Below are positions 1-64,000 of a stretch of DNA of 64,000 bases, piece by piece. A program made the position numbers and the translations under genes. Source of the stretch: a virus. Below the pieces are notes generated by a model that searched no databases, was not told the DNA's origin, and saw only the letters and a list, made by a program, of their open reading frames with translations. The stretch lies in the IMG/VR virus record IMGVR_UViG_3300021168_000018; one strand, written 5' to 3'. How positions within the stretch are numbered: the stretch's first letter is position 1; every line of letters starts with the position of its first letter.

Positions 1-792
1 GTAGTCGAACCAGTACAATTGCTTGTTGTACGGTCCGGCTATCAGCGGCGTGAAGTCCGGCTCTCTTCCAGCTAGATTGAAACTGTTCCCGCCGTCCCAG
101 TTGGGACTAATCTGCCCTACGCCGCCAGAGCTTCCGATGTCCTCCTGTGAGAAGAAGTCCTCGCGCAATTTCTTGTACTCGTTGACGAAGCCTGACTCCT
201 TCAGCCTGCGACCGATTTGCCTGTCCACCTTGTTATAGAGGCCGACCAGCTTGGGATTCAGCCTGACGCCAGCCACGGTCGCTTGTCCGGCTTCTCTCAG
301 CTTGGTTCTTTTTGCTAGACCCGACAATAGCTCCGTCTGAATCTTGGCTTCTCTCAGCTTTCGGTAGTACGGGGATTTCATGTAGTCAATGAGCGTGGGA
401 TAGTGCGCTTCTCTGAATATCCCGTTCTTCATTTGTGCTACTGAGGAAATGATCAGCTTAGCGTCCACGTCCATGACGACCGCTTCTTTGTGGTAGGTGA
501 TTTGCGTCTGACTGGTTTCGTCTGGACGGGAGATAGCGTCCATTTCTTCACGAGTCGGTGGCGTGATGTACGGATTGGACATCGTGATATACGGCTTGAA
601 CGGGGCGACCTTGGACTCGGGGTCGATTGTGGGGAGCGGCGCTCCTTCGTCTACGTAGTCCTTGCCATTGTTGAACTGGTCCTTCTCGCGTTCCAGTTTG
701 ACGGACTGCTTGCCAGACGCGCTACGAATGAAAGGGAGCGGCGCGTTCTTGTTGGGAGGCGAGTTGGTCGGGTTGACTACTTTGGAAGCCAT
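1..792 (-). CDS. Probable portal protein, N-terminal part (runs off the left edge)
   Basis: Manually translated open frame from ATG at 792 (RBS GGAGAACAA) to position 1: MASKVVNPTNSPPNK...FTPLIAGPYNKQLYWFDY. Directly follows the terminase genes. N-terminal region carries repeated (L/F)xE motifs. Not in the supplied track because it lacks a stop. Confidence 0.55.
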   Translation of the reverse strand, partial: MASKVVNPTNSPPNKNAPLPFIRSASGKQSVKLEREKDQFNNGKDYVDEGAPLPTIDPESKVAPFKPYITMSNPYITPPTREEMDAISRPDETSQTQITYHKEAVVMDVDAKLIISSVAQMKNGIFREAHYPTLIDYMKSPYYRKLREAKIQTELLSGLAKRTKLREAGQATVAGVRLNPKLVGLYNKVDRQIGRRLKESGFVNEYKKLREDFFSQEDIGSSGGVGQISPNWDGGNSFNLAGREPDFTPLIAGPYNKQLYWFDY

Positions 793-817
793 TTGTTCTC
801 CTGAACAAAATTACTTA

Positions 818-1465
818 TCAATACTGACTCCTGAAGACATCATAGGGGTCCCCAATGTGGTGTCTCCTTCCGGTCCCTCCCGCTATCACGACCGCGAATC
901 CCTTGCTAGTGCCGCCAGCGTATTCTTGATTTACGAAGTCGGGCCCTGTCAGCATGTGGACCACGCCGCACGCCGCGTCCACTGTGTCATCGTGGTCACC
1001 GAACGGTGCATCCAGCGCTTCCTTGATGAAACGGCGGAAACACGGATGCGCTTCCAGATGTCCATGACTGCCTCTGACGGCGCGGATGCGGACTCTGCCT
1101 GTTTCGAAGTGTGGCGTGGACAGCTGCCATTTGTAGACCTTGTCTCCAGGCTGATCGACTGGGACCACTGGCAATCCCTTTTCCCACGCTTGCTGACCGA
1201 GTGCCCACTGGTAGCCATTTCGCTCGACGCCGATTTTCACAGAATGCCATGCTACGTGCTCCCTGACCATAACTCTTACTTGATCTGGGAAGGGGATTTG
1301 CGCTCTGTACATATCTAGCAGATAGACCAGTTCTTTTATCCTGACCGCAGTACACAGACAGAACCAGTCAGCTTGGACCGTTCCATCTGGCTTCACCTTG
1401 ACGCCCGGATCGTTTTCGGACTTCAAAGCCAAATCAATATACTGGAGCGGCCTAATCGTTATCAT
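818..1465 (-). CDS. Terminase large subunit, stand-alone C-terminal RNase H-like nuclease domain
   Basis: YIDLA..., IGVERNGYQ and PFGDHDDTVDAACG match the acidic motifs of TerL nuclease domains. Lies directly upstream of the probable portal. Confidence 0.75.
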   Translation of the reverse strand: MITIRPLQYIDLALKSENDPGVKVKPDGTVQADWFCLCTAVRIKELVYLLDMYRAQIPFPDQVRVMVREHVAWHSVKIGVERNGYQWALGQQAWEKGLPVVPVDQPGDKVYKWQLSTPHFETGRVRIRAVRGSHGHLEAHPCFRRFIKEALDAPFGDHDDTVDAACGVVHMLTGPDFVNQEYAGGTSKGFAVVIAGGTGRRHHIGDPYDVFRSQY

Positions 1466-1647
1466 TTTGTCGCGTGTTCGCTATTGCATTTCGGGCACTC
1501 GTCGTGGCGGTCTAGCTTTGTGCCGCAGATTGAACAGTACAAATCGAACCTAGTGCCCTTTGGTCTTTCCGACTGCTTTTTCACTTCTGTTAGGCGTCTG
1601 CTTGTTGCCATTTTTCTTCCCCTTCTTGTTGTGCAACCAGTCTGCAT
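1462..1647 (-). CDS. Small Zn-ribbon protein
   Basis: CSIC...CPKC; stop overlaps the next ATG (ATGA). Confidence 0.45.
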   Translation of the reverse strand: MQTGCTTRRGRKMATSRRLTEVKKQSERPKGTRFDLYCSICGTKLDRHDECPKCNSEHATK

Positions 1648-1686
1648 TTTCTGCTGTATCGTCGATGCGTACAGTTTTTATTTTCT

Positions 1687-2853
1687 TCATGTCATTTCCA
1701 CGTCGCCCTTCTTGAACTTTTCGAACGGTTGGTGATGTCCCACTATGTATTCTTTCTCGCTAGAATGCGACGAGAACAGCCACGGCGTCGCGCTATGGAC
1801 AGCCCAGATATTGCTAGGGTCCACTTTGAGTTTGAGCACGACATCTCCAAAGCCGGAAGCTACAGATTTAGACTGGCTCCAACTGCTCAAACTGTTGACC
1901 GCCAGTTTCACCTCACCGTCGTTTTTGATGGCGTCGATTATGTCCTTAGCCGCTTTGCCTGCCACGCCGCGATACAGAACTGAGATGCCCTGTTCTTTTG
2001 CGTAGGCTCCAGCGTAGGCTTTCATAGCCATGACAGCCGGTTTCATCTTGTCAGCATCGCCCTTTGTTTCGTCGTACTCGTCCTTGATTTTGTTGCTGTG
2101 ACCATCGGTGTATTCACCGCTCGGCTTGCGACCGTAATACTCCATAGCGACCATGCGCATCGCTTGCGGCTTGTCAGAATTCACAGTACCAGTCCATGCT
2201 CTGACAGCGTATTCCATGCTATCTCTAGAGTCTTGAGAAACTCCCATCTCTTTGTAGTAATTGCTGAATAGCTCCTTGGAACCCTTGGGATCGTTTGGTC
2301 CCATAGACATGTAATCTTTGGCGAGCTTAGTTGCCTTAGCTTCTGTCTCTTCGGTCCTCTTCTCAGACTCTGGAGTTTGGACAGACGCTCTATTAGCAAC
2401 GAATAAGCGAATAGAAGCTTCGTCACCTAGCTTGAACAGCCCACCTTTGCCAGCGCCAGATATTTCCAGAGACCATCGACCAGTTTGCTTGCCTGCTTTG
2501 CGAATACCGTTTAGAGAATGCTTCTGGTCCTGGTCTTCGGAACTCATCTTCGATTTCAGTTCTGAAAACTTAATCCAATCACCATTTAGAGACTCTAGGA
2601 AATTGTACGTCTTCCCTTTCAGTGAGCCATGCTTCCAATAGCCTCCGGCTTTGGATGGGTCGATGGTCTTGCTGCCATACTTGGATTTCTTAGGAGTATC
2701 GTCTTCCTGTTTATGGTGATGCCACTTCTGGCCGAGGACGCCGTGCTCAGTGAGACGTGTGGACTCCACGAATTTCTGCACTCTGACTGTGAATGGCAGC
2801 GGTCGATGCAGTATTTTGTTATACTGAGCTATCGACTCTTCCAGAGACCACAT
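1687..2853 (-). CDS. Putative virion-associated ADP-ribosyltransferase (R-S-E clade, VIP2/Alt-like C-terminal domain)
   Basis: C-terminal VLYRG...SLSSWS...SEKEYIV triad. N-terminal HGVLGQKW resembles the HxGxxGxKW motif of phage head-associated proteins. Confidence 0.6.
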   Translation of the reverse strand: MWSLEESIAQYNKILHRPLPFTVRVQKFVESTRLTEHGVLGQKWHHHKQEDDTPKKSKYGSKTIDPSKAGGYWKHGSLKGKTYNFLESLNGDWIKFSELKSKMSSEDQDQKHSLNGIRKAGKQTGRWSLEISGAGKGGLFKLGDEASIRLFVANRASVQTPESEKRTEETEAKATKLAKDYMSMGPNDPKGSKELFSNYYKEMGVSQDSRDSMEYAVRAWTGTVNSDKPQAMRMVAMEYYGRKPSGEYTDGHSNKIKDEYDETKGDADKMKPAVMAMKAYAGAYAKEQGISVLYRGVAGKAAKDIIDAIKNDGEVKLAVNSLSSWSQSKSVASGFGDVVLKLKVDPSNIWAVHSATPWLFSSHSSEKEYIVGHHQPFEKFKKGDVEMT

Positions 2854-3076
2854 TTCGTCTCCACTCCTTCAATATCAAACTCGCCTCTGTGCCCCAGTCC
2901 ATAGACCTCATCAGCGCCCCGACCTTGTCCTTGTGGTCATCATCCATTTCTGCCTGCCTGCAATAGAGCCATAGACCGATTGCTTGGAAGAATTTACGCT
3001 GGATAGTGACTGGCATGGAGTGTGCAAGGACAGGTGCAACTCTTTTTTGTGCAGTTGTTATGGTTTCCATGAGCAC
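2819..3076 (-). CDS. Hypothetical protein (true start may be internal)
   Basis: Fills the gap on the coding strand; no motif recognised. Confidence 0.3.
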   Translation of the reverse strand: MLMETITTAQKRVAPVLAHSMPVTIQRKFFQAIGLWLYCRQAEMDDDHKDKVGALMRSMDWGTEASLILKEWRRNVVSGRVDSSV

Positions 3077-3194
3077 ATGCGTGACTCACCCCTTGCGTTT
3101 TCATTAGATGTCCATGAGTTTTCTTAGCTCTTCTCTTAGCTCTCAAATCACTCCATGTAGGTGCATTGAAATGTATTGCTTCAGCCAGCCTCAT
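2994..3194 (-). CDS. Small Cys/His-rich protein
   Basis: ATGA overlap with the TerL ATPase stop; C-terminal HACAH...CTKKSCTCPCTLH. Confidence 0.4.
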   Translation of the reverse strand: MRLAEAIHFNAPTWSDLRAKRRAKKTHGHLMKTQGVSHACAHGNHNNCTKKSCTCPCTLHASHYPA

Positions 3195-4450
3195 GCTGCT
3201 TTCTCCTCTACTTCTGGCAAGAGATAGTGGTAGCCGTCTTCTTCGTTGAGGTACAATTGCTGAGAATCAAAAAAGTAGAACCAATCTTTCTTGAAAATTG
3301 CTCCCTCACCTTCCTGTATCTCATTCTGCTTCTCTCTGGAAAATGAAGTGATTCCCTGAGTCACACGGTCCATGAGCAATTCTCGGATGCCCCATCCAAA
3401 CACCATCGGCTTCTTAGTTTCGGTATCTATCAGTGGCTCCCCAAAATTGTTCACCTTCTCTGTGGCTGGCCAAAGCACTTCATAATCGTCTGTGAGCAGT
3501 TCCACGTCCACGATTTGCTCTTCCGCCTTGACGTCCTGTAGACCGCGCACGTACCTTCCTGTGTCCGTGATATAGACCCATCCCTCGATTTCCTTGTCTG
3601 GATTCTTTGGGTCGGGTATCATCGGATACTTGATGATGGCTTTCTCTACGTTGTGCTTCCACGTCCGTGTTTCAAGCAATGTATTGTATAGATCTCGTCT
3701 GTTTTTCCTAGTTCCAGTAACTCGAAACTGAGTTGGCGGTTCGCGTAGATTCCAGACCGTGCCCCAGAACCAGTTTTCGATGGTTGCCATGCGTTCGATG
3801 GTCTTTGTGTTTTCATCGTCGAGTGGGTCATCGGCATTGATTGTCTCAAAATGACCGCCAGTAATACCTCCAAGCACTCCGACTTTCTCATAGGTGTGGT
3901 CCTTCTCTACGCTGTCGTGGATATTTCTCTTACAACTGAATCTGCTCTTGAGCCAATTGTTCGGGTCGCGTATATCCCCAAAATCTTCGTTGAGATAATG
4001 GTTCTCTTCTATAGTGACTCGGACCTGTTCGGCGTATTTTCCAGCCATCTCATCGGTCTTGGAAATTTGCAGGAATCGGTACGTGACCGCTTCTAAATGG
4101 TTCTGTATCAGGTTTTCGTAGATGCGGTAGAGCGGCTGTCCATACGAGAATATCCAAGATTTGCCATGATCGCGTGGTGCCAGTTCTAGCAGGTATTTCA
4201 CGCTCCAGAGTTGCAGCCAGCGACGCTGATGCTCTGGCAACCGAAATCCAAGGTAGTAAGTGAGGAAGAACTCCGGGCTATGCAGGACCAGTTGATGGCG
4301 GAATTCTCTAGACGTGTATTGCCTGATGAGAGTCCGCAAGCCGTTGATGCCTTGACCCTTGGCTTGCGAGAGCAGGTCAGCTAGCTTTTTCTTGGTCGAC
4401 TTCTTGAACTTCGGAATTGTCGGCATTTGGAGCAGGAGCAGGCAACGCAT
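3191..4450 (-). CDS. Terminase large subunit, ATPase domain only
   Basis: Walker A ELAPRDHGKS, Walker B INADDPLDD, coupling motif VTGTR, C-terminal FSREKQN. Ends without a nuclease domain. ATG at 4426 is an alternative start. Confidence 0.85.
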   Translation of the reverse strand: MRCLLLLQMPTIPKFKKSTKKKLADLLSQAKGQGINGLRTLIRQYTSREFRHQLVLHSPEFFLTYYLGFRLPEHQRRWLQLWSVKYLLELAPRDHGKSWIFSYGQPLYRIYENLIQNHLEAVTYRFLQISKTDEMAGKYAEQVRVTIEENHYLNEDFGDIRDPNNWLKSRFSCKRNIHDSVEKDHTYEKVGVLGGITGGHFETINADDPLDDENTKTIERMATIENWFWGTVWNLREPPTQFRVTGTRKNRRDLYNTLLETRTWKHNVEKAIIKYPMIPDPKNPDKEIEGWVYITDTGRYVRGLQDVKAEEQIVDVELLTDDYEVLWPATEKVNNFGEPLIDTETKKPMVFGWGIRELLMDRVTQGITSFSREKQNEIQEGEGAIFKKDWFYFFDSQQLYLNEEDGYHYLLPEVEEKAA

Positions 4451-5048
4451 TGATTACCTTGCTCACCGTCTTCCCCTTGACAATCTTGGGCTGGACTTCC
4501 TTGCCGCCTCCAGCCATGTTCCTGAAAGCTTCCACGAACGCTACCATGATTTCCTGGTCCATCGGCTTATGCAAGTGCTTGACTGAACCGTGCATTTTCA
4601 CAGCGCCAGATATTTGTTGCTTGCTCTCCACATTCTTTTTGTAGAAGCCACGACCAGCTAGGAACTTTTCAGCGACGTTGTAGCGGAGATAGTCGTCTGG
4701 AGAGTCCATGGCTTCTTCTACGATACGAATTGCGCGACCCGCTTTGGCATCTAGGCGACCGTCGATGTTTTCGGCGTACTTGGCGGCATAGTGCAGATAG
4801 TAGTTTTTGAACAGCTTGTGATAGTGCATGTAGCGGTAGAACGTGTTGGTATCCATGCCCATCGTCTTGCAGGCATCCTTGACAGTCATTCCGTTGACGA
4901 CCTTGCGAGCTAGCTTCATTTGCCTGCGAGTCAGCTTGTCGTAGCCTCTCGGGACTATCTTCTCATCGCGCATCCGCTCTCGCATAGAACGTGTGAGAGG
5001 AGCGTCTGGATAGTCTTTGAGGAGCCTTGGGAAACGACGTATTTTCAT
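4377..5048 (-). CDS. Candidate terminase small subunit (HTH)
   Basis: HTH-like LTRRQMKLARKVVNGMTVKDACKTMGMDTNTFYRY; immediately upstream of terL; begins MKIRRFPRL. Confidence 0.5.
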   Translation of the reverse strand: MKIRRFPRLLKDYPDAPLTRSMRERMRDEKIVPRGYDKLTRRQMKLARKVVNGMTVKDACKTMGMDTNTFYRYMHYHKLFKNYYLHYAAKYAENIDGRLDAKAGRAIRIVEEAMDSPDDYLRYNVAEKFLAGRGFYKKNVESKQQISGAVKMHGSVKHLHKPMDQEIMVAFVEAFRNMAGGGKEVQPKIVKGKTVSKVINALPAPAPNADNSEVQEVDQEKAS

Positions 5049-5362
5049 AGTGGCTTTATTTTATCCTTACTGATAGAATTACTTTGGTCTACGTTGGCAA
5101 AAATCTTCTTGTAGCCTCGCGTAACGATGATGATTGTAGCGACAAAGAGCTGTCCTATGAGATGTGAATAGCGGAAAGGGACAGCTACTTCTGTGCCCTT
5201 GATAATCATCTCGTATTGCACGTTTAGATTGCCATGCTTGTCTTCAGTGATGAGCACGCGAGTTTCGGTAGTGTCCTTGTTGACGACTTCTTCCGCCATC
5301 ATTGCACCGTCGTATTTTCTTCTGGCTCTTTCTCCAGATCCATGTTGATATTGCGACCGCAC
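5045..5362 (-). CDS. Hypothetical protein
   Basis: Coupled ORF on the coding strand. Confidence 0.4.
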   Translation of the reverse strand: MRSQYQHGSGERARRKYDGAMMAEEVVNKDTTETRVLITEDKHGNLNVQYEMIIKGTEVAVPFRYSHLIGQLFVATIIIVTRGYKKIFANVDQSNSISKDKIKPL

Positions 5363-5685
5363 TGTTTCTGTGTTATCTTGATTTCCAGCTCCTGCTCCGT
5401 GTCAGCCAGTCTCTGCTCTAGCAATGTGACTGTGACGGCCATGACGTCCCACACTGTGAATTCCCGCTTAGAGCAAATCAGATTGGTCAAAGCAATCTGA
5501 CTGGCATGGTTCATGGCTGTTTGGATGTACATCTCACGGACCAGCGTATCCAGACCCATGCCGGACTCTGGTATCTCTCCCTGCATCAAATACCAGCCAG
5601 AGTAGTTTTCGAAACGCTTGATGCACTTGCCCATGCGATTGTTGATTGCTTCCTGCTCAGGAGTTAGCTTTATTTCGTCGGGCAT
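5299..5685 (-). CDS. Hypothetical protein
   Basis: RBS GAAAGGAAA before ATG at 5685. Confidence 0.5.
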   Translation of the reverse strand: MPDEIKLTPEQEAINNRMGKCIKRFENYSGWYLMQGEIPESGMGLDTLVREMYIQTAMNHASQIALTNLICSKREFTVWDVMAVTVTLLEQRLADTEQELEIKITQKQCGRNINMDLEKEPEENTTVQ

Positions 5686-6136
5686 GTTTTCCTTTCAGAC
5701 GCGGGAATCGTGGTATGATACGGATTGCATTTTTCAGAAAATGTTTCCAAGGCACTAGCCCTATCGCGAAACTTTTCTTGCCGAGGACCATTGCATAGAT
5801 GGGACAGTTGTTGGCACGCATGACCAGCACTGGAGTTGTTCCAGGTGCTTTCTTAGCGCCGTCGAGCGTCTGCTGGACCCAACGTTTTTCTTCAGATTGG
5901 TGCATCAGCAGGAAGTTTTCAAACCGTATCTTCTTTCGGTGCTTCATCTCCAGACAAAATGGAAATATCTTTGCTAGTCGCTCTGATATTTCCAAATCGC
6001 CTGCCGCACGCGGATGACCGCCGGATAATGTAGACCGCCAGCAATCCTTCTGCGTGATGCCGAACTTGCTATAGGCTTTCACTATTTCCTTGGCTATCTT
6101 ACGCTCGAACGCGCTGCCCTTGCCATGACCTTTCAT
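5657..6136 (-). CDS. Holliday junction resolvase, PD-(D/E)xK (Hjc-like)
   Basis: KGSAFERKIAKEI, AGDL, CLEMK motifs. Confidence 0.75.
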   Translation of the reverse strand: MKGHGKGSAFERKIAKEIVKAYSKFGITQKDCWRSTLSGGHPRAAGDLEISERLAKIFPFCLEMKHRKKIRFENFLLMHQSEEKRWVQQTLDGAKKAPGTTPVLVMRANNCPIYAMVLGKKSFAIGLVPWKHFLKNAIRIIPRFPRLKGKHARRNKANS

Positions 6137-6501
6137 TATTTCCGCCTGTGCTCGCTTACGAGTTTGTCTTTCTCGATATGCTTCTTAGCCTCTTTCAACT
6201 TGTGCTTGGTTTGTTTGTAGATAGCCCTGATTTCCTTGCGCTTCAGTTTGTACTGCTCACAAAGAACTTCGCCTAGACGCCTGCTTTCTGCACCAGATTG
6301 AGAGCGTTGCAGCGTCTCGTAGATTGCTAGATTTCTCTCCTCGTTTTCTATGTCCGTTGTTGATGGGACGTGGACCGTCATGCCGGCGAACACCGTCAGG
6401 AACTTTTCCGTGTCCTCTATGCCAAATATGCTATGTATCTGGGATATCAACGACTGTGGATATAACTTTCCCAATTTTTGGATGAGTGATCGTGCTGGCA
6501 T
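6136..6501 (-). CDS. Mor-like transcription regulator
   Basis: FGIEDTEKFLTVFAGMTVHVP...RNLAIY...LCEQYKLKRKEIRAI resembles the Mor/C activator layout. Confidence 0.45.
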   Translation of the reverse strand: MPARSLIQKLGKLYPQSLISQIHSIFGIEDTEKFLTVFAGMTVHVPSTTDIENEERNLAIYETLQRSQSGAESRRLGEVLCEQYKLKRKEIRAIYKQTKHKLKEAKKHIEKDKLVSEHRRK

Positions 6502-7147
6502 TTGACCTCGCCTCCAGTAGCTTATTTCTTACGACCACTAGCGAATACTGGCAATACTGCTGAATCTCTTTCTTGTCTAAGCCTAGGTCCTTGAGCTGCC
6601 GGACCACGCTGCTCTTGTTGAAGAAGAAATCCCCAGCGACCATCGTCTTGTGTATCAGCTTGCAGGCTTTGCGATGTAGCTTCTTTTTCGGTGCTACGAA
6701 ACCGTTCGTATCGAACGCTTCCACAACGGCGTCGCTTATCAGGTTCAAGACGTACTGATTTTCCGGCGTTTGGAAGACTTCCTTGCCGTTCGCTTCTGCT
6801 TCCTTTTGGGCGGATTCGTCTGTAGAGAGGCTTGAAACAGGTCGGTGAAACCTTTTGTTGATCGACTTAGACATGTTGCAAATGACAGCCCACATAAACC
6901 CAAAAGCATTTCCCCTCTGAGGCTTGAATTTCGGGATAGCTTGTAGAACTTTGAGAATGCACTCCTGCTCGATATCTGCTTTGTAGCGTTTGTCATACAT
7001 CCCCTGTTTTGAGAGTGAGGCTTTGACTAGCGGTAATGTGAGCGTTAGAATCCTATCGCGTAACTTGAAATCTTTCTTGTTGCGAACATAGCGACGCATC
7101 AGTATCGTCATTTTCCGATTGTCGAAGATTGGTTTCTTTTTAGCCAT
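6431..7147 (-). CDS. Phage sigma-factor-like protein
   Basis: Region-2-like LTLPLVKASL...DIEQECILKVLQAIPKFKPQRGNAFGFMWAVICN. Confidence 0.55.
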   Translation of the reverse strand: MAKKKPIFDNRKMTILMRRYVRNKKDFKLRDRILTLTLPLVKASLSKQGMYDKRYKADIEQECILKVLQAIPKFKPQRGNAFGFMWAVICNMSKSINKRFHRPVSSLSTDESAQKEAEANGKEVFQTPENQYVLNLISDAVVEAFDTNGFVAPKKKLHRKACKLIHKTMVAGDFFFNKSSVVRQLKDLGLDKKEIQQYCQYSLVVVRNKLLEARSNASTITHPKIGKVISTVVDIPDT

Positions 7148-8894
7148 CTGGGACCCTCAGTCTGGAAATGCCTTTCCTCTTCGTCACTGTCCATACTGTT
7201 CCTAGTCTGGATTTCAATTCTCGACTGTGCGAGATAACGAATACGCTGCCGCGCTGCTTACTCAGGATTTCCAACACGCGCTCCCTGCCTGAAGAATCTA
7301 AACCATCTAACAACTCGTCGACGAATAGGCAATCTGCTGTACGCGCGAACCATGAAAAAACAAGCAATAGGCATATATCAATCCTTCGTCTACCGCCAGA
7401 AGATTCAGCGGTATAATTATCAGCATTCCTTCGAGTACGATAATGTACATTGAACAGTTCCCTCTCATCGCCCTTTTTCGTTTCCTTACTTGGACGGAAT
7501 TCCAGCTCCACGTCACTTTCGAAGATTTCGCTCGCGTACTCTTTCAGCTTGGCGTTCATAGCTGGCAACGCTTCCCGGACTATCAAAGCCTTGACACCCT
7601 TGTTTCCAAAGCCTTTCTCCCAGAACTCCAAGTCCTGTATTCGCTTCTGTAGCTTGTGCTCTTCGTATTTCAGTGCGAGCAGCTTGGACACTTGCCTAGC
7701 GTACTGCTTGGAGGCTTTCTCCAGTTCCTCTTGAAACACAGAAGAGGAGCGCCGCTGTAATTCTGCCAGACGCTCCTCTAACTGTGCTTTTCGCAGTCTA
7801 TGTGAGTCATCTAATTGTTTGAGTTTTTGTAGACGGCCTAGTTCCTTCCGCCCATCTGTTAGCCTCCTTTCGACTTTGTGTAGCGCCTTGACAGCGACCT
7901 GCTTTTCAGCTTTCAAACGAATTTTGTCTCGCTTGAAATGTTTGAGAATAGAAGTCAGGCTGTGTATTTCTTGTCCGCAAGTGGGACACGGCTTGCCTAT
8001 CAACTTTTCTCTGTTCAGTCGCTTCTCGGCGAGAAGTCTTAGCTGCCTAGAGACATGAGATAGTCTATGTCGAATAGCGGCTTTTCGCTCGATATATTTT
8101 TCGACACTGGCGCTGCAATGCCTAATTTCTTTATGAGAGCCTTTTTCAATTTCTGGTAGCGCCTGCATTTTCCTAAGTATGTCTTGTCGCTCTCGTTTCT
8201 GCTCTTGTTTGTAATTCCTAAGGCTATCCGTAAGCGACTCAATCTGTACTTTAGCAGAGGACGATTTTCCTCGCTGACGTTCCACTTCGATTTGAAGTTG
8301 TTGTGACTTCTCTCTACTCTTACTAATTTCATGCTTGGCTCTCCGTAGCGCGATTTCGAACTTCTCGAATTTGAGAAATGAGTCTAGCAGTTGTTTTTGT
8401 TGTGCGTCTGTCTGTAACGCGAACTGCTTGCGCGTGCCAGAATCGAAACCACCGAACACCACCGAATTGACAAAGCTGTCGTAATCACAATCCAGGATAT
8501 TCTCAAGGCGCGTCTGAGTGTCATCGCTGTGTCTGGAAGAAATAGGAATATTTCCCCGTGTGAGTACAAGTTTGTTACCGTGCTTCCAGTGCTTCCGATA
8601 TCGATAATATGAGTAGCGTTTCCCTGAGGCGGTAAAGGTCGTTCCAACGAAACAATTTTTCCTAGCTTTCCTATTGACCACTTGTCCATGTTTTAATCCT
8701 CGTAGAGTTCTTCCGAACAGGCACCAAAGCAGAGCTTCAACAATAGTGCTCTTTCCGGCCATGTTGGAATCGGCTGTTTGGTCATCTTCGTTGCTCCCTT
8801 CTATCTGCACGATGCCTTGATTCGCAAGCCTGATAACCGTCTTACCACGATAGCTCATGAAATTGTGCAACACGAGTTTGCGGAAATGGACCAA
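7140..8894 (-). CDS. SbcC/Rad50/gp46-like recombination ATPase
   Basis: Walker A NMAGKS, coiled coil with CPTC zinc hook, signature SSGGRRR, Walker B FVDELLDGLD, ISH. Confidence 0.92.
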   Translation of the reverse strand: MVHFRKLVLHNFMSYRGKTVIRLANQGIVQIEGSNEDDQTADSNMAGKSTIVEALLWCLFGRTLRGLKHGQVVNRKARKNCFVGTTFTASGKRYSYYRYRKHWKHGNKLVLTRGNIPISSRHSDDTQTRLENILDCDYDSFVNSVVFGGFDSGTRKQFALQTDAQQKQLLDSFLKFEKFEIALRRAKHEISKSREKSQQLQIEVERQRGKSSSAKVQIESLTDSLRNYKQEQKRERQDILRKMQALPEIEKGSHKEIRHCSASVEKYIERKAAIRHRLSHVSRQLRLLAEKRLNREKLIGKPCPTCGQEIHSLTSILKHFKRDKIRLKAEKQVAVKALHKVERRLTDGRKELGRLQKLKQLDDSHRLRKAQLEERLAELQRRSSSVFQEELEKASKQYARQVSKLLALKYEEHKLQKRIQDLEFWEKGFGNKGVKALIVREALPAMNAKLKEYASEIFESDVELEFRPSKETKKGDERELFNVHYRTRRNADNYTAESSGGRRRIDICLLLVFSWFARTADCLFVDELLDGLDSSGRERVLEILSKQRGSVFVISHSRELKSRLGTVWTVTKRKGISRLRVPDG

Positions 8895-9491
8895 TCATCG
8901 TCTCCAGAAATTCTTGCCCCATTTCAACATCATTGCTAGAACGAAGGCGTGACCCATTTTCTTATTCGTGCATGTTAGCACGTCGATTAGACTCATACCA
9001 AACTTTCTTCTGTCATAGCCATCGAAATCCCACAGCCAGATTTCATCGTGTTCCTTGTACATCCTTCGCAACTCACTGAATGCTTCTGTCTTAGCTACTG
9101 CTCTAGCGTAAAGTGGGATGTAGATTTTCGCCCGTGCTTGGACGTAGTCGTAGCTCTTTCCATCCCACCAACTATATTCCGGAGAAACGCCTTTGCCCAT
9201 CGGATATCGGATTGCTCTCTGGCAATCCCAGCCTTCCTTTGCCCACACGAGCCATCGCTTCGTTGGATGTCCAAGTCCTCCATCTTCGAACTCTGAGTAC
9301 ACCTTGGAATACTGCCAGCCATTCTCCATGTTTCTAGAGACGTGTCCACCCCAGAGTTTGCATGGCCCTAGAAGGAACGGACTCAGTTGTCGCCAGAAGC
9401 TAGATTTAGATTTAGAGACAGTGCTTATCACCTCCACGTTTTTCGGTATGTCTTTGTCTCTTGGACCGACCACTATCACGTTGGCACTCAC
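8895..9491 (-). CDS. Hypothetical protein, possibly DUF6939/NADAR-like
   Basis: LSPFLLGP...SRNMENGWQYSKVY pattern recalled from that family; inserted between the sbcD-like and sbcC-like genes. Confidence 0.4.
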   Translation of the reverse strand: MSANVIVVGPRDKDIPKNVEVISTVSKSKSSFWRQLSPFLLGPCKLWGGHVSRNMENGWQYSKVYSEFEDGGLGHPTKRWLVWAKEGWDCQRAIRYPMGKGVSPEYSWWDGKSYDYVQARAKIYIPLYARAVAKTEAFSELRRMYKEHDEIWLWDFDGYDRRKFGMSLIDVLTCTNKKMGHAFVLAMMLKWGKNFWRR

Positions 9492-10540
9492 ATTTCACCT
9501 CGGTATAGTTTGTTTCCCAGCTTCAAGAGTCTTTCTTGCCTTTCTCGGCCTGCAATTTCTCTGCGAACGTACTGCCTGAAAGTCCTTCTGAGATTATACT
9601 CGTCTCCCATTCTAACGGCGCTGGGAACGTTATCTTCTTTTCCGCTAACAATCTGGACATGAAAGCCAATCTCTCGCGCCGTTCTCTTGATAGCTTGTTC
9701 TGGAAGTCCAGCATGTGGTCTAACTCTGACATAGTCTCCGTGCCAGCCAGCGGTATCTTTGCGAAAACGACTGAGGCTGGCGTCAGAGTCCCAATTTCGA
9801 AACTGAGGAAAACTGGTATACACTCGTTCTGTTGTAAAAACTTTTTCTCTATCCAGACTGACACTCCAGATGCAGGGTCTGTGAATCTCACCAAATGAAT
9901 GCTGCAATGGCGAGCCGAGATAGTAGACATTGTCTGCAAGACGCTGTCTGGTATGATAATCGGATAGGAGGACGAGTCCAAATTTATCGGCTTTGAGGTC
10001 CATAACTGTGATAGCGTTTTTAGGGATGTATCCTTTTGGTCCTGTTTTGGCACCGTAAACGCCGAAGTGTCCCACAAGACTCGTTTCCTTAGTTGCCCTG
10101 CAAGACTTGATTGCCTCTTTAATCTTATCCGCAGATGGACTCCAAGGCACCACGAAAATATGCTGCCATACCAATGTCGGTTCTTCCACAATTTTGGCGA
10201 TGGGCCGAAATGCTCCCAGACTGTGCAGTACGTGTCGGCCAGATTGTCTAGATACGTCGTGGTTGCCCATGTTGATGCAGATTTCCATGCCTGCTTTATG
10301 GAGCATTTGAATCTTTCTACAAGTCGCATCGAACACCTCAATATCTATGTAGCTGTTTTCTTCGAACAGGTCACCATTGATAAGAATCTTGGTGATACCG
10401 CGCTTCTGTGCTTCCTTGAGCAGGACGTCGAAAACGTGGAGGCAGTTCCATAGGCGACTGTTCATCCCGTCCTTGCGCGTGTGACTGAACTGTTTCCACG
10501 CATGGATTTGGAGGTCTCCAGAAATGAGCCATCTGAGCAT
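9488..10540 (-). CDS. SbcD/Mre11/gp47-like metallophosphoesterase nuclease
   Basis: GDLQIH, NGDLFE, GNHD, VGHF and DYH motifs. Confidence 0.88.
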   Translation of the reverse strand: MLRWLISGDLQIHAWKQFSHTRKDGMNSRLWNCLHVFDVLLKEAQKRGITKILINGDLFEENSYIDIEVFDATCRKIQMLHKAGMEICINMGNHDVSRQSGRHVLHSLGAFRPIAKIVEEPTLVWQHIFVVPWSPSADKIKEAIKSCRATKETSLVGHFGVYGAKTGPKGYIPKNAITVMDLKADKFGLVLLSDYHTRQRLADNVYYLGSPLQHSFGEIHRPCIWSVSLDREKVFTTERVYTSFPQFRNWDSDASLSRFRKDTAGWHGDYVRVRPHAGLPEQAIKRTAREIGFHVQIVSGKEDNVPSAVRMGDEYNLRRTFRQYVRREIAGRERQERLLKLGNKLYRGEM

Positions 10541-10980
10541 TACTCCAGTTCCACCCTCTCGCCTTTGTAGATGCGCTTCGTGTGCTCCAGATTTAGCCCA
10601 TAGGCTTTCCGCAGGAATTTCCAGTCTTCTAAGTCGTGGCGCACTGTTTTCCTAAAGCCTCTAGCTCCCCTCACATGCCCGTCAGGTGGAATGTGATGCA
10701 ATTCGTGGCGAAGCACCCACAGCTTGTACGATTTCTTCTGCTTATCAAAACGATTGGCATGGAACGCGATGATGTAATCGTACTGTTCGCTAAATGTACT
10801 CCACGGCGGTCGGTTGGGGAATATCTTGCCCATCCACCTGCTATTTCGCGTGACCATGCCCATCAGTGCGATACGCTTGGTTTTCACGTGAGCCAGAACG
10901 GTCGGGAATAGCTTCTTGACGCGCTTGAGAAGTGGACGGTAGTCGTCGCGAATAATCCATTTCTTAGCGTGCCTAGCCAT
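10540..10980 (-). CDS. Putative phage metallopeptidase
   Basis: HELHH (HExxH) followed by VRHDLEDW. Confidence 0.55.
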   Translation of the reverse strand: MARHAKKWIIRDDYRPLLKRVKKLFPTVLAHVKTKRIALMGMVTRNSRWMGKIFPNRPPWSTFSEQYDYIIAFHANRFDKQKKSYKLWVLRHELHHIPPDGHVRGARGFRKTVRHDLEDWKFLRKAYGLNLEHTKRIYKGERVELE

Positions 10981-11197
10981 CGTGTGTCACCCTTGGAAAT
11001 CTGAAGTGCCCGTCGAATCTGTCTCGAAGACTTTGCTTCGCTATTTTCCTAGTCAAATACTCCAGACGCCATCTATACAGATAGTTCGCATCCAGCACTG
11101 TGATAGGTTCTCCTTTCGCCACTTTCTCGACCGCTTTCCACAACCTGTTCATAGACGCGCTATTGATTTGCATGATGCGCGGGAATCGCCTAATCAT
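10973..11197 (-). CDS. 74-aa hypothetical protein with RFPR at both termini
   Basis: ATG at 11197 overlaps the exonuclease stop; MIRRFPRI...HFRFPRVTHDG. Confidence 0.6.
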   Translation of the reverse strand: MIRRFPRIMQINSASMNRLWKAVEKVAKGEPITVLDANYLYRWRLEYLTRKIAKQSLRDRFDGHFRFPRVTHDG

Positions 11198-12126
11198 TTG
11201 TAGTCCAGCCCTTCGAATGCCGTTATCCATCCACCGAAATCCGCCAACAACGACACAAATTTCTGTTCTTGGAAATATTGCTTCACTTTGGCCCTGTCCA
11301 CTTTGTGCCTTCCCTTGACCGCTTCTTGCACGCACTCTACAGCGCCTTTGCAATGGATTGACGCCACGCTCAGGTCTATCAAGCATAGATTCCTGAACGC
11401 TATTTCCTTGGCTCCCTCGCTGTAGAGCAGCGCGTAACGATTTCCCATCTTATAGACTTTCTTCTCTACTGAAGACGTGAACAGCTTGTCTATGCTGCCA
11501 TACTTTTTCAGTAACTCTGTGGCCGTTACTTCTCCGAAGCCAGAAGCGACGCCGGGTATGTTGTCGCCCTTGTCCCCTATCAACGCCCTGAGCTGGAGAT
11601 ACTGGTCTGGCGACATACCCACCACCTTCTTGAACGTCTCGATACGGTAGAGCGCGGATTTGATTGGTGACCAGACCTGGACATCCTCGCTTACGAGCTG
11701 GAACATATCCATATCGCTAGACACGACAATTTTCCTGCCTTGCAATTTCTGGCACGCGACACTTATCAAGTCGTCAGCTTCTGTCTCTGGGAAATCAGCT
11801 TGGCTTACATTGAGCCATTTCAAAGTGTTCTTGATTGATTCTGCCTGTATTAGAAAACTCCTGAACTCCTTGGCGTGTTCTAGGTCCAATTCGTGGTCTC
11901 GGTTGCCTTTGTACGCCGGATAGATTTTCTTGCGATATGCTGAACGTCCGGAGTCCCAGCAAACGAGCGCTACGTCTGGCTCGAACTGCTCTATGCAACT
12001 TCGCAGTAGACGTAGGAAGCCGTAGACCATTTGGACTGGTTTCCCGTTCGCAGTGAGAGTTGGGACCACCTTGAGAACGCGCCAGCAAGCGTTATTCGCG
12101 TCTATGAGTAGAATTTTCTTCAACAA
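11194..12126 (-). CDS. 5'-3' exonuclease / flap endonuclease (PolI N-terminal or T4 RNase H type)
   Basis: LIDAN, CWDS, YPAYKGNR, EADD, SSDMDMFQL, GDKGDNIPG (H3TH). Confidence 0.92.
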   Translation of the reverse strand: MLKKILLIDANNACWRVLKVVPTLTANGKPVQMVYGFLRLLRSCIEQFEPDVALVCWDSGRSAYRKKIYPAYKGNRDHELDLEHAKEFRSFLIQAESIKNTLKWLNVSQADFPETEADDLISVACQKLQGRKIVVSSDMDMFQLVSEDVQVWSPIKSALYRIETFKKVVGMSPDQYLQLRALIGDKGDNIPGVASGFGEVTATELLKKYGSIDKLFTSSVEKKVYKMGNRYALLYSEGAKEIAFRNLCLIDLSVASIHCKGAVECVQEAVKGRHKVDRAKVKQYFQEQKFVSLLADFGGWITAFEGLDYK

Positions 12127-12377
12127 GAGTCACCGTTAACTATGATACAATGTTCCCAGTCCAAATCCTTGACATGCTCTTCACCACACGCTGCTCGAAC
12201 CATATCCTGTGCAAATTCCAGGTCGTTGTTTTCGTTGGGATGCAGGAACTCGAATTTACCAACTGACTTCCCATCTATTTCTACATAATGTCCGCAGCAT
12301 CCTGTTTCGCACCCATAAGAACCATGTAAAACTAGAATTCTCATTTTTCTGCCCTCACGACTGTGCTCTGTCTGCAT
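12120..12377 (-). CDS. Hypothetical protein
   Basis: Coupled ORF; probable start MRILVL at 12344. Confidence 0.4.
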   Translation of the reverse strand: MQTEHSREGRKMRILVLHGSYGCETGCCGHYVEIDGKSVGKFEFLHPNENNDLEFAQDMVRAACGEEHVKDLDWEHCIIVNGDSC

Positions 12378-13393
12378 TCCTTGTCTAACTGTTCTCTGTG
12401 CTTCCGGTAGTATTTCGGGAACTGCTTTCTCGTCATCACGGACCCACGATATCTATATGAAGCGTGCTGCTTCTTGAAGATATCGTTCTCTACGCAATAC
12501 TCCCAGATGGATAGTGATTTGTGGATTCCCTTGTCGAAATAAATTGGGAGCAGGCAGCTTCTTTCGGGCGGCGCGACTTTGTTCTTTGTACATTCCATTT
12601 TAGAGAGATAGCCGACCTTCTCATCCGCTGAGTTCTTGATAACTTTGATTCTAGATATCCTTGCGCGAACCAAAGCGTAAAATCGCAACGCCTTCCCGCC
12701 ATACGTTGTCTCCTTGCTGCCCCACATGACGCCTAGATTGGTCCTGGTCTGATTGACGCATATCAAACAGACCTTGTTTACGAATAGGAACCGAACCAGC
12801 CGGCGAAATAGCTTCGACATCTGGAGAGCCGACCGGCCCATGTCACTGCCTTCGAGTCCGGCTTTGTTGGCGAGTTCTGACCTAGTTGGCGTCGCAGCAA
12901 TAGAATCCCAACCTATTACGATTGGGGTGTTCTGGTCCGTCTTACGGATTTCGCCAACGATTGATTTGATCTGAGCATATACGTCCTCCACTGTCTCCAC
13001 TTCGCAAATGAGCAGCTTACTTTCGTCCAGTCCCACGTTCTTGGCCCTGCGATGCTCTAGAGAATACTCCGTAGGGAAGAGAATCGTGTAGTATTTATGG
13101 CGCTGACTTTCAGCAAGTGTTTCCTCCATGATAGCACTTTTGCCACTGGCTTCATTGCCGTATATCTCAACAATTCCGGGAGGAAATCCGAGTCCGTAGC
13201 AGACAATGCAATCAATAGGTAGAATGCCGCTAGACACGTAACTTCTAGGCTGGCTAAAAACGCTGTCTCCAAGTAGCGACGTAGAATTGCCATTTTTGTC
13301 CTTGTTGTACTTTTTTATGATACGCTGCAACACTTTGTCACGGACGCCACGAGGCTCCTCACCCTTCTTCAGTCGTGGAAATCTATGTATCAT
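12341..13393 (-). CDS. recA: RecA/UvsX recombinase
   Basis: EIYGNEASGKS, WDSIAA, CVNQTR, TYGGKALRFYA, KNKVAPP. Confidence 0.92.
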   Translation of the reverse strand: MIHRFPRLKKGEEPRGVRDKVLQRIIKKYNKDKNGNSTSLLGDSVFSQPRSYVSSGILPIDCIVCYGLGFPPGIVEIYGNEASGKSAIMEETLAESQRHKYYTILFPTEYSLEHRRAKNVGLDESKLLICEVETVEDVYAQIKSIVGEIRKTDQNTPIVIGWDSIAATPTRSELANKAGLEGSDMGRSALQMSKLFRRLVRFLFVNKVCLICVNQTRTNLGVMWGSKETTYGGKALRFYALVRARISRIKVIKNSADEKVGYLSKMECTKNKVAPPERSCLLPIYFDKGIHKSLSIWEYCVENDIFKKQHASYRYRGSVMTRKQFPKYYRKHREQLDKECRQSTVVRAEK

Positions 13394-13435
13394 CTGGAGG
13401 CCTCTTCGGAAGAGGGAGAATAACCGATTCTCCCC

Positions 13436-14401
13436 CTATTCGTCGTCATCATCTTCCTCATCAGACTTCTTGTGCTTCAGCTTTTTCTTCAGCTTCTTGT
13501 ATTTCTTCTCTAGGTCTGAGTCGTCTTCTTCGTCGTCGCTTGAATCGTCATCATCCCCTTCTTCATCGCCATCAGAGTCGGAGTCATCTTCATCGTCCTC
13601 TGTCTCCTCCTCATCATCTTCCTCTTTATCCTCATCGTCTTCATCTTCGTCCCCATGCTCCTTTTCTTCTCGTGCTAGACGCTTGGCTTTCTTCTCTGCC
13701 TTTTCTAGGAACGCTTCACACTCTTCCTTGCTGCTGCCATGCACGAGAGCGTCCAAGTCGTTGAGAGTTTTCTTGATTGCTATCCTTTTCTCTTCATCGG
13801 AGAAAATAGGCGTCATGTGGTCAACTGGACGGAACGTGTAATTCGTGTCGTCTCTGCCCTTGCCTTCACGCGTCGCCTTGATAAGCCTGCCATAGACGCT
13901 GTGCGTGACGCCTAGGATATGCTTGCTGCGATAGTCCTCATCAGCGAATATGTCCATCATCAAGTCCTGCCACTTGCGAGATAGGCGCATGACCTTGAAT
14001 CTGTTGTCCACGTAACGCTTGACGACGATGCCCTTGTCGGTACGCTTGAATTTCTTAGCGACCAGCACGTTCCACAAGCCTTCAGTATTCTGCTTGATTA
14101 GGGACCATAGCTTCTTGCCCTTTGGAGAGCGGTCGGATTTCAGCTCCTTCAAGCGTATGCAGACGGGACACTTGCGCGGCTTGCCTGTCTTCTCGTCGAT
14201 GTCGTTTTTACGACAATAGACCCTATCTGTGAAATAGCCGTGGAACGCCACGTCTTTCCAGAATTCCCCGCCCTTCTTCCATGGGGGACCGATGCGGATA
14301 TATTTCTGTGTGCCTCCTTCTAGTTTGAACCAGTCTACCTTGCCTTTCTTCCCACGACGCTTCTTTAGTTCTTGGCGTATTTCCTTTGCAGTTTTCGTCA
14401 C
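13436..14401 (-). CDS. Probable single-stranded DNA-binding protein with long acidic tail
   Basis: GTG at 14401 after GGAGG; RIGPPW...FHGY...C...CPVC, TREGKGRDDTNY and a D/E-rich tail. Sits next to recA as gp32-like SSBs do. Confidence 0.55.
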   Translation of the reverse strand: MTKTAKEIRQELKKRRGKKGKVDWFKLEGGTQKYIRIGPPWKKGGEFWKDVAFHGYFTDRVYCRKNDIDEKTGKPRKCPVCIRLKELKSDRSPKGKKLWSLIKQNTEGLWNVLVAKKFKRTDKGIVVKRYVDNRFKVMRLSRKWQDLMMDIFADEDYRSKHILGVTHSVYGRLIKATREGKGRDDTNYTFRPVDHMTPIFSDEEKRIAIKKTLNDLDALVHGSSKEECEAFLEKAEKKAKRLAREEKEHGDEDEDDEDKEEDDEEETEDDEDDSDSDGDEEGDDDDSSDDEEDDSDLEKKYKKLKKKLKHKKSDEEDDDDE

Positions 14402-14402
14402 T

Positions 14403-14864
14403 TTACTCTTCCTCCTTGAACCCTTCTGACTTCTTGTCGGCCCTGCGATTTGCATTCAGAGCCATCAAAGAACTTTGCTTCATTTCAATGCCTCTCATGG
14501 CGCTGTATTTCAGCGTGCGTTCCGAGTTCTGCCAGTTGCGCAGCCTTCTTTTCAGCTTCATGTATTTCTCGTTGCGAACCACGTAGAATTTCAGGTCAGT
14601 CTTGCGCTTCGCTACATTGGCCTTCGCATACTTGATAAACAGGTTCGCTTCCAGCACAGCGAGCCTGTCTTCCAAGTCGGAAACCTTTGCTGACACTTCT
14701 GAGTAGAGCGCCGCCCAGAAACCGTACCTTCTGGGATTGCGCTCTAGTTCTCTATCGAGACTATGCTTATCTACCCTCAACTCTCGCATGAGATCTGCTT
14801 CATGGATTTGCTGAGGGTAGATTTGGACAACGACTGGGATTTCTGCTAGCTTAGTTTTTTTCAC
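14403..14864 (-). CDS. Coiled-coil protein, possible UvsY-like recombination mediator
   Basis: Helical 153 aa directly upstream of SSB and recA; mostly a positional inference. Confidence 0.35.
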   Translation of the reverse strand: MKKTKLAEIPVVVQIYPQQIHEADLMRELRVDKHSLDRELERNPRRYGFWAALYSEVSAKVSDLEDRLAVLEANLFIKYAKANVAKRKTDLKFYVVRNEKYMKLKRRLRNWQNSERTLKYSAMRGIEMKQSSLMALNANRRADKKSEGFKEEE

Positions 14865-14882
14865 ATTTGCCTGCTTACTATA

Positions 14883-14895
14883 ATGAAACGCTATT
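14883..14895 (-). promoter_or_regulatory. Conserved upstream motif AATAGCGTTTCAT, copy 1
   Basis: Exact 13-mer, 18 nt before the GTG at 14864. Confidence 0.7.
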
Positions 14896-17560
14896 ACTGC
14901 AAAAACTGTTTTGGAATGATAAACTGGCCGGGTATCTTCGTGTGTTCAAGTTCCACCATGTCGCCCATGTTCTTGTCGCCTATCGCACAGTCTGTGTCGA
15001 GTGGCACGTTCAATTTCCAGCCAATCGTCTTCAATAGGTATTTTCTATCGCTCATGTAGAAATGCAGTTTCGGCACCACGAGTCTCAACTCTTTACGATA
15101 GGCATCCAAATAGACAGCGTCGTAAACGTAATTGATTACCCTAGTTTTCATCTGATTTCTCAGGAGCCAGTGCTGCATTCTGTACGCTGCGATAAGGTTA
15201 ATATCGGATGCATCCCCTTGTATCGGCGCGTTGATTCCCTCTCGTATTGCGTGGTTCGCACGACCTATGTCCTCATCCGCCGCTTCTGGTAGTCTTCTGT
15301 GACGATTGTAATGTGAAACGGACAGGCAGTCTTTCCTGATGCGTTCCTGCTCAGCTTCTAGATATGCTGCGATGCCGTGATATTTCCCAAAGTACCGGCT
15401 CTTGAATTCTTCGGCTTTTTGCAATGACCAGCCAAAATCCGCTGCGAGCGCTTTGGCGTCACGACCGTACACTAGACCGAATGACACAGCGTTCTTACTA
15501 TAGCTCCGTAGCTCCTTCTGTTTCTCAGCGGGCAATTTGTTCCATCTCTTTTCAGTGTACTCGAACGCCGCTTGCGCTCCCTTGGCGTGCGGGTCCTCGC
15601 CAGCCATGAACTCGGCAATCATCACTTTGTCTTTGGCCCTGTCAGCCATCAAGCGCAATTCGATTTGCTTAGAGTCTTGCTTGACTATGACATTGCGTTC
15701 GCTGCTCGGTACAAACTGGCTCATCAGCTCATCTGTCAAAGAGCTGCGAGCAGGCAGGTTGTACATATTCGGGTCTTGACATGACGGTCGGCCAGTCCTG
15801 GTCCCATGCGGCAAGTGACTACCATGCACTCTGTTGTCTGTGCCTATCCACTTCGTCGGGAGCGGCAGGATATATTTCGAGTGTGCCGAGGAATACTTGC
15901 CACGTTCTATCATCCGTTTAAGGATTGGACTTTTGTGCTTCTGCTGCAACTCCTCGATTATCCAGCGCTTGACGGAGTCTAGCCCGGAATCAGTTTCATC
16001 CAGCGACTCGTACTCCAGCACCTCAAACAGCAATTTTCGCCGGATGTCTGGAGAGTTCAGGTTGATTGGCTTTTTGTTTTTCTTGTAAATCTCGAAAACT
16101 TTCGCCTTGAAATTCGGCGGTTTCTTTTTGTAGCCTTGGACATGTTCGTAAGCGTCCGCAAATGATTTCTCGTCGGCTTCTTTTTGAAGCTGTTTGATTT
16201 CTGGATAGCTATAGAGTTTTTCGTCCAGTTTGCTGATGCGGTCCCTGTAGAGCACGTCTAGCTGGCTGTTACGCTTTTCACTGGCTTTGATACCGACCAC
16301 TTGCATCATCATACAAATCCAACTTATCGGCATCAATGGAAACATTAGTGGTTTCTCGAACAGCCCTTCCGCTTTCAGCTTCTTTCTCTGATAGAAAAAC
16401 AGGCGGCGCGTCGCTATGCAATCGTCGCCGTTGTATGGATACAGGATGTCCGTAGGGATTAGATTGTAGTTAGCTCTAGCTTCTGGATTGGTCAGCTTGT
16501 ACTGTTCCAGCATCTGGTCGTATGATGGCATGTCTACGCGGCCACACCACTTGTCTAATCCATGCAGTCCTCGCAGTTCGTTAAGAGCGTAACTCGCCAG
16601 CATCCCATCGAAATATGCGCCGGTCTTGTGGCCTTTGCCGCCGAGCCAGATATTGTGCTTGACTCCTACATATCCCACGTCGTAGATGCCGTTCCACACG
16701 AGCCATTTCAGCCCTGGATACTCCCAGACTTCCTTGACGCCTTCTAACACTTCTTCTGGACGCAGCTTGCAGCCCTTTAATCCTACTCTAGCGTGGACCG
16801 GAAATTCCCACGAGTGTTCGTTTGTGTCAGCTACACCTATTACCCCTGTCTCTGCTTTCGCCTTTCTTGAAAATGGTGACAGCGTGCTGGCTTCTATGTC
16901 GGTAGCCGGATATTCGCATTTCTTAATTGCATCCACGGCCTCTTGCAGCATCTTCCTATCTAGAATTGTCGTGTGGACGCGGTCTGACTTTGCGTGTATC
17001 GACCTGGAAGTGGCGGCACGTTTAGCGACTCGCAATGCATCAAGGAAGGATTTTCGAGTAGCAGGAGTGTTGTTTCGCAGCAAATAGGCGGGATGGAACA
17101 TGCAGACATATTTCAGCCTGCCTATATCGATGACTTGTCCATGTAGTTTAAGGATACCGGATCTATTGAGGATTGATTTAATTGCTGAATTTCCAATGAG
17201 CACGACAACTTTAGGACCAGTCGCTCTGATTTCCCTGAGGATATGCGGTCGACAATGTGCGATTGCGTTGGGAAACTTGCTAAGGTTATTTTCTGGAGGT
17301 CGACATCTCACCACGTTCGTAAAACGGCATTTGTCAATTGGGATTCCAGCGTCTTCAATACTTTGTCTAAGTTCACTACCGCTCTCTCCAGCAAAAGGGT
17401 ATCCTTCATCATCTTCCTCCCGACCCGGAGCCTCTCCAACGAAGAGCCATGTTGGATTCTTGCTGCCTTCACCATTCATCACGGGATGCTGACACAATTT
17501 GAATAGACCGCATGGTTCGCAGAACGAGTCTGGTTGCCGGATTACGTTAAGACTTAGCAT
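14894..17560 (-). CDS. polA: Family A DNA polymerase with N-terminal family-4 UDG domain and 3'-5' exonuclease
   Basis: UDG: CEPC...VGEAPGREED, TNVVRCRPP, MFHPAYLLR. Exo: TDIEAS, YNGDD. Pol: GTRTGR, DSKQIELR, KNAVSFGLVYG, NAPIQG, VYD. Confidence 0.95.
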   Translation of the reverse strand: MLSLNVIRQPDSFCEPCGLFKLCQHPVMNGEGSKNPTWLFVGEAPGREEDDEGYPFAGESGSELRQSIEDAGIPIDKCRFTNVVRCRPPENNLSKFPNAIAHCRPHILREIRATGPKVVVLIGNSAIKSILNRSGILKLHGQVIDIGRLKYVCMFHPAYLLRNNTPATRKSFLDALRVAKRAATSRSIHAKSDRVHTTILDRKMLQEAVDAIKKCEYPATDIEASTLSPFSRKAKAETGVIGVADTNEHSWEFPVHARVGLKGCKLRPEEVLEGVKEVWEYPGLKWLVWNGIYDVGYVGVKHNIWLGGKGHKTGAYFDGMLASYALNELRGLHGLDKWCGRVDMPSYDQMLEQYKLTNPEARANYNLIPTDILYPYNGDDCIATRRLFFYQRKKLKAEGLFEKPLMFPLMPISWICMMMQVVGIKASEKRNSQLDVLYRDRISKLDEKLYSYPEIKQLQKEADEKSFADAYEHVQGYKKKPPNFKAKVFEIYKKNKKPINLNSPDIRRKLLFEVLEYESLDETDSGLDSVKRWIIEELQQKHKSPILKRMIERGKYSSAHSKYILPLPTKWIGTDNRVHGSHLPHGTRTGRPSCQDPNMYNLPARSSLTDELMSQFVPSSERNVIVKQDSKQIELRLMADRAKDKVMIAEFMAGEDPHAKGAQAAFEYTEKRWNKLPAEKQKELRSYSKNAVSFGLVYGRDAKALAADFGWSLQKAEEFKSRYFGKYHGIAAYLEAEQERIRKDCLSVSHYNRHRRLPEAADEDIGRANHAIREGINAPIQGDASDINLIAAYRMQHWLLRNQMKTRVINYVYDAVYLDAYRKELRLVVPKLHFYMSDRKYLLKTIGWKLNVPLDTDCAIGDKNMGDMVELEHTKIPGQFIIPKQFLQ

Positions 17561-17772
17561 TGCTCTTTTCTGAAATCGATACTTTCACAGTGCTGCGACA
17601 CAAACGATAAGTCGCTTAGGTATTGCTCTCGTTCGCCCTTCAGTCTCCATTGTCTATGTGGTGGGCAGTCTGAATTTCGGCAATTGTGCATTCCTGTTGT
17701 CGCGCTATGATACATCGTTCTGCCACAGTGCTCGCACTTAGGGCATGGACCACGTGGACATTCGCCAATCAT
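17554..17772 (-). CDS. Small Cys-rich hypothetical protein
   Basis: RBS GGAGGGGAG; several CxxC pairs. Confidence 0.45.
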   Translation of the reverse strand: MIGECPRGPCPKCEHCGRTMYHSATTGMHNCRNSDCPPHRQWRLKGEREQYLSDLSFVSQHCESIDFRKEQC

Positions 17773-17822
17773 TTCTCCCCCTCCGACTGTTTGCCCGTGC
17801 CTACTGGCTCACTCGTTAGCTG

Positions 17823-18212
17823 CTAGGCCGCTCGGCTGCACAAAGCCTTACCTACTTCCTCTATCCATTTGTCACGGCAAAGCATCGCGTTCTTTGCGTC
17901 TCCCACACCTCGCTCATACTCCTCACGTAGCTGCTGTTCATGTCGCAAGCCAAAGCCGTCAATCTCGTGATGCTTGCGCACGATGTATCCACCGAGATGC
18001 CGCAACCACGCTCCGTGCCAGAACCTAAACTGGAAACGTTCCAGCCGAAGCTCCTCGTTCAAGCGAATAATCTCGCGCTCCAATTCATTGACTAACCCGT
18101 TCATCAAGTTGCTCCCTCTCCGGCCCGCGCTCAGGACTGCTTGGGCGGGCGCTCTGATTCTCTCCAATTCGGCAATGCACAGAACATATCGAACCGCCTC
18201 ACGATTGGACAA
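17823..18212 (-). CDS. Hypothetical protein
   Basis: Coding-strand ORF in the small-gene cluster. Confidence 0.4.
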   Translation of the reverse strand: MSNREAVRYVLCIAELERIRAPAQAVLSAGRRGSNLMNGLVNELEREIIRLNEELRLERFQFRFWHGAWLRHLGGYIVRKHHEIDGFGLRHEQQLREEYERGVGDAKNAMLCRDKWIEEVGKALCSRAA

Positions 18213-18693
18213 ATCGCTGGACTCGTCTTAGTTTGAGTGTTAGGAATCGGTGCGCAGATAACATCTGGATGAACACGCATGAAAAGGGGCGGCTCTATTC
18301 GATGCTCGGCTTGAGCCATGACCACTTGCAGCCATTCAAGACATTGTTTATCAGATGGTTTCAACTCATCGTTAGTAACACCCATCTTGGTGTAAAGAAA
18401 ACAACGATACATCGCCAACAGGTCACTGTCTGTCATCTCAACCTTCTTGCTACGCTTAGTTTTTTGTCGCTCATCCGGCTTTCGCCTCCTTGTCTGGCTC
18501 CTGGCTGGCTTGCTCAACCCATTTACCTTCCAAGAACCGCTTAAGGTCTTTCTCTAGCGCAGCGCAAACGCTGTCATCTTGAATTAGGAGTTGCGCATAG
18601 CTGTGCGGAATCGTTGTAGTTATCTCAACGGACTCCACCCACGCATCGGGGGCATTATCATTTATGGTCAACGTTACTTCGCTGCGCTTCGCG

Positions 18694-19530
18694 TTAGCTC
18701 TCATGTGTCTCTGCTCCTGAATTGCTTGGTGCTGGCTCCTGGCTGGCGAGGGCACGCAGCACCAGTGCGATTTGTTGGGGGTGGAAAATACCGTATACCT
18801 TGCTCTCGAAATGGCGAGCGGCTCCTTGTAGCCCTTCCGAACGACCTCTTTCAACAGCTGCATTGACCGCTTCATAAGGGCTGCAAATTGGGCAGTTTGT
18901 TACTTGCTCTGCGTCGTCGTGTTTGTGCTCGCTCGGCTGGCGGGCTGCGGCCAGCAATGTATTCAACAGTTTAGTTAGATTGACTTCATCAATATCATCC
19001 CCATCGCAATGCGTGCATTCCTGATGAATCCATGTCGCCTGTATGGCTTCTTGAACTTGCATTACTGTCAGTGAATGTTGAATGGGGCCATCAACGCTCT
19101 GCTCTCGGCAAGCCTCAAAGGCAGGGAGGCTACCCTTCGCGTCGGCTTTCGGTACTGCAATACCGGATAGCCCCAACTCTACCATCCCCGCCTCCTGAAC
19201 GGCGGGTGCGGTTCTTCTCGTGGCGACAATTAGGGTTTCAACATACTCCGCGACCGTCTCGCCATTGTTTGGATAACTCGCTAATCGGACAATCTCTGCA
19301 TGTTGAAAATCTGATAGCGTCTCGGCTGGCGCGGCTTCATCCATCTTCCAAGGTTTTGGCTTAAGCCTTCCGCCATCTACGAGTCTTGCATGCCCCAAGA
19401 CGGCTGGCGCTGCGCTCTGAGTGGGCTGGGTGGCGAGAGCCTTCAACTCATTGAGTAGCCACTCATAACTTGATGTGCAAGCCAGTTTTCCCTCAGCCTG
19501 ATTAATCAACTTTTGCAACGTATCACTCAT
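18694..19530 (-). CDS. Hypothetical protein
   Basis: ATG after GGAGAAACG; 278 aa. Confidence 0.5.
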   Translation of the reverse strand: MSDTLQKLINQAEGKLACTSSYEWLLNELKALATQPTQSAAPAVLGHARLVDGGRLKPKPWKMDEAAPAETLSDFQHAEIVRLASYPNNGETVAEYVETLIVATRRTAPAVQEAGMVELGLSGIAVPKADAKGSLPAFEACREQSVDGPIQHSLTVMQVQEAIQATWIHQECTHCDGDDIDEVNLTKLLNTLLAAARQPSEHKHDDAEQVTNCPICSPYEAVNAAVERGRSEGLQGAARHFESKVYGIFHPQQIALVLRALASQEPAPSNSGAETHES

Positions 19531-19976
19531 CGTTTCTCCTTGCGCTTGGCTCGCAGGCGCTCGACGTTGACGTAGCAGCCAAAGAATCCGTGATGCCGGC
19601 CTTCAAGTACACGCAGCGGCCTTGCCAACTGTGGATGTGTCGCCAACCGCACCTTCCGCTCTTTGGTCTTCACCACCCACCTACTTTCAGCGCGTCCTTG
19701 CGAATCTTCAACATAAGCTCGGCGAAAGTTTCATCGCTCATCGCTTTACAGGTCATATAATCCCACGCTTCGGCCTTCAACATTGGACGCTTCCAGAGAC
19801 GCTTGAGCCATTTACGAGCTTTGGTCTTCATGTCTGGCGCTCCGGCTTCTTCTCTTCTTCAAGTTGCTTCCCGCAAAGGACGCAATACGTTGGGTATACG
19901 CTTACTTCAAACTCCTCTTTGCAATGAGGGCAATTTACTTCGTATCTGCCGTAATCGGCTCGTTCGACGCCCATGC

Positions 19977-20441
19977 TCATTTCTCCTCCATCGCTTTGCG
20001 AATCGCGGCTGCCTTACAATGCTCGGTGCAGGGTGGCAAACCGTGCATCCACTCCCCTGCGACTAATTGCGACGATTGCGGCCCGAAGCGCATACAGGCA
20101 CCGCATATTTGAACACATGCTTCCTCCATCCCGGCACGACGGGCGGCGGCTAGAGAAACTGAGGGATTCAGCTTGCTGGTCCACAGCAAGTCAAATTGTT
20201 CGCGTGTGAGATGGCATGTAATCTTATCGCCCTCAGCCGTCAGCAAGGAGTCGAGGCTGGAGATGAGCATCTGCTCAACTAGCAAATATGCATCGTCCGG
20301 GTCAAAGCCAAGATGCTTCCCTTCAAGGTCAACAAGGACGCACTTCTCATTACATTCGTTGATGATACGTTTCGCCAGCTCCGCTAGCCGCTCAGTGAGA
20401 GGAGTCGGGGTCATGACAATTTCCTCACTTCCTCCAGCCAC
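19977..20441 (-). CDS. Hypothetical protein (probable start 20414)
   Basis: Coupled to neighbouring genes. Confidence 0.45.
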   Translation of the reverse strand: MAGGSEEIVMTPTPLTERLAELAKRIINECNEKCVLVDLEGKHLGFDPDDAYLLVEQMLISSLDSLLTAEGDKITCHLTREQFDLLWTSKLNPSVSLAAARRAGMEEACVQICGACMRFGPQSSQLVAGEWMHGLPPCTEHCKAAAIRKAMEEK

Positions 20442-20866
20442 GACTTCACTTCATCAGGGTTCAACTGCGCCTGCCTGCATATCTCCTTGACGCAATAGAC
20501 CGCCAAGTCCGCCAGATTTGTCACTCTGCTCTCGCCGACGTTGTTGCCGTGGAATCTGGCGTCCAGGATATCGTACTTGCGCTGGATATTGGCGAATATG
20601 CTTTCGTCGCCGCGCTTCATCCAGCTCGCCTCGTAGGATTTTCCTTTGACTGCTTCTAGTTTGGCTAGGACGCCGCAGACGAATGCGAAGCCGTAGTTTG
20701 TCTCTGGAGCAAGAGGCGCATCTCCTATCTCAAGGATATCGGCAGCACGTATCCCGTGCGCGATTCCTCTCTCAACATCTGACAGGAAATCTTTCCCGCT
20801 CACAACCCTTTCTAGCGCTCTGTTTCGCGCCTCAAAGTATAGTTCTGTTTCACGCTGCGTCGGCAT
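20411..20866 (-). CDS. Nucleotide-modification-associated domain protein (DUF1599/Nmad1-like)
   Basis: KGKSYEASWMKRG...IFANIQRKYD...LADLAVY; directly downstream of the TS-like gene. Confidence 0.55.
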   Translation of the reverse strand: MPTQRETELYFEARNRALERVVSGKDFLSDVERGIAHGIRAADILEIGDAPLAPETNYGFAFVCGVLAKLEAVKGKSYEASWMKRGDESIFANIQRKYDILDARFHGNNVGESRVTNLADLAVYCVKEICRQAQLNPDEVKSWLEEVRKLS

Positions 20867-20875
20867 CGTTCCTCC

Positions 20876-21937
20876 TCAGGTATACTTCACTGCCAGTGCT
20901 GCTTTCCTTGCCAGTTCGTTCTTGCTATCCCTATAGAAATCCACAGCCAGCCAATCAAACGGTTTGACCAGCCATGTTTCCATAGCTGATGCTGTCTCTT
21001 CCACTGTCGCGTCCGCTGTTATTTTCGGAGTTTTCAATTGACAGAACAGCCTGAGCGCTTCCACAATCGCTTGCAGATATTTGTTAGAACACGCCCCGAC
21101 CATAGGAGGCTCTTGCGTGAGTCCTGGTCTAAAAGTGTTCACGTAGTTTATGAACTCGTTTAGCTCTTTATCGTTGAATATTTGGAAATATTCAGCTTTC
21201 TCTGCTTCGATTGGGTGCTCCTCGTCGTAAGCCTGCTCGACCAGATTCGCCAGCGTAGACTTGTACTGGTCTATGTAGACGTGTAGGTTCTGTATGAAAT
21301 AGGTCAATGTGCCCATTTTCGCGCCGAGCAGACCAGCGACGTAGGCGTGGATATGCGTGAACTGGACGGCATTGATAGGCGTGCCCCAGACCAGATCGTT
21401 GCTGCGGATGACGACTGACTGGTTCAAGACGCCATCACGAAGCTCGTACGCGACCCAATTATTACAAGGGTAGTCTTTGGAAGTCACAAAATTATCCATA
21501 TCTGGATTCCAGAGCATCATGACAGCTTGGCGTGAAAACGGGTCTGCTTTGAGCTTTCGCACTACCCAATCTATCTGGTCCGTAGTCACTTTATCTTGTG
21601 GAACAGGCCATTTTCTCAAACGCAACCCGTATGCGCCATGGAAGTTTTCATCGCCGTCAGCAAAGTCTCGCATCTTGCTGCTGAAGTAGCTAATCCACTC
21701 CACGTTCCCGTTGCCAGACAGTATCCATGGGATTTCGGCCAGCGCCAGGAACGGATTCCACTTGCGACCGGGAATGCACATCCAGCAATATCCCGGCTCT
21801 GCATATTCCAAGACTACTCTGTCTGGAAACTCCATGCAGTCGTGGCCGCGCACTGTCACACGACGGCCATGTTTCATCAAATCTCGGATGATTTCGTAGT
21901 AGACATCGCCGATACCGCGCCCTCTGTAGACTCTCAT
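20876..21937 (-). CDS. Thymidylate-synthase-superfamily enzyme, probably dUMP hydroxymethyltransferase
   Basis: SRQAV, DYPC, IRSNDLVWGTPIN (Asn at the dUMP-specificity position), NLHVY; neighbourhood is base-modification genes. Confidence 0.8.
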   Translation of the reverse strand: MRVYRGRGIGDVYYEIIRDLMKHGRRVTVRGHDCMEFPDRVVLEYAEPGYCWMCIPGRKWNPFLALAEIPWILSGNGNVEWISYFSSKMRDFADGDENFHGAYGLRLRKWPVPQDKVTTDQIDWVVRKLKADPFSRQAVMMLWNPDMDNFVTSKDYPCNNWVAYELRDGVLNQSVVIRSNDLVWGTPINAVQFTHIHAYVAGLLGAKMGTLTYFIQNLHVYIDQYKSTLANLVEQAYDEEHPIEAEKAEYFQIFNDKELNEFINYVNTFRPGLTQEPPMVGACSNKYLQAIVEALRLFCQLKTPKITADATVEETASAMETWLVKPFDWLAVDFYRDSKNELARKAALAVKYT

Positions 21938-22269
21938 CCGCCCACCAATTCTTGCATTGTAGGATTTTCCCTATAGCTGTATCGTGACTCAACAATCATT
22001 CTCAGCTGTACCCTAGGAATCTCGTTTCTGTGACAAGCTACATAATGGACTGCCAGAGAATTCGTACCTAATCTCCTTCCGCACACTTTAACGACTAGGT
22101 CAGCGCTTCCAGACTTAGCCCCACAGATACAAGTATGACTTCCTTTGTAATGCGCCACTTCTTTCGCCTTTCTCAAAATAGCAGTCACTTTCATGGTGAT
22201 GTCATCTATTATCACCGTCCTGCCTTTCTTCTTTGGCTCTATCATCAAGAAACCGTTCTCATTTATCAT
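21934..22269 (-). CDS. Hypothetical Cys/His protein
   Basis: YKGSHTCICG...NSLAVHYVACH; coupled on both sides. Confidence 0.5.
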   Translation of the reverse strand: MINENGFLMIEPKKKGRTVIIDDITMKVTAILRKAKEVAHYKGSHTCICGAKSGSADLVVKVCGRRLGTNSLAVHYVACHRNEIPRVQLRMIVESRYSYRENPTMQELVGG

Positions 22270-23246
22270 TCTAGCTCCCTTGGAAATCGTATTTGTCCTT
22301 GCGGATTTTCGCCAGTAATTGGCTTGAATTTCATTCTGTGTTTTCCAACTCCGTTTTGGACATTCACATACTTCCTAAACTCACAACAGGAATGCTCCAC
22401 GCTTCTAAGTGTCAGTGGCTTCCCGGGGTACAGGTATGGGAAGTCCAGTCCCAATCGCTTGAAATGCTTCTCTTGCTCGTTGGCAAGTTGTCGCATCTTT
22501 TCCAGATACTCTCCACGTTCGCCAGCCAGCGGGAATATCAACTTAATGCCGCCCTTCGCGCCTGGACCGCAGTTTGCCCAATCGTCTTCCGAAAATGGGA
22601 CCGCTTTCACTAAAATCAAATCGCAACAAATTTCATAGCTAATGAAGCTGCCGACGCACGGAATCTGCTTGAGGATTATGAACAATTGTTCTAGACTGTG
22701 GCATGATTTAATTTGATTCAAGAGTCTAGGAATAATCAACCATAACTCATCGAGGACTTCAAAGTATTTGTCTATCTTGCTCTGCCCTTTTTCATGGACA
22801 GGCAGCGTCAAGTGCGCATTCGTAAATACGCATTCTGTCTTGTGTAGTTCCTTCAGCTCTTTCTTCCACTCACGTTTGTCGTCATGCCATTCCTCATGGG
22901 AAACGAAATGTGTTTTGTCAAACGTCTCAACTCTATTCAGCAAACGATATTGTGTTGTAAGCCAGAGCAGCTCTTTAGACATAGAGCCGGACAGCGCAAG
23001 TCCAGTGCCAGCGTTCATGCATTCCAAGTAAAACTGTGTTCCACGGTCCAGCTCGCGGTACACGTTCGTGAATTTCAGGTCGCGCAATATCGGGTCCTTG
23101 GTCCACGGCGGCGGCTGCTTGAGCCTGAAACGCTTGTGCCAGATCATGTGACGCTCGAACATGAATCTGTAGAACGCGTCAAGATTCGGCCTGTACACTT
23201 CCACTCGCGGCAGGTTCTCCCACGGCTTCTTCTTGGATTTTGTCAC
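22266..23246 (-). CDS. aGPT-Pplase1 / 5-hmdU DNA kinase-like protein
   Basis: FMFERHMIWHKR...PPPWTKDPILRDLKFTNVYRELDRGT N-terminus plus an HhH-like IPCVGSFISYEICCDL. Confidence 0.75.
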   Translation of the reverse strand: MTKSKKKPWENLPRVEVYRPNLDAFYRFMFERHMIWHKRFRLKQPPPWTKDPILRDLKFTNVYRELDRGTQFYLECMNAGTGLALSGSMSKELLWLTTQYRLLNRVETFDKTHFVSHEEWHDDKREWKKELKELHKTECVFTNAHLTLPVHEKGQSKIDKYFEVLDELWLIIPRLLNQIKSCHSLEQLFIILKQIPCVGSFISYEICCDLILVKAVPFSEDDWANCGPGAKGGIKLIFPLAGERGEYLEKMRQLANEQEKHFKRLGLDFPYLYPGKPLTLRSVEHSCCEFRKYVNVQNGVGKHRMKFKPITGENPQGQIRFPRELE

Positions 23247-23589
23247 TTCGTCTCCTTTGCGGTCTCGGGAACATGGTTTTCAGCATCTTGGACACGGATT
23301 TCAGGTCATCCACTAGGTCATCGATTTCCAGCGCGTAGTCCCCATTATCGGCACGACGTATCATGCTTTCCACCTTGCTTATAATGGACTCTGGAGTGAT
23401 TCTGGTTCCCTTCTTTTTATCGCGACAGGATTTGCAGTGAGTAGGCATACTGAATTCCTTGCCCTCTGCCGTCTTGCGCTCTATTATGTCTTCAAAGAAC
23501 TGTTTCTCTCCGACTGTCATGCTCCATGGCTGATGGCAGCCGGGACACTCGTTGGGCATTTGAATCAATTCGTCTACTTGCGTCATCAC
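23179..23589 (-). CDS. Zinc-ribbon (zf-trcl-like) protein
   Basis: CPGC...TVGEKQFF...PTHCKSCR. Confidence 0.55.
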   Translation of the reverse strand: MMTQVDELIQMPNECPGCHQPWSMTVGEKQFFEDIIERKTAEGKEFSMPTHCKSCRDKKKGTRITPESIISKVESMIRRADNGDYALEIDDLVDDLKSVSKMLKTMFPRPQRRRSDKIQEEAVGEPAASGSVQAES

Positions 23590-24440
23590 TTCTCCTTTGC
23601 TAGTCTAGGAAATCTAGGGAAAACTTGCGGCAGCTTATCTCTCATTTCAGGCTTCCAGTATATCTGAAGTTCGTAGTCGCTGCTCGTGGGACCGTGCTTG
23701 ATTCTGGAACTGAGGACGCCCTTCCACCGCTCCAGCAGATAGTCGTAGGCTTTCTTCTCAGCGCCGTATTTTTCACGGTTGAGATTTGCTCCACCTGGAT
23801 TGGTCCTATGCCTGAAGTCTGAGAGGACGTAATTACAGCGCAACACTTTGCCGAATGTTCTCAAATGACGCAGCGTATACTCATAGTCTTCCTTGACCAG
23901 CGTCTTCTCGTCAAAGTAGATACCGCACGGCTTGACCACGCTGAAATCCCCGAGCACTAGACAGTTTGTGGAAATGAGCGGTCTATTTTTCGGCGGTATA
24001 GTGTTCCCTGTTCGCAGACCTATGCTCATCAGTGGATTCGAGTTGGAACTTGTACCACCTAGATACACGTCTCCAACGGAGTCCATGTTCGCCTTGACTA
24101 TCATAGCCGCTGCAAGTGCGGTGAGTGGCTGCATCCTGTCCGTGGCTAGACTGAAACGCCGCAAGTCGTCTGAAATCTGCACGCAAGGAACACCTTGTCT
24201 CCATGCGTCATCCAGAGCCATGTTCCTGCTATGCGACAAATCACCGCCACATTTCACGTTCTTAGCTCCAGCTTTGTAATAGGTCTCGACTTCGCCATGA
24301 CCCACATACCACGTCGCTGAGGTGCCAAGATATTTCTTCACTTCTGACACGCTATCAGGACGCCCATGACTGATAACTGCGAAGTAGATTTTTAGGTCTG
24401 GGTGCTTCACAGTGTACCTGCTATCTTCACGAGTTCCCAC
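23586..24440 (-). CDS. GT-A glycosyltransferase, TAGT/GREB1/base-J-GT-like (paralogue 3)
   Basis: ISHGRP, SRN, SDD, KEDYEYTL, NPGG. Confidence 0.7.
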   Translation of the reverse strand: MGTREDSRYTVKHPDLKIYFAVISHGRPDSVSEVKKYLGTSATWYVGHGEVETYYKAGAKNVKCGGDLSHSRNMALDDAWRQGVPCVQISDDLRRFSLATDRMQPLTALAAAMIVKANMDSVGDVYLGGTSSNSNPLMSIGLRTGNTIPPKNRPLISTNCLVLGDFSVVKPCGIYFDEKTLVKEDYEYTLRHLRTFGKVLRCNYVLSDFRHRTNPGGANLNREKYGAEKKAYDYLLERWKGVLSSRIKHGPTSSDYELQIYWKPEMRDKLPQVFPRFPRLAKEK

Positions 24441-25402
24441 GGACGCTTGGCCGGCTCTGTGTATGGGTCACCGCTTGCTGCCTGTTTGACATTTTGTTTG
24501 TCTGTTTCATTCGGCTCTCTGAGATGGACTTTCCCAAACTTGTCTGGCAATAGACCCACGCGGTAGGACTTTGCATCGCACACATTACATGGATGCACTG
24601 ATGCCCTGTCTTTCTGCATCAGGAACCGGCGTGCAGAGTTCAGCTTCTCACTATGCCATATTTCAAGGAGCCCGTCCTTCTCGATGTTGCCGACCTTGAA
24701 TATCCCGGCCCAATCGTTACAACAGATTGCCACGTTCCCATCCCACCGCACCGATAGTTCTCGAAACGGTTTGGCACAGAGCGCTTCTAGTGGCTCTCGC
24801 AGAGGCTTGCCTCCACGACCACAGTGATTGTTGAGTATTGAGTGCGTTCCCTTGTCAGACCTGCTGATGTCCTTGATGCGGATGAATAGCTTGGCTTTGT
24901 GTCCGTAGCGATTGTGCGGCGAGAACTCCCTCTCCTTGGGATACCTATGGACTTGGAAGCCTAGCTTTTTCGCACCCTCCAATTGCTCGTCCACCTTGTC
25001 CTTGATTTTAACGTAGTCGTAAGCGTCGAATGCAAATACGTTTAGACCTCCCCACAGGAACAAGTTTTTCAGATTGTCTATGACGCCAGGAGTTTTCAGC
25101 AATCCGCCGCCATTGCTGGTCATCATCAGTTGGCTCTTGGGCAAAAACTTTCGAAATATGCGTACCATGTTTGCACAGTCGTCATGCATCGTCGGCTCTC
25201 CGTGCATAGCGAATTCAATACGGGAGTTCCAGCCAGCTTTGTGTATTTGACTAGCCAAATCCATAACAGTGTCTTTTGACATCATGTTATACGTCTTGTC
25301 TGTTTTCTCGCGGATACCTTGAAGTCCGCAGAAATTACAGTACAGATTGCAGCCCTCCACGAGTTCTATTTGGATTGCGAACGGGGGTTCTTGCTTATAC
25401 AT
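24407..25402 (-). CDS. Radical SAM protein with SPASM/twitch domain
   Basis: GCNLYCNFC, HGEP, C-terminal CAKPF...ICCNDW...CNVC. Confidence 0.9.
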   Translation of the reverse strand: MYKQEPPFAIQIELVEGCNLYCNFCGLQGIREKTDKTYNMMSKDTVMDLASQIHKAGWNSRIEFAMHGEPTMHDDCANMVRIFRKFLPKSQLMMTSNGGGLLKTPGVIDNLKNLFLWGGLNVFAFDAYDYVKIKDKVDEQLEGAKKLGFQVHRYPKEREFSPHNRYGHKAKLFIRIKDISRSDKGTHSILNNHCGRGGKPLREPLEALCAKPFRELSVRWDGNVAICCNDWAGIFKVGNIEKDGLLEIWHSEKLNSARRFLMQKDRASVHPCNVCDAKSYRVGLLPDKFGKVHLREPNETDKQNVKQAASGDPYTEPAKRPWELVKIAGTL

Positions 25403-26111
25403 AGATGCATCCTCCGATTCCCGCCGCTTTCTTCCAGTTGATTCTGGCTATGTATTTCCCTTTCATCTTCACGATATCTGGAAACAGCCTCCCCAAGTGG
25501 ACCGCTTCCTGCCTCTCGATTTTGTGATTTCTCCATAGACTGCATCCGCCTGGAGCGTGTGACACGTCGTCATTGGCCCATTCTGTCAGCACGCAATTAT
25601 CACAGCCTGCCAGCAAGAGCTGTAGATTCATGTCGTGGTCTTCACCGACTTCGCACCTGAATCTAGGCGTAGGCTCTGGAAACAGTTTTTTATTATAGGC
25701 TAGAATATGGTAGTAGCGAGCGTTATAGATGCGGTCCCGCGGTCTAGTTTGGGACATATACTTCTCCGTGATTCCGGCGTGCGCGAAGATGTCTAACGTG
25801 GCGTCTAGCTCTTCGAACATTTTCCTGATGCTTTTAGGAGTGGCTTTTTTGAAAGAGCCGTCTGACTTGCGGCTGTAGAATCGCAGATCGTCATCCAGCA
25901 TAACAAATTTCCCTTCGGCCCATTCCAAGATAAACTGGCGGATAGCTCTTATGCCACGTTCTGCACGCGCTTCTAATATATTAGCGTTAGGAGTGCTCGC
26001 TGGATGGTTATCTCCTTTGGTCAGGACCAGTGTATAGTCTAGTCCTGATTCGTCAAGCAACTCGGCAGTTTTCTGCTGTGACCTACCCGCCGTGGGAATG
26101 TAGATATCCAT
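25395..26111 (-). CDS. GT-A glycosyltransferase, TAGT-like (paralogue 2)
   Basis: IYIPTAGR, IRQFIL, MLDDDL, GEDHDMNLQLL, APGGCS. Confidence 0.75.
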   Translation of the reverse strand: MDIYIPTAGRSQQKTAELLDESGLDYTLVLTKGDNHPASTPNANILEARAERGIRAIRQFILEWAEGKFVMLDDDLRFYSRKSDGSFKKATPKSIRKMFEELDATLDIFAHAGITEKYMSQTRPRDRIYNARYYHILAYNKKLFPEPTPRFRCEVGEDHDMNLQLLLAGCDNCVLTEWANDDVSHAPGGCSLWRNHKIERQEAVHLGRLFPDIVKMKGKYIARINWKKAAGIGGCIYV

Positions 26112-26922
26112 GCTCTTGCCTCCAGCGATTCACACTATTCTCCGAATGCTTCAAGAACCGGACCGTTTTCAGTTTGCTCTCTACGATTCCCACTAGACCC
26201 GGGAACGCTTTCACGATTCTATATAGGTAATCCTCTAGACCATGTGCTTCCCGATATTTTCGGCTGCCTAGACCGCCCTCTTCGCACATCTTGGCTTTGT
26301 AATATAGGAAATTGTCCACCAAGACCTTGCCATGGACTGCGACACATTGAGCTGACAGCCAGCTATCCATTCCATACTTGTTTTCGAAATGGAAATAGCC
26401 AGTGTTTTTCATCGCGAACACTTTGGTCCGTATGAACTTGAAATTGGAATAGCGACGTGGCCTAAAATACGGATTTTCCATGCTTGCTACGCCGACGAGT
26501 GGAGCGTTTTGCTCTTCTGCCAGCTTGATGTCTTTCTTGAACTCTCGCAGCCAGTTAGAAAACATGGCTTTCCTATTGTAGAGCTGTCGCCAGCTTAAGA
26601 AATCGTGTGGGGGGTTTTTAGTCGTATCATTTTTCCAATTGTCTCTCCAAGGATGCATGACCATTGTGAAGTGTTGGATGTTGTCGTCCATGCCGATATA
26701 CCAGTCGTTTTTCTGCACTAGATGCTCTAGAATCCAATTGCGCTTTGCGACCAGAGTTTTCGTGTGACTGCAATGATATGTATGGTACGGGAACGCACGA
26801 ATCAGGCGCTTCTTAGCTTCCTCATCATGGACCACGACTCTGGCTTCTACACCTTCCGTTTGCAGGAGCCTGAGCGTGTGGCAGCGTTCCACGACGCCTT
26901 TAGATACGACTATGATTTTCAT
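26083..26922 (-). CDS. GT-A glycosyltransferase, TAGT-like (paralogue 1)
   Basis: VVSKG, KRNWIL, GMDDNI, EGGLG. Confidence 0.6.
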   Translation of the reverse strand: MKIIVVSKGVVERCHTLRLLQTEGVEARVVVHDEEAKKRLIRAFPYHTYHCSHTKTLVAKRNWILEHLVQKNDWYIGMDDNIQHFTMVMHPWRDNWKNDTTKNPPHDFLSWRQLYNRKAMFSNWLREFKKDIKLAEEQNAPLVGVASMENPYFRPRRYSNFKFIRTKVFAMKNTGYFHFENKYGMDSWLSAQCVAVHGKVLVDNFLYYKAKMCEEGGLGSRKYREAHGLEDYLYRIVKAFPGLVGIVESKLKTVRFLKHSENSVNRWRQEHGYLHSHGG

Positions 26923-27215
26923 CTGTGTTTACGCCTCAAACTATCTCTCTTCTTAAGCTTGACTATGTAATTTTCAACAGCTTCATCGCTTTCGATACTC
27001 ATGTTAGCATCTCTAATGAAAGCGGCCTTCTTAGATAGAGCTTCTACTTTTTCCTTATGTTCATAGCAAGAGCCCTTATCTTCAAAGACGAAAACTACCG
27101 GCTTCTTCTTACAAATCATACACCCATTATGGATTGCCACAGCACGCTTAACTCTCCAACGAAGATTGATACGGACAGCTTCAACGTTTCCTACTCCTTT
27201 TATAATGTGTGTCAC
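26919..27215 (-). CDS. Hypothetical protein
   Basis: Coupled ORF with CxxC. Confidence 0.4.
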   Translation of the reverse strand: MTHIIKGVGNVEAVRINLRWRVKRAVAIHNGCMICKKKPVVFVFEDKGSCYEHKEKVEALSKKAAFIRDANMSIESDEAVENYIVKLKKRDSLRRKHR

Positions 27216-27277
27216 TGTTATCTCCTTAGAAAGCAGGGAGGAGTCTCGAGAGCTCCTCCCCCTGAAAGCAGTTATTG

Positions 27278-28507
27278 TCAGTCCTCAGACTCTTGAGATT
27301 TGAGGAAGTTTTTGAACGCGATACGCAGAGACTTGCCAAGCTTCGCCACTTTCCCCACGTAATCATATTTCCCGCCGCCTCTTTTCTTCCAATTCGCAGC
27401 ACGAAGGCCGAGTTCCTCCGGCTTCGCCCTGAGCCTGAACACGAATTCATCCTCAGACTTCGGCTTTTGGATATAGACAGCTTTCTTATCTCCAATGTAG
27501 ACAAAGGGCAACTTCAGCTTGCCGTCGTAGCTCTTGTACTTGGACGCGTTCAGGATGGACTGGACGGCGTCGGATACTTTGCCCTTCGACTTGGATTCCT
27601 TCTCCGGCTTTTCCTTCTTGGATTTCTTGCCCTTCTTCTGCTTCTTCTCGGAGCGCTCTTCCTGTTCTTCCTCGCGATGCTTTTTGTGCTTTTTCACTTT
27701 CTTACCTTTCCCTTCCTTTTCGAGTTTTTCCGCATTGGCTTTCATGACCTGCTTGCAATGCTTGGCCTCTACGCAACGCTGGCATTCTGGCACATCTGGG
27801 TCGTTGTACTTCCCAAAACAGTCCTCAATCCCCGCTGGAATAGGGATAGATGGCGCACGCGGCGCATAGTTCTTGATTTGGACGAGAGAAGAGGACGCTT
27901 TCGCGTCCCCCTCTTCATCGTCGTCATCGTCGTCGTCGGAATCGTCATCATCTGACTCTTCCTCGTCTTCGTCGTCATCCTCTTCGTCCTCATCTTCGTC
28001 ATCGTCAGACTTGGACTTTTTCTTTTTCTTCTTTTTCTTGCCCTTGTCATCGTCGTCATCATCGTCGTCGTCGGACTCTTCTTCCTCGTCATCATCTTCC
28101 TCAGAGTCCTCGTCGTCTGAGTCGTCGTCTTCCTCGTCTTCGTCCGCATCGCCATCGGACTTTTTCTTCTTTTTCTTCTTGGACTTTTTGTCGTCCTCTT
28201 CCTCATCATCGTCATCGTCTGAATCGTCGGAGTCATCTTCATCTTCGTCATCATCGTCCGACTCTTCATCGTCGTCATCTTCTGACTCGTCTTCCTCATC
28301 CTCGTCATCGTCGTCAGAAGATTTCTTGCCCTTCTTGCCCTTTTTCTTTGGCTTCTCGTCTTCCTCTTCGTCGTCTTCCTCTTCTTCGGAATCGTCGTCA
28401 TCGTCTGACGATTCGTCCTCTTCCTCCTCGTCTTCGTCGTCTCTGGACTTTCCCTTCTTGGCCTTGTGCGCTTTCTTCTTGTGACTGCCTTTCGACTTCT
28501 TAGCCAT
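27278..28507 (-). CDS. Charge-block, largely disordered protein (long D/E tracts alternating with poly-K), central C-x9-C-x2-C-x5-C motif, small C-terminal domain
   Basis: Translation shows ~200 residues of D/E/S with KKKK blocks, then CFGKYNDPDVPECQRCVEAKHC. Confidence 0.8.
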   Translation of the reverse strand: MAKKSKGSHKKKAHKAKKGKSRDDEDEEEEDESSDDDDDSEEEEDDEEEDEKPKKKGKKGKKSSDDDDEDEEDESEDDDDEESDDDDEDEDDSDDSDDDDDEEEDDKKSKKKKKKKSDGDADEDEEDDDSDDEDSEEDDDEEEESDDDDDDDDDKGKKKKKKKKSKSDDDEDEDEEDDDEDEEESDDDDSDDDDDDDEEGDAKASSSLVQIKNYAPRAPSIPIPAGIEDCFGKYNDPDVPECQRCVEAKHCKQVMKANAEKLEKEGKGKKVKKHKKHREEEQEERSEKKQKKGKKSKKEKPEKESKSKGKVSDAVQSILNASKYKSYDGKLKLPFVYIGDKKAVYIQKPKSEDEFVFRLRAKPEELGLRAANWKKRGGGKYDYVGKVAKLGKSLRIAFKNFLKSQESED

Positions 28508-29102
28508 TTTTTCTCCTCAGCTGAGTTTTATTTACGTGTTTCACTTCTGCTCCTATTTCCCGCACCTGAGCATCGGTCAGACCTAGGACTGACTTGATGT
28601 GCCTTAGCCTGATGCGGAAAGTCATGTGTCCAGTTACCGGCTGCCCTTGCGCGTAGAGTCTATTGCGCCTACAGAAATCACGGTAGGCGGTTTCGTAGAC
28701 TTCCATCGGCGGGTCTAGCAGCGTTATCAGCAGACGCTTGGCGTCGTTTGATAACAATGGACAAATTTCGTTGTAGCGAGATTTCATACGGTCTAGGAAA
28801 TCGTCTCGCTGATATGGCAGGCTTTCTGCCTTTTCTATGGGGACTTCTACCCCTTGCTTCTTGACTACGTTTGAATCGCGGTACAGGTCTTTCAGACGAT
28901 TGCACCACGCTCGTTTGAAGTACCTTGAGAAACGAGTCTGGCCGTCTGGAAATTCCCTGCAACACTCGACCAGCGTCAAGAAGCCTTCCGCCTCCACGTC
29001 TTCAAACGCCATTTTCAGGCGTCGATTCTGGGACGCTCGCCACGCATACCATCTGATGAGCGGTTTCAAACGCCGGAGTGCGACACCGATGTCGTATGGC
29101 AT
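28500..29102 (-). CDS. Phage sigma-factor-like protein
   Basis: Region-2-like LKPLIRWYA...FEDVEAEGFLTLVEC...FSRYFKRAWCNRLKDLYR; C-terminal HTH-like segment. Confidence 0.65.
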   Translation of the reverse strand: MPYDIGVALRRLKPLIRWYAWRASQNRRLKMAFEDVEAEGFLTLVECCREFPDGQTRFSRYFKRAWCNRLKDLYRDSNVVKKQGVEVPIEKAESLPYQRDDFLDRMKSRYNEICPLLSNDAKRLLITLLDPPMEVYETAYRDFCRRNRLYAQGQPVTGHMTFRIRLRHIKSVLGLTDAQVREIGAEVKHVNKTQLRRKNG

Positions 29103-29870
29103 CTATTTCCCTCTGCCTACTTTTCCTTTCGCAGTCCTAGCTTTATTTCTAGACTTCGTTTGTACCTTGGAAACCTTAGCACGCGAGGGAATCGCCTTAT
29201 GAACCTTGGAAACAATTGTTCTCGCGCGTGACGCTCTATTACCTGCTTTCGCATTGTTTCTCCTTTTGGGTCGAACGTCCACTCGACCAGCACTTTTCCT
29301 TTGTGTCCGTTCCCGTGCCTTGACGGGTATCTTACTTTTACGACTCGCTTTCCTTTTTGCGCGTCCCAAAACTCTCTTACGAATACTAGGTCTGGGTTTC
29401 TTTCCATTAGACTCTTTGCGTATGGCGTCCGTGGCTCTCTCGATTCGTCTTGGATAAGACTCTGAGCCAATGAGGTTTTTACAGCGGGTGCAACGGACCG
29501 CCCTTTCTTCAGCATTCTCCACCTCCATTTTCCCTATTAGACAGTGACACTGTTTTGTTTCTTCCTCTCTAGGCCAGCGGAACGGACGGGGATAGCGCTT
29601 CAGCCTTCTGGGTTGTCGGACTGTGATAATGCGCCACGGCCAGTTTTCTCTTTCTTGACCGCGTTCCTTGACCCAGACCTGGACGCCGTATTTCTTGATG
29701 ATTTGATGGACCAGCGCCGTGCGGCCCGTGACCGTATCTACAACTCGTGTAATTTCTGGCACGATGTATGGCAGGAGCGCGTCACCAGACAGTTCGTTGA
29801 CCCCATACATCGTAATCATTTTCTGCTTTTCCCACTCTGCATGGATATTGCTGCGCTTTTCAGGCTCCAC
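29103..29870 (-). CDS. Hypothetical protein; basic C-terminal half overlaps another ORF
   Basis: GTG with RBS AAGGGGAG, 18 nt after motif copy 2; contains KRYPRPFRWPR. Confidence 0.45.
   Translation of the reverse strand: MEPEKRSNIHAEWEKQKMITMYGVNELSGDALLPYIVPEITRVVDTVTGRTALVHQIIKKYGVQVWVKERGQERENWPWRIITVRQPRRLKRYPRPFRWPREEETKQCHCLIGKMEVENAEERAVRCTRCKNLIGSESYPRRIERATDAIRKESNGKKPRPSIRKRVLGRAKRKASRKSKIPVKARERTQRKSAGRVDVRPKRRNNAKAGNRASRARTIVSKVHKAIPSRAKVSKVQTKSRNKARTAKGKVGRGK
29117..29515 (-). CDS. Hypothetical protein with clustered (R)FPR motifs
   Basis: Strong RBS GGAGGTG; LFPRFIRRFPRVLRFPRY. Confidence 0.65.
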   Translation of the reverse strand: MLKKGRSVAPAVKTSLAQSLIQDESREPRTPYAKSLMERNPDLVFVREFWDAQKGKRVVKVRYPSRHGNGHKGKVLVEWTFDPKGETMRKQVIERHAREQLFPRFIRRFPRVLRFPRYKRSLEIKLGLRKEK

Positions 29871-29888
29871 GATTCTCCCCTTATACTA

Positions 29889-29901
29889 ATGAAACGCTAT
29901 T
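29889..29901 (-). promoter_or_regulatory. Conserved upstream motif AATAGCGTTTCAT, copy 2
   Basis: Exact 13-mer, 18 nt before the GTG at 29870. Confidence 0.7.
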
Positions 29902-29968
29902 TTTAGGAAAGTTAGGCGGGATTAGTGCCCAGCGACCCTTGCGAGCCCCCCTCACTAACCCCACCAAC

Positions 29969-30000
29969 CCACGACGTGAGCGTCTAAGCGAGCGCCGTGG
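29969..30000 (+). other. Hairpin with tandem G-A pairs (CCACGACGT-GA-GC-GTCTAA-GC-GA-GCGCCGTGG)
   Basis: Intergenic; folds better on the plus strand because GA/GA becomes TC/TC on the minus strand. Confidence 0.35.
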
Positions 30001-30007
30001 AAACTTG

Positions 30008-30658
30008 TTAGTCTTTCTTCTTGCTCTTTTTCTTCACTGGCGCAACGACTTCCAGCTTTTCATTGCACCAATCCTTCATGAACTTGATTGGCGTGATTCG
30101 CAGCTTGTTGCTGGCTGCCTTGGCCTTGAACGTCATTGGCTTCCCAGTCCACGGATTGCGACCCTTCCTTTTCTCTTTAGCCGGGCGATATTGCACTTTG
30201 ACTACTGCGAAATCCGGCAGCCTGATGCGGCGCTCGTTTTTCAGCGTGATACGGATGGTCTTGAGCAACGCTTCGTACACTTCCTTGACTAGACTGCGCT
30301 TCTGTCCCGACCGCTCTGCCACTTCTGACAATACATTCATTTCATCTCCTTTTGGTTTCTCTTGCGGAAAATTTAGGACGGTTCTCCCATTGGAATCTTG
30401 GACCACTTCGGCGTCGAATTCATTTACTAGGAACTCTAGTGCTTGCTGACTGATGATTTCTGGCTTGCGACCCTGCATGACCTTTGGAACCATTGCGAAG
30501 ATTTCTTCTCTGGGGATTTTGTACTCCAGCAAGTTGAGACCGAATTGCTGAAATATGCCCACGAGTTCCACGTCTTCAGTTAGGGTCCTGCTTTTGGAAA
30601 TGCGACGCTTGAATGACAGATTCAGGTTGGCTATTTTGGGGTCGATTGGTTCGATCAT
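30008..30658 (-). CDS. HU/IHF-family DNA-binding protein with in-frame N-terminal extension (internal start 30340)
   Basis: C-terminal 110 aa has GRNPWTGKPM and the HU pattern; AAAGGAG RBS before ATG at 30340. Confidence 0.8.
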   Translation of the reverse strand: MIEPIDPKIANLNLSFKRRISKSRTLTEDVELVGIFQQFGLNLLEYKIPREEIFAMVPKVMQGRKPEIISQQALEFLVNEFDAEVVQDSNGRTVLNFPQEKPKGDEMNVLSEVAERSGQKRSLVKEVYEALLKTIRITLKNERRIRLPDFAVVKVQYRPAKEKRKGRNPWTGKPMTFKAKAASNKLRITPIKFMKDWCNEKLEVVAPVKKKSKKKD

Positions 30659-31005
30659 CAGAACACTTTCAAAATGTTAAACTGTTTTAGACCACGTATC
30701 GTTTCCAAAAGACTCTTTCCTTGTTCATGTGCTTTGTAGCCTAGCTCATAAGCTAGTATAGCGATTAGATACACGTCTTCCGTGACCGTTGCTACTTCAG
30801 GCTCACGTTCTGTCTGGCTTCTCACGAATGAGGGGTCGTCCACATTGGGACGCTTTAATTTCTGGTTAACCAGTTTCTCGTTACGTGGATTTTCCGGGCA
30901 AGTAGCTTCGTGTCTCGCCAACCCATGAGCGTTCTTACACAGCTTCCCACAGAATCTACATTGTCTGTCTATATCTTGAATTCTCATTGTCAATTTTCTT
31001 TTCAT
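30658..31005 (-). CDS. C2H2-like zinc-finger protein
   Basis: CRFCGKLCKNAHGLARHEATC. Confidence 0.5.
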   Translation of the reverse strand: MKRKLTMRIQDIDRQCRFCGKLCKNAHGLARHEATCPENPRNEKLVNQKLKRPNVDDPSFVRSQTEREPEVATVTEDVYLIAILAYELGYKAHEQGKSLLETIRGLKQFNILKVF

Positions 31006-31343
31006 GATTTCTCCTCCAAGTATTCTCTCAGCTTTTCTCCGTGCTTGCAGCCTACACTTTCACGTGCGATAGCGACCAGATTCAGCCCGTGAATCATGGC
31101 GTCCTGGCAGTTACAGATGTAGGTGCTTTTCGTGGTAGAAAAATTCTGTGACGATGCTGAGGATGTTACTGAAATAACACGCGTCTCAGTCAAGATTTGG
31201 ACGTAGTAGCTTCGGCCTGTGTCACCGCTGGTGACCCTGTACACGTCCACGTGGAACCATTCCGGCAATTCTCGCTGGTGATTGCCTTCCGGACTATGGA
31301 TTGTGAGTGGAGCACACTTTTCATATCGCCAAAAGTTAGGCAT
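31002..31343 (-). CDS. SWIM zinc-finger protein
   Basis: CNC...CKH. Confidence 0.55.
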   Translation of the reverse strand: MPNFWRYEKCAPLTIHSPEGNHQRELPEWFHVDVYRVTSGDTGRSYYVQILTETRVISVTSSASSQNFSTTKSTYICNCQDAMIHGLNLVAIARESVGCKHGEKLREYLEEKS

Positions 31344-31530
31344 TCTTTATCACTCCTACTAGGAGGTCCCCACGTTTGACTATATACGCGGTATGGGGTG
31401 GATTGCAGTAGCAGACTCTGTGCAATACATCTGAAAGTGCGGACCTTAGAGCGGTCGTAGATATCTTGAATACTGTCTGCTTGTAATCCTGCACTTTGTA
31501 CTCTGGAACATTTTTCAGGTTGATTGTCAT
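31336..31530 (-). CDS. Hypothetical protein
   Basis: ATG at 31530 overlaps the upstream TGA. Confidence 0.4.
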   Translation of the reverse strand: MTINLKNVPEYKVQDYKQTVFKISTTALRSALSDVLHRVCYCNPPHTAYIVKRGDLLVGVIKNA

Positions 31531-31718
31531 CAGTAGTCCTTTCCAAAGCGCCATCTGAGTTCCTCTTCGATGGCTGTGATTGTTTTCGTGTAGGACTGAT
31601 TGGCCTTCACCTTCTTCAGTTTTCCAACGAGCCCTATCATTTCTTTCTGGCCTGTATATTTCTTTGCCGTGTCTTCCAGCACGTTGCACACTTCCACGAC
31701 TGCTTTCTGATTAATCAC
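31530..31718 (-). CDS. Hypothetical protein
   Basis: RBS GGAGG; coupled. Confidence 0.45.
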   Translation of the reverse strand: MINQKAVVEVCNVLEDTAKKYTGQKEMIGLVGKLKKVKANQSYTKTITAIEEELRWRFGKDY

Positions 31719-32001
31719 ATCGGCCTCCTAACTCCTCGTATTTCGCTATCAGCGCGTCGCCATAGATAGCTTTGCGCGCTTCTCGACTCGCCGTTGCGTT
31801 GAACGGTTTGTTCATTTGGAATCCGGACTCTGCTGACACGACATAGATGCCCTTGCCTATCCAGCGAGCGCTGAGGACATCTATGTGCGGACAGTTGACC
31901 AGTTCTATCATCTGACCGATGGAAAACTGGCCGAGCGCGGGGATGATTGGGTACTGCTCACCAGTCGGTTTGATTATGAGCGCCATGCTTCTCTCCTCCA
32001 T
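31711..32001 (-). CDS. Hypothetical protein (DUF3846-like)
   Basis: ALIIKPTGE...FNATAS...IYGDALI. Confidence 0.45.
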   Translation of the reverse strand: MEERSMALIIKPTGEQYPIIPALGQFSIGQMIELVNCPHIDVLSARWIGKGIYVVSAESGFQMNKPFNATASREARKAIYGDALIAKYEELGGRCD

Positions 32002-32283
32002 CTATCTAGGCTGGCTGCCAGCATTGTAAGGATTACTACGATTAGCGTCGTCATGTTTCTTTATCTCCCTTTCTTGCCAGTCCAATATCACGCGCTCCAT
32101 AGAGAGCGGGCAAATTGGATGGTTTTGATTGTAGGTTTCCCCATGGAGCATTGATGGCCTATTGCATCGCTCGCAGAGTATGCCTTTCTTCAAGTGGAAT
32201 TCCCTATAGGCATACTTGACGAAGTAGATGAACGCGGCCAGACAGCAGACCAAGATTAGAAACGAGGCTATCTGGTCTACCAT
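32002..32283 (-). CDS. Small membrane protein with Zn ribbon
   Basis: N-terminal hydrophobic helix; CERC...HPIC. Confidence 0.45.
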   Translation of the reverse strand: MVDQIASFLILVCCLAAFIYFVKYAYREFHLKKGILCERCNRPSMLHGETYNQNHPICPLSMERVILDWQEREIKKHDDANRSNPYNAGSQPR

Positions 32284-32504
32284 CAGCGCACGTTCGCAGA
32301 GTGATAGCGTTCTCTGACCGGCTTGTTGGCACGGATTTCACCAGAGATATTGAGCGTGTGGTGGAGTAGACTGGCGTGAGCGTAGGCTTTGTCGAACACG
32401 TCACCGACCGCTTCGCCAATGACGTGTATCTCCACGGCGTTGTTGTCCATCTTGAAAACGTGTCCACAGCCACAGACTATTTTCATGTTTATTGTTGGTT
32501 CCAT
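32283..32504 (-). CDS. Hypothetical protein
   Basis: Coupled ORF. Confidence 0.4.
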   Translation of the reverse strand: MEPTINMKIVCGCGHVFKMDNNAVEIHVIGEAVGDVFDKAYAHASLLHHTLNISGEIRANKPVRERYHSANVR

Positions 32505-33079
32505 TATTTCGCCTCCTGTAACAATTCGATTAGTTTATCTGCCATCTGTTCCCACGCCGCCGACCGCGCCGCCGACTCCGCCGACCACGCCGCCGACCGC
32601 GCCGCCGACCGCGCCGCCGACCGCGCCGCCGACCGCGCCGCCTCTATAGAAATAGGTAATCCGGCAGCCATGTCTTTCACGATTTGCAGCGCACTGGAAC
32701 AACCTTTCCTCACTTCTTCTGTCCCATATTTCGTCAGACTGTTTTCTACTGTCCAAGCTAGAAATTTCCAGCCGACTAGAGACAGGTCCTTTCCTGGCTG
32801 GATTGCGGACAGGAAACGTTCCGGCCATTCTTGTGCTTTGCCATTGCTCAAGCCTTCAAAAATGGCATCTTCGATATGAGCCAGCATCTGTGGAATTCCC
32901 AGCTCAGTTTCGTAACGCTCATGCTCGTAGGCTTCCAGCGTGCAACCTATCGCACAGCCCTTCCCATCTTCCCAGCCGACGCCACGAATCAACTCATCGG
33001 CGATTCTATGAGAAGCTACGCGAGCCAGATACTTGTCCTTGATTTCCTGCTTGCCGTGATATGCTAACATTGTCATCAC
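32504..33079 (-). CDS. Phage hypothetical protein with AARS tandem repeats
   Basis: GCAIGC, FEGL, WPERFL, then (AARS)n. Confidence 0.65.
   Translation of the reverse strand: MMTMLAYHGKQEIKDKYLARVASHRIADELIRGVGWEDGKGCAIGCTLEAYEHERYETELGIPQMLAHIEDAIFEGLSNGKAQEWPERFLSAIQPGKDLSLVGWKFLAWTVENSLTKYGTEEVRKGCSSALQIVKDMAAGLPISIEAARSAARSAARSAARSAAWSAESAARSAAWEQMADKLIELLQEAK
32557..32642. repeat. 12-bp coding tandem repeat (GCCGCCGACCGC)n encoding AARS/AAWS
   Basis: About seven near-identical units, one shortened to 9 bp. Confidence 0.85.
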
Positions 33080-33318
33080 TCACCTTCTTTCTTCTGCGCG
33101 TTGGCAGATACTGTCGTGAATTTGTACCACTCGTTTTCCAACATCTCCATGACCTTAGCCTTGCATTCTGGGCATAAGAGGCAGACGAAATAATTCCCAT
33201 CTGGGGTGCCAGCACTTGACAGTTTCAGCCTCGCCCATGTGATTGGGACTGTAGATGCCGTGTGTTGACGCTTGCACGGCCCTTCACACTGGAGTTCAAA
33301 CGTTTTCTTAATCGCCAT
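33076..33318 (-). CDS. Small Cys-containing hypothetical protein
   Basis: RBS GGAGGTG; coupled. Confidence 0.45.
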   Translation of the reverse strand: MAIKKTFELQCEGPCKRQHTASTVPITWARLKLSSAGTPDGNYFVCLLCPECKAKVMEMLENEWYKFTTVSANAQKKEGE

Positions 33319-33580
33319 CTCAGTTCACCTCCGGCTGGAGTTGCTGGATGCCGATATCACGGAGTGTGAGCTCGACTTCGATTTCAATGTACTCGTCGAT
33401 GCTGACGTCCTCGCTCGTACTGAGCCAGACCAAGTCTAGGTAATCCATTTCCTTGAGGCGCTTGCAGACGCTGATAGTTTTATCCATGTCACTCTCCCTC
33501 TCCGACTAGAATTAGCCACGCGATAAGAGCCACTACAGAAACGACCGCGATGAACGAAACCATTATGACTAGAGGCATGG

Positions 33581-35062
33581 TCAGTTCACCGCCTTGCTGA
33601 TAGTGGCCTTCCCATTCCCGTTCGGCTTGGGAGTTGGAGGGACTTTATTCTCCGTCATGAAGTCGGCAGGCACGGCGTTTTCGTGCCCGTGTTCTAGTGA
33701 GAGTTGGAGCATTTTGTTGACGTCGTCATCGGTGCAATTTGCGACGTGGATGCGGTTGAGGCCCGTTTTATCCGGCGACAATATGAACATGTCGCCCTTG
33801 CCTAGCAGGTTCTCTGCTCCACGCTGGCCTAGGATGGTCTTGCTGTTCACGGCGTCTGGCATTCTGAACGCGGCGCGACCGAGGAAGTTGACCTTGATTT
33901 TGCCAGACACGACATCGACCGACGGACGCTGCGTGCAAGTGATGACGCAGATTCCAGCGGCGCGGGCCATCTGACTGATAGAGGCCATCCGTTTTGTGAA
34001 CTCCTTTTTCTCCTCCAGCACGATTTCAGCCATTTCGTCGATGACCAGCACGATGTAGTACCATTTCTCGGCCATCTTCTTGGCTGCCTGCTCTTCCAGC
34101 ATCTTGCGAACGTTGCCTTCCTTGGCTTTAAGCGCGGCTTGCTTGAGTTCGTCCGCTTCTTTCTGGAGGCGGTCGTTGAGTTCCTTGATGTTGTTGACCT
34201 TCAGCACATGAAGGTTAGCGGTGCGCCGTTTCATTTCCTGGATAAGGGTTTCCATGACGTTGAGGCAGCCCCAGACCGTGAACTCTGGCGGCATCAGCAT
34301 GTGAGGCAGCCCCTTGAACCTGAACAGCTCCACTTGCTTCGGGTCCACGAACGCGAACCGGAGTTCGCTTGGAGTGCGGATTTCTGCCAGACTGGTAATG
34401 ATTTGCTTGAGCAGTGTAGATTTGCCGGTCCCGGTAGAACCGCCGACCAGCATGTGAGGGAATGTAGCCAAGTCTTCCACGTATGGAGCGCCTTCCGACG
34501 TGAGCCCGAAGTTGAGCGGGAGCGCCATGTCGTAGCGATGCGCCAGAGTGTTCTTGAAGCAGGACTCATGCGTGACAACGAGCCTTTCTCCGTTCGGCAT
34601 GGAAACGCCGACCACTGGCTTGCCGGGGATGCGGCGGATTGTGACCGTCTCGACCGACAATGCCAGCGCGAGGTCCTCATTGAGGGACTTGAGCCTCTTG
34701 ACTCGCGTGAACCGGTCAGGCGTGAATAGGTACTCCGTCACGACCGGCCCTTTGACTATGCCGGTCACTTGACCCGGACAGTCGAAGTTTTTGCAGGACT
34801 CCGTTATCATCTTGACGATTTCTTCCTGCTTCTTGCCGACCGGGTTGAGTTCGCGTGGGAACCGTTTCTTGCCGTCTGGCTTTTTCTGGCCTTCCAACTT
34901 GAACGGTGACGTCGTGCTGCCACAGAGCGGACAGTGACGGCGCTTTGTGAGCAGGTCCTTGTTAACGATGCGGCAATTGCGACAGATTTTGTACTCGCTG
35001 ATTTTGTACATCATTTCTTCAGACAGTTTTTGCATGACTTGTCTCCATTTGTTCTCGCTCAC
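33581..35062 (-). CDS. FtsK/SpoIIIE-family DNA translocase lacking membrane anchor and gamma domain
   Basis: Alpha domain GPVVTEY...EDLALAL...IPGK, GGSTGTGKS, VIDEMAE, ARAAGI...TQRPS; N-terminal CxxC...CxxC. Confidence 0.88.
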   Translation of the reverse strand: MSENKWRQVMQKLSEEMMYKISEYKICRNCRIVNKDLLTKRRHCPLCGSTTSPFKLEGQKKPDGKKRFPRELNPVGKKQEEIVKMITESCKNFDCPGQVTGIVKGPVVTEYLFTPDRFTRVKRLKSLNEDLALALSVETVTIRRIPGKPVVGVSMPNGERLVVTHESCFKNTLAHRYDMALPLNFGLTSEGAPYVEDLATFPHMLVGGSTGTGKSTLLKQIITSLAEIRTPSELRFAFVDPKQVELFRFKGLPHMLMPPEFTVWGCLNVMETLIQEMKRRTANLHVLKVNNIKELNDRLQKEADELKQAALKAKEGNVRKMLEEQAAKKMAEKWYYIVLVIDEMAEIVLEEKKEFTKRMASISQMARAAGICVITCTQRPSVDVVSGKIKVNFLGRAAFRMPDAVNSKTILGQRGAENLLGKGDMFILSPDKTGLNRIHVANCTDDDVNKMLQLSLEHGHENAVPADFMTENKVPPTPKPNGNGKATISKAVN

Positions 35063-35526
35063 CTGCTAGGTAGAGGAGATTGTGGTGGATTCTAGGCTCC
35101 ACCTTGCCTTTGATTGGCCTCAAGCTATCTTGCTGACCGGGACTTCCACCCGGCCTTGAATAGTCGTGATGGCGATTTCCAGTGCGCGACGGCGCTTCTT
35201 GCCTTCCGTATTCTTGAGGATTTTCTCCAGATACGGAATGGCCTCCCGTTTCGTCATGGACTTCGCCTTGATTTTCTTACCTTGTTCGTTACGCATTTTG
35301 TGTTGCTCCTTTCCCGCTTTGGGGAATTCGATTGCTGGTATTGTTGGCCGAACTGATGTGACGCTGTGTCGCGTGACGGAACCCACGCATTTCGTCTCGC
35401 AGGAAACGCTGGATTTCGTCGGACTTTTCCTTGCTGAGATACTGCCCTACTGTTTGACCGTTGACAGTTACTGTGACTGCTTGCATGTGATGCTCCCTTC
35501 CTTTTTAGGTCCTGGGGGACCGATTT

Positions 35527-35976
35527 CTACCGCGTGGCCTTTTGAATCCGGCGTTCTGTTTCCCTGAGTTGCTTCTTGGTCCACGTCCGTGCTGCCGGAT
35601 GCAGCAACCAGAACACCGTTCTACCATCAACGTCGAGTGATGAAAAATATTCGAAATCAATATTCTTATCGGAGAGTGCATAACCAGACTCTCTGAATGT
35701 TTTCCTAGCTACAGCGCCACAAACTAGAATTATGCTTGGATTCAAGCGTGTCAGGTTTTCATGGAGCCATTTTGCGTCCGGCTTTCCGTGGTGGTTGGCA
35801 GACGTGACTAGTTCGCGGCAGCAATTCGTCACGACCAGCCGATGCGCGTTTTCTGGCCCTACGAATTTGTAGAGTCGCTTGCCAGATTTGTTATGCGGGT
35901 TGATTTTGAAATATCGTGGAGCGCGGCCTTCCCTGTCGCCCCACATTGTTTCGAGGACTGCGACGATGAAACTCAC
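35527..35976 (-). CDS. Minimal uracil-DNA-glycosylase-fold protein
   Basis: VTNC, PSIILVCGAVA, LLHPAAR pattern. Confidence 0.45.
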   Translation of the reverse strand: MSFIVAVLETMWGDREGRAPRYFKINPHNKSGKRLYKFVGPENAHRLVVTNCCRELVTSANHHGKPDAKWLHENLTRLNPSIILVCGAVARKTFRESGYALSDKNIDFEYFSSLDVDGRTVFWLLHPAARTWTKKQLRETERRIQKATR

Positions 35977-36353
35977 TTCGGTGCCTCAGTTTCGTCTGCC
36001 ACGTCCGGCATCATTTCTTCCTCTTCAATTTGTTCCTGTTCATGAGTTGGACACAGCAAGTCGTACGGTCCGGGGTCTTGGCTGGCCATGATTGTCCACG
36101 TGTGATTTCCGCGAGTGCAGAAATGCTTGTAGACGTTTGGGTAGAGTTGCTGGTCCATTTGCTCTACCGCTGTCTGCATGATTGTTCGATACGCAGCGAT
36201 TTCGCGGTCCTTACGAACTTGCAAAACCGCACGCAGCATTTTCAAGTCGTCTATCGACATGTCCAATTCGATTTTCATACCCGCTCCTTTACTGCGATGA
36301 TATGCTTGCACTTTCCACGGTGGAATATCCAGTGACGGCAAGAACATTGCCAT
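35973..36353 (-). CDS. Hypothetical protein
   Basis: Coupled ORF. Confidence 0.4.
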   Translation of the reverse strand: MAMFLPSLDIPPWKVQAYHRSKGAGMKIELDMSIDDLKMLRAVLQVRKDREIAAYRTIMQTAVEQMDQQLYPNVYKHFCTRGNHTWTIMASQDPGPYDLLCPTHEQEQIEEEEMMPDVADETEAPK

Positions 36354-36469
36354 TGGCCTTGTGAAGTCCGGCGCACGATATAGTGTTTGCGTGCATCGGA
36401 TTGTGAATTGACGGTGAACCTGCGAACGTGGCCTTGCGTTTCCCGTTTCAGGATTGCGATTGGAGCCAT
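36275..36469 (-). CDS. SWIM zinc-finger protein
   Basis: YIV...WQCSC...CKHI. Confidence 0.6.
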   Translation of the reverse strand: MAPIAILKRETQGHVRRFTVNSQSDARKHYIVRRTSQGQWQCSCRHWIFHRGKCKHIIAVKERV

Positions 36470-36673
36470 TTAGCTCACCGTCCCAAACGTTGTGTAGGTC
36501 ACTGGCCTATCATGCTTTGTTACTGGACGCCAGCGACCTAATATGCCGCCCGAATATTTCAACTCGGATTTCTTTTCGGCCACGGCATGTCTATCGCACC
36601 AATCCCAGTGTGTGCCATTACCGAATTGGCGTTGCGTTGCTGGCCTATTGCATCCTGGTTGATTGCATTTCAT
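36470..36673 (-). CDS. Small hypothetical protein
   Basis: RBS AAGGAAG; CNQPGC...WCDRH. Confidence 0.45.
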   Translation of the reverse strand: MKCNQPGCNRPATQRQFGNGTHWDWCDRHAVAEKKSELKYSGGILGRWRPVTKHDRPVTYTTFGTVS

Positions 36674-37363
36674 GTTACCACTTCCTTACTCCGCCATTTC
36701 AGCGGCGAGGATGTTCACTGTCATTGTAGACACGTGACGTTGTCATTCAGGCGTAAACTCAACCTCGCCCGCCATCGTTGTGAACATCCACGTCGCTGGA
36801 GAAGAAACTTTCCTAGAAACTCATGCGGTATCCGACGCCTGATGCCTTGCGGCATATTCCTAGTCCCGTGTAAGGGGACGTGCGGTATGTCGGGCCTGAT
36901 TCCTTCTCAAGCGAGATGAAATTGTTTGTTCGAAACTCCCATGTCAGCTTGATTTGCGAAACCTTGCGATACATTTAACGTCCGTTCAGTCGGACGGTGG
37001 TAGTTCTTTTACGGGTCCACCACGCCTAAACCTAGGAACACCTGACTGGTAGCGACCACAGAGGGAATTACGCTGACCGAGGGTCCTACACGTTCAATCA
37101 ACCATCCTCTCGATTACCATGCGGCATTGCATGGCTGAATTCTTAAAATCCGATGGAATATTGAACGACTGCCTTGCCTGAGGACGCTGAGCGGCCAACC
37201 AGATTTCCGGCTCGCTACATTGTTCTTACCGTGTGTCGAGTTTTTACGTGCCACTAGCACTGGACTCTAGCACTAAGACCCCGAGCGTGTCCGCGATGGG
37301 TCGTAGAACTTTGTAGGTTGCCTACTTTTCTGGATTGCTGGCTGTAACCCTTAGCGGGGGAAA

Positions 37364-37657
37364 CTAGTTCACCCGCATCTCGCCATTGCGCCACCGGAGT
37401 TTCATGTGGAAACTCCGATGACATTTATCATGGGCGAGAGTTTTGTTGCCCTTGCTGTCGTTGGAGTGGTCCAGGTCCTTGTGATGGATTGTGATAGTCC
37501 TTGAAATTGGACTGCCCTGCCCATCGCCGTCCTTGGCATAACTCTCATACCCTAGCAAGGGTTCCTTGCAGAAGTAACAGTGTTTGTCTCGCAGGAAAAA
37601 ATGGAGGAGTTCCCGACACTTCCGCAATTCTTGGCGTGTAGATTTTCGCATTGACAT
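37364..37657 (-). CDS. Small HNH endonuclease
   Basis: CYFC, TIHHKDLDHSNDSKGNKTLAHDKCHRSFH. Confidence 0.8.
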   Translation of the reverse strand: MSMRKSTRQELRKCRELLHFFLRDKHCYFCKEPLLGYESYAKDGDGQGSPISRTITIHHKDLDHSNDSKGNKTLAHDKCHRSFHMKLRWRNGEMRVN

Positions 37658-38098
37658 TGTACCCTCGTGGGGGTAAGTTTACCCCGCAAAAGGTTACAGC
37701 CACGTCTCTCGTGTTAGGCCAGCGTTCTCAGCTTAATCCCCAATAGGTTGCACGGTGTTGCTATACCTTATGCCTCCCCGCTACTCGTCAACTCCTAGAG
37801 CCTCACGGCCACACTTTTGCGGGTTACGCTACCTTATATAGTGCCTTGCAGCGCGGTAGCTTACAGCGCGGTACTAGCGCACGTCTCCCAGTACATTGTA
37901 CTGGCACCTACTAACTTTCAGCTTTTCGTCCCTAGTGGCCTTAATGCCTTAACCTTGTTTGGGGTCCTGCCCATAGCATTTTGTGTGCGCTACAGGGGTC
38001 AGACTGGCGTACCAGTTTCTGCCTATCAGTGGCCTATCCCCACTAGTGCCGTGTCTCACGACGCGCACGTTTGTCGGACTTTTTGCTGGCCTAGTTAT

Positions 38099-38134
38099 TT
38101 TTCAAAGAACAGCGGTTTGCGGTAGTGCAAACCG
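38099..38134 (-). promoter_or_regulatory. boxB-like hairpin followed by rrn-type boxA (TGTTCTTTGAAAA)
   Basis: 8-bp stem CGGTTTGC/GCAAACCG, then a sequence resembling the TTCTTTGAAAA boxA of many bacterial rRNA leaders. Confidence 0.55.
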
Positions 38135-38154
38135 TACTACTAAACAACACAAAC

Positions 38155-38183
38155 ATTGTACCCTAAAACTAGGCAGTACGCAA
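38155..38183 (-). promoter_or_regulatory. Sigma70-type promoter TTGCGT-N17-TACAAT
   Basis: Near-consensus hexamers with exact 17-bp spacer, pointing into the ncRNA candidate. Confidence 0.7.
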
Positions 38184-38186
38184 GGA

Positions 38187-38498
38187 CTATTTTGACCTTT
38201 GTTGGCGCTCTTTCCACGAGGTCAAAATCCTGCGAGCCGTTTTCGCCTCCGTTTTTAGGTAGGGTAAAACGGCTTCCAGCAAACGGACCGCTTTTCGGCC
38301 CTGAATGCGGTACGACAGCCGCTCTGGGTCGCCGTTCGAATACCACGACCCACCGAATTCTTTTTTGAGCAATTTTGGCAGATTGCCCTTCGTCCTGAGG
38401 CGCATCTGGAAATTGCCTGTTTTCAGGACGTGGAATTTCATACGCTCGTCCAGCGCTCCAGCCAGATATGCCAGATCGCGCTCTTTCCTGAATTTCAT
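38187..38498 (-). CDS. Single-motif LAGLIDADG-like protein, catalytic motif degenerate
   Basis: LAYLAGALDERM (R/M where D/E-G is usual), FGG, and a LLEAVLPYL helix. Confidence 0.65.
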   Translation of the reverse strand: MKFRKERDLAYLAGALDERMKFHVLKTGNFQMRLRTKGNLPKLLKKEFGGSWYSNGDPERLSYRIQGRKAVRLLEAVLPYLKTEAKTARRILTSWKERQQRSK

Positions 38499-39484
38499 AC
38501 TTCCCTCGTCATGAACTCAATGCGCCGTTTTTGGTTGTAGCCTTCCGCATGACGCACGAGCTGCCACGCTCTTTCCCGTCCCAAAGAGTTGATATCTTCG
38601 CCGTTAGGGATATTGGCAATTTTGATGTGCGGTATGATGCCCTTGAAACGGTCGGCGATTTCTACCGTGTCTCTGCGTGCGTCGCCATCTAATGCGATGA
38701 CCAGTTCTTGGACCCACTTTTCATACCTGAGGACATGGTCACGCTGGACATCTGACAGAGACTTGCCTAGGATGCCCATTATCAATGTTCTACCATGTCC
38801 CAGTATTTCCAGCGTGAGCACATTGATTGCAGATTCCACCAGCACAATGACGTTCGGCTTGCGTGTGCCGCCGATGCAATAGACCAAGTCTGATTTCTTA
38901 CTGTACTTGGGATTCCAAAACTTTAGCTCCCGGTCCTTGAATCGCCGGCCTTGCCAGTAGACCACGTCGCCTTCGTCATTGAAAATTGGGAAGATGATAT
39001 ATCCCCAATACTTCCCGCTCGTACAATATCCTATCTTCGCTGTGTCCACTATCCGCTTTGGGATATCTCGGCGCTCTAGATAAGCATAGATATTTTCTCT
39101 GTCTTGCTTCGGCAGTTCACTAACGAAATTGAACTCTTCTGGCAGCTCCACCTCTGCATCTTCGTCTTGACGTATTGTTTCTGGGATGACGTGCTCGAAT
39201 CCGCGAGTATTGAACCACGCCCTGATTCTATACTCTGTGACCCCGCCATGTCCCACATACCATCTACAGCTTGAGTGGAAACAGCACCCGACGCCCTTTT
39301 CTGTATTCCATGCGAATTTCTTTTCGTGGTCGCCACACGCGGGGCAGTCTGCCTTGAATCCCTCTCTGGTCTCGAACACTTGGCTGAAGAACCCTGCTAT
39401 GTCACTCATAGTCTTTCCCGTCTCCACAGCAGAATCGCCATAGGATATTTCGCTATAGCTAGAGAAAGCAGTTCCCATCTCCAT
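38495..39484 (-). CDS. DNA primase (Zn-binding + TOPRIM)
   Basis: CPAC...CFHSSC, YWQGR, LVES, LDGD, GEDIN. Confidence 0.85.
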   Translation of the reverse strand: MEMGTAFSSYSEISYGDSAVETGKTMSDIAGFFSQVFETREGFKADCPACGDHEKKFAWNTEKGVGCCFHSSCRWYVGHGGVTEYRIRAWFNTRGFEHVIPETIRQDEDAEVELPEEFNFVSELPKQDRENIYAYLERRDIPKRIVDTAKIGYCTSGKYWGYIIFPIFNDEGDVVYWQGRRFKDRELKFWNPKYSKKSDLVYCIGGTRKPNVIVLVESAINVLTLEILGHGRTLIMGILGKSLSDVQRDHVLRYEKWVQELVIALDGDARRDTVEIADRFKGIIPHIKIANIPNGEDINSLGRERAWQLVRHAEGYNQKRRIEFMTREV

Positions 39485-39557
39485 GTTGTGTCTGGAGGCT
39501 TATCCCAATCATAGTCATGCACCAAATCACACTGAGTCCATTTGTAAATCCAGTCTA

Positions 39558-40916
39558 CTACCTGTTTCTCCATTTTTCCTTCTCCGCTATGAAATTCCCA
39601 AACTTTTCCCAGACCCTGAACGTGTTGCGGTCTATGTTTATCTTGATGGTTTTCCCCATCATCACGTCTCTAGCAGCGACCATCAAGAGTCTCGCCTGTT
39701 GAGGCTTGAGCTTGGCTTCTGCTTCTGTCTGACACAGTGCTATCATGAAATCCAGCGTCCAGAACTGGGAAATATCTTCCGCTATGTCTTCCGGTCCAAC
39801 ACGCTCCTTGTTAAGAGCGCCGCGATTAGTCTGCGACGCTGTCCACACTGGGATATCCCGCTCCACTGCTAGACCGCGCAAGTCCATGCAAACTTGACCG
39901 ATGCTGAGACGCTGCTCTTCGAAGCGCTCGTTTGGCTTGAATACACGGATGTAGTCCACGAACAGGATATCTATTTCTACACCTGATTGCTTCAGACGCT
40001 CCAGCCAAGACTCAATGTCACTAACCCGACCGCGATTCGTAGGCCATTGCTTAATGAACAGTCTGCCCTTCATCTGGCCGTGAGCCTGGACCATGCGACG
40101 CTGTGCTTGACGCAGTTTCTTCATCAGGTCTGATTTCTCATCGCTGACCTTGGCGTACTGCGTCAATCTCCAAGTTGGGATGGCTGTCATCATGGAATCT
40201 ATGCGCTTGCGATATTTCTTGCCCGACAGTTCCCCGGTCGCTATCGCTACGTTTTTGTTTTGCCACATTGCTCCGGCCGCGAATCTGGCGATGAGAGTAG
40301 ATTTTCCGCCTTTACCTTTTCCAAGAATGACGCCAAGTTCTCCGGCTCCAAGTCCCCCTTCCATACAGTCGTCAAGTGTGGGGCAGTAGTGAGTCCCGAT
40401 AATCCCATATCTATCTTCGAGCCATCTTCCAGGATTAGTCGCGTCTTTCCAATATTCAATACCAAGGTCGAGCTCTGCACCGAGTCCCTTGAGCGAATCG
40501 AATCGCTGTATAGCTCTAACGAAATTTTTACTGTTGACATCTTTCTCTGCCTCCACTAATGCTTTGCGAAACTTTTGCTCCTTGGCGAATCCTACTGCCT
40601 GATGAAGGACCACCTGCCTGTCTTTGAGGTCTTCGTCGTAGAGCGCTTTGATTTCTCGCCGGTATCCAGGCCAGACTTCTGATTTGGATTTTCCGAGATA
40701 GCCTTTGACGATGGCAAGGAGAGTCGGCCTAGAGAGTATAACTTCGGAACGATTGTGTTTTTCATAGACCTCCTTTGTGAGACGCGCGATGTCCACATGC
40801 AACGGGTTCGTAAAATACGACGGCTCGATAATCGTGTACGCCGTTTGTGGTGAACGGACGTAGAGTGCGAGCAGTTTCTTTTGGAACGCATCCCCGAATT
40901 CGAATTCTGATGGCAA
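39558..40916 (-). CDS. DnaB-like replicative helicase
   Basis: GKGKGGKS, FVDY, WTASQTNR, IAEDISQ. Confidence 0.88.
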   Translation of the reverse strand: MPSEFEFGDAFQKKLLALYVRSPQTAYTIIEPSYFTNPLHVDIARLTKEVYEKHNRSEVILSRPTLLAIVKGYLGKSKSEVWPGYRREIKALYDEDLKDRQVVLHQAVGFAKEQKFRKALVEAEKDVNSKNFVRAIQRFDSLKGLGAELDLGIEYWKDATNPGRWLEDRYGIIGTHYCPTLDDCMEGGLGAGELGVILGKGKGGKSTLIARFAAGAMWQNKNVAIATGELSGKKYRKRIDSMMTAIPTWRLTQYAKVSDEKSDLMKKLRQAQRRMVQAHGQMKGRLFIKQWPTNRGRVSDIESWLERLKQSGVEIDILFVDYIRVFKPNERFEEQRLSIGQVCMDLRGLAVERDIPVWTASQTNRGALNKERVGPEDIAEDISQFWTLDFMIALCQTEAEAKLKPQQARLLMVAARDVMMGKTIKINIDRNTFRVWEKFGNFIAEKEKWRNR

Positions 40917-41210
40917 TTATTTTCCTCGTGTGATACTCGGCTGCTTCATGCGTTCTGAATGGTCTACTGCAAACTTCTTGAACTCCTCGATGCGTTTGTC
41001 CAACAAGTCGAAGTGGAAATCGTTGCAGCCATCCTCCAAAGATATTTGCCTGTAGAATTCTAAGACTCTGACCGCCAGCCTGTCTCTTGCCCTGAATAGA
41101 ATCAGAGGCTCGTCGTCCGGGACCACGTCCCCGTTTGATGTCTTGACAATCAGACACCTGCCAAACTTCTCGTCGTACTCGGCATGAAATTTGCTATCTA
41201 TCTTTCTCAT
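40917..41210 (-). CDS. Hypothetical protein
   Basis: RBS AAGGGG, 19 nt after motif copy 3. Confidence 0.55.
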   Translation of the reverse strand: MRKIDSKFHAEYDEKFGRCLIVKTSNGDVVPDDEPLILFRARDRLAVRVLEFYRQISLEDGCNDFHFDLLDKRIEEFKKFAVDHSERMKQPSITRGK

Positions 41211-41224
41211 GGAATTCCCCCTTG

Positions 41225-41980
41225 CTATAATGAAACGCTATTTGTTTGAAAACTGCGCTTGAGTGCTTTTTTGGCAACATGCCAGATATGCCTATGCCGG
41301 TTTAAGAACCTGGAGCACTTGCAGTAGTCTTCGAACCAGCGATTCCAAAAACTCTTCTTGTGCTTCTTGGAGTAGACAGCCAGGAACCACGGGCTCAGCT
41401 CCTTGGCGAAGGCGTAGATTGCTTCGTCAGTTTTTATTTTCTGTCCTTCCACGACTCGCTTGATTATGCCGCCCGAATCTCGTATCGAAGAGTAGATGTC
41501 CAAGTCTGACCAGCCATCGAGTTCCTTCTTCCAGTCGATATCTAGGATGTAGTGCTTTCGTTCCTTGCGGTAGACCCAGAGAAACTTTTCGATAGTGCTG
41601 TCTTTGGAAAACCAAGTCGGGTGAGGCATCCATTCCACGTTCTTAAATTTTCCATAGCGACACATGACTTTGATGTAGAGAGCGGGGTCGATGTTCTGCT
41701 GGATAAGTTTTTCTGCCAGCAAAATAAATTTCAATTTTACTTTCCAGCCTGCTTTGGTTTTGTAGACGTCGTAGTTGAAATTCCTATACCTTAGATTTCT
41801 CGAACGAGCCATCTTGTTGAACGCGATACGGATAATTTTCTCAGCGATCCTTGTTGCACGATCCAACTCTAAACGCGGAAACCGTTTTTTACTTTTGAAG
41901 TTTCTCTTCCGTCCCATTTTCTCTCCACAGGAAAAATATCTTTTTCTTTTCGGGAGGACAAGCGTCAGCGCAGTCCTCAA
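41225..41980 (-). CDS. Basic hypothetical protein (probable start 41917) with KKRFPRL
   Basis: Coding-strand ORF; its last codons encode motif copy 3. Confidence 0.6.
   Translation of the reverse strand: MRTALTLVLPKRKRYFSCGEKMGRKRNFKSKKRFPRLELDRATRIAEKIIRIAFNKMARSRNLRYRNFNYDVYKTKAGWKVKLKFILLAEKLIQQNIDPALYIKVMCRYGKFKNVEWMPHPTWFSKDSTIEKFLWVYRKERKHYILDIDWKKELDGWSDLDIYSSIRDSGGIIKRVVEGQKIKTDEAIYAFAKELSPWFLAVYSKKHKKSFWNRWFEDYCKCSRFLNRHRHIWHVAKKALKRSFQTNSVSL
41230..41242 (-). promoter_or_regulatory. Conserved upstream motif AATAGCGTTTCAT, copy 3
   Basis: Exact 13-mer, 19 nt before the ATG at 41210. Confidence 0.7.
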
Positions 41981-41999
41981 GGCGAGCGAAGCGAGCCTT
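41979..41999 (+). other. GCGAAGC mini-hairpin with tandem sheared G-A pairs (AAGGC-GA-GC-GAA-GC-GA-GCCTT)
   Basis: Symmetric stem around a GAA loop; next to an AT tract and short direct repeats. Confidence 0.5.
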
Positions 42000-42283
42000 T
42001 CACTACTGAAAAATTTTTTGAAATGAACTGTGCTCCCTATTGTTCCTGTTACATGGCGAGTAGTTAGCTACAAGTGCTCCCTACGGTCGCACTTTCCAAG
42101 ACCTTAAGATAGTTGCTACCTATGCTGCCTAGGATCATAATGCACCTATAGGTCCTTAAGGTCCATATTCGCCATGTAACGCTGAGCTGTCCCATAGTGG
42201 ACATACTGGCCGTGTAACGCACATATGGGCCATACTGTCCCACCGCGCCTGCGAGGGTATGGATGGGCTTGACTTTCTCCATT

Positions 42284-42721
42284 TTATTTTTGCCCAATTC
42301 TCAGCTCCTGGAAACCGGAATTTCTCGCAGCAACATCGTCGAGAATTTTCATGTCATTTTTGATTCTATCGAACTGCCGGAACATGGGAGAAAGTTGGCG
42401 CAAGATTTCGAACTCTTGCAACTCGCCAATTAGAGTCTTGGAAATGTGGTCGGCGACGGCGTCTTGATTGACCAAAACTTTCAAATTTCCTTCGCTGTCT
42501 TTGATAACAGTTTGGTCAACTAAACTAAGCGAATTTCCTTTCGCTACCCTGATAAATCCTGCCTCTTCGCACTCTTTGAAACAGCGCAAAATTATCTCTT
42601 TCATCTCCCAGATTGTCTTGAACTGACCGCCAGTATTTTCCATGTGATTACTTGCCTCCTGTGGACTGTTTTGCCATGCCGTCACTTGTTTCATTTGACA
42701 CAAATTTCTTCTTCGGACCAC
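42284..42721 (-). CDS. Hypothetical protein (probable start at MENTGG)
   Basis: GGAGG RBS inside the 5' part of the ORF. Confidence 0.45.
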   Translation of the reverse strand: MVRRRNLCQMKQVTAWQNSPQEASNHMENTGGQFKTIWEMKEIILRCFKECEEAGFIRVAKGNSLSLVDQTVIKDSEGNLKVLVNQDAVADHISKTLIGELQEFEILRQLSPMFRQFDRIKNDMKILDDVAARNSGFQELRIGQK

Positions 42722-42863
42722 GTTGAATTACGGCTATGAGTTTGAACTCCGCAAGGCAATTGTGACACTCAATTTGTGTCACCTGATGGCCTTCAATTTG
42801 GACCTGTTTCTTGACGTCAATTAACGTGAACGGATATTTACAGAACAAGCAAATGTTGAACAC
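42648..42863 (-). CDS. Small Zn-ribbon protein
   Basis: CLFC...CHNC. Confidence 0.45.
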   Translation of the reverse strand: MFNICLFCKYPFTLIDVKKQVQIEGHQVTQIECHNCLAEFKLIAVIQRGPKKKFVSNETSDGMAKQSTGGK

Positions 42864-42866
42864 TTT

Positions 42867-44369
42867 TTACCTTTCTATGATTGAAATTTTTGCGATTTTT
42901 TCATTGATGTAGTGCTTCAAACGCGCCATGGAATGCTTCATCAAATACTCGTTGTGAGTGTCAATGAAATCACTGATATACACAACATTTCCGGTTCTAG
43001 GGTTCTTTCTCAAGACACGGCCCATGCGCTGTAAAATCAACTCCCATCCAAGTCCTGCCGCCGAGTTTATCCATGCGTCCACCCCGCCTGAAATGTCCAT
43101 GCCCGTATCGAATATCGGGGATGCTAGGAGTACTCCAAGTTTCCCATTTTCAAATCTCTTTAGAACCTTTTTTCTGATAAGCAATGGCGTGCTACCTGAT
43201 AGAAATTCTACTGGCAAATCCATATTGCTCTCTAACAGTTTTTTCAATTTCAAGCCATGAGAAATCCTTGCGACCGTGACCAGAGTTTTGTAGTCCTTGT
43301 TGAGATATCGCAGCACTTCCCTAACGACCAACTCGTTGCGCTTCTTGTTCTTCACGATGCCGAGACTGTAGGCGGCTGCGAACTTTGCTTTCTTCGGTAT
43401 TTCTTCAGTGTGGACTTCTACGAAACGGATAACAGGTTTGGCGCTGCGACCCAAGTCTACGAGTTCCTTGTTTCTGACCTCGGCAATTATCGGACCTGTC
43501 ATACCGACGTAACTTAGCATTTTCTTTTTGTTTTTTCTATCGATTGTTCCGGACAGACTGAAACGCATCGGCGCTTCATTTCTATTTACAATTTTGGAGC
43601 ATTGAGTAGCACGGTTCACATGAGTTTCGTCGATAAATAGGATATCACACTTTTCTTGAAAGCGTTCGAAATCAGACTCTTGAAGTAAATTAGATGCGGT
43701 CTGCACAGTCGCAACGACAATTCCTGGTTTTTGCGGAATGCGCTTCTTACCTCCTCCAACCATAAAAATTCGTACATCGTTTGGAAGATGCTTACGGAAT
43801 CTATCAGCCGTTTGCTGTGCAAGTCCAGCACGATGGATAAGGAAGAGCACACGAGGCATTCGTTTGAGTTGTCTGTGAAATTCAGAGACAATAGCGCAAG
43901 CGCATTCGGTCTTGCCTGTATTAGTAGATGCATGTATGATTCCTTTGCCTTTTCGCAAAGCCTTGTTTACGATTTCAACTTGCTCAGCGCGATTCTCGAT
44001 ACTATCCTCAAACTGAAATCTCTTGATTGGTTTGAAAACTGGAAGTTGCTGACGATTGTCTTTGACTGAATATTTCACGCCTTTCTTGTCCAAAAACTTT
44101 ATCACCATATCTAGAAGTCCGCTGGCAAACGTGTCCCCGCGTCTCTCATAGAACTTGATGTACTGTACAGATTCCTTCAACTGTTCAATCTTCTTATCGC
44201 GCTTTTCGTCGTTCTTGATATCACTGAAATAGCCCACTCTTTTCAGTGCTGCTCGCTGCCTCCACCAATTGTTCTTGTCCTTGACTCGCAGGCATCTAAA
44301 CATCTTCTTCAACTGGCGCTCTGGGCCAGAGAATGACGTGCGCGCCGGACGTACAGTGAGTTCAATCAT
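42867..44369 (-). CDS. Superfamily 2 helicase (UvsW-like)
   Basis: STNTGKT, DETH, SGT, DTGMD, QRMGRVLR. Confidence 0.88.
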   Translation of the reverse strand: MIELTVRPARTSFSGPERQLKKMFRCLRVKDKNNWWRQRAALKRVGYFSDIKNDEKRDKKIEQLKESVQYIKFYERRGDTFASGLLDMVIKFLDKKGVKYSVKDNRQQLPVFKPIKRFQFEDSIENRAEQVEIVNKALRKGKGIIHASTNTGKTECACAIVSEFHRQLKRMPRVLFLIHRAGLAQQTADRFRKHLPNDVRIFMVGGGKKRIPQKPGIVVATVQTASNLLQESDFERFQEKCDILFIDETHVNRATQCSKIVNRNEAPMRFSLSGTIDRKNKKKMLSYVGMTGPIIAEVRNKELVDLGRSAKPVIRFVEVHTEEIPKKAKFAAAYSLGIVKNKKRNELVVREVLRYLNKDYKTLVTVARISHGLKLKKLLESNMDLPVEFLSGSTPLLIRKKVLKRFENGKLGVLLASPIFDTGMDISGGVDAWINSAAGLGWELILQRMGRVLRKNPRTGNVVYISDFIDTHNEYLMKHSMARLKHYINEKIAKISIIER

Positions 44370-44704
44370 TTGAGTCTGGGCCAGTGTCGCCGTTTCAAGT
44401 CATACCTTGGAAAACGGTGAACCTTGCCATTTTCATATCGTGGAAACCGCATCAACGGTACGACCAGCGTTTCGATGTCTACGTGCTCCTTTTTCGTGGA
44501 ATTATCCCATTCTACAGTGACGCTGCCGGGACTCTTATAGACTACCTTGCCGTATCTCTTGTTTCCTGCGAAAAGCTGAAGAAAGAACCTGGATTCGTTT
44601 TTGAGTGTTTGTATCTGCACTTCCTTGAATTCCACAATCCTCGGGAATCTGCGTATTTCTAGCCTTGGAAACCGTTTGATGCGTTTCTGTATAGATAGCA
44701 GCAC
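44366..44704 (-). CDS. 112-aa protein with four RFPR motifs plus HWPR around a small beta-rich core
   Basis: GTG with RBS GGGG, 20 nt after motif copy 4; coupled to the SF2 helicase. Confidence 0.7.
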   Translation of the reverse strand: MLLSIQKRIKRFPRLEIRRFPRIVEFKEVQIQTLKNESRFFLQLFAGNKRYGKVVYKSPGSVTVEWDNSTKKEHVDIETLVVPLMRFPRYENGKVHRFPRYDLKRRHWPRLK

Positions 44705-44724
44705 GATTTTACCCCTACACCTAT

Positions 44725-44737
44725 ATGAAACGCTATT
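44725..44737 (-). promoter_or_regulatory. Conserved upstream motif AATAGCGTTTCAT, copy 4 (start of the replication block)
   Basis: Exact 13-mer at the boundary of the structural and replication modules. Confidence 0.7.
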
Positions 44738-44899
44738 GTTTGGAAAACCGTTTTTTATTAGGAGGGGCGGAGCTTAGGTAGGTATAATCGTTGCTTTAAC
44801 GAGTCGCTGGCTCCCATTAGCGCCAATCCTAGCGTACTTATTTCGGCCAAGCCTGTTTGTACGTTAAAATATCAAATGCTCCAAGGTTCGCTCGTGGAA

Positions 44900-45364
44900 T
44901 CAGTCTATATTCCACGTGATTGTTGGAGCGGGAGGGATATTTTCCTTAATCCAGCGTTGCAGCCAGTCCGGGACGCGCTTATATTGAGAAATAGCGTCCA
45001 ATCCAGAATCTGCCCCGTATCCAAGAGCTATTGCAGCGATAGGGCCAGCGCCGACTCCTGTCCCTAGGAGCGTATGGAGCCATCCAGCAGAGGTGTCTAT
45101 ATTGAAGAACCCCAAAATCATGCCTATCCCTAAATGCCGCCACGGATAGTAGATTACCAGAGATTCTATGGCAGCTCTTATAGAAAGCACATCCCAGTTG
45201 ACATAGAAGAACTGGCGTCTAGTTTTGATAGTGTTTGCGGGATTTCTGACGCATGAAGCGGCTCTTTTCAGCATGAACAAAAACTGCCCTGCTAGAAAAC
45301 AGATGTAGAACCCGATATCTCCAATGGTATGCTCACTTAGGAAAGCGGCTAGATAGGCTGGCAT
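44900..45364 (-). CDS. Membrane protein, holin candidate
   Basis: Several hydrophobic segments; last gene of the tail block. Confidence 0.4.
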   Translation of the reverse strand: MPAYLAAFLSEHTIGDIGFYICFLAGQFLFMLKRAASCVRNPANTIKTRRQFFYVNWDVLSIRAAIESLVIYYPWRHLGIGMILGFFNIDTSAGWLHTLLGTGVGAGPIAAIALGYGADSGLDAISQYKRVPDWLQRWIKENIPPAPTITWNID

Positions 45365-45390
45365 TTTGTCCCCCTGTTGACTAGAATTAC

Positions 45391-47004
45391 TTATCCAGTC
45401 TGGGCTACGGAAACGAAATTGTACCCTGGAGTTCCAAAGTTTAGCAGAGGCACAGATACGGTTCCAAGCAATCCGGTTCTAAATTGGCCAGAAGTGTACC
45501 CTGAATCTGGATTGGGTGTGATTCCTGTGAGAGGACTTCCAAGGGAAACTGTATTGTGAACGTTGTCCAAAGTGACTTTGTAGAGAGCCACGACTAGGCT
45601 GTTATTGACGTCCGTGAAGATATTGAACATTGTGCTCCCACTAGACGTTTTGTCAGTCAGGAGGGCACAGAGTTCTGGCGGTCCTATAGGGAAACTGGTA
45701 TTGGGGTTTCCAGAGAAGAGATAGTCTACTACAGAGCCGTCCGCATAGTTCGTTGTGAAGAATTTGATGGCCGTGATATTGAAAGAAAGGTCGTCTATGA
45801 AATAAGTCACGCAGGAGACTTTCGTGCCTATCATTTGAGACGCTGGAGCCAGTATGTATTGCTGTGTTCCACCGCCGCTAGGCTCTATGGTCGAAACAAA
45901 GGAAAACGATTTGTCGTAGAGCAGCGGGCCTATTTCACCAGCCGGATGCGCTCCCACTATCCCCACAGTGGCATCGAACGTTCCGTTCCTGCGTGAACCG
46001 CTGACTTTAGTTGTGTCTTGTATCCAGCCACTAGTGATACCAGAGCCGGAAATGACAGACGAGCCGCTTCCATTTGAAACGCCATGCACCGTTTCGTCGG
46101 TAGCTAGAACTGCTCTGCTGCCTGATTCGAAGGAGATGTAGTTTCTGACTGTGGACGCCGTGATGCTTCCGAGTGGACCTGCGAGCTGCATCTCCTTGTC
46201 TAAGAATTCTATAGAGAACAGGAACGGGTCATTGGTCAGAAACAGCGCTGGAACGCTGTACTGAGACGTACCGAAACCGAATCCGATTCCACCACCTTCG
46301 AACCAGTTTGCATAGAGGTTCCAAGAGAGAGCCAAGCCTTGCACAAGAAACTCAGATTTCAGTGTCGCTTGCAAAAAGAATCCATTCGATATCCCAGGTA
46401 TCGGCCCTGAAGATTGTAGCTTGCCTGCTCCCAAGTCGTAGATTCTGTATCTGTAGTTGATAGTGGATGGTGGAGTCGGCCAAGAATTGGAAAATCCAGT
46501 GCTGCCGAAACCTTCAGCGTAGGCCAAGTACCTCCCATCCGGAGATAGTGTCAAGCAATCTGGCTGAGAGAAATTGGAAGGCGGAGAAGCGGGAGTCGGT
46601 AGGACGAGACGATAAATCTTGTTACTGCCAGAATCCTGAAGCCGGATATAGACTGGAAATACACCGCTTCGCACCGTGGTATCGATTTCAAATGCGGCTA
46701 TGCGGAATTTGGAAGGACTGGTGAAGAACGGTGGCTTGTCTAGTGGAACTATTCCCGGTGCCGGACTAGTCGGAATCACAGTGTACGTTCCACCGTCGCC
46801 GAGCACGACTATGACTTGCTGCCCTTGGACAACTGGATACGTCGGCAACGCTTGAATAGCATTTCCATCTAGTAAAGCTAGACAGGTCCCATCAGGGTTC
46901 AGAGCGGTGACTACGCCTAGCCTGTACTTGGAAGGATTGGTCCAACCGATTCCTGTCAGTTGGTCCTTGATGGCTTGCTTGATTTTATCTCTGAGACTGC
47001 TCAT
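45391..47004 (-). CDS. Tail-tip / receptor-binding protein candidate
   Basis: N-terminal beta module shared with 47001-47252; propeller-like LSPDGRYLAY; position after tail genes. Confidence 0.5.
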   Translation of the reverse strand: MSSLRDKIKQAIKDQLTGIGWTNPSKYRLGVVTALNPDGTCLALLDGNAIQALPTYPVVQGQQVIVVLGDGGTYTVIPTSPAPGIVPLDKPPFFTSPSKFRIAAFEIDTTVRSGVFPVYIRLQDSGSNKIYRLVLPTPASPPSNFSQPDCLTLSPDGRYLAYAEGFGSTGFSNSWPTPPSTINYRYRIYDLGAGKLQSSGPIPGISNGFFLQATLKSEFLVQGLALSWNLYANWFEGGGIGFGFGTSQYSVPALFLTNDPFLFSIEFLDKEMQLAGPLGSITASTVRNYISFESGSRAVLATDETVHGVSNGSGSSVISGSGITSGWIQDTTKVSGSRRNGTFDATVGIVGAHPAGEIGPLLYDKSFSFVSTIEPSGGGTQQYILAPASQMIGTKVSCVTYFIDDLSFNITAIKFFTTNYADGSVVDYLFSGNPNTSFPIGPPELCALLTDKTSSGSTMFNIFTDVNNSLVVALYKVTLDNVHNTVSLGSPLTGITPNPDSGYTSGQFRTGLLGTVSVPLLNFGTPGYNFVSVAQTG

Positions 47005-47252
47005 CGAGGAACCGCTGTCTTGACCGTCTCCGCTGTGATGACCATGACCTGCTGACCAAGCGTGAGGATTACCGGAGAACCTAGAGAAGTGTAGATGCTT
47101 GAACCTGTCTGCACATTGTAAGTGCCATCACCATTCAGCGATATGACAGTGCCAGCCTCTGGGTCTAGATTGCCGGTGGACTGCTTTAGTTCTGACAAGG
47201 TTTCTCGGACTAAATTCTGGAACGCTGTGCGAAGTGGAGTCCCTTCCGGCAC
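47001..47252 (-). CDS. Small tail-tip protein
   Basis: GTVISLNGDGTY...GQQVMVI. Confidence 0.45.
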   Translation of the reverse strand: MPEGTPLRTAFQNLVRETLSELKQSTGNLDPEAGTVISLNGDGTYNVQTGSSIYTSLGSPVILTLGQQVMVITAETVKTAVPR

Positions 47253-48850
47253 TAGAGCACTATCTCATTTCCAGCGCCGAAAGACCACAGACCAGGACTG
47301 AATTGATACTTCTCAGCAGTGATATTCAGAACCATCCCGTTTCTTCCGAAGTTAAGGCCGACGGATTGGATGCGGCCACAGTCTTGGAACCTGAGTCCAC
47401 TAACTACGCTCAAGCTGTCTCCGACTTGAGGCGAGTTATTTCTGTATACTACACTCACGTTCGTTTTCAATCTTGGAGAGTTGATGAGCTGGAAATTGCT
47501 GAGATATTTCTGATAGTAGTTGACAATTCCACCACCGAGGTTGGCGACATTGGCACTTGGATTGACAGTGACAACGTTCCTTGGGATGCCGAACGGATTG
47601 ACCGGGTCGCCTACTGGAAAAGTCGTTGGGTTGACACGTGGAAACATCCAGAAGCCGACCTGAAGACTGTAGAAATTCAGGCTGGCGTCGCCGGCGTCAC
47701 CACCAATCGGAAATAGTGTTAGCGCCTTGGTCAATTCTAGATACTGCCCAGAAACGGCGTCAGACACGACCGTATCGCTTAGATTAAAGCCGTAGATGCC
47801 ATTGTTCGTATCCCCACCTAGGAACTGGAACGAATTCGGTGGCCCTGTTGAGCCTTGGCTCTGAGCCGTGACCGGACTGCCTATGAACGTGGAAATGTTT
47901 CCAGGTTGACTGCTGAAATCTTTGATGATTCTTTTGAAATCCGTTATGCCCCTCATGCTGCCTGGATTGGTCGGTGATGGGAATTGCTTCCAGTACCTGC
48001 CGACCGTTGGACTTGGATTATCGTTGGTTCCACTGCCGGGAACTGGCGTCCATTCTTCGAACGTGCCATCTATCAGCCAGCCATCTGGTATCGGTGTGAA
48101 ACCATTGTTAGCGGTTCCGGCGGATATCTGCGTATTCGGCTGCTTCTGCGCGTGGTCGCTGTCGTAAACGAAATCGCCCTCATTATTCAGCTGACCGGCA
48201 AATAGCGCCGGGTTCAATTGAGATGCCACGTCCAGAGTGTAGTCTATGGCTTGCGTCGCTGAGACGATGTCGGATTTCGGCACAGTGAATATTTGCGAAC
48301 CGAATGGCGCAGCTCCGGGGTCGACCACGTAGATACCGTCTTTACGAACTATTATATCGCCAAGAACATAGGATGCCAATTGCTGGAGGCCGCTCATAGA
48401 CGGGCCTCTAAACGAGAAATTCTTTATCGGGACGCTGGTCGTCTGCCATAGCACGGACGCACCGTTCATTATGGTACTTGCCAGTTGAGCCAGAAACTGA
48501 GCAGCGTTAGGTTCTATCCCATAGAAGAATATTTGGGACGCTTGGAGTGGTTGGATGACACCAGAGATTGTATCGACCATTCCAGAAGACGACCATCCAC
48601 TACTGACATTCTTGACTACTCCCACTCTTCCGAACGGTAGACTGATGATAGCGTCTTCTACAGGCAATGGAGATAGAGCGTCTTTCAGCAAAGTGACTGT
48701 GAAGCTGCCTCCTGTGGTAGTGTAATTCAACTGGAGACTGACTGTGATAGATTCAGTGGAAAGTAGATAGCCGATGCTTTTCAGAGGAGGTATGATTATC
48801 TTCTCTGAGTTGACATAGAATGGAGGCGAGCTACCCACCGAAGGCTCCAT
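47252..48850 (-). CDS. Tail hub/baseplate-type protein
   Basis: Position; hub-like ends (GLQQLA...IIVRKDGIYV; VGDSLSV...GRIQSV). Confidence 0.5.
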   Translation of the reverse strand: MEPSVGSSPPFYVNSEKIIIPPLKSIGYLLSTESITVSLQLNYTTTGGSFTVTLLKDALSPLPVEDAIISLPFGRVGVVKNVSSGWSSSGMVDTISGVIQPLQASQIFFYGIEPNAAQFLAQLASTIMNGASVLWQTTSVPIKNFSFRGPSMSGLQQLASYVLGDIIVRKDGIYVVDPGAAPFGSQIFTVPKSDIVSATQAIDYTLDVASQLNPALFAGQLNNEGDFVYDSDHAQKQPNTQISAGTANNGFTPIPDGWLIDGTFEEWTPVPGSGTNDNPSPTVGRYWKQFPSPTNPGSMRGITDFKRIIKDFSSQPGNISTFIGSPVTAQSQGSTGPPNSFQFLGGDTNNGIYGFNLSDTVVSDAVSGQYLELTKALTLFPIGGDAGDASLNFYSLQVGFWMFPRVNPTTFPVGDPVNPFGIPRNVVTVNPSANVANLGGGIVNYYQKYLSNFQLINSPRLKTNVSVVYRNNSPQVGDSLSVVSGLRFQDCGRIQSVGLNFGRNGMVLNITAEKYQFSPGLWSFGAGNEIVL

Positions 48851-51659
48851 TTATCAAGTCTGAACGCTCTTGGAAAATTATCTGCAATTCGTAGACATGC
48901 GGCTCGGCGCCGAGGATCAGTTTCGCTCTGAATGCTGAGGCCGACTGTGCGAACACGACGCGATAATTTCTCCCCAGAGCCTGCAATGTGACCGGTGCTA
49001 TGCAGGAATTTGCCTGATTGAACTGGTTTATCAATTGCTGCCTCAAAGCGTAGCTCAAATTGGCGTTTCCAAGCTGCTGACCGAACAGTTCCAACAGCGC
49101 ATAGTTCCTTTGGTGAGTGATGTTTATTTCAGACAGAGCCAACATGCTGAATTCGTCAATGACGCATGTGATGGTGAATTCCTGTATGAAATAGACCTTG
49201 ACCTTGTTGCTGACGATATCGTCTTCGAAATCCGTAGTGGTGTCAACTGACGTGTCGGTGGTAGTGACTTGACCCTTGGTGACTTGAACTGTTTTCGTAA
49301 CCGTTTGCCGTATAACGCCAGAAGTCGGGTCTGGGAATATTTTGGTCTCTTCGGTAGTGACCGTTGTCGTAACTTGGCCGAATTCGTCAGTGACCGTTTC
49401 TGTAGTGACCTGGACGCTATCTCCGGTGAGCGGGTTGGTAGTTGTCTTTATGACTTTCTGAGAGCCATCTGGATAATTGATGGTCTTGGTTACGATAACT
49501 TGCAGAGCATTGAAAGCGCTCGTGGTGTCAGTAGTCGTCGTGCCTACATCTCTGCGTGTGCCTATTTCGTCAGTACGAGTCTGGGTCACCTTGCCGGTCG
49601 GGTCTGTCTGAGTCTCCACGGTCACTTGGTCATAGATGATATTGCCGAACGAATCTGTAGTCTGACCGTTGAGATTTCCTGGGACTATCTCGACCTGTTT
49701 GTTGATAGTTGTCAGGCCTTCCTGTTCGCCACCTGCCCACTCAGCATTCACAGTGCCAAAGAACTGATAGTGTTGAACGCCATCCAACGTTCTTACAATC
49801 AGAGGCTGGACGTTATCGGCGGTCGGTGGCTGTGTGAATACATTCTTCTTCTCTTGGCTGGTGATAATACCATTGACGGTGTCTGTTTCTATTTCCCTAG
49901 TGAGCGTCTGACCGCTGCCAGTTTTCTCTGTTATGATAGTGCTAGTTCTGGTAGGAGTCCCACTGTTCTGAATGGTCACTGTCGTAACGAGAGTGTCTTG
50001 CTTCTGAGTGGTGTTTGTGGTGGTCGTTATGACAGTCCCGTTAGGAAGCGTATGAGTGTTGGTTTTCGTGTTGACCAGGATACCGCTCGGTGCTTGGTCT
50101 ACGCGACGCAGCCACGTTCGCGTTCTAGTCTGGAAACTGACAACGTTAGATGTAAACGCGGTAATGAGCAGGCTGACGCCCGATGACGGCAGAGTGCTGC
50201 CAAACACTGTGAACTTTGATGTCGGCCTGTAGGCGCTCGCTGCATCGCTAGAAGACAGCCAGTCTATAGTGGACGGGAACCCTTGACCCGGCATTTGTTT
50301 AGAGTCATTTTGACTTGCCGGATTGACGGTCCAGACAGCCATGTTGATAAACGAGGCGTCTGGGATATTTCCACACGGACCTTGGACCAGTTTCTGTACC
50401 GTAGTGACAGCTAGATTGATGAAACTATGCGGGTCTACTTGTCTCTGGGCGGTCGCTACGGCAAGTTTGATGTAGCTCTTATTGCCAAGATACGTTGTGA
50501 CCGCGAGCTTGACATAGTTTCTAGTCTGTACTTGCGTCTGGACAGCCAGATTTACGAAATTCAGAACTTTCGTAGTGGTCGTGACCGCTAGGTTGATGAA
50601 ATTGCGACTCTGCTGCAAAGTATTGACAGCGAGTTTGATGTAAGCGTTCGGGAAGATTGGGAACTGAGTAGTCGCGGCCAGTCTGACATAGGCTATAGAG
50701 GGAGCAGTAGCCAGACCAAATTTAGGTGGACTGACAAAATTTTCAGGTTGGATGTAATTGAGTTGAACTGCTTTTTGGCCTAGAGTTGATTTCCAGCTTT
50801 CGATTGTTGGTGTCGCTATTGTCACTAGACCGAATTTCGGTGGCGCTGCATAGCTTCCACGGTCGTAGTTCAGAACGACAGCATTTTGTCCTGTGGTCGG
50901 TGCTGAACTTTCTACTGTAGGCGTCGCTGGAATATAGGGGATAACTTTTTCGGGGGCTATGAAAAGACTGCCAGGAGTGAACGGCTGTGGGAGAGCGTGC
51001 TTGCCCTCGGTAGGAAGCCATGAAGCTACAGAAGGTATCGTGATAGCTTGGAAAGCAATCGCGAATGCTCTAGCAGTACCTGGAGCAGTATTGAATTTGG
51101 AAGTGATGCTGCTCTGTGCTGATGAAAAGACAATATGTTCAGCAGCGCCAAATGAATTGAATCCAGCACTATCTAATGTGTAACTAGTGCCTTGCGCGTA
51201 GCTATCAGTACCAGACTGGTCATACGCTTCGACCGCTACGAACTCATCGGTGCCATTCGTGCTGTAGACCGCGGTAGTCGCATTGGCGGAGCCAGAACTG
51301 GCAGCGTCTGTATCGAAACCGACTATACCACCGGAAATCGGAACGTCCCAGAAAAATACGATGGCGTTTGCGTTGCTTGTAGAAAGCGTGACTGTGATTT
51401 TGTTAGTCGCGTTAGCAACGGTCGCAGCTAGGCAGTAGAACCATTGAAACAGAGTCCCAGAACCACCGACGAATGAAGACAGTGGAGTGTAAGTGTTTCC
51501 AGCTGTGTCTTGGACGTTCGAAACAGTTCCAGAACCAGACCATCCCACACCGACTATCAGCAAATCTCCTACTTGCGTGTTCAGGCCAGTAGTGGTCTGG
51601 AAACTACTGGTAGAGCTTCCGCCTCCACCAGATTTCGAAGGTGTTCCGAATATGCTCAA
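48831..51659 (-). CDS. Large Ser/Thr-rich tail protein with internal repeats
   Basis: 942 aa; [FY][IV][NKR]LAVxT-type repeats and a Thr-rich beta region. Confidence 0.55.
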   Translation of the reverse strand: MSIFGTPSKSGGGGSSTSSFQTTTGLNTQVGDLLIVGVGWSGSGTVSNVQDTAGNTYTPLSSFVGGSGTLFQWFYCLAATVANATNKITVTLSTSNANAIVFFWDVPISGGIVGFDTDAASSGSANATTAVYSTNGTDEFVAVEAYDQSGTDSYAQGTSYTLDSAGFNSFGAAEHIVFSSAQSSITSKFNTAPGTARAFAIAFQAITIPSVASWLPTEGKHALPQPFTPGSLFIAPEKVIPYIPATPTVESSAPTTGQNAVVLNYDRGSYAAPPKFGLVTIATPTIESWKSTLGQKAVQLNYIQPENFVSPPKFGLATAPSIAYVRLAATTQFPIFPNAYIKLAVNTLQQSRNFINLAVTTTTKVLNFVNLAVQTQVQTRNYVKLAVTTYLGNKSYIKLAVATAQRQVDPHSFINLAVTTVQKLVQGPCGNIPDASFINMAVWTVNPASQNDSKQMPGQGFPSTIDWLSSSDAASAYRPTSKFTVFGSTLPSSGVSLLITAFTSNVVSFQTRTRTWLRRVDQAPSGILVNTKTNTHTLPNGTVITTTTNTTQKQDTLVTTVTIQNSGTPTRTSTIITEKTGSGQTLTREIETDTVNGIITSQEKKNVFTQPPTADNVQPLIVRTLDGVQHYQFFGTVNAEWAGGEQEGLTTINKQVEIVPGNLNGQTTDSFGNIIYDQVTVETQTDPTGKVTQTRTDEIGTRRDVGTTTTDTTSAFNALQVIVTKTINYPDGSQKVIKTTTNPLTGDSVQVTTETVTDEFGQVTTTVTTEETKIFPDPTSGVIRQTVTKTVQVTKGQVTTTDTSVDTTTDFEDDIVSNKVKVYFIQEFTITCVIDEFSMLALSEINITHQRNYALLELFGQQLGNANLSYALRQQLINQFNQANSCIAPVTLQALGRNYRVVFAQSASAFRAKLILGAEPHVYELQIIFQERSDLINGAFGG

Positions 51660-52007
51660 TTAAGCCTGCTTGATTTTGACGCCGGGGATAAGTATGTCCA
51701 CAGAGTACTTGTACTCTTTCAGAGGCTTGGAATATTTCTCAAACTTCTTAGTTCTCAACTCGAACCTGATTTCAGTGAGCATCTGTGTTTCTTTGTCCAG
51801 ACCGCCTATCAAGAAACTTTCGATAGTCGGGGGTCCACCGACAGTAGCGAATGCTTCTGTGACGAAATAGTAGCTATCTTTGTTTACGAGTTCCGTCGCT
51901 GGACCACCGAGACTCAATTTGCTGATGGGTTTGTCCTTGGGCAAATTCGTCCAGTAGCCAGAAGTCGAATTCGCCGTGCTTCCATCTGCGTAGTGTGCTT
52001 TCCACAT
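51660..52007 (-). CDS. Hypothetical protein
   Basis: RBS AGGAGAA. Confidence 0.55.
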   Translation of the reverse strand: MWKAHYADGSTANSTSGYWTNLPKDKPISKLSLGGPATELVNKDSYYFVTEAFATVGGPPTIESFLIGGLDKETQMLTEIRFELRTKKFEKYSKPLKEYKYSVDILIPGVKIKQA

Positions 52008-52023
52008 AGATTTTCTCCTGAAA

Positions 52024-52632
52024 TCAAGTATTCGTTACCCATAGTAACGGTGAGTCATATAGTCCAGTAAGCGGTTTAGTGAGTACGACGTTTGTGGAAG
52101 CGACGCCAGCATCAGATGGACGAATGAAATTTCCGGCGGCACCTGGAGTTATATTCGTTAGGATTGGTGCTCCATCTGTCCCACCAGCCGAGAAGTCATT
52201 GAACTGGAATGTCAAGCTGGGAGGTGCACCAGAGTAAGCGTAGCGAACCGCCAGAATTCCAACCGTGTTGGTGCTGGGAACGACAGCGTCGGAAGCTATC
52301 TGGTAGTTGAGGTTGAAAGTGACCGCTCCGCCTGCTCCGGGGATGCTGGCTGAAAGGTTGACGAAATTTGTAGCGCCTTTTAGCCTGTTGATAGTCGCTC
52401 CGCCTGCTACTGGACTGGACGGCTCCCATGCTGATGCTGGAGCGCCTCCGGTAGTAGCGACCGCTGACCAGTATGGAATATTCCCATTGCCTGTCGTGCC
52501 AGTGAACGATTCCTTGTTGGTCGTTGTGAAAGTGGAATCGTCCCACGACTCTAAGGTTGGGATAGCTGATAGTGCTTGACTGAATGTTACCTTGAATGGG
52601 TTGACCGCTGCACTGTTATTTCCGGCTCCCAC
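52024..52632 (-). CDS. Virion structural protein (tail-associated)
   Basis: Gly/Ala/Thr/Asn-rich; directly after the tape measure. Confidence 0.5.
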   Translation of the reverse strand: MGAGNNSAAVNPFKVTFSQALSAIPTLESWDDSTFTTTNKESFTGTTGNGNIPYWSAVATTGGAPASAWEPSSPVAGGATINRLKGATNFVNLSASIPGAGGAVTFNLNYQIASDAVVPSTNTVGILAVRYAYSGAPPSLTFQFNDFSAGGTDGAPILTNITPGAAGNFIRPSDAGVASTNVVLTKPLTGLYDSPLLWVTNT

Positions 52633-52665
52633 AATACTAGATGGAATTGAAATCGTAGTTCTCCT

Positions 52666-55146
52666 TTACTGTGAAATTGCTTGTGCGATACTGTTTGCGA
52701 TTAAATCCCCTGTTCCTGGGTCTATAGAAATCTGCACTCTGGAACTGCTAGACTTGATGGCGTCTACCACATCAGCCAGAAATTGGTTGCGCTCATCAGC
52801 ACTCGACGCTTGCGAAGCCACGCTAGTCGTAAGTTTGATGGCGTCTTGCAATGCTTTGGTCGCGTCAGTTAGAGCCTTGGTAGCATCTTCTACGCCGGTC
52901 CCTCTCCCGATACCTACTTGCGGAGTTGGAGTGCCTGTCGTTGCTCCACTTGGACCAGACGTGGGAGGCGCGATAGTTTCCCCACTGGTCGCAAGCTGTC
53001 CAGAGCCTTGAGTTGGTAGAGTTGTACCCCCGCCGCCGGGACCAATGATGCCGGGATTCAGTGCAAATCCAGTTTGCTTCGCTACGGAAAGAGCGGCAGA
53101 CTGGACAGCGTTCGAGAAATTCTGTATATTAGGGATGGCTCCTAGCAGCACGTCTCTAACGCGGACAGCCAAGTCTGTAAACGACGTGTCTAGACGTGGG
53201 ATGTCGCTGCCTCTTGCCAGACCTTCAGTGGCTAATCCTTCAGCCGGAGACAGTAGACTACCTATCGTGGGAGATGGACCACCCGGAGAGCGGACAGCTT
53301 CACCGCCAGATGCCGCTCTGAGAATATCCTTCGCTGTAGACGCGGCGTCTTGCCAGATGCCAGAAACATGAGTGCCCATCTGCTGCATCTGTTCAATCTG
53401 CTTATTGACGAATTGCGCGAACTGGACAGCTGCTTCGCGCTGTTCTACAGTGCCTCCGCCGTGCAACACCTGACCCGCTTCTCTAGTTCCTTCGACTAGC
53501 TTGCGCTCAGAGTCTATCCTAGCGTGTTCAAACGTTTCTACGTCTCCTGTCTTCTTTGATGCTTCCATTACCCGGCTGTATGCGTCAACGACGCTCTTGG
53601 TGTAAGACAGGCTGAAATCTAGGCGCTTGTCGTAGAGATCTTTGTCGAGGTCAGCTATTTTGGTGAGGACCTTCATCTCCTCTTCAGCGTTGCCCTTAAC
53701 CTGTTCAAGCTTTTGTTTCTGAAACTCAATTTCATTTTGGATAGATACGACACGAATTTTCTTTGTAAATTCAAATATTTGGTCTTGCTGCTTCTCTGCC
53801 AAATCTCTAGCCTTGATAAGTTCTTCTGCCGCCCCAAAGACGTCTCCTCTACCTAGGAGTTCACCAGATTTCTGCTTTCGATAAGCTATTTCTTGGTCTA
53901 CGCTTGCTAGACGCAATTCTCTAGCTAACTTGATTGCCTCTTCTTCTCGCTTGTAGATGGCAGCGTTGGAATTCTTGACGACCTCAGCTTCTTCGACCTT
54001 GATTTTCATTATTTCGGTTTCGATTTTAAGTCTCTGGTCGTCAGTGAGCCCTGCGGACAATTGCTTCTGGAGCATGATACGCTGCTCTTCCAACTTTGCC
54101 AATGCTCCAGCGGCAGCGCCACGTATGTCAGAGCTGAGCCCAAGACTCATGGCTTTCTCTTCCAGAGATAGACGCTCCCTAGTCAGAGCCACGACCTTGC
54201 GCTCGTTCTGCTCTGTGAGTTCTATTTCCTGTGCTACCTTTTCAGAGGCTTCTGCAAGACGCTCACTTTCCTTCGTAGTTTCAGCGGTTTCTTCTCTGGT
54301 CTTTCTTATGTTGTCGTAGAAATTGCCAATGATTTTATCGGCATTTCCAAACCAACCTCCGCTAGTGCCCATAGCTTTCGCAGTAGCTGATACCGAGTCT
54401 ATGAATTTCGTAAACGTCGGGAGCAGTCTAGTGCCTAGTTCAACCTGCAGATGCCGCACAGATTGTTCTAGTTCTGCCGTTGCCTGTTTATATTTCAGTG
54501 CTGCCTCTGCCGCCTGTTCAACAGGACCTAGAGTGCCTTCTACGCTTTTCTTTTGCCTATCCCATTCATCGTTGCTAAGTTTCAACATCGGGACTAGTTG
54601 ACCGCCGATGCGAGCGCCTAGCAATTCCGTAGCAACTTTCAATTTATCGCTGTCAGTACTTGCGGATGAGACTTTCTCTCTGACTTTATCCAACACCTGA
54701 GTCATAGATAGAGCTTGACCGCTCGTGTCTCTTAGGGAGCCAAGGACCCGGCCAAGACGCGTAGCGAACGGGTCTAATGAGTTCTGTGTGGCTGTGACCT
54801 GTGTCGAGAGCATCTGCATGGCACGAGCGCCCAGATTTGCATTGACGCCGAAGCGTTCCATGACGCCGACCAGAGTGGCTGCTTCTCTGGTAGTCATACC
54901 CATCCGATTAGACAGGTGCTCCATTTCCAATCCCCACTCAGCGGTCGTACGGATAGCTTTCTCTAATGCGACCAGGACCGCCCCGCCCATAGCGGTAGCG
55001 ATACCGACCGCCATCAAGCTGAAGTGGCTAGTTATTTTCTCAGCGCCCTCCTTAGCCATCGTTTCAGCTTTTTGGAGTCCGGTCTCTAGACCCTTCAGGT
55101 CTACGCTCGTCCCCATTATCGCCTCTAGCAGTGATACGACGCCCAT
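52666..55146 (-). CDS. Tape measure protein
   Basis: 826 aa, helical and Ala-rich; follows the chaperone genes; TMP-like N-terminus. Confidence 0.85.
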   Translation of the reverse strand: MGVVSLLEAIMGTSVDLKGLETGLQKAETMAKEGAEKITSHFSLMAVGIATAMGGAVLVALEKAIRTTAEWGLEMEHLSNRMGMTTREAATLVGVMERFGVNANLGARAMQMLSTQVTATQNSLDPFATRLGRVLGSLRDTSGQALSMTQVLDKVREKVSSASTDSDKLKVATELLGARIGGQLVPMLKLSNDEWDRQKKSVEGTLGPVEQAAEAALKYKQATAELEQSVRHLQVELGTRLLPTFTKFIDSVSATAKAMGTSGGWFGNADKIIGNFYDNIRKTREETAETTKESERLAEASEKVAQEIELTEQNERKVVALTRERLSLEEKAMSLGLSSDIRGAAAGALAKLEEQRIMLQKQLSAGLTDDQRLKIETEIMKIKVEEAEVVKNSNAAIYKREEEAIKLARELRLASVDQEIAYRKQKSGELLGRGDVFGAAEELIKARDLAEKQQDQIFEFTKKIRVVSIQNEIEFQKQKLEQVKGNAEEEMKVLTKIADLDKDLYDKRLDFSLSYTKSVVDAYSRVMEASKKTGDVETFEHARIDSERKLVEGTREAGQVLHGGGTVEQREAAVQFAQFVNKQIEQMQQMGTHVSGIWQDAASTAKDILRAASGGEAVRSPGGPSPTIGSLLSPAEGLATEGLARGSDIPRLDTSFTDLAVRVRDVLLGAIPNIQNFSNAVQSAALSVAKQTGFALNPGIIGPGGGGTTLPTQGSGQLATSGETIAPPTSGPSGATTGTPTPQVGIGRGTGVEDATKALTDATKALQDAIKLTTSVASQASSADERNQFLADVVDAIKSSSSRVQISIDPGTGDLIANSIAQAISQ

Positions 55147-55445
55147 CAGCTTTTCCTAGTTTTCCCTTCGGCTATTTTCCTACGCTGCTCTTCAGCAAAT
55201 TCTGGGTCTTCCCAATACTTGCGAGCTGTCTCTATGAATGGCTTGCCGTCAGAACCGACTAGAGTTTTGAACTCGTCGTCGACCGCCTTGAACTCGCTAA
55301 CGTCCCGAGATATCCTAGCTGTCATAGTTGGTGAATAATCATAGTCTTTTACCTGTCCTCTGACGTCTGGCTCTACAGACCCTACGCGACTCATCGTCTG
55401 TGTAGCTATGAAATTTCGTACAACAGATTCAGTAGAAGGATACAC
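55146..55445 (-). CDS. C-terminal part of the frameshifted tail chaperone (gpT-like); frame is open from 55709
   Basis: -1 frame from the slippery site is open for the whole distance and contains LWDTVFEFFAAEYGFGPNAVGRLTLPQI. Confidence 0.7.
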   Translation of the reverse strand: MYPSTESVVRNFIATQTMSRVGSVEPDVRGQVKDYDYSPTMTARISRDVSEFKAVDDEFKTLVGSDGKPFIETARKYWEDPEFAEEQRRKIAEGKTRKS

Positions 55446-55486
55446 TGGCTTCTCCTTCCTATTTCCATTTTTCTCGGGAGGCTTTG

Positions 55487-56092
55487 TTACTGGAGAAGGG
55501 TCGGCTTTTCCGGACTTGGCTTCCCAAGACCCTGTTTCTCGATAATGTCTGGCTCTAACGTATCTGTTGATTTGAGGGAGCGTGAGCCTTCCGACTGCGT
55601 TTGGGCCGAACCCGTACTCTGCTGCAAAGAACTCAAATACGGTATCCCAAAGGTGAGTGAAGCTGCTTCCATCAGCTTCTTTACCACCGGAAGGCTCTGC
55701 AAATTTTTTATTATGTCTTCGATTTCGTTCAACTGGACAAACGCTTTCACTAGCGCATTGGCCGTCGGTATGTCCAGATACTCCTCGACAAACTCTTTTG
55801 TCAGCCCTTCGTTGATTGGCTTCTTTGTGTCTGGATTTTTCGGATAAATCAACACGTCGAATATGACTTGAGACATATCCACTTTCGCGAGCACTCTGGT
55901 AACAAGAACCATTGGATTTGGAACTTTTCCCGGTTCTGTAGTTTGGATGGTGTCTCTAATCACATCGTTCGCGTTCTCTTCCAGCCAGTACATCACTTTG
56001 AATAAACGAGTAACTGGGAGGGGGAGCATCACTAAATCTCGCCCTCCCACGTTGACCGTCTTTCCCCGTTTCAACCATACGTCCAGAGACAT
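55487..56092 (-). CDS. Tail assembly chaperone (gpG-like)
   Basis: Between tail tube and TMP; RBS AAGGAGAA. Confidence 0.75.
   Translation of the reverse strand: MSLDVWLKRGKTVNVGGRDLVMLPLPVTRLFKVMYWLEENANDVIRDTIQTTEPGKVPNPMVLVTRVLAKVDMSQVIFDVLIYPKNPDTKKPINEGLTKEFVEEYLDIPTANALVKAFVQLNEIEDIIKNLQSLPVVKKLMEAASLTFGIPYLSSLQQSTGSAQTQSEGSRSLKSTDTLEPDIIEKQGLGKPSPEKPTLLQ
55703..55709 (-). other. -1 programmed frameshift heptamer A AAA AAT
   Basis: X XXY YYZ in the correct phase within I-K-N codons of the chaperone. Confidence 0.75.
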
Positions 56093-56101
56093 TTGTTCTC
56101 C

Positions 56102-56680
56102 TTACGTCAATGTTGGAGCAACGAATACGTCGAACTGTCCCAATTGCTGACCCGGCTGCTTTGTCAAATCGCTCTTGAACTCGAACACGGCGTCATAGAT
56201 TGTTTCCCGCTGTTCTGGAAACGGCACTCGGAGTTCAAGCGGTGGATAGACCTGCCAGCCGATGATGGCAATGTATCCACCTTCTGGTGTGGGATGCACG
56301 AACCTGAAGTTGGAAAACGGCAGGCGTGAAGAACCGCCGAATTGCTGGCTGGCTAAGACTCCACCACCAGACGGCGTTCCGAAGATGACGCTTTGTCCAC
56401 TCTGGAAGTTTCTGAAAAACAGCGATACGGATGACGCTTCCATTTCCAGTAGTGGGACAGTGACGTTGACTCTCTCTTCCAATGTGAACCGACGCAGAAG
56501 GACCAATGGGTTTCCACCCACCACGTCGTATGGACGGAGAGTATAGTTGAACGAAGCATCCCCCTTGATTTGGCCGAGGTTTGTAAACGGATTGCCGTAG
56601 TAAACCACGCCATTACCAAGCAAGATATTTCGCTGGTCTTGTAGCTGAAGAAGACCACTAGATTGCGGTATAAAACCCAT
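56102..56680 (-). CDS. Major tail tube protein
   Basis: NILLGNGVVY...LGQIKG...; position before the chaperone and TMP. Confidence 0.7.
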   Translation of the reverse strand: MGFIPQSSGLLQLQDQRNILLGNGVVYYGNPFTNLGQIKGDASFNYTLRPYDVVGGNPLVLLRRFTLEERVNVTVPLLEMEASSVSLFFRNFQSGQSVIFGTPSGGGVLASQQFGGSSRLPFSNFRFVHPTPEGGYIAIIGWQVYPPLELRVPFPEQRETIYDAVFEFKSDLTKQPGQQLGQFDVFVAPTLT

Positions 56681-56698
56681 CAGTTCTTCTCCTTTTTC

Positions 56699-57205
56699 TC
56701 AGTACCACTTATTGCTCAATGCTTCAACGCGATAAATGTTCGAGATACGATAAACTTTTGTCTGTGCATCGTATATGATTGGGCTGCGTTCCAGCTCGTA
56801 GCTTCTCTCAATCTGGACGTAACTGCTGCCCTTCGCCCCGCCTGACCAGTTGATATTCTGGAGAGCGCGATTCGTGTACTCATAGATGATGCTCACCACT
56901 CGCCGCCCATCCACGTTGGATGCGGAATCCCCACTGGCCCATATATCCACGGTCAAGCTTAGATGCCGCCAGACGTTGACTATGCCTTCTTGAGGACCTT
57001 CACAGTGGACCGCCATCATCAGAGTTGCGGCGTTGGAGCCAAAGTCCACGTACTCTCCAACAACGATATTTGGAACCTGTGTTTGACCATTTTCCACGAG
57101 AGGGTCTGTTATCAGCGGGAACAGACTCTGGATGTCAACAGGCAGCTGAGGGAACATACCGTTCCTCAAGAGATTGACAGCCAAGCGTGCGACCAATTCT
57201 GACAT
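56699..57205 (-). CDS. Tail terminator-like protein
   Basis: Position; LTVDIW and YRISNIYRV strands. Confidence 0.5.
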   Translation of the reverse strand: MSELVARLAVNLLRNGMFPQLPVDIQSLFPLITDPLVENGQTQVPNIVVGEYVDFGSNAATLMMAVHCEGPQEGIVNVWRHLSLTVDIWASGDSASNVDGRRVVSIIYEYTNRALQNINWSGGAKGSSYVQIERSYELERSPIIYDAQTKVYRISNIYRVEALSNKWY

Positions 57206-57622
57206 CTACGCTCCCTTGCAAAAATGAGTCGAACCGATTTGAATAGTCTCCACGACATTGCCCCATTCTGTTGGAGGCTTGGTCAGTGGAGGGTCATAGT
57301 AGAGTGTCGCTCCACTTGTCGGGTCTGGACCCGGAGATGCCAGTGCTTCATCAGCCGCCGCGAAACAGTCTACAGAGATGCTGTCCTCTTGCGGCCATTT
57401 GATTAGATTCGGGTCGCCAGGAGCGGTCATCCCAGAGAACTGCCACTTGTGAGTGATGACTTGCACTATGGTCTCTCCCCACCATCCGGGATGTGCCACT
57501 CGGTTTCTAATGACCCATCCCTTAGCCACTCTAATGACGTGGGACTGGTCCCTGCCTTCTCTCCACAAGTCTATCGCTAACAGCACGGCTGGATAGTTTT
57601 CAAAGCTGCTCATGTTATCCAA
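57206..57622 (-). CDS. Cell-wall hydrolase, SleB/CwlJ (Hydrolase_2) family
   Basis: LWREGR, VIRNRV, KWQFS, DPTSGATLYY, IGSTHF. Confidence 0.8.
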   Translation of the reverse strand: MDNMSSFENYPAVLLAIDLWREGRDQSHVIRVAKGWVIRNRVAHPGWWGETIVQVITHKWQFSGMTAPGDPNLIKWPQEDSISVDCFAAADEALASPGPDPTSGATLYYDPPLTKPPTEWGNVVETIQIGSTHFCKGA

Positions 57623-58124
57623 TCTGACGGGCTGAGGCAGCGCCTATCGTCATCTTGTAATTCAATTTCGCAAGTCTCTCTGTAATCGGGCTCCAATACT
57701 TGTCCTTGATGTCGTTGAACGATTTCTCATGAAACCGGCGTGGACGCATTCTGGAAGTGCCCCAGATTAGATACGGGGCGATAGGGTCATTGGTCGTCAC
57801 ATAGACCGTGAAGCGTCTAGACGTGACCTCTTCTGGTAGACTAGCCTTGATGCTCTTTCGCAGCTTGCCACTCTGTTCGTGTATCAGCCTGTCGTCGTGT
57901 GGAGTATCTTTTGGCTTGTTCACACTGTAAGGATGGCCTAGAGCAGCCAGTTCTTGCAGCGTGTGGTCGTCTAGACTTAGATTCTTGTCGACCTGCTTCA
58001 TGTAGTTCTTGGACACTTCACCAAGTCCTTCGAGAATGGCTTCTTGGACCAGTTTGCTGACCGTTCCAGATTTGACAATGAGCTGGAAGCCAGCTTTCGT
58101 CACGACTTTGTCACTGAGCGCCAT
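57615..58124 (-). CDS. Neck / tail-completion protein (HK97 gp10-like)
   Basis: SGKLRKSI, WGTSRMRPRRF. Confidence 0.6.
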   Translation of the reverse strand: MALSDKVVTKAGFQLIVKSGTVSKLVQEAILEGLGEVSKNYMKQVDKNLSLDDHTLQELAALGHPYSVNKPKDTPHDDRLIHEQSGKLRKSIKASLPEEVTSRRFTVYVTTNDPIAPYLIWGTSRMRPRRFHEKSFNDIKDKYWSPITERLAKLNYKMTIGAASARQIG

Positions 58125-58610
58125 TTACGGTCCTATCTCAATTCCCAAACCAGAGCGATTGGTGCGACGTAGAATAGTGTGGTACCAGACTTGATTCGCC
58201 GCGACGCCCCATGTCACAGGTTCTAGCTGGTCAGCCACTTCCCACAACTTGCCGTTCCATTCTACGATGTCGCCGGCATATTCGTCATTGACCACTTTGT
58301 TTACGAGCGTGTAGGCTGCCGTATAGCCTCTGAGCAAGAATTCGCTGTAGACGTCTAGGTCACTGACCGTGAAATACCCGCCTTTGATGAGGTCGATGCT
58401 TTTCAACGCTGACAGCCAGACGTACTCGAATCGGACAGTCCATTTCGGCTTGCGGAAAGTTTCGTCAGGCTTCGTCACATTACCTTGCTTGTCGTAGCCT
58501 TGAAATATGTAGACCTTGACTCGCTTCTGGTTCTTGCCGGACGATTCCAGCCACGCCTTGCGAGCGTTGTCGTAATCCCCGATACCTCCCCAATTTCCCA
58601 AGTCGCCCAT
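58125..58610 (-). CDS. Head-closure-like protein
   Basis: GDIVEWNGKLWEV; position in the neck block. Confidence 0.5.
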   Translation of the reverse strand: MGDLGNWGGIGDYDNARKAWLESSGKNQKRVKVYIFQGYDKQGNVTKPDETFRKPKWTVRFEYVWLSALKSIDLIKGGYFTVSDLDVYSEFLLRGYTAAYTLVNKVVNDEYAGDIVEWNGKLWEVADQLEPVTWGVAANQVWYHTILRRTNRSGLGIEIGP

Positions 58611-58613
58611 AGA

Positions 58614-59351
58614 TCACCTAGACGGCGTCCACTCTGGTAATACGAAACCAGTCGGTGTAGCAATTGACGGTCTGTACTGACGGCCCTGCCCTTTATAGAA
58701 ATCGTCGCGTGTGTTATACGCTTTCGCTTGCAATTTCACAGCGATTTCTGAAAACGATTTCGCCATTTGTGATGGACTGAAACTTTGGTCCCCGGCGCTC
58801 GTATCATAGCGAGTAGAAAATCTGGTCGCTAGAGCGCTCGCTATGAACGACGCCGCTAACTGTGTGATAGCATTGAACAGGCCATCAGGGACATCCGATG
58901 GAGCAGTTCCATTCACAGGCAACGGTTCACAGTTTGCGATAGTTGGAGCACCTGTGTAATATTGAGTGTAGCCGATTTCATTAGCAGCTCTATTAAGCTG
59001 ATGGTCCCACTCTACGTCGTCCATCCACGTGTAATTGAATGTGACGTCTACAGAGTCCCCATCGCCAGGAGTCGTTGTAGAAATGAAATTCACGATACCG
59101 TTCTTTGGGTCTGGCACGGTGTAATCTGCGTTGAAATTCATCGGAGCATTGTTCTTGTAGATTTGTGGGAACAGGCTTTTCCCGTTGTAGGTCTGAATCA
59201 CGAGACGTTGCTGTGGAATCTGAAATACAAGATTAGTTCCGTCTTGGACTCCCTGTAACGGCTTGAAACGGAACACGATTTTGCTGTCATACTGGTCGTC
59301 GATATTGTTTCTGGCAGCGTTAATTCCGGCTTGTTGTGAGTATAGAGACAT
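58614..59351 (-). CDS. Head-tail adaptor-like protein
   Basis: Position; AGDQSFSPSQMAK-type adaptor end and an internal beta domain. Confidence 0.5.
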   Translation of the reverse strand: MSLYSQQAGINAARNNIDDQYDSKIVFRFKPLQGVQDGTNLVFQIPQQRLVIQTYNGKSLFPQIYKNNAPMNFNADYTVPDPKNGIVNFISTTTPGDGDSVDVTFNYTWMDDVEWDHQLNRAANEIGYTQYYTGAPTIANCEPLPVNGTAPSDVPDGLFNAITQLAASFIASALATRFSTRYDTSAGDQSFSPSQMAKSFSEIAVKLQAKAYNTRDDFYKGQGRQYRPSIATPTGFVLPEWTPSR

Positions 59352-59353
59352 GG

Positions 59354-59674
59354 CTAAATCGAATTCACCACGAAAGCGTAGGTCGGTGTTACGATACCGC
59401 CTATCGTGACATTGATTCCTGTCGGATGTAATTTCTGGTGTAGACCTTGGTGCTCTACAGTGATATCGCTAGCTCCGGTCGTAGTGGTAGTCGTTATAGA
59501 AAATGTCCCATCTCCGTTGTCATGCATCAAAATTCTAGTGCCTTCCCATTCTATCGAACTGTCAGCCACGCCAGCACCTCCAGAAATATCGTGAGTTGAA
59601 ATAGAAAAAGTACCGTCTCCATTGTCGTGCATCTTGATATGGAGGCCTTCTTTTTCTATGGTCTTGTCAGCCAT
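59354..59674 (-). CDS. Small protein with three internal repeats
   Basis: HDNGDGTFSI twice plus a degenerate third unit. Confidence 0.6.
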   Translation of the reverse strand: MADKTIEKEGLHIKMHDNGDGTFSISTHDISGGAGVADSSIEWEGTRILMHDNGDGTFSITTTTTTGASDITVEHQGLHQKLHPTGINVTIGGIVTPTYAFVVNSI

Positions 59675-60002
59675 CGCGTCTTCGTCTTTCCGGCCCAGGA
59701 TAGTCCTGAGAGAGGTCAGCGCTTCTCACGAACACGGTTTTGTCTTCCAATTTTTCCAACCGGCGCTCTGCGGCTTCTGCTAGAGTTTTCAATCTCTCGT
59801 TGCCGACTTTTAGTTCGCTGATCATGACTTCTCGAGATTTTGTTTCCTGCTCGTGTGTCTTTTTCCACGCATCAAATCCGTTCATTCTCTCACCTAGAAG
59901 CTTCACCGCAACGTATTGTGACCCGAGAAACCCTGCTATTAGAATCCCCCATGTGATGATATTTGAAAGAGAAACATCCCAGAACAGATTGACCGGTGGC
60001 AT
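59667..60002 (-). CDS. Single-TM coiled-coil protein
   Basis: ATG at 60002 after AGGAGAA; TM segment IITWGILIAGFLG. Confidence 0.55.
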   Translation of the reverse strand: MPPVNLFWDVSLSNIITWGILIAGFLGSQYVAVKLLGERMNGFDAWKKTHEQETKSREVMISELKVGNERLKTLAEAAERRLEKLEDKTVFVRSADLSQDYPGPERRRRDG

Positions 60003-60010
60003 TATTTCTC

Positions 60011-60598
60011 CTATGGTTTTTTCGACAGAAGCACGAGCGCTGTTACAATCCAACCAGCTACCATCCCTACGATTATCAGCACCTGAGAGAAAGTCCATTT
60101 GTTCTGTGTACTACTAGATTCGGTAGCTGCGGCTTTTCCCAAACCGTACTGACCTGAGCCTTCGAGAGTTTGAACCCTAGATTTCAATTCTTCTAGCGCC
60201 TTCTCTGACGCTGTGAATAGACCCACAATCTCTGGCCTCAGCATCAGCTTGGCAATCAAATCATTAAGCGTGTTTCTCCATTCATTCGATTGAGCCTTGT
60301 AAAGTGTTAATTGGACCTGTGCCTCAGCGAGTGCTTCTTTCGCTGCGATAAACGCCGCTGTAGTCAGTTTGTCTTGTGCGACCAGAGCAGCGGCGACTGC
60401 TTTTTCTGCTGCTGCTAGAGCCGCCGCGACCGCTTCTTTAGCAGCGAGAAATTGAGCATCCGTCCGCTTATCAGATTCAGAAATGAGTTTTTCAACATAC
60501 TGACGTAAACTTACAGTAGATTGCTCACTGTCGTAATTTGCGTCATGCTGTTCTTTTCCCATTGCGCTCTGGTCCTCAGTGATGGTTTCTACTAGCAC
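60011..60598 (-). CDS. Coiled-coil protein with C-terminal TM helix
   Basis: Ala-rich helix; C-terminal VLIIVGMVAGWIVTALVLL. Confidence 0.55.
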   Translation of the reverse strand: MLVETITEDQSAMGKEQHDANYDSEQSTVSLRQYVEKLISESDKRTDAQFLAAKEAVAAALAAAEKAVAAALVAQDKLTTAAFIAAKEALAEAQVQLTLYKAQSNEWRNTLNDLIAKLMLRPEIVGLFTASEKALEELKSRVQTLEGSGQYGLGKAAATESSSTQNKWTFSQVLIIVGMVAGWIVTALVLLSKKP

Positions 60599-60599
60599 A

Positions 60600-61802
60600 C
60601 TAAGAATTACTTTCTAAGAGTTCTGTTATTTTGCTCGCTACTACGTCTGGTGAAAGCTGTGCTAGACATGGAGGAACAGAGCCAGCAGATCGGCAACTAC
60701 CAGTGTCTATGAAGCACCCCGTCGTACAAGACTTCTCGCCGTTCTCTAGCAATCCAGTCACATATGGAACACGCATCCCATGCGCTGTAGGGAAGTAATG
60801 AAGAAACGGCTCCCACTCATGGGGTCCATACGTCACTAGACATTTCCCGCCTCTAGATGCCTTCGCATACAAGAGGCCCGTATCCGAGCTACAATTTAGG
60901 TGTGATTGTATGACCATCGCTGCTGACTCTCTTAGCGAAAATGCTCCTGATAGATTAGCGATATTTGTGCCCATCCACGGCTCGCCTTTTCGCACGTGAG
61001 AATCGAGCACTATCCAGAAGTAGTTTCTAGAGCACAGTCTCACAACCTCTTTCCAGTACGGATAATCCTTGTACATCGTGCTGGCGTGGGGCAGGAGAGT
61101 TATGACCTTGAAACCCTTGTTCTTGATAGGCGTTAGGAGCCTGTCTGCCAGCGTGAGTTCTTGCTCAGTAGGATAGTAGTAGACCGTGCGCTCTTCTCTG
61201 GTCATATCTTCTGGGCCGACATGAGCGTGCTGGCAATACATGTCCAGTGCGATATGCTTGTAACGCTGGATTACTGAATGACTGGCCTGCTTGACGAAAT
61301 CTTGTTCATCAGCGTTCAGTTCGCTAGGGTTTTTCCTGAGCAGAGAAACCATGAATTCGTTGAGCTGAGGCTTTGTCCTGAGGTGGATTTTGTAGTCTAG
61401 ACCACCCTTGAGCGGCACATCATAGTTCAGCCAGTACCAGTCCTCTGTCATGGAATCGAACATATCCTCAGTGGCGTCGTAGTCCAGGAAATGCAGCACT
61501 CTGTCGATGTACGGATTCCCTTTCAGGATATCTGGATAGCGACAGATGTAGACTATGGTACATTTTGGGAATTTCTTCTTGAGACCGTACATGGCGGGTG
61601 TAGAATATAGAACGTCTCCAAGTCCCCACGTGTGATTCACGACCACTGTTTTCCCGTTGAGATCGGTGTCCTTTGTGAATTCTTTCCTGAGAGCAAGCCT
61701 CTTCCTGTAATTTCCCCACTCGTAGTGCCTTACTTTTTGGCCGAGAACGTTTGTGATAATTTCTGCTTTAGAGATAGGGATGCTTGGTGGTACTTCCTGC
61801 AT
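60600..61802 (-). CDS. GT-B glycosyltransferase, GT9 (heptosyltransferase-like)
   Basis: WGLGDVLYSTPAMYGLKKKFP, SLRESAAMV, SSDTGLLY, Cys-rich C-terminus. Confidence 0.8.
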   Translation of the reverse strand: MQEVPPSIPISKAEIITNVLGQKVRHYEWGNYRKRLALRKEFTKDTDLNGKTVVVNHTWGLGDVLYSTPAMYGLKKKFPKCTIVYICRYPDILKGNPYIDRVLHFLDYDATEDMFDSMTEDWYWLNYDVPLKGGLDYKIHLRTKPQLNEFMVSLLRKNPSELNADEQDFVKQASHSVIQRYKHIALDMYCQHAHVGPEDMTREERTVYYYPTEQELTLADRLLTPIKNKGFKVITLLPHASTMYKDYPYWKEVVRLCSRNYFWIVLDSHVRKGEPWMGTNIANLSGAFSLRESAAMVIQSHLNCSSDTGLLYAKASRGGKCLVTYGPHEWEPFLHYFPTAHGMRVPYVTGLLENGEKSCTTGCFIDTGSCRSAGSVPPCLAQLSPDVVASKITELLESNS

Positions 61803-62677
61803 GACTTATCCTCCAAGAATTTCAGTTCATTGGCCTTGAACAACTCGAACGCTGTTTCTGGTGTAGAAAACATGGCGTGGCACGTTTGCCCACTCGCATA
61901 GTTTTCTGGGTCGCAGAACGTACCGCGCATAGACTTTAGATTTGGCGGGAACCACATCGTATGCGGCGTATCTACTACATCAGCCAGGAACCCTAGGCCA
62001 GACGGGAACACAAAGAAGTAGTCTAGCTGGCGGATTATCTCAACAGTCGCGCCAATATGGAAAGCGCCGAGAGTGAGATAGGATGGTATATTATTCGAGA
62101 GCATCCACATGTGAAGCAACTCAGCAATTTGCAAATCATACTCCGCTCCTAGGAAGACGAACTGGGAATCTTTAGGAACGACTTTGATGACCAACTCTAG
62201 AAACTTTCGCCACTCCTCATAGGTCCAAAATCCCCAATGACGAGCGTTGCCATACGCTGAACAGTAGACACCGATTACTGGAGAGTCTTGCAGCCACACG
62301 CTATTTAGAAATTCTTCAGCATGTGAAATATACTTCTTGTTGTCCATCTCGTAATGGTAGCTAGTTTCGCCAGGAATCCAGTCTGCCACAAGATAGCCAT
62401 CCTCTAGCCACTGATTGATTGACAGGAAGTAGTCCCCGTCTGGCAGTGAAGCTAAGTCAGTACCTGGAGGCAGCGTCTGTGTTACTGAAATCATGGCGTT
62501 GTGACCGGCGTACCCACCGTTCTTGACTCCAGGCAAGATATCTAGGAATGGGGACATTCTGTTTGGGCTGTCGTTGGCGGGTTTGATGACCATTTCTCTG
62601 TCTATGTTGCACAATTTTTGATACATAGCAGAGAAATCGCCTATGCCTGGAGGGACGTAGAACGTTAGGCTCACCAT
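61730..62677 (-). CDS. GT9-like glycosyltransferase
   Basis: PPGIGDF, FVFLGAEYD, FVFPSGLGFLA. Confidence 0.65.
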   Translation of the reverse strand: MVSLTFYVPPGIGDFSAMYQKLCNIDREMVIKPANDSPNRMSPFLDILPGVKNGGYAGHNAMISVTQTLPPGTDLASLPDGDYFLSINQWLEDGYLVADWIPGETSYHYEMDNKKYISHAEEFLNSVWLQDSPVIGVYCSAYGNARHWGFWTYEEWRKFLELVIKVVPKDSQFVFLGAEYDLQIAELLHMWMLSNNIPSYLTLGAFHIGATVEIIRQLDYFFVFPSGLGFLADVVDTPHTMWFPPNLKSMRGTFCDPENYASGQTCHAMFSTPETAFELFKANELKFLEDKSCRKYHQASLSLKQKLSQTFSAKK

Positions 62678-63618
62678 CCCCTCCTGACTATCTCATCACA
62701 GATATATTTCACATCATGCCTCCCATAGTAGAGTGCCATGTGCTTTCCAGAAGCTATCATATCTGGAGGGGACCATGCGCCGTTCATTTTCTCGTCGAAT
62801 GACCCATAGAATTCATCAGAGATAGAATCCCCTTTCTGTCTCCAGAATATGGCTGTAGGGATTCTTAGATATTCTGCGACTATCCCTATTCCAGATTGGT
62901 AAGAGACTACAAATCTAGACTTAGAAATAATCGAATAGGTCTCATCGATTCCAGTTCTCCCTATAAGATCAAGCCAAGAATCGGAATCACGATACGCGTG
63001 AATATACTCTTGAAAATAGCTCTTGTCATACTCTGCGCCAACGACAACGATTCCAAGCCTTAACTCTTCTTGTATAAACTTCCCGAGTGCTATCCAATCT
63101 TCAGGTTTCCAAATAGGTCCTCTATTGTGCCCTGCTTTCGTATTACCAACTAGAGGTCCCATATAGAACACGCAATACTGCCCTAATGAATTTTCGATTT
63201 CCAATCCACGTCTTGAAGCCAATTGTGTTATTTTGAAATGCTCCATCACGTTCCAGTTTGTCTTGTATTCTGGCAGCCAATCCTCAAGACGAATCCCGCG
63301 TTCCATAGCGGCATTCGGCATCAGGGTCCAATCAATCCCTTTCACAGAATCAGGACCATCGGGTATATATCTGAAATGCCCATCGACGTCTGTAAGGATT
63401 TCTCTGGGCGGCTGTATTATGTCCACCCTCTTCATGCCGAAAGTGTTTACGAAATCGAATCCCAGAATAAAATCCATTGCACGGCATTCTCTTACGTCGC
63501 TACTACCGACGTTTATGACTATGTCGATAGTCTTGTCCCCAAAAGACTCTGCTATAGACTGAACCTTCGTAAGTGCCCATATAGAATCTCCAATGCCCTG
63601 TGGCACCAAAAATTTCAT
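62671..63618 (-). CDS. GT9-like glycosyltransferase
   Basis: PQGIGDS, VVVGAEYD, LIGRTGIDET, VSYQSGIG. Confidence 0.7.
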   Translation of the reverse strand: MKFLVPQGIGDSIWALTKVQSIAESFGDKTIDIVINVGSSDVRECRAMDFILGFDFVNTFGMKRVDIIQPPREILTDVDGHFRYIPDGPDSVKGIDWTLMPNAAMERGIRLEDWLPEYKTNWNVMEHFKITQLASRRGLEIENSLGQYCVFYMGPLVGNTKAGHNRGPIWKPEDWIALGKFIQEELRLGIVVVGAEYDKSYFQEYIHAYRDSDSWLDLIGRTGIDETYSIISKSRFVVSYQSGIGIVAEYLRIPTAIFWRQKGDSISDEFYGSFDEKMNGAWSPPDMIASGKHMALYYGRHDVKYICDEIVRRGW

Positions 63619-64000
63619 GCTTCTTCCTTTTCTAAATGCAAGAGTGTGTTACCGCCTTGAGTCTCTGGAAAATCAAATCTCTTTACATGCAGATTCAGAG
63701 CAATGGGAGATATAACAGCATCCCCAACCCCTTGGTCAACCGTATCCGCATTAGAATCGTCTACGAGTATCCAACGAATACCTGAAGTAATCGCCGTAAG
63801 CACATCATGACGAGTACACTCTCTAGAGTGGCAAGCGTCTATATGGATAAAATCTACAGATGGGAACAAATGAATCCTTTGGCTATCTCCGACTAAGATA
63901 GTAGCTTTGAATCCCAGTTCTTCAAACCAATGTTCTGCCGTAGAGATGTAACTGAGCCCGTCTTCAGTCACGCCGTCGCAATCACTGTCTATTCCTAGAT
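63615..64000 (-). CDS. Class I SAM methyltransferase, C-terminal part (runs off the right edge)
   Basis: Frame is open to the edge (LGIDSDCDGV...); DFIHIDACH...ILVDD. Confidence 0.6.
   Translation of the reverse strand, partial: LGIDSDCDGVTEDGLSYISTAEHWFEELGFKATILVGDSQRIHLFPSVDFIHIDACHSRECTRHDVLTAITSGIRWILVDDSNADTVDQGVGDAVISPIALNLHVKRFDFPETQGGNTLLHLEKEEA

What the first reader, a model, noticed from the sequence alone, without database searches (positions are those of the whole stretch)
5022..44674. The short linear motif RFPR occurs 15 times in 10 unrelated non-virion proteins
Copies: TerS candidate N-term (5025-5036); resolvase C-term (5699-5710); 74-aa ORF both ends (11177-11188, 10991-11002); RecA N-term (13373-13384); 5-hmdU kinase-like C-term (22278-22289); glycosyltransferase C-term (23604-23615); 132-aa ORF twice (29165-29194); FtsK (34853-34864); basic ORF N-term (41873-41884); 112-aa ORF four times (44405-44674). 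Variants RYPR, RWPR and HWPR also occur. Codons vary freely (CGN and AGR at both Arg positions; TTT/TTC; CCA/CCG/CCT), so selection is on the peptide. Most copies sit in terminal tails appended to conserved folds. None is in the virion or GT9 genes at 44.9-64 kb. My rough estimate from typical residue frequencies is well under one chance copy per window. Inference: a phage-wide address tag, e.g. a docking motif recruiting replication, recombination, modification and packaging enzymes to a hub or condensate, a modification site, or a degron. I know of no described phage system using this motif.
Basis: partly seen in the sequence, partly recalled or inferred. Interest (0 to 1): 0.9.

Follow-up and report, generated by a model that had tools for sequence, protein, structure and literature searches.

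The report
Shared RFPR tail tag in phages
A whole clade of ~100-kb soil phages attaches the same four-residue peptide, Arg-Phe-Pro-Arg, to the floppy ends of many unrelated DNA-handling proteins. It is kept unchanged while everything around it mutates, so it looks like a common address or docking tag, but what reads it is unknown.

Summary
The window has 15 in-frame RFPR copies in 10 proteins, against 0.14 expected (Poisson p about 1e-25), plus one off-frame copy. There are none on the other strand. Codons vary, and no DNA-level word explains the pattern.

The tag is conserved across a clade. The RecA N-terminal RFPR is kept in 56 of 68 metagenomic orthologues (60 counting RWPR, RYPR and RHPR) down to 45% identity. 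Entropy is 0 bits at R, P and R, but 2-3.8 bits in the flanks. None of 52 outgroup RecAs has it. A 93-kb relative (G001) has RFPR as its most over-represented tetrapeptide (17 vs 0.21), at the same positions in TerS, FtsK, the kinase, RecA and small proteins.

The consensus is [I/P/V]-x-R-[F>Y,W,H]-P-R-[L/Y/F]. Of 59 copies, 53 lie within 30 residues of a protein end. Small beta-barrel or Zn-finger proteins carry 2-5 copies on low-confidence (probably disordered) tails.

Best reading (about 0.5): a docking tag read by one common receptor, which I could not identify. Rivals are a nucleic-acid hook, an enzyme recognition site and a condensate sticker. Tests of candidate readers were negative or uninformative.

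I found no described phage system with this motif. The scan's first-stage reader noted the same motif in another genome.

The parts
5025..5036 (-). RFPR at residues 5-8 of the TerS-like HTH protein (gene 4377-5048)
   Evidence: The same N-terminal position is kept in L003, L004, G001 (two copies) and L092.
5699..5710 (-). RFPR at residues 143-146 of 159 in the PDDEXK_15 endonuclease or resolvase (gene 5657-6136), beyond the domain match (4-120)
   Evidence: The orthologue in L088 keeps it; L171 lacks it.
10973..11197 (-). 74-aa ORF with RFPR at both ends (11177-11188 and 10991-11002), overlapping by 8 nt the start of the PhageMetallopep gene (10540-10980)
   Evidence: A small multi-RFPR ORF occupies this slot after the FEN gene in L001, L003, L004, G001, L088, L092, L171 and L172, although the rest of its sequence differs.
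13373..13384 (-). RFPR at residues 4-7 of the RecA/UvsX-like recombinase (gene 12341-13393), before the RecA domain (20-290)
22278..22289 (-). RFPR at residues 320-323 of 326 in the 5-hmdU DNA kinase (HMUDK_hel; gene 22266-23246)
   Evidence: The C-terminal RFPR or RWPR is kept in G001, L002 and L092. It is RFAR in L001, and the tail is absent in L170.
23604..23615 (-). RFPR (overlapped by VFPR at 23613-23624) near the C-terminus of a TAGT-like glycosyltransferase (gene 23586-24440)
   Evidence: The orthologue in L002 keeps it.
29117..29515 (-). 'Frame-B' small protein with a C-terminal tail LFPR (29204-29215), RFPR (29183-29194), RFPR (29165-29176). It overlaps the 3' part of the Zn-ribbon gene in another frame and lies just upstream of the sigma-like gene.
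   Evidence: Homologous frame-B proteins with three C-terminal RFPRs occur in G001 and L170.
29103..29870 (-). Small-beta-barrel plus Zn-ribbon protein. Its inter-domain linker carries RQPR, RYPR (29586-29597) and RWPR (29568-29579).
   Evidence: (R-x-P-R-x2-[KR]-R-[YWF]-P-R-P-F-R-[WF]-P-R is invariant in 21 homologues)
34853..34864 (-). RFPR at residues 67-70 of the FtsK/SpoIIIE-like translocase (gene 33581-35062), in the linker before the alpha domain (79-157)
   Evidence: The G001 orthologue has it at residue 57.
41873..41884 (-). RFPR near the N-terminus of a conserved protein of unknown function (ORF 41225-41980; the likely start is the ATG at 41917, MGRKRNFKSKKRFPRL)
   Evidence: The G001 orthologue has it at residue 11.
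44366..44704 (-). 112-aa multivalent protein: RFPR x2 (44663-44674, 44639-44650), a beta-barrel core, RFPR x2 (44438-44449, 44405-44416), then HWPR (44375-44386). Its stop overlaps the start of the SF2 helicase gene.
   Evidence: homologues all carry RFPR at one or both ends; core pLDDT about 90, tails 51-56
28792..28803 (-). Off-frame RFPR-coding 12-mer inside the sigma-like gene (28500-29102). It is the out-of-frame reading of the residues DDFLD and is probably not translated.
   Evidence: G001 has the same 11-nt word (CGATTTCCTAG) inside its sigma-like gene.

Best explanation
RFPR is a selected short linear peptide motif with the extended consensus [I/P/V]-x-R-[F, rarely Y/W/H]-P-R-[L/Y/F]. 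It sits in terminal tails or inter-domain linkers. Two structure models give these regions low confidence, so they are probably disordered.

The carriers form a largely conserved set in a clade of ~90-107-kb soil phages with 5-hmdU-derived DNA modification genes. They include the RecA-like recombinase, TerS-like protein, PDDEXK resolvase, FtsK-like translocase, 5-hmdU DNA kinase and TAGT-type glycosyltransferase. In relatives they also include an endonuclease VII protein, the phage metallopeptidase and the probable portal.

Most likely each tail docks into the same pocket of one common, conserved reader (a hub). This would bring these enzymes to the same place, probably phage DNA.

Shown: enrichment, peptide-level selection, terminal position in low-confidence tails, conservation across the clade, and gain and loss on individual carriers.
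For: Enrichment: 15 copies vs 0.14 expected in the window and 17 vs 0.21 in G001, where it is the top tetrapeptide. Density is 0.19-0.53 per kb of coding strand in 12 of the 13 clade loci (0.05 in the tag-poor L005). It is 0.025 per kb in 151 unrelated RecA-bearing loci totalling 2 Mb.

Peptide-level selection: all synonymous codons are used, at orthologous sites too. The TTT preference matches the general Phe-Pro codon-pair context, and GATTTCC is not enriched on the coding strand.

Conservation: 56 of 68 clade RecAs keep RFPR in the first 40 residues (60 with the W/Y/H variants). Entropy is 0 bits at R, P and R and 0.45 bits at F, against 2.2-3.8 bits in the flanks. None of 52 outgroup RecAs has it. 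The tag-less RecAs are nested inside the tagged clade, so they are secondary losses. The tag keeps the same positions in TerS, the kinase, FtsK, the 251-aa protein, the Zn-ribbon protein and the small ORFs across genomes with 48-82% RecA identity.

SLiM-like context: 53 of 59 copies lie within 30 residues of a terminus, against 26% expected (p 8e-25). They lie outside Pfam domains. AlphaFold gives the tails pLDDT 51-56 next to a core at about 90, and 60-76 for the linker of the Zn-ribbon protein.

Specific recognition: all four core positions are tight, K never replaces R, and only aromatic residues or His replace F. Hydrophobic preferences at -2 and +1 and acidic residues after the motif fit a protein pocket better than a DNA groove.

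Turnover typical of such motifs: RFAR in the L001 kinase, a tail on the metallopeptidase in relatives but not in the window, and tails missing on RecA, kinase and GT in the L005/L170 lineage.
Against: No reader has been identified. The one complex prediction (metallopeptidase with the neighbouring 74-aa RFPR protein) gave no verdict. In the monomer models the motif regions have low confidence, so nothing suggests they pack on their own beta-barrels.

Candidate phage readers that track the tag-rich genomes are missing from lineages that still use RFPR. These are the N-terminal extension of the HU-like protein, the C-terminal domain of the acidic protein, and PhageMetallopep.

Near-invariance of four consecutive residues is stricter than in most docking motifs and is also typical of enzyme recognition sites. 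R-not-K specificity, and the fact that most carriers of known function act on DNA, would equally fit a nucleic-acid hook. The host is unknown, so host hubs could not be tested.
Confidence: 0.5

Rival explanations
1. Nucleic-acid hook. RFPR would work like an AT-hook: the two arginines sit in the minor groove or on the backbone, and the aromatic residue stacks on a base or on the sugar-type modification. This would give DNA enzymes an extra grip on heavily major-groove-modified phage DNA. The multi-copy small proteins would then be architectural DNA binders.
For: The distribution mirrors that of AT-hooks: several copies on small proteins, single copies appended to DNA enzymes. Most carriers of known function act on DNA, including the probable portal and endonuclease VII in G001. 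R is never replaced by K; from established knowledge, Arg is preferred over Lys in narrow minor grooves. The residues before the motif are basic and depleted in acidic residues. The Zn-ribbon protein with three RxPR motifs has a long K/R-rich tail. The genome encodes a dUMP-hydroxymethylase-like enzyme, a 5-hmdU kinase, TAGT glycosyltransferases and a radical-SAM enzyme.
Against: Acidic residues are enriched just after the motif (21-23% vs 13% background). RecA tails run RFPR-[L/Y] and then an acidic linker. Hydrophobic positions at -2 and +1 would be exposed to solvent on DNA. The bulky Phe replaces the Gly that lets an AT-hook enter the groove. The L170 lineage has the kinase and a TAGT enzyme but no tails on them. 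The polymerase, helicases, primase, FEN and HU-like protein lack the tag.
Confidence: 0.2
2. Enzyme recognition site. The tetrapeptide would be the site of a phage or host enzyme, either an arginine-modifying enzyme (ADP-ribosylation, phosphorylation, glycosylation, methylation) or a site-specific protease or degradation adaptor. The enzyme would switch or remove the tagged proteins at a set time. The multi-copy small proteins would be decoys or regulators.
For: Four near-invariant consecutive residues with strict Arg resemble enzyme sites. A small multi-RFPR ORF is tightly linked to the PhageMetallopep gene in the window and in L001, L003, L004, G001, L088 and L092, and the peptidase itself ends in an RFPR tail in several relatives. 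The window encodes a protein with a DRAT-type arginine ADP-ribosyltransferase domain (1687-2853). Terminal tags are typical of bacterial degrons (established knowledge).
Against: Several copies are the very last residues of the protein (RFPR-stop in G001, RWPR-stop in L092), and many lie 2-3 residues from the N-terminal Met. Cleavage there would remove almost nothing. L171 keeps RFPR on RecA and on the small ORF but has no PhageMetallopep. The DRAT-like domain is absent from G001-G003. The complex prediction for the peptidase with the 74-aa protein gave no verdict.
Confidence: 0.12
3. Condensate sticker. RFPR (two Arg plus an aromatic residue) would be a sticker that partitions carriers into a coacervate. 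The coacervate would be built from the conserved acidic/poly-Lys charge-block protein (27278-28507) and the multivalent RFPR proteins, in analogy to the R-motifs that bind the acidic tracts of nucleophosmin.
For: A 409-aa protein with long D/E tracts alternating with K blocks is conserved in the window, G001 and L170. It lies next to the most conserved RFPR locus: Zn-ribbon protein, frame-B protein, sigma-like gene, acidic protein. A gp32-like protein also has a long acidic tail. Multivalent RFPR proteins form conserved families.
Against: Generic sticker-type interactions would not need a fixed order R-F-P-R or an invariant Pro. Most carriers have a single copy.
Confidence: 0.1
4. Not a peptide feature: a DNA or RNA word (promoter, binding site, repeat) or chance.
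For: Some copies lie close to gene starts, and the last Arg codon AGG can form part of the next gene's Shine-Dalgarno sequence, for example at 22278-22289. TTT and xGA codons are over-used in the motif.
Against: 15 of 16 copies are in the coding frame. Synonymous sites vary freely, at orthologous sites too. The TTT bias matches the general F-P codon-pair context, and GATTTCC is not enriched on the coding strand. Shuffles never exceed 3 copies. The motif is conserved at the amino-acid level over 68 RecA orthologues.
Confidence: 0.01

Closest known systems
Sliding-clamp-binding peptides (bacterial beta-clamp motif QL[SD]LF; phage T4/RB69 gp45-binding C-terminal tails of gp43, gp33 and gp55; eukaryotic PIP-box)
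   Same: A short peptide at the extreme N- or C-terminus of many unrelated DNA-transaction proteins, in flexible tails, gained and lost on individual carriers, and first recognisable purely by sequence recurrence. In T4 both DNA enzymes and sigma-associated factors carry the tail. Here a protein whose gene abuts the sigma-like gene carries three RFPR copies.
   Different: The sequence is unrelated: basic/aromatic/Pro rather than hydrophobic QLxLF. No clamp or clamp-loader domain was found among the window ORFs scanned (Pfam on 49 ORFs, PHROGs on 20), and the polymerase is family A. The polymerase and FEN, the classic clamp clients, lack the tag.
AT-hook (core R-G-R-P) of HMGA and of many chromatin enzymes
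   Same: A core of four residues with two strict arginines and a proline. Several copies on small architectural proteins and single auxiliary copies on the ends of DNA-acting enzymes. Unstructured on its own.
   Different: Phe (or Y/W/H) replaces the obligatory Gly. The flanks are partly acidic and hydrophobic. No DNA binding has been shown.
Cargo-targeting peptides (encapsulin cargo-loading peptides, microcompartment encapsulation peptides, T4 capsid-targeting sequence)
   Same: A terminal peptide shared by unrelated enzymes that serves as an address.
   Different: Those peptides are longer (about 10-20 residues), often helical, and direct cargo into a shell. The carriers here (TerS, RecA, FtsK, DNA-modifying enzymes) are not plausible capsid cargo, and no shell other than the capsid is evident.
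R-motifs binding the acidic tracts of nucleophosmin (nucleolar partitioning)
   Same: An R-x-x-R spacing, multivalent carriers, and a co-encoded protein with long acidic tracts.
   Different: R-motifs are degenerate; RFPR is fixed at all four positions. This is a eukaryotic system, and nothing equivalent is described in phages.

Membership tests
Short linear motif (SLiM) in the general sense | 3-10 residues with a few fixed positions, recurring in non-homologous proteins | tested here: met
   The RFPR core recurs in 10 protein families in the window and in more in relatives.
Short linear motif (SLiM) in the general sense | Located in disordered or accessible regions outside folded domains | tested here: met
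   The motifs lie outside Pfam matches. 53 of 59 lie within 30 residues of a terminus. Tails have pLDDT 51-56 and the Zn-ribbon linker 60-76.
Short linear motif (SLiM) in the general sense | Motif more conserved than its flanks across orthologues | tested here: met
   In the RecA clade, entropy is 0-0.45 bits in the core and 2.2-3.8 bits in the flanks. The motif is invariant in 21 Zn-ribbon homologues.
Short linear motif (SLiM) in the general sense | Binds a defined partner domain | not testable with these tools
   The single complex prediction gave no verdict. A pull-down is needed.
Beta-clamp / gp45 clamp-binding motif | Consensus QL[SD]LF or a hydrophobic LxxLF-type tail | tested here: not met
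   The consensus is [IPV]-x-R-F-P-R-[LYF].
Beta-clamp / gp45 clamp-binding motif | A clamp (and usually a clamp loader) that the clients share | tested here: not met
   No DNA_pol3_beta, PCNA or gp45-like domain was found in the window ORFs scanned. The polymerase is DNA_pol_A in the relatives' orthologues. The host clamp could not be examined.
AT-hook | Core R-G-R-P with an invariant Gly | tested here: not met
   Position 2 is F, Y, W or H and never G.
AT-hook | Binds the minor groove of AT-rich DNA | not testable with these tools
The flank composition is mixed.
Site-specific protease cleavage site | Residues on both sides of the scissile bond, and a meaningful product after cleavage | tested here: not met
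   Some copies end the protein (RFPR-stop, RWPR-stop) or lie 2-3 residues after the Met.
Twin-arginine (Tat) signal peptide | [ST]-R-R-x-F-L-K followed by a hydrophobic h-region at the N-terminus | tested here: not met
   About half the copies are C-terminal. The N-terminal copies are followed by charged linkers, not an h-region.
Capsid or encapsulin cargo-targeting peptide | Carriers are packaged cargo, and the tag is recognised by shell or scaffold | not tested
   The carriers (TerS, RecA, FtsK, DNA-modifying enzymes) make this unlikely. No virion proteomics is available.

The most novel reading that the evidence does not exclude
RFPR is the address code of a phage-built DNA-processing compartment or condensate. 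Multivalent RFPR beta-barrel and Zn-finger proteins, together with the conserved acidic charge-block protein, would form a scaffold on modified phage DNA. A single terminal RFPR would be enough to route recombination, resolution, base-modification, translocation and packaging proteins into it. That would make it a linear, transplantable localisation signal for a bacterial virus, which has not been described.
Probability: 0.15. Interest if true: 0.92.

Novelty: new variant of a known kind. Interest (0 to 1): 0.8.

Why it matters
As far as the literature searches here reach, bacteriophages are not known to use a proteome-wide linear peptide tag. The nearest precedents are clamp-binding tails. 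Here one four-residue tag is kept on a dozen protein families across a deep clade of uncultured soil phages with modified DNA. This implies an unknown reader that organises recombination, DNA modification and packaging.

The tag is short, terminal and portable, so the hypothesis can be tested directly with peptide pull-downs, tag swaps and GFP fusions. If it holds, it would give both a new organising principle of phage DNA metabolism and a practical targeting tag. The finding also shows that such motifs can be discovered from metagenomic sequence alone.

Tried and rejected
- **DNA-level motif: rejected.** 15 of 16 copies are in frame, there are none on the plus strand, the codon bias is explained by the F-P codon-pair context, and GATTTCC is not strand-enriched.
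- **Cultured relatives: none.** Megablast of 24 kb against 50,697 phage records gave no match. tblastn of RecA gave hits all under 60% identity, the listed best at 30-33%.
- **Whole-genome look-ups.** No genome is held for the window. Metagenome loci are not searchable by handle.
- **Metagenome scan with the RecA alignment.** It returned only bacterial-type RecAs at 30-36% identity, so that scan was wasted. The C-terminal sub-alignment had no searchable stretch.
- **FtsK single-protein scan of IMG/VR.** Nothing found.
- **Complex prediction (metallopeptidase 10540-10980 with the 74-aa RFPR protein).** No verdict, so it counts neither for nor against binding.
- **AlphaFold monomers.** The RFPR regions of the Zn-ribbon protein and of the 112-aa protein have low pLDDT, so there is no sign that they pack on their own beta-barrels. 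Foldseek gave only weak small-barrel hits such as KOW, Tudor, SH3 and Sm. PDB sequence searches found nothing significant.
- **PhageMetallopep as the obligatory reader: weakened.** L171 has RFPR on RecA and on the small ORF but no such gene.
- **HU N-terminal extension or acidic-protein C-terminal domain as a universal reader: weakened.** L170 lacks both yet keeps multi-RFPR proteins.
- **DRAT-like ADP-ribosyltransferase as a universal writer: rejected.** It is absent from G001-G003.
- **Triple-motif DNA pattern scan of IMG/VR.** The hits were mostly off-frame readings of tandem repeats, so it says nothing about how widespread the tag is.
- **Other checks.** Rfam on 36.3-38.4 kb and a tRNA scan found nothing. 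Literature searches for RFPR with phage and for short linear motifs in phage replication found nothing relevant.

Full report
**1. The observation**

The window is a densely packed phage genome segment with essentially all genes on the minus strand. A six-frame search finds the RFPR-coding pattern 16 times on the minus strand and never on the plus strand. The sixteenth (28792-28803) lies out of frame inside the sigma-like gene, where it is the out-of-frame reading of the residues DDFLD.

From the amino-acid composition of about 20,000 residues, 0.14 copies are expected. Two thousand within-protein shuffles gave a mean of 0.15 and never more than 3. RFPR ranks second among all tetrapeptides. 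The others at the top are low-complexity runs (acidic, poly-Lys, poly-Thr) and FPRL, which overlaps RFPR itself. Every RFP tripeptide is followed by R. Single-substitution neighbours such as KFPR, RFPK and RFxR occur at background level, and only RYPR and RWPR are slightly raised.

**2. Peptide or DNA?**

All six Arg codons, both Phe codons and all four Pro codons are used across 81 copies in the clade. Orthologous RecA sites differ at synonymous positions. TTT is over-used in the motif, but Phe-Pro dipeptides outside the motif show the same shift. The DNA word GATTTCC is not enriched on the coding strand. A DNA or RNA element is therefore rejected, and selection acts on the peptide.

**3. Where the motif sits**

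Pfam and PHROG matches show that the motif lies outside the recognised domains:
- residues 5-8 of a TerS-like HTH protein;
- residues 143-146 of a 159-aa PDDEXK_15 nuclease (domain 4-120);
- residues 4-7 of RecA (domain 20-290);
- residues 320-323 of a 326-aa 5-hmdU DNA kinase (domain 22-297);
- residues 67-70 of the FtsK-like protein, just before its alpha domain.

The 284-aa protein is TAGT-glycosyltransferase-like by language-model features.

Over 59 copies from non-redundant clade loci, 53 lie within 30 residues of a protein end, against 26% expected (p about 8e-25). The extended consensus is [I/P/V] at -2, [R/K/L/H] at -1, then R-F-P-R, then [L/E/T/Y/F] at +1. Acidic residues are excluded before the motif and enriched after it.

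AlphaFold models place the copies of the 112-aa protein on tails with pLDDT 51-56, flanking a five-stranded barrel at about 90. The RxPR triplet of the Zn-ribbon protein lies in a linker of pLDDT 60-76 after a barrel at about 92. Foldseek gives only weak matches, to small barrels of the KOW, Tudor, SH3 and Sm kind.

**4. Conservation in related phages**

No cultured phage is close. The sequence comes from soil metagenomes, and the window's own contig is 104 kb.

The RecA search returned a sharply separated clade of 68 proteins at 45-100% identity to the query (the top hit is the window's own RecA), many on contigs of 90-107 kb. Bacterial RecAs follow at 37% or less. Fifty-six of the 68 have RFPR in their first 40 residues, and four more have RWPR, RYPR or RHPR. 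Column entropy is 0 bits at R, P and R and 0.45 bits at F, against 2.2-3.8 bits around them. None of 52 outgroup RecAs has the motif anywhere. In a maximum-likelihood tree the four full-length tag-less RecAs are nested inside the tagged clade, so the tag is ancestral and was lost secondarily.

RFPR density on the coding strand is 0.19-0.53 per kb in twelve of the thirteen clade loci (0.05 in the tag-poor L005). It is 0.025 per kb in 151 unrelated RecA-bearing loci totalling 2 Mb.

A 92.9-kb relative (G001; 56% RecA identity; collinear with the window) was fetched whole. There RFPR is the single most over-represented tetrapeptide, 17 vs 0.21.

The carriers are largely the same across these genomes:
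- RecA at the N-terminus;
- TerS at the N-terminus;
- the kinase at the C-terminus, sometimes as the very last four residues;
- a glycosyltransferase or a 463-aa protein at the C-terminus;
- the FtsK-like protein in its linker;
- the 251-aa protein at the N-terminus;
- the Zn-ribbon protein in its linker;
- the small ORF after the FEN gene, and the small protein before the SF2 helicase;
- in relatives only: the C-terminus of the PhageMetallopep protein, an endonuclease VII protein, and the C-terminus of the probable portal.

Individual carriers gain and lose the tag. It is RFAR in the L001 kinase, there is no tail on the window's metallopeptidase, and there is no tail on RecA, the kinase or TAGT in the L005/L170 lineage.

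**5. Multivalent carriers**

Three or four families of small proteins carry several copies.

- The Zn-ribbon family has a barrel followed by an invariant stretch, R-x-P-R-x2-[KR]-R-[YWF]-P-R-P-F-R-[WF]-P-R, then a CxC...CxxC ribbon and a K/R-rich tail (21 members).
- A second protein overlaps the 3' part of that gene in another frame. It is conserved in the window, G001 and L170 and ends in three xFPR motifs just upstream of a sigma-like gene.
- The 112-aa family has one or two RFPR copies before the barrel core and two or three after it (seven members).
- The small ORF after the FEN gene has RFPR at one or both ends, often next to an FCS-type Cys motif.

The locus Zn-ribbon protein, frame-B protein, sigma-like gene, acidic charge-block protein keeps its RFPR copies even in the tag-poor lineage.

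**6. What it most likely does**

The features are those of a short linear docking motif read by one common partner: a short fixed core, low-confidence terminal context, recurrence on unrelated proteins, conservation against variable flanks, and turnover on individual carriers. Most carriers of known function act on phage DNA after replication (recombination, junction resolution, translocation, packaging, thymidine hypermodification). My best reading, at about 0.5, is a tag that brings them to one reader, probably on phage DNA. The multivalent small proteins would be scaffolds, adaptors or competitors. The hydrophobic preferences at -2 and +1 and the acidic linkers after the motif favour a protein pocket over a nucleic-acid groove.

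- The metallopeptidase is linked to a multi-RFPR ORF in most genomes. However, L171 keeps tagged RecA and the small ORF without it, and the complex prediction gave no verdict.
- The HU-like protein has a ~105-residue N-terminal extension, and the acidic protein has an extra C-terminal domain, in the tag-rich window and G001. Both are missing in L170, which still has multi-RFPR proteins.
- A DRAT-like arginine ADP-ribosyltransferase domain (1687-2853) is not conserved in G001-G003.
- The host is unknown, so host hubs are untested.

**7. Rivals**

- An AT-hook-like nucleic-acid hook (0.2). It fits the strict Arg, the DNA-related carriers and the one-copy versus many-copy distribution. The acidic and hydrophobic flanks and the bulky Phe fit it poorly.
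- An enzyme recognition site (0.12). It fits the near-invariance of four residues. Cleavage is implausible for copies that end the protein or sit 2-3 residues from the start.
- A condensate sticker with the acidic charge-block protein (0.1). This is attractive, but it does not explain the fixed residue order.
- A DNA-level element or chance. This is excluded.

**8. Comparison with what is known**

The closest functional analogues are clamp-binding tails: bacterial QL[SD]LF, the T4 gp45-binding tails on gp43, gp33 and gp55, and the PIP-box. The sequence is unrelated, no clamp was found among the ORFs scanned, and the polymerase is family A. It is therefore not a member of that family. It fails the AT-hook core test (no Gly), the Tat signal test and the cleavage-site test. 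It meets the general criteria of a short linear motif except for the partner, which cannot be tested here. Full-text searches found no paper on RFPR in phages.

The scan's own notes report the same R-[F/W/Y]-P-R recurrence in another genome (e1-5356013). I did not examine that genome, but I found the motif independently in more than ten other related contigs.

**9. Verdict**

The 'address tag' interpretation is the best available but is unproven. Interest is 0.8. Novelty: a new variant of a known kind (a shared terminal docking motif). There is a 0.15 chance that it is something categorically new, a linear localisation code for a phage DNA-processing compartment.

Noticed in passing
window 29103-29870 (frame A) and 29117-29515 (frame B); also L170:4087-4744 and G001 58452-59130: Two overlapping reading frames are both open and both conserved at the protein level in three genomes that differ by about 50%. 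Frame A encodes the barrel plus Zn-ribbon protein with a K/R-rich tail. Frame B encodes a ~95-aa protein (core ...KVLVEWTFDP...) ending in three xFPR motifs. This could be true overlapping genes or a programmed frameshift. The frame-B stop abuts the start of the sigma-like gene.
   Followed up: partly
window 1687-2853 (-): A 388-aa protein has a C-terminal match to DRAT, an arginine-specific ADP-ribosyltransferase (Pfam E 1.4e-7, above the cut-off). It lies between the TerL ATPase gene (3191-4450) and the 215-aa ORF 818-1465 that the first-stage reader calls the TerL nuclease domain (not checked here), near the portal. Only its first ~30-100 residues are shared with other proteins near the portal in G001 and G002. 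It may be a packaged, Alt-like injected enzyme with a common N-terminal targeting module.
   Followed up: partly
window 13436-14455 and 14403-14864 (-): The 339-aa protein between a UvsY-like mediator (PHROG 231) and RecA has a basic N-terminus, a Cys-rich CxxC-type putative Zn finger and a ~90-residue acidic tail. This is the architecture of T4 gp32, with no detectable sequence match (no significant PDB hit). It is probably the phage SSB and is conserved in all lineages examined.
   Followed up: partly
window 6136-6501, 6431-7147, 28500-29102 (-): There is a Mor-like late activator (PHROG 836) and one sigma-like protein with a weak Sigma70_r2 match (28500-29102). The 238-aa protein (6431-7147) resembles sigma-70 region 2 by eye only (FKPQRGNAFGFMWAV); it has no Pfam or PHROG match. 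The phage probably redirects host RNA polymerase in stages.
   Followed up: no
window 30008-30658 (-) vs L170:754-1116: The HU-family protein carries a ~105-residue N-terminal extension in the window and in G001 (216 and 241 aa). It is a plain 120-aa HU in the tag-poor lineage. The acidic charge-block protein likewise has an extra ~100-residue C-terminal domain only in the window and G001.
   Followed up: partly
window 28792-28803 (-) and G001 59427-59437: An off-frame RFPR-coding word lies inside the sigma-like gene. G001 has the same 11-nt word (CGATTTCCTAG) inside its sigma-like gene. This may be chance or a constraint on these codons.
   Followed up: partly
window 11195-11215 and 13391-13411 (-); L001 ~1580-1610: The sequences just upstream of two RFPR-leading starts translate to RR(A)GLQ-M-I-x-RFPR. 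The L001 kinase tail reads PRGLQMRFAR. This hints that a short 'ribosome-binding site plus ATG plus tag' cassette may spread the tag between genes. It was noticed post hoc and could be coincidence.
   Followed up: no
L005, L170, L171, L172, L173 (relatives): The tag-poor sublineage carries genes with Acb2/Tad1-hairpin and Sequestin matches (anti-CBASS/Thoeris sponges), a Band_7 protein and a SprT-like peptidase next to the polymerase. None of these was seen in the window.
   Followed up: no
It gave no Rfam match at E <= 0.01, and the window holds no tRNA gene.
   Followed up: partly

What the first reader, a model, noticed from the sequence alone, without database searches (positions are those of the whole stretch)
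5022..44674. The short linear motif RFPR occurs 15 times in 10 unrelated non-virion proteins
Copies: TerS candidate N-term (5025-5036); resolvase C-term (5699-5710); 74-aa ORF both ends (11177-11188, 10991-11002); RecA N-term (13373-13384); 5-hmdU kinase-like C-term (22278-22289); glycosyltransferase C-term (23604-23615); 132-aa ORF twice (29165-29194); FtsK (34853-34864); basic ORF N-term (41873-41884); 112-aa ORF four times (44405-44674). Variants RYPR, RWPR and HWPR also occur. Codons vary freely (CGN and AGR at both Arg positions; TTT/TTC; CCA/CCG/CCT), so selection is on the peptide. Most copies sit in terminal tails appended to conserved folds. None is in the virion or GT9 genes at 44.9-64 kb. 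My rough estimate from typical residue frequencies is well under one chance copy per window. Inference: a phage-wide address tag, e.g. a docking motif recruiting replication, recombination, modification and packaging enzymes to a hub or condensate, a modification site, or a degron. I know of no described phage system using this motif.
Basis: partly seen in the sequence, partly recalled or inferred. Interest (0 to 1): 0.9.

Follow-up and report, generated by a model that had tools for sequence, protein, structure and literature searches.

The report
Shared RFPR peptide tag in phage
A four-residue peptide, Arg-Phe-Pro-Arg, sits in the loose end-tails of about ten unrelated DNA-handling proteins of this uncultured ~100 kb phage and is kept across its whole clade, so it looks like a common address tag whose receptor is still unknown.

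Summary
All 15 listed RFPR copies are at the given coordinates on the coding (minus) strand. A 16th copy lies out of frame and the other strand has none. About 0.14 copies are expected per proteome.

The signal is in the peptide, not the DNA:
- 15 of 17 DNA-pattern hits lie in codon phase 0.
- All six Arg codons are used at both Arg positions.
- Orthologues keep RFPR while up to 6 of the 12 bases change.

The motif runs through the clade. 60 of 68 RecA relatives (45-100% identity) begin M-x(1-7)-R-[F>H,W,Y]-P-R, and 12 of 14 TerS-like relatives carry it. A colinear 92.9 kb relative has 25 forward and 4 reverse pattern hits, with tags at the same places in nine protein families. Other orthologues gain or lose tags.

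The wider motif is [IVLP]-x-R-[FHYW]-P-R-[L...]. Of 108 copies, 94 lie within 30 residues of a protein end, and tandem copies are often 6-8 residues apart.

Best reading: a docking motif that brings DNA-transaction proteins to one shared partner. That partner was not found. DNA binding, a degron and an arginine modification site remain as rivals. I found no paper, cultured relative or known motif class that matches.

The parts
5025..5036 (-). RFPR at residues 5-8 of the TerS-like protein (4377-5048), which lies just upstream of TerL (3191-4450)
   Evidence: 12 of 14 family members carry the N-terminal I-R-RFPR-L; the other two are truncated gene calls.
5699..5710 (-). RFPR at residues 143-146 of the 159-aa PDDEXK_15 nuclease (5657-6136). 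The tag is in the C-terminal tail, outside the domain (residues 4-120).
   Evidence: The L002 orthologue keeps RFPR with 6 of the 12 bases changed.
10976..11197 (-). 74-aa ORF with RFPR at both ends (11177-11188 and 10991-11002)
   Evidence: Coding potential favours this frame. The syntenic small ORF is tagged in every relative examined.
13373..13384 (-). RFPR at residues 4-7 of RecA (12341-13393)
   Evidence: 60 of 68 clade RecAs are tagged. R4, P6 and R7 are invariant in 54 aligned sequences. Residues 1-18 have no secondary structure in the AlphaFold2 model.
22278..22289 (-). RFPR at residues 320-323 of the 326-aa 5-hmdU DNA kinase helical-domain protein (22266-23246)
   Evidence: The Pfam domain spans residues 22-297. 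The tag is kept in G001 and L006, decayed to RFAR in L002, and absent in L005.
23604..23615 (-). RFPR at residues 276-279 of a 284-aa protein of unknown family (23586-24440) in the DNA-hypermodification cluster
   Evidence: No family was found for this protein.
29117..29515 (-). Nested 132-aa gene whose C-terminal tail reads LFPRFIRRFPRVLRFPRY (RFPR at 29183-29194 and 29165-29176)
   Evidence: Coding potential switches to this frame. G001 has an orthologue with a conserved GGAGG-N6-start and 3 tags. Ten homologues are called as separate proteins, 8 of them tagged, and one is an in-frame fusion with the zinc-ribbon ORF.
29568..29597 (-). RYPRPFRWPR, two variant tags just before a CxC...CxxC zinc ribbon in the 255-aa ORF (29103-29870)
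   Evidence: The same RYPRPFRFPR or RFPRPFRFPR module is in G001, L004 and L294.
34853..34864 (-). RFPR at residues 67-70 of the FtsK-like protein (33581-35062), in the linker between the N-terminal zinc ribbon and the FtsK alpha domain (which starts at residue 79)
   Evidence: The G001 orthologue is tagged at residue 57.
41873..41884 (-). RFPR near the N-terminus (MGRKRNFKSKKRFPRL) of a basic protein of unknown family (41225-41917)
   Evidence: The G001 orthologue is tagged at residue 11.
44366..44704 (-). 112-aa protein with four RFPR (44663-44674, 44639-44650, 44438-44449, 44405-44416) and one HWPR (44375-44386). Its stop overlaps the start of the SF2 helicase gene.
   Evidence: The syntenic 108-aa ORF of G001 has 2 RFPR and 2 RYPR.
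27278..28507 (-). Candidate partner only, not shown to bind. This is a 409-aa protein built of alternating K-blocks and D/E/S-blocks, then a zinc-ribbon-like motif and a C-terminal domain of about 95 aa. It lies next to the sigma-like gene and to the most heavily tagged ORFs.
   Evidence: The C-terminal domain is missing in the tag-poor lineage. The Atlas structure search shows a YjbR/DUF1801-like likeness.

Best explanation
RFPR is the core of a peptide-level short linear motif, about [IVLP]-x-R-[F>H,Y,W]-P-R-[L/Y/...]. It sits in unstructured N- or C-terminal tails and interdomain linkers.

The inferred mechanism is that the motif is a common docking handle. Through it, many unrelated DNA-transaction proteins bind one shared partner at the place where phage DNA is recombined, modified and packaged. 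The tagged proteins include:
- RecA and the TerS-like protein;
- PDDEXK and Endo VII nucleases;
- 5-hmdU kinase proteins and a DNA methyltransferase;
- an FtsK-like translocase and a metallopeptidase;
- zinc-ribbon proteins and several small ORFs.

Small proteins with 2-5 tandem tags would act as multivalent adaptors or competitors.

What is shown: the enrichment, the peptide-level selection, the position in tails, the conservation across the clade, and the gain and loss of tags among orthologues. What is inferred: that the motif binds something, and that the partner is a protein. The partner is unknown.
For: **Enrichment.** About 100-fold, and on the coding strand only.

**Peptide-level selection.**
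- 15 of 17 DNA-pattern hits lie in codon phase 0 (P about 4e-6 under random phase).
- Orthologous tags keep the peptide while the codons change: CGATTCCCGCGT against AGGTTTCCCAGG, and AGATTTCCACGA against AGATTCCCAAGG.

**Conservation.**
- R, P and R are invariant and F nearly so in 54 aligned RecAs, on a par with catalytic residues. 60 of 68 clade RecAs are tagged, while bacterial RecAs and other phage RecAs align only from about residue 18.
- 12 of 14 TerS-like relatives are tagged.
- G001 (92.9 kb) has 25 forward and 4 reverse hits, against 0 and 4 for the reversed-pattern control. Tags sit at the same positions as in the window in nine families.

**Behaviour typical of a linear motif.**
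- Tags come and go in orthologues. The metallopeptidase is tagged in L005, L006 and G001 but not in the window. The HMUDK tag has decayed to RFAR in L002.
- 94 of 108 copies lie within 30 residues of a terminus, split 59 on the N side and 49 on the C side. Some end the protein exactly (RFPR*).
- Hydrophobic residues at -2, +1 and +4 and arginines at 0 and +3 give a period of three. This fits an extended or polyproline-II ligand with one oily and one basic face.
- The RecA tag lies in a coil before the first helix.
- No Lys replaces Arg in 60 RecAs, which argues for specific recognition.
Against: - No receptor was identified, and nothing here shows binding of any kind.
- Every tagged protein also binds or processes DNA, so DNA itself could be the 'hub'.
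- Tandem copies only 6-8 residues apart and the F/H/Y/W interchange fit base stacking on a nucleic acid as well as they fit a protein pocket.
- The replisome proteins (UDG-PolA, DnaB-like helicase, primase, SSB, UvsY-like, SbcCD-like, 5'-3' exonuclease) are never tagged. This would be odd for a general replication hub.
- The lineage of L007, L009 and L294 lost the tags from RecA and most other proteins but kept the phage's core genes.
Confidence: 0.5

Rival explanations
1. The motif is a nucleic-acid-binding micro-motif, comparable to an AT-hook or SPKK unit. The aromatic residue stacks on or wedges into DNA and the two arginines hold phosphates. The tails would then anchor phage enzymes on DNA, possibly on the phage's own hypermodified-thymine DNA rather than host DNA.
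For: - Every identifiable tagged protein works on DNA. These include RecA, TerS, nucleases, HMUDK, a methyltransferase, FtsK, the portal protein, an FCS-like zinc-ribbon protein and a metallopeptidase in a genome slot where a relative has a SprT-like gene.
- Arg is never replaced by Lys, and F/H/Y/W interchange.
- Tandem arrays have 6-8 residue spacing.
- The flanks are mildly basic, with net charge +1.4 and +0.9 over 8 residues.
- The phage has a thymidine hypermodification cluster.
Against: - The conserved hydrophobic residues at -2 and +4 are not needed for groove or phosphate binding.
- RecA tags are followed by acidic residues.
- The RecA tag is only about 11 residues from the oligomerisation helix, on the outside of the filament (plus established RecA structure).
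- The tag-poor lineage still has HMUDK and TAGT genes.
- DNA polymerase, helicase, exonuclease and SbcCD are untagged.
Confidence: 0.22
2. The motif is a degron or a protease processing site. F-P-R followed by a cut is a classic P3-P1 site for trypsin-like proteases, and in the N-terminal RecA and TerS-like tags a cut after the last Arg would usually expose Leu, Tyr or Phe, which are N-degron residues. The motif would then time the removal of middle-phase proteins.
For: - The location is terminal.
- Position +1 is L, Y or F in 48 of 60 RecAs.
- A conserved phage metallopeptidase is encoded nearby.
Against: - Several tags end the protein exactly (RFPR*) or leave 1-2 residues, so there is nothing to cut off.
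- In L006 the +1 residue is unconstrained.
- The metallopeptidase is itself tagged in L005, L006 and G001.
- TerS and the portal protein are late proteins.
- Proteins with 4-5 tags make little sense as degradation substrates.
Confidence: 0.1
3. The motif is a site of arginine modification, for example ADP-ribosylation by the phage's DRAT-like transferase.
For: - A DRAT-like domain is encoded at 1687-2853.
- Both arginines are invariant.
Against: - The DRAT-like gene lies between TerL and the portal gene, like a packaged head protein. L004 shows a PI3/PI4-kinase-like hit at about that position; G001's syntenic protein gives only a weak match to the window's DRAT-like one (E 3e-7) and was not scanned for the domain.
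- No known arginine transferase motif resembles RFPR (my own knowledge).
Confidence: 0.05
4. The signal is a DNA or RNA element at gene boundaries, such as a promoter, a Shine-Dalgarno-like site or a modification site, that merely happens to translate as RFPR.
For: - Copies lie near gene starts and ends.
- There is a mild excess of TTT-CCA-AGG: AGG at the last Arg in 7 of 15 copies against 17% background (P = 0.007), and TTT in 9 of 15 against 30%.
- Two C-terminal copies overlap the next gene's ribosome-binding site.
Against: - 15 of 17 hits are in phase 0.
- The spacing to start codons varies from +10 to +34 and from -14 to -90 nt, and some copies are internal.
- Orthologues change up to 6 of the 12 bases yet keep the peptide.
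- The variants are F to Y, W or H, which are aromatic and not neighbours by single base changes.
Confidence: 0.01

Closest known systems
Hub-binding linear motifs of DNA enzymes: the bacterial beta-clamp-binding motif (QL[SD]LF), the PIP-box, and APIM ([KR]-[FYW]-[LIVA]-[LIVA]-[KR])
   Same: - A peptide of 4-6 residues sits at the extreme N- or C-terminus, or in a linker, of many unrelated DNA repair, recombination and modification enzymes.
- Orthologues gain and lose it.
- It lies in disordered tails.
- APIM is also basic-aromatic-x-x-basic and can sit 2-3 residues from the N-terminal Met.
   Different: - The sequence fits none of these patterns (Pro at position 3, Arg at position 4, four residues).
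- No clamp or clamp loader is detectable in the 92.9 kb relative or in the window.
- Replisome proteins are untagged.
- The receptor is unknown.
Phage T4 gp45-binding C-terminal tails shared by gp43, gp33 and gp55 (from my own knowledge)
   Same: - One phage-encoded hub is addressed by the same short tail on unrelated phage proteins.
- Here the most heavily tagged small proteins sit beside a sigma-like gene, as gp33 goes with gp55.
   Different: - The T4 tails are hydrophobic and acidic, C-terminal only, and present on 3-4 proteins.
- RFPR is basic and aromatic, occurs at either end, and is present on 10-17 proteins per genome.
- The sigma-like proteins here are not tagged.
Cargo-addressing peptides: the T4 capsid targeting sequence and encapsulin cargo-loading peptides (from my own knowledge)
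   Same: A short, shared terminal peptide on unrelated proteins serves as an address, and is sometimes repeated.
   Different: - Those peptides load cargo into a capsid-like shell.
- The RFPR clients are TerS, RecA, nucleases and DNA-modifying enzymes, which act outside the capsid.
- There is no L/I-x-E cleavage site and no sequence likeness.
AT-hook (R-G-R-P) and SPKK minor-groove motifs
   Same: These are arginine-specific, proline-containing units that often occur in tandem in tails of DNA-associated proteins.
   Different: - RFPR has an obligatory aromatic residue and flanking hydrophobic positions.
- It has no Gly.
- DNA binding has not been tested.
SH3-type polyproline-II ligands (+xPhiPxPhiP and PhiPxPhiPx+)
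   Same: The residues repeat with a period of three, giving a hydrophobic face and a basic face around a proline.
   Different: - There is one proline only.
- No SH3-like receptor was found.
- The model of the beta-domain of the nested 132-aa protein matched no known fold (best Z 4.3).

Membership tests
Short linear motif (general class) | 3-10 residues with few fixed positions | tested here: met
   Four fixed positions, R-[FHYW]-P-R, with preferences at -2 and +4.
Short linear motif (general class) | Lies in disordered or terminal regions outside folded domains | tested here: met
   Tags lie outside the Pfam domain limits. 94 of 108 copies are within 30 residues of a terminus. RecA residues 1-18 are coil in the model.
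Short linear motif (general class) | Evolutionary plasticity: gained and lost among orthologues, and convergent on unrelated proteins | tested here: met
   Family tables.
Short linear motif (general class) | Binds a defined partner domain | not testable with these tools
   No receptor is known. This needs binding assays or a proteome-wide screen.
Beta-clamp-binding motif | Consensus QL[SD]LF or QLxLxL | tested here: not met
   No Gln or Leu pattern is present; the consensus is R-F-P-R.
APIM (PCNA/beta-clamp-interacting motif) | [KR]-[FYW]-[LIVA]-[LIVA]-[KR] | tested here: not met
   Position 3 is invariant Pro and position 4 invariant Arg, and Lys is never used.
AT-hook | Core G-R-P or R-G-R-P in a basic context | tested here: not met
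   There is no Gly, and an aromatic residue is obligatory.
T4-type capsid targeting sequence | N-terminal only, ending in an L/I-x-E protease site, on proteins packaged in the head | tested here: not met
   49 of 108 tags are on the C side. There is no L/I-x-E. The clients are TerS, RecA, nucleases and the like.
DNA-level regulatory element | Occurs independently of reading frame and is conserved as nucleotides | tested here: not met
   15 of 17 hits are in phase 0. Orthologous copies differ at up to 6 of 12 bases.
Degron | Confers protease-dependent instability | not testable with these tools
   This needs half-life measurements.

The most novel reading that the evidence does not exclude
RFPR is the client tag of a so far unknown phage-encoded organiser of the infected cell. 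The leading candidate is the conserved 409-aa protein made of alternating lysine blocks and acidic blocks, with a zinc ribbon and a YjbR-like C-terminal domain. It is encoded beside a sigma-like factor and the multi-tag proteins. On this reading it would form a scaffold or condensate on phage DNA into which 10-17 tagged enzymes partition. That would be a nucleolus-like addressing system in a phage that is not a jumbo phage.
Probability: 0.15. Interest if true: 0.9.

Novelty: new variant of a known kind. Interest (0 to 1): 0.8.

Why it matters
Proteome-wide linear-motif networks are well known for PCNA, the beta-clamp and SSB. As far as I could find, none has been described for a phage's own proteome.

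In this clade, one 4-residue tag marks 10-17 proteins per genome. The clade has at least 60 RecA lineages, genomes of about 100 kb, and no cultured member.

Why this is useful:
- It gives a direct experimental handle, because the peptide can be used as bait to find a central organiser of phage DNA recombination, hypermodification and packaging.
- It assigns a context to orphan ORFs: any ORF with an RFPR tail belongs to this network.
- It shows that tail-borne motifs can be found from sequence alone in uncultured viruses.
- If the partner is a scaffold or a reader of modified DNA, it would be a new way for phages to sort their own enzymes.

Tried and rejected
- **Complex prediction.** SSB-like protein plus UvsY-like protein plus RecA residues 1-50, each given as an alignment. 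Score 0.00, no verdict either way.
- **Presence/absence profiling for a receptor.** Within RecA +/- 10 kb, every conserved family is also present in the tag-poor L007. Only the metallopeptidase is missing there, and it is itself a tagged client.
- **Own-genome flanks beyond the window.** Gene tables only were returned, with no DNA.
- **Relatives of FtsK in IMG/VR.** None found.
- **Homologues of the 112-aa multi-tag protein.** Only the protein itself was found. The Atlas gave no usable hit.
- **Fold of the nested 132-aa protein.** The model had pLDDT 76, but there was no Foldseek match at E <= 0.001 and the best VIA Z was 4.3.
- **PDB sequence searches.** Nothing for the SSB-like, 238-aa, 198-aa and 284-aa proteins. 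A 30-aa tag-rich tail gave only insignificant likeness to ribosomal protein eL39.
- **IMG/VR scan for tandem RFPR-x2-RFPR.** Mostly 9-nt microsatellites that read FPRFPR. A few hits were true clade members.
- **Apparent upstream similarity 'RRGLQM' before two N-terminal tags.** At 11177 this is the out-of-frame reading of the preceding gene's end plus the ribosome-binding site and an ATGA stop/start overlap. Before RecA it looks like the same ribosome-binding-site and ATGA geometry, but no upstream ORF of 50 aa or more ends there.
- **blastn hits of 13439-13670 to jumbo phages.** This stretch encodes the acidic tail of the SSB-like protein. I take the hits to be low-complexity matches, not homology.
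- **Clamp loader.** PF13177 is absent from G001-G004.
- **Host clues.** No tRNA in the window, no prophage copy in GTDB genomes, and no cultured relative.

Full report
**The window.** All long ORFs lie on the minus strand. Family searches show a tailed phage with these parts:
- Packaging: a TerS-like protein and TerL.
- Recombination and repair: a PDDEXK nuclease, SbcCD-like proteins, a 5'-3' exonuclease, RecA, a UvsY-like mediator and a gp32-like SSB.
- Replication: a UDG-PolA fusion, a primase, a DnaB-like helicase and an SF2 helicase.
- Thymidine hypermodification: a ThyA-like protein, a 5-hmdU DNA kinase helical-domain protein, a radical SAM/SPASM protein and two TAGT glycosyltransferases.
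- Others: two sigma-like proteins, an HU-like protein and an FtsK-like protein.
- A virion block from about 44.9 kb that includes a tape-measure protein.

The source contig is 104 kb.

- Six-frame translation finds 16 RFPR on the minus strand and none on the plus strand.
- In a conservative gene set of 19,592 residues, 10 copies fall in 7 proteins against 0.14 expected. In 2000 within-protein shuffles the count never exceeded 3. RFPR is the most over-represented 4-mer that is not low-complexity.
- Its anagrams occur 0-4 times.
- The degenerate DNA pattern has 17 hits, all on the minus strand, against 3.8 +/- 2.1 in dinucleotide-preserving shuffles.

**Peptide or nucleotide signal?** Because the copies lie near gene boundaries, I tested a DNA or RNA element first. 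It fails.
- 15 of 17 pattern hits are in codon phase 0 of the carrying gene (P about 4e-6).
- The small carriers (74, 112 and 230/251 aa) score as coding in the motif's frame.
- The copy at 28792-28803 lies in a non-coding frame of the sigma-like gene and is the one likely chance copy.
- Distances to start codons vary widely.
- All six Arg codons occur at both Arg positions.
- The nearest relative (RecA 82% identical; L001/L002) keeps RFPR in RecA, the TerS-like protein and the PDDEXK nuclease while changing 1, 3 and 6 of the 12 bases respectively.
- A mild excess of TTT-CCA-AGG remains unexplained.

**Conservation across the clade.**
- A protein search with RecA found a sharply separated clade of 68 clusters (45-100% identity, E <= 1e-84, against about 1e-41 for bacterial RecA) on contigs of up to 107 kb.
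- 60 of the 68 begin M-x(1-7)-R-[F56,H2,W1,Y1]-P-R. The rest are truncated calls or belong to one sub-lineage.
- In an alignment of 54 RecAs, R4, P6 and R7 are invariant, like the Walker lysine.
- Bacterial RecAs and other phage RecAs align only from about residue 18.
- 12 of 14 TerS-like relatives carry I-R-RFPR-L at the N-terminus. The other two are truncated gene calls.
- Loci around RecA from ten further relatives are all rich in tags on the coding strand only.
- A colinear 92.9 kb relative, G001, has 25 forward and 4 reverse pattern hits, against 0 and 4 for the reversed-pattern control.
- G001 is tagged at the same place as the window in nine families: RecA, TerS, HMUDK, FtsK (in the linker after the zinc ribbon), the basic 230-aa protein, the 74/89-aa ORF (both ends), the zinc-ribbon ORF, the nested ORF, and the multi-tag ORF upstream of the SF2 helicase.

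**Anatomy of the motif.** Over 13 genomes there are 108 copies in 77 ORFs.
- 94 lie within 30 residues of a terminus, 59 on the N side and 49 on the C side. Some end the protein exactly (RFPR*).
- Position -2 is I, P, V or L in 78 of 108 copies, and position +1 after the motif is Leu in 42.
- Tandem copies are mostly 6-8 residues apart.
- Hydrophobic residues at -2, +1 and +4 and arginines at 0 and +3 give a period of three. This fits an extended or polyproline-II ligand with one oily and one basic face.
- In one lineage His often replaces Phe (RHPR). Lys never replaces Arg.
- The RecA tag lies in a coil that precedes the first helix of a confident model (pLDDT 85).

**Gain and loss.** Tags behave like typical linear motifs.
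- The metallopeptidase is tagged on an added C-terminal extension in L005, L006, G001 and L216, but not in the window.
- The HMUDK tag has decayed to RFAR in L002 and is absent in L005.
- A RusA-like nuclease is tagged only in L006.
- Endo VII proteins, a DNA methyltransferase, an HMUD1 kinase and the G001 portal protein are tagged in single genomes.

The clients are therefore DNA-transaction proteins. The replisome (PolA, helicase, primase, SSB, UvsY-like, SbcCD-like, exonuclease) is never tagged.

**The tag-poor lineage and the core cluster.** RecA is untagged in L007 and L009. These two loci share Band_7 and Acb2-like genes, so they probably represent one lineage. Extending L007's phage type upstream (L294) shows that it still keeps tags. 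They are concentrated in one cluster:
- the zinc-ribbon ORF (RFPRPFRFPR);
- the ORF that follows or overlaps it (three tags);
- a small ORF next to the sigma-like gene.

This cluster is conserved in the window, G001 and L294. It comprises an HU-like gene, the zinc-ribbon ORF with its nested ORF, a sigma-like gene and a polyampholyte protein, and it holds the most heavily tagged proteins.

The polyampholyte (409 aa in the window) has alternating K-blocks and D/E/S-blocks, a zinc-ribbon-like motif, and a C-terminal domain of about 95 aa. That domain is present in all five tag-rich genomes examined (window, G001-G004). It is missing in L294. The Atlas structure search likens it to YjbR/DUF1801 domains (TM about 0.6; a lead only). 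This is a single evolutionary contrast, so I offer the protein only as a candidate partner.

**Mechanism.** I commit to a shared docking motif (confidence 0.5) for these reasons:
- Four positions are invariant and arginine is specifically required.
- The flanking hydrophobic positions are conserved.
- The tags sit in end tails.
- Tags are convergently added to unrelated folds.
- Multi-tag small proteins exist.

The main rival is direct binding to DNA, possibly the phage's hypermodified DNA (0.22). It explains why all clients are DNA proteins and why tandem arrays occur. It does not explain the hydrophobic flanks, the acidic residues after the RecA tags, or the loss of tags in a lineage that keeps HMUDK and TAGT. 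A degron or processing site (0.1) and an arginine modification site (0.05) fit worse. A DNA-level element is contradicted by the data.

**Comparison with known systems.** The nearest analogues by function are clamp- and PCNA-binding motifs (CBM, PIP, APIM) and the T4 gp45-binding tails. RFPR matches none of their patterns. No clamp loader is detectable in G001-G004. Literature searches found no description of an RFPR motif in phages. There is no cultured relative in INPHARED and none in GTDB genomes.

**Verdict.** The 'address tag' reading is the best available but remains unproven, because the receptor is unknown. The finding is new as a motif and as a network, within the known kind of hub-binding linear motifs. 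Interest is high.

Noticed in passing
window 29103-29870 and 29117-29515 (minus strand); G001 58452-59306 and 58705-59127; L294 4087-4750: This is a conserved pair of overlapping genes. A 132-aa ORF is nested in the +1 frame inside the basic 3' half of a 255-aa zinc-ribbon ORF, and has its own GGAGG-N6-ATG/TTG start. Ten homologues are called as separate proteins. In one relative (P0142) the two parts are fused in a single frame. The arrangement is either overprinting or programmed frameshifting.
   Followed up: partly
window 27278-28507 (minus strand): A 409-aa protein has about 210 residues of alternating lysine blocks and Asp/Glu/Ser blocks, then a zinc-ribbon-like motif, a K/E-rich linker and a C-terminal domain that the Atlas search likens to YjbR/DUF1801. 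It is conserved in G001-G004. In L294 it lacks the C-terminal domain.
   Followed up: partly
window 13436-14401 (minus strand): A likely gp32-type SSB lies between the UvsY-like gene and RecA. It has a zinc-finger core, a long acidic tail, and a conserved C-terminal motif D-L-E-K-x-Y-K-K-L-K-K-K. That motif is absent in the two genomes whose RecA is untagged (L007, L009). In L008 the tail is rich in Ser and Arg instead of acidic. The true start is probably the GTG at 14401.
   Followed up: partly
window 28792-28803 (minus strand): A 16th RFPR lies in a non-coding frame inside the sigma-like gene. It is probably a chance copy.
   Followed up: yes
window 1687-2853 and 1-792 (minus strand): A protein with a DRAT-like ADP-ribosyltransferase domain is encoded between TerL and the portal gene. 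According to the source contig's gene table, the portal protein is a 1332-aa fusion.
   Followed up: no
window 14894-17560 and 20876-26922 (minus strand): There is a UDG-PolA fusion and a thymidine hypermodification cluster: a ThyA-like protein, a 5-hmdU kinase helical-domain protein, a radical SAM/SPASM protein and two TAGT glycosyltransferases. The final base modification is unknown.
   Followed up: no
all 15 in-frame motif copies in the window: The codons are biased towards TTT-CCA-AGG. AGG is used at the last Arg in 7 of 15 copies against 17% background, and TTT in 9 of 15 against 30%. Two C-terminal copies double as the next gene's ribosome-binding site. The rest is unexplained.
   Followed up: partly
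window 8895-9491 (minus strand): A 198-aa ORF (weak DUF6939 match) lies between the Mre11/SbcD-like and SbcC-like genes. These two genes are adjacent in L004 and L006; L005 has a 149-aa ORF between them.
   Followed up: no
window 6431-7147 and 28500-29102 (minus strand): Two separate sigma-70 region-2-like proteins are encoded, and neither is tagged. This suggests that the phage directs its own transcription programme.
   Followed up: no
IMG/VR loci L020, L028, L066 and others: Many viral contigs, including giant-virus bins, carry 9-nt microsatellites that read FPRFPRFPR in one frame. They are unrelated to the tag system and will contaminate any naive pattern search.
   Followed up: yes

What the first reader, a model, noticed from the sequence alone, without database searches (positions are those of the whole stretch)
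20411..26922. Thymidine-hypermodification cluster with an unfamiliar enzyme combination
Coupled genes encode a dUMP-hydroxymethylase-like enzyme, an aGPT-Pplase1/5-hmdU DNA kinase-like protein, a DUF1599-like protein, three TAGT/base-J-type GT-A enzymes and a radical SAM-SPASM enzyme. In described pathways (phiW-14, ViI, M6) the kinase works with an amino-acid:DNA transferase (aGPT-Pplase2), which I do not see in this window. Glucosylation of hmU is known as kinetoplastid base J. Both routes together, plus three GT paralogues, point to a new, possibly multi-sugar or phospho-sugar modified T.
Basis: partly seen in the sequence, partly recalled or inferred. Interest (0 to 1): 0.8.

Follow-up and report, generated by a model that had tools for sequence, protein, structure and literature searches.

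The report
Kinase-free sugar modification of phage thymine
An uncultured soil phage carries a tightly packed gene set that most likely replaces thymine with hydroxymethyluracil and then decorates it with sugars reshaped by a radical enzyme, without the DNA kinase that all characterised thymine-hypermodifying phages use, so its DNA probably holds a base nobody has yet identified chemically.

Summary
The genes are real and form one translationally coupled minus-strand operon (27215-19977). It holds three TAGT-type GT-A glycosyltransferases, a radical SAM enzyme, a Zn-ribbon protein, an aGPT-Pplase1 protein, a TS-fold enzyme with the uracil-specifying Asn, and a weakly DUF1599-like protein. A UDG-fused PolA lies downstream.

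- The "5-hmdU DNA kinase-like" protein is only the helical HhH domain (PF18723). It has no P-loop. No P-loop HMUDK and no ADDT/aGPT-Pplase2 is found anywhere in the 64 kb. So the kinase route is absent, not combined with glycosylation.
- The radical SAM enzyme is a BtrN-like one-auxiliary-cluster "twitch" enzyme.

The module Pplase1 + GT(s) + BtrN-like rSAM + TS recurs in 28 IMG/VR contigs. Six of these genomes are ≥92% complete and lack the kinase.

Within the window's own lineage the slot upstream of Zn-ribbon–Pplase1–TS is swapped. The closest relative carries two HMUDK kinases, an FAD oxidoreductase and a phosphatase there instead.

Most likely product: a glycosylated, radical-SAM-tailored 5-hmU (base-J-like, possibly oligosaccharide). 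The role of Pplase1 is unresolved.

This scan has reported the same kinase-less module on other genomes. TS+Pplase1+GT co-location was noted in print for pelagiphages, but no product has been identified chemically. Verdict: a new variant of thymidine hypermodification.

The parts
26919..27215 (-). 98-aa Cys-rich small protein, first gene of the coupled block (4-nt overlap with the next gene)
   Evidence: ORF list; no Pfam/PHROG hit. Its role in the system is not shown.
26083..26922 (-). GT-A glycosyltransferase, TAGT family (279 aa), 'GTc' type
   Evidence: PF20691 7.1e-08, 33.1 bits against a cut-off of 27.5, N-terminal half only. phrog_842 9.5e-15. MDDN motif. Homologues lie next to the rSAM in L008 and L010/L011.
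25395..26111 (-). GT-A glycosyltransferase, TAGT family (238 aa)
   Evidence: PF20691 3.1e-14; phrog_842 2.3e-24. LDDD motif. Homologues occur in 14 rSAM loci and next to Pplase1/TS in the cultured phages LuckyBarnes and PhiJL001.
24407..25402 (-). BtrN-like 'twitch' radical SAM enzyme (331 aa). It has CNLYCNFC plus a C209 / C227-C228 / C272 / C275 auxiliary-cluster motif.
   Evidence: PF04055 + PF13186. PDB phmmer best hit is BtrN, 1.2e-9. The AF2 model (pLDDT 78) has BtrN 4m7t as best Foldseek hit: E 9e-13, TM 0.81 by target; the next hit is at 1e-6. Invariant Cys residues in an 18-sequence alignment.
23586..24440 (-). Third TAGT-like GT-A glycosyltransferase (284 aa; probable true start at 24410, giving a 4-nt overlap). 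It carries a C-terminal RFPR tag.
   Evidence: No Pfam hit. Atlas features 0.98 to TAGT clusters. ISDD motif. Orthologues are 60-66% identical in lineage relatives L042 and L044/45, where this GT is paired with the rSAM.
23179..23589 (-). Zn-ribbon protein (136 aa; CxxC...CxxCR) that overlaps the Pplase1 gene by 68 nt
   Evidence: Conserved immediately upstream of Pplase1 in L031, L042, L043 and L046, with invariant C15, C18, C52, C55. An NrdR-type Zn ribbon holds the same position in L014-L018.
22266..23246 (-). aGPT-Pplase1 / HMUDK_hel HhH-type protein (326 aa). It has no kinase domain. It has an invariant E284-H285-x-x-C288-E289 motif and a C-terminal RFPR tag.
   Evidence: PF18723 5.4e-59. 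It aligns only with SP10 gp186 residues 315-598. The AF2 model has pLDDT 82. The best VIA-align match is the PaMx11 gp46 5-PmdU glycinyltransferase 8z2n: Z 10.7, 221 residues. Motif alignment to the AADT E-T-x-x-C.
21934..22269 (-). 111-aa Cys/His-rich protein between the Pplase1 and TS genes
   Evidence: ORF with 4-nt overlaps on both sides. No family hit. Not conserved in relatives. Role unknown.
20876..21937 (-). TS-fold enzyme (353 aa), probable dUMP hydroxymethylase
   Evidence: PF00303; phrog_5131 3e-66. Catalytic Cys is present (YPCNN). Asn lies in PINAVQF at the position where T4 dCMP hydroxymethylase has Asp. It is closer to the TS-like genes of hmU-derived-modification phages (YungSlug 2e-37) than to any ThyA in the PDB (2.6e-16). 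It has a long C-terminal extension like SP10 gp188 and M6-type enzymes.
20411..20866 (-). 151-aa protein, weakly DUF1599/MazG-like; homologue of the SP10/YungSlug gene that follows the hydroxymethylase
   Evidence: phrog_22490 1.8e-5. tblastn to the YungSlug 199-aa protein 3e-9. Atlas DUF1599 0.90, TM 0.51/0.66. No Pfam hit at E<=1.
14894..17560 (-). UDG-fused family A DNA polymerase (888 aa), context gene
   Evidence: PF03167 UDG + PF01612 + PF00476. This fusion type is described for phages with T-modified genomes (title and abstract of PMC13697223).

Best explanation
The cluster is a kinase-independent branch of phage thymidine hypermodification.

Step 1 (inferred from family and active-site residues). 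The TS-fold enzyme hydroxymethylates dUMP. After phosphorylation by host kinases, the UDG-fused PolA builds 5-hmdU into phage DNA in place of T.

Step 2 (inferred from family membership and conserved gene context). TAGT-type GT-A glycosyltransferases put sugar from host NDP-sugars on the 5-hydroxymethyl oxygen, as JGT does for base J and the T-even enzymes do for hmC. With three divergent GTs the product may be a di- or trisaccharide, or several alternative sugars.

Step 3 (inferred from fold). The BtrN-like twitch radical SAM enzyme abstracts a hydrogen from a sugar carbinol carbon. It thereby oxidises, epimerises or otherwise remodels the sugar, either on DNA or on the NDP-sugar donor.

Step 4 (unresolved). 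The aGPT-Pplase1 protein is an HhH, base-flipping relative of the amino-acid:DNA transferases. It keeps their Glu/Cys catalytic motif and is invariably present. Either it does C6-thiolate chemistry on the modified base, exchanging the C5-methylene substituent without a phosphate leaving group, or it presents hmU to the GTs.

The genes sit in a swappable slot of a conserved replication operon. Close relatives hold other tailoring sets there.
For: Gene identities.

Operon coupling: overlaps of 4-68 nt. No promoter or terminator excess inside the block.

Uracil specificity: Asn where T4 gp42 has Asp, plus the catalytic Cys.

Synteny with SP10/YungSlug in the order kinase-Pplase1, TS, gp189-like, HU, UDG-PolA. 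SP10 DNA is known to carry an hmU-derived base (PMC5889632, PMC8989533).

The rSAM resembles BtrN by sequence and fold.

Recurrence. Of the 28 IMG/VR loci found with the rSAM:
- 23 have the TS-like gene.
- 21 have Pplase1.
- 22 have at least one GT-A or GT-B.

NDP-sugar genes sit in the same blocks of relatives:
- a nucleotidyltransferase-cupin in L026 and its cluster;
- an NAD epimerase/dehydratase in L044.

5'-deoxynucleotidases (YfbR-like, NT5C) lie next to the TS in relatives.

No kinase and no ADDT:
- Custom HMUDK HMM on six frames of the window: best E 0.89.
- Pfam on about 70 ORFs.
- phmmer with the M6-type AADT.
- Genomes G002, G003, G006, G011, G013 (100% complete) and G012 (92%) lack PF18748. 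The positive control G001 was found.
- G002 and G003 gave no PF18724 match, but that search rang nowhere and had no positive control, so it is weak evidence.

Among 80 Pplase1 loci, 7 have a kinase, 32 have a GT and none has both.

Pplase1 is structurally closest to PaMx11 gp46 (Z 10.7). Its invariant E-H-x-x-C-E motif aligns with the metal-binding Glu243/Thr244 and catalytic Cys247 of gp46.

The RFPR docking motif is shared by Pplase1, GT284, the slot enzymes of relatives, RecA, FtsK and the resolvase. There are 11 copies against 0.17 expected. This places these enzymes with the DNA machinery.

The cultured phages LuckyBarnes and PhiJL001 have Pplase1 + TAGT-type GT + TS side by side.
Against: - No chemistry: nothing here shows that virion DNA is modified.
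- Hydroxymethylase versus methylase cannot be told from sequence.
- The window is 64 kb of a contig of up to 104 kb. About 10 kb on each side was seen only as gene tables of near-identical contigs, with no kinase or ADDT Pfam. So 20 kb or more is unseen and could hold a kinase, as in ViI where the genes are dispersed.
- The ADDT absence in complete relatives rests on a search without a positive control.
- The closest relative's 67%-identical Pplase1 works beside two kinases. So the window's enzyme might still need a phosphorylated substrate.
- The rSAM substrate (DNA-bound sugar, NDP-sugar or the base itself) is not determined.
- The Pplase1/AADT motif alignment has low hhalign probability (E 0.07). 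Z 10.7 is moderate for a helical protein.
- rSAM + GT pairs also occur without TS or Pplase1 in three proviral or partial records (L017, L023, L030).
Confidence: 0.6

Rival explanations
1. Classical route with extras. A P-loop 5-hmdU DNA kinase is encoded in the unseen part of the roughly 100-kb genome. Pplase1 then acts as the group transferase on 5-PmdU, as the Pplase1 domain of SP10 gp186 presumably does. The GTs and the rSAM only elaborate the attached group.
For: - The window is part of a contig of up to 104 kb.
- In ViI the pathway genes are dispersed (PMC5889632).
- The 67%-identical Pplase1 of L031 sits beside two HMUDK genes.
- SP10 has a kinase-Pplase1 fusion and no clade-2 enzyme.
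Against: - No kinase in 64 kb, nor in the roughly 10-kb gene tables on each side.
- Six genomes >=92% complete that carry the same rSAM/GT/Pplase1/TS module have no PF18748.
- Kinase and GT never co-occur within 9 kb of Pplase1 in 80 loci.
- In this lineage the tailoring genes occupy one slot, and here it is filled by GTs and the rSAM.
Confidence: 0.12
2. Simple base-J-like glucosylation. One GT makes glucosyl-hmU. The other GTs, the rSAM and Pplase1 are accessory, redundant, or act on other sequence contexts, so the final base is a plain hexosyl-hmU.
For: - TAGT / phrog_842 family membership.
- The cultured phages LuckyBarnes and PhiJL001 have GT + Pplase1 + TS without the rSAM.
- Relative L042 shows GT284 + Pplase1 + TS on its truncated contig.
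Against: - The rSAM is tightly and widely coupled to the GTs: 22 of 28 loci, with overlapping genes here.
- Its invariant catalytic and auxiliary Cys residues argue for an active enzyme.
- NDP-sugar tailoring genes occur in relatives.
Confidence: 0.15
3. Not a DNA-base pathway. The TS-like enzyme is an ordinary dTMP synthase, and the GTs and rSAM modify a non-DNA target such as host envelope glycan, a phage protein or a small molecule.
For: - rSAM + GT pairs occur without TS or Pplase1 in proviral records L017 and L023 and in partial record L030.
- BtrN-type enzymes are known on small molecules.
- A further weak GT hit lies among the structural genes.
Against: - PF18723 and TAGT are DNA-base-modification families.
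- The block is embedded between replication genes and translationally coupled to the TS-like gene and Pplase1.
- The UDG-PolA fusion is typical of T-modified phages.
- RFPR tags are shared with RecA, FtsK and the resolvase.
- The TS-like protein groups with hydroxymethylase-type enzymes of hmU phages.
Confidence: 0.07

Closest known systems
5-hmdU-derived thymidine hypermodification of M6, PaMx11, ViI, PhiW-14 and SP10 (Lee et al. 2018, PMC5889632; 2021, PMC8989533)
   Same: - dUMP-hydroxymethylase-type TS next to the polymerase.
- Post-replicative tailoring genes clustered beside it.
- An aGPT-Pplase-family HhH protein.
- A radical SAM enzyme in some systems.
- Synteny with SP10/YungSlug.
   Different: - No P-loop 5-HMUDK, no clade-2 ADDT and no PLP/FAD enzyme.
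- Three glycosyltransferases instead.
- The rSAM is BtrN-like (sugar/cyclitol type), not the M6 gp53 glycinyl-thymine isomerase type.
- The appended group is therefore expected to be a sugar, not an amino acid or polyamine.
Base J (beta-D-glucosyl-hydroxymethyluracil) of kinetoplastids
   Same: The predicted core chemistry, a GT-A enzyme glycosylating 5-hmU in DNA, would give a J-like base.
   Different: - hmU is made before replication by a TS-fold enzyme, not by a JBP dioxygenase. No dioxygenase was found among the roughly 70 ORFs scanned.
- Several GTs, a radical SAM enzyme and Pplase1 are added.
- It would be a bulk genome modification for defence evasion, not a regulatory mark.
Phage hmC glycosylation (T-even alpha/beta-GT and beta-glucosyl-HMC-alpha-GT; metavirome MT/5mYOX/GT pathways, bioRxiv 10.1101/2023.12.21.572611)
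   Same: - GT-A enzymes of the phrog_842/TAGT kind.
- Multi-GT clusters that build di- or oligosaccharides on a hydroxymethylpyrimidine.
- That preprint records GT-A genes next to ThyS in metaviromes.
   Different: - The base is uracil-type (Asn in the TS-fold enzyme), not cytosine.
- That work mentions neither the Pplase1 partner nor the BtrN-like rSAM partner (0 occurrences of 'radical SAM').
TS + aG/PT-PPlase1 (+5'-deoxynucleotidase, +glucosyltransferase) 'partner AMGs' of HTVC023P-type pelagiphages (PMC9599517); the Pplase1-GT-TS clusters of Brevibacterium phage LuckyBarnes and phage PhiJL001
   Same: Kinase-less co-location of the TS-like gene, Pplase1 and a TAGT-type GT beside PolA.
   Different: - Those reports are annotation only.
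- No rSAM: the window's rSAM has no homologue in 50,697 cultured or deposited phage records except one weak fecal-contig hit.
- One or two GTs there, against three here.
BtrN (2-deoxy-scyllo-inosamine dehydrogenase, butirosin pathway)
   Same: - Best sequence and fold match of the rSAM.
- CX3CX2C plus a single auxiliary [4Fe-4S] 'twitch' Cys set.
   Different: - 17-21% identity only.
- 60-80 extra residues, including an invariant GTHSxLNNH loop.
- Phage DNA-modification context.
- Substrate unknown.

Membership tests
5-hmdU DNA kinase (5-HMUDK, PF18748 P-loop kinase) | P-loop kinase domain with Walker A (GxNGxGK[ST]) | tested here: not met
   The 326-aa protein has no Walker A motif. It aligns only to the C-terminal residues 315-598 of SP10 gp186. 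A custom HMUDK HMM finds nothing in six frames of the window; the best hit is E 0.89 to FtsK.
aGPT-Pplase1 / HMUDK_hel (PF18723) | Pfam model above the gathering score over its full length | tested here: met
   200.3 bits against a cut-off of 25; residues 22-297 on model positions 4-275 of 281.
aGPT-Pplase1 / HMUDK_hel (PF18723) | HhH DNA-glycosylase-like, AADT-like fold with a conserved Cys-Glu | tested here: met
   The AF2 model has pLDDT 82. VIA-align gives Z 10.7 to PaMx11 gp46, then Ogg/AlkA-type glycosylases. C288-E289 are invariant in 15 sequences.
Amino-acid:DNA transferase (ADDT/aGPT-Pplase2, PF18724) | Match to PF18724 or to a proven AADT sequence | tested here: not met
   No PF18724 hit in any scanned ORF. 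phmmer with the M6-type gp51 orthologue gives a best window hit of E 0.34.
TAGT glycosyltransferase (PF20691, GT-A) | Pfam model above the gathering score, plus an acidic DxD-type motif after beta-4 | tested here: met
   238-aa protein: 53.8 bits, LDDD. 279-aa protein: 33.1 bits (cut-off 27.5), N-terminal half only, MDDN.
TAGT glycosyltransferase (PF20691, GT-A) | The same, for the 284-aa protein | tested here: inconclusive
   No Pfam or PHROG hit. Atlas features 0.98, with 97 of 100 hits in the TAGT set. ISDD motif. BLAST single-linkage cluster with TAGT proteins.
Radical SAM, SPASM/twitch subgroup | CX3CX2C SAM cluster; a full SPASM domain has seven Cys for two auxiliary clusters | tested here: not met
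   CX3CX2C is present and invariant. The C-terminal domain has only C209, C227, C228, C272 and C275, matching BtrN's single-cluster twitch domain. So it is a twitch, not a full SPASM, although PF13186 scores 53 bits.
BtrN-type radical SAM dehydrogenase | Oxidation of a secondary alcohol on a sugar or cyclitol | not testable with these tools
   Only fold and sequence likeness are available: Foldseek E 9e-13, TM 0.81 by target.
dUMP hydroxymethylase (TS fold) | Catalytic Cys and uracil-specifying Asn (Asp in dCMP/CMP hydroxymethylases) | tested here: met
   YPCNN and PINAVQF align to ThyA PCH / PFN and to T4 gp42 MCT / NDY.
dUMP hydroxymethylase (TS fold) | The product is 5-hmdUMP, not dTMP | not testable with these tools
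   Indirect evidence only. It is nearer to the TS-like genes of SP10-like phages than to any ThyA. It has a long C-terminal extension. It co-occurs with Pplase1 and UDG-PolA.
DUF1599 / Nmad1 (PF07659) | Pfam model match | tested here: not met
   No hit at E<=1. Only an Atlas lead: 0.90 features, TM 0.51/0.66.
Base J pathway | JBP-type Fe/2OG thymidine hydroxylase acting on DNA | tested here: not met
   No dioxygenase family among the roughly 70 ORFs scanned. hmU is expected from the TS-fold enzyme instead.

The most novel reading that the evidence does not exclude
The final base is not an O-glucoside of the base-J kind. In this reading the GTs and the BtrN-like radical SAM enzyme make a keto-, deoxy- or C-linked (oligo)saccharide on C5-methyl. 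Pplase1 is a catalytically active, kinase-independent C5-methylene transferase. It would use its Glu/His/Cys site to exchange or rearrange the substituent with a glycosyl-derived leaving group instead of phosphate. That would be a new way of activating hmU in DNA and a new class of carbohydrate-DNA linkage.
Probability: 0.2. Interest if true: 0.85.

Novelty: new variant of a known kind. Interest (0 to 1): 0.62.

Why it matters
All biochemically solved thymidine hypermodifications start with phosphorylation of 5-hmdU by a DNA kinase, followed by displacement by an amino acid or polyamine.

This module lacks the kinase. It pairs the still-unexplained clade-1 Pplase with glycosyltransferases and a sugar-type radical SAM enzyme. 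It is widespread: 1552 rSAM clusters in metagenomes, and many complete phage genomes.

Identifying its product would have several consequences:
- It would add a carbohydrate branch to T-modification chemistry, and would be the first bacterial-virus analogue of base J.
- It would assign a function to aGPT-Pplase1.
- It would supply new DNA-glycosylating and DNA-glycan-tailoring enzymes for labelling hmU.
- It would explain resistance of such phages to restriction enzymes, CRISPR and DNA glycosylases.

The lineage comparison shows one genomic slot being refilled with alternative tailoring sets (kinase/FAD, GT/rSAM, unknown proteins). This is a natural experiment on how phages diversify DNA chemistry.

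Tried and rejected
- Megablast of the cluster against 50,697 phage records: no match.
- NCBIfam scan: only sub-threshold generic rSAM and TS models, nothing for the GTs, Pplase1 or small proteins.
- Profile search of Pplase1 against PDB sequences: only noise. Plain Foldseek was also weak, E>=0.2. Only VIA-align gave a usable ranking.
- Pairwise BLASTP among the three GTs: not significant, so they are not recent duplicates.
- Suspected GT-Pplase1 fusion in L008: rejected. They are adjacent genes in different frames.
- Complex prediction of Pplase1 with the conserved Zn-ribbon neighbour: no verdict, score 0.00. This is evidence neither for nor against binding.
- The genome search on the window's own genome: none is held.
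- Walking beyond the window with the look-up of encoding contigs gave gene tables but no DNA. The rest of the contig of up to 104 kb could not be scanned.
- Sequencing runs: only 2018 Illumina soil contigs, with no raw or nanopore reads. Modification-dependent miscalls could not be looked for.
- PF18724 search on relatives' genomes rang nowhere and had no positive control, so it counts weakly.
- Iyer et al. 2013 (PMC3763556) is not held.
- A hydroxymethylcytosine reading was rejected because of the Asn at the specificity position.

Full report
**What is there**

The window is an uncultured soil phage. It has no megablast match among 50,697 phage records. The holders are soil-metagenome runs. 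The window's own rSAM protein lies on contigs of up to 104 kb. Nearly all genes are on the minus strand.

From 27215 down to 19977 the ORFs overlap by 4-68 nt or are 9 nt apart. Promoter-like and terminator-like sites are not above chance inside this stretch. An exact 13-bp motif seen upstream of four genes lies at 29889-29901, ahead of the block.

In transcription order the block encodes:
- a 98-aa Cys-rich protein;
- a 279-aa TAGT glycosyltransferase (PF20691 7e-8);
- a 238-aa TAGT glycosyltransferase (3e-14; phrog_842 2e-24);
- a 331-aa radical SAM protein (PF04055 + PF13186);
- a 284-aa protein without a Pfam hit;
- a 136-aa Zn-ribbon protein;
- a 326-aa PF18723 protein (5e-59);
- a 111-aa Cys/His protein;
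- a 353-aa TS-fold protein (PF00303 2.5e-27; phrog_5131 3e-66);
- a 151-aa protein.

The 284-aa protein is TAGT-like by language-model features: score 0.98, with 97 of 100 nearest clusters in the TAGT set. It links by BLAST to TAGT proteins of other contigs. All three GTs keep a DD(D/N/L) motif at the expected place. They are mutually too divergent for BLASTP.

Further downstream lie a UDG-fused family A polymerase, RecA, a flap endonuclease and SbcCD-like genes.

**The 'kinase' is not a kinase**

PF18723 is the helical HhH domain formerly called aGPT-Pplase1. In the proven kinase SP10 gp186 the P-loop (GCNGAGKS) is in the N-terminal ~235 residues. The window protein matches only residues 315-598. 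In Bacillus phage YungSlug the P-loop kinase is a separate 229-aa protein two genes upstream of the Pplase1 homologue.

I built an HMM from five HMUDK sequences: SP10 gp186N, the YungSlug kinase, the M6-type MP1412 gp13 and the two from L031. Searched against every stop-to-stop frame of 60 aa or more in the window, it finds only noise (E 0.89, FtsK). It recovers all known kinases in the comparison loci.

Pfam scans of about 70 window ORFs show no PF18748, no PF18724 (ADDT), no PLP or FAD tailoring enzyme, no dCMP deaminase and no NDP-sugar enzyme. phmmer with an M6-type AADT finds nothing.

Gene tables of near-identical contigs reach about 10 kb beyond each window end. They list portal, Pyr_excise, capsid and methyltransferase families, but no kinase or ADDT.

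**The TS-fold enzyme**

It keeps the catalytic Cys (YPCNN). At the position that reads the pyrimidine (Asn177 of E. coli ThyA, Asp179 of T4 dCMP hydroxymethylase) it has Asn. So its substrate is dUMP, not dCMP.

It resembles the TS-like proteins of phages with hmU-derived bases far more than any crystallised ThyA: YungSlug 2e-37 and SP10 gp188 at 30% identity, against 2.6e-16. It shares their long C-terminal extension.

The local order [Pplase1]-[TS]-[151-aa gp189-like]-...-[UDG-PolA] is the order in SP10 and YungSlug. UDG-fused PolA enzymes are described as typical of phages with T-modified genomes (PMC13697223). Hydroxymethylation rather than methylation remains an inference.

**The radical SAM enzyme**

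The best PDB sequence match is BtrN (1.2e-9, both halves). An AF2 model from an 18-sequence alignment (pLDDT 78) matches BtrN at Foldseek E 9e-13 with TM 0.81 by target. The next structure is six orders of magnitude weaker. Other sugar-acting rSAMs (SpeY, DesII, BlsE) follow.

The C-terminal domain has five Cys (C209, C227, C228, C272, C275), all invariant. That fits BtrN's single auxiliary cluster ('twitch'), not a two-cluster SPASM.

**Pplase1**

The AF2 model (pLDDT 82) is best matched over its full length by the PaMx11 gp46 5-PmdU glycinyltransferase: Z 10.7, 221 residues. HhH DNA glycosylases follow.

Fifteen family members share an invariant C288-E289 and near-invariant E284-H285. hhalign places EHSLCE on the M6-type AADT's ETVLC (weak, E 0.07). 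This corresponds to Glu243/Thr244 (metal ligands) and Cys247 (C6 nucleophile) of gp46 (PMC11472151).

The protein therefore looks catalytically equipped. No function for clade 1 has been shown. M6 and ViI reconstitutions did not need it (PMC8989533).

**Comparative genomics**

The rSAM retrieves 28 IMG/VR loci at 40-60% identity. It retrieves 1552 metagenomic clusters at E<=1e-10, none informatively named. It has no homologue in cultured phages.

In the 28 loci:
- the TS-like gene is present in 23;
- Pplase1 is present in 21;
- at least one GT is present in 22.

The GT is either TAGT-type GT-A or a ~340-aa protein with GT-B/GT4 hallmarks (GGW...DGGGTQY..EA.DAG). The usual order is Pplase1-GT(s)-rSAM-TS-...-PolA. 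GT number varies from one to three.

Relatives add an NDP-sugar nucleotidyltransferase-cupin, an NAD epimerase/dehydratase and 5'-deoxynucleotidases next to the TS.

Six genomes with the module rated 92-100% complete lack PF18748. The same search found both kinases of L031. Where Pplase1 seemed missing in a complete genome (G006), it lies at the other contig end.

Among the 80 best Pplase1 loci, 7 have a kinase within 9 kb, 32 have a GT and none has both.

**A swappable slot**

Five relatives share the window's backbone at 40-89% protein identity: HU, a 255-aa protein, a sigma-like protein, an acidic/Lys-rich ~400-aa protein, then the SLOT, then (in most of these relatives) the Zn ribbon, Pplase1, TS, the DUF1599-like protein, UDG-PolA, RecA and FEN.

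The slot holds:
- in the window: 98-aa protein + GT279 + GT238 + rSAM + GT284;
- in L044/L045: rSAM + a GT284 orthologue only;
- in L042: a GT284 orthologue (contig ends there);
- in L043: two unknown proteins of 435 and 463 aa;
- in L046: a 489-aa protein with a weak GT-B hit;
- in the closest relative L031 (Pplase1 67% identical): an FAD oxidoreductase, a 303-aa unknown, a low-molecular-weight phosphatase and two P-loop HMUDK genes.

So the same Pplase1/TS core is served either by kinases or by GT + rSAM.

**A docking tag**

RFPR occurs 11 times in the window proteome against 0.17 expected. It lies at the C-termini of Pplase1 and GT284 and their orthologues. It also lies on the unrelated slot proteins of L043, L044 and L046, at the N-terminus of an L031 kinase, and on RecA, FtsK, a PDDEXK nuclease and a 4-copy 112-aa protein. 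This places the slot enzymes with the DNA-handling proteins and argues that DNA is their substrate.

**Expression hint**

Four short contigs of a soil metatranscriptome, identical to the window, lie on the Zn-ribbon, GT284 and GT238 genes. DNA carry-over cannot be excluded.

**Comparison with what is known**

- Cultured phages LuckyBarnes (gp38-41) and PhiJL001 (gp19, 22, 24) have Pplase1 + TAGT-type GT + TS, but no rSAM.
- A pelagiphage study noted TS + aG/PT-PPlase1 with a 5'-deoxynucleotidase and a glucosyltransferase, without chemistry (PMC9599517).
- A metavirome GT study recorded GT-A genes near ThyS, with no mention of radical SAM.
- No paper in the library holds 5-hmdU, glycosyltransferase, phage and radical SAM together.
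- Earlier reports of this scan describe the same kinase-less GT/rSAM module on other genomes. I treat these as leads. The present conclusions rest on the calls cited above.

**Verdict**

The 'kinase plus glycosylation' reading is wrong in its kinase half.

The best-supported model (0.6) is pre-replicative hmU followed by kinase-independent glycosylation with radical-SAM sugar tailoring. Pplase1 acts as an obligatory but functionally unresolved HhH partner.

It is a new variant of thymidine hypermodification. It is common in nature and chemically uncharacterised.

Noticed in passing
window 22278-22289, 23604-23615, 13373-13384, 5025-5036, 44366-44704 and others; L042, L043, L044, L046, L031: The tetrapeptide RFPR occurs 11 times in the window proteome against 0.17 expected. 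It sits at protein termini. It is conserved on orthologues, and also on non-homologous 'slot' enzymes of relatives (a 463-aa unknown, a 489-aa putative GT-B, a 305-aa protein, an HMUDK kinase). It looks like a lineage-specific docking peptide that gathers replication, recombination and DNA-modification enzymes on one hub, possibly the 112-aa four-copy protein.
   Followed up: partly
window 19975-20441: The 154-aa ORF after the DUF1599-like gene is a strain-variable spot. Other soil contigs skip 20013-20371, or diverge exactly at 19975 and 20414 with different sequence.
   Followed up: no
L031 5-3307 (IMGVR_UViG_3300012200_000020): The closest relative fills the same slot with an FAD oxidoreductase, a 303-aa unknown protein, a low-molecular-weight phosphotyrosine-type phosphatase and two P-loop HMUDK paralogues. 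It has no recognisable clade-2 ADDT on the fragment. This suggests Pplase1 is the transferase there. A phosphatase in a T-modification cluster is unusual.
   Followed up: partly
window 14894-17560 and 35527-35976: Besides the UDG domain fused to PolA, there is a second, stand-alone UDG-superfamily protein of 149 aa (PF03167 2e-7).
   Followed up: no
window 1687-2853: A 388-aa protein with a DRAT-like (dinitrogenase reductase ADP-ribosyltransferase) C-terminal domain lies between the two terminase-related genes (PF07357 1.4e-7).
   Followed up: no
window 27278-28507: The 409-aa poly-Asp/Glu and poly-Lys protein directly upstream of the slot is conserved in position, at 39-50% identity, in relatives L043, L044 and L046. 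It is therefore a stable part of this operon.
   Followed up: no
window 60600-63618 and beyond the right end: Among the structural genes there is a 400-aa protein with a sub-threshold GT9 hit and two tandem 315-aa ORFs of equal length. In a contig that carries the same 315-aa protein, two SAM-methyltransferase genes and a capsid gene follow just outside the window. This may be virion protein modification.
   Followed up: no
L043 5950-8645: In a 93-kb relative the slot holds two proteins (435 and 463 aa) with no Pfam match. The second ends in two RFPR tags. They are candidates for yet another unknown T-modification chemistry.
   Followed up: no
window 23305-24026, 25650-25846: Four short contigs from a soil metatranscriptome run are identical to parts of the Zn-ribbon, GT284 and GT238 genes. 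This hints at expression in situ, but DNA carry-over is not excluded.
   Followed up: partly
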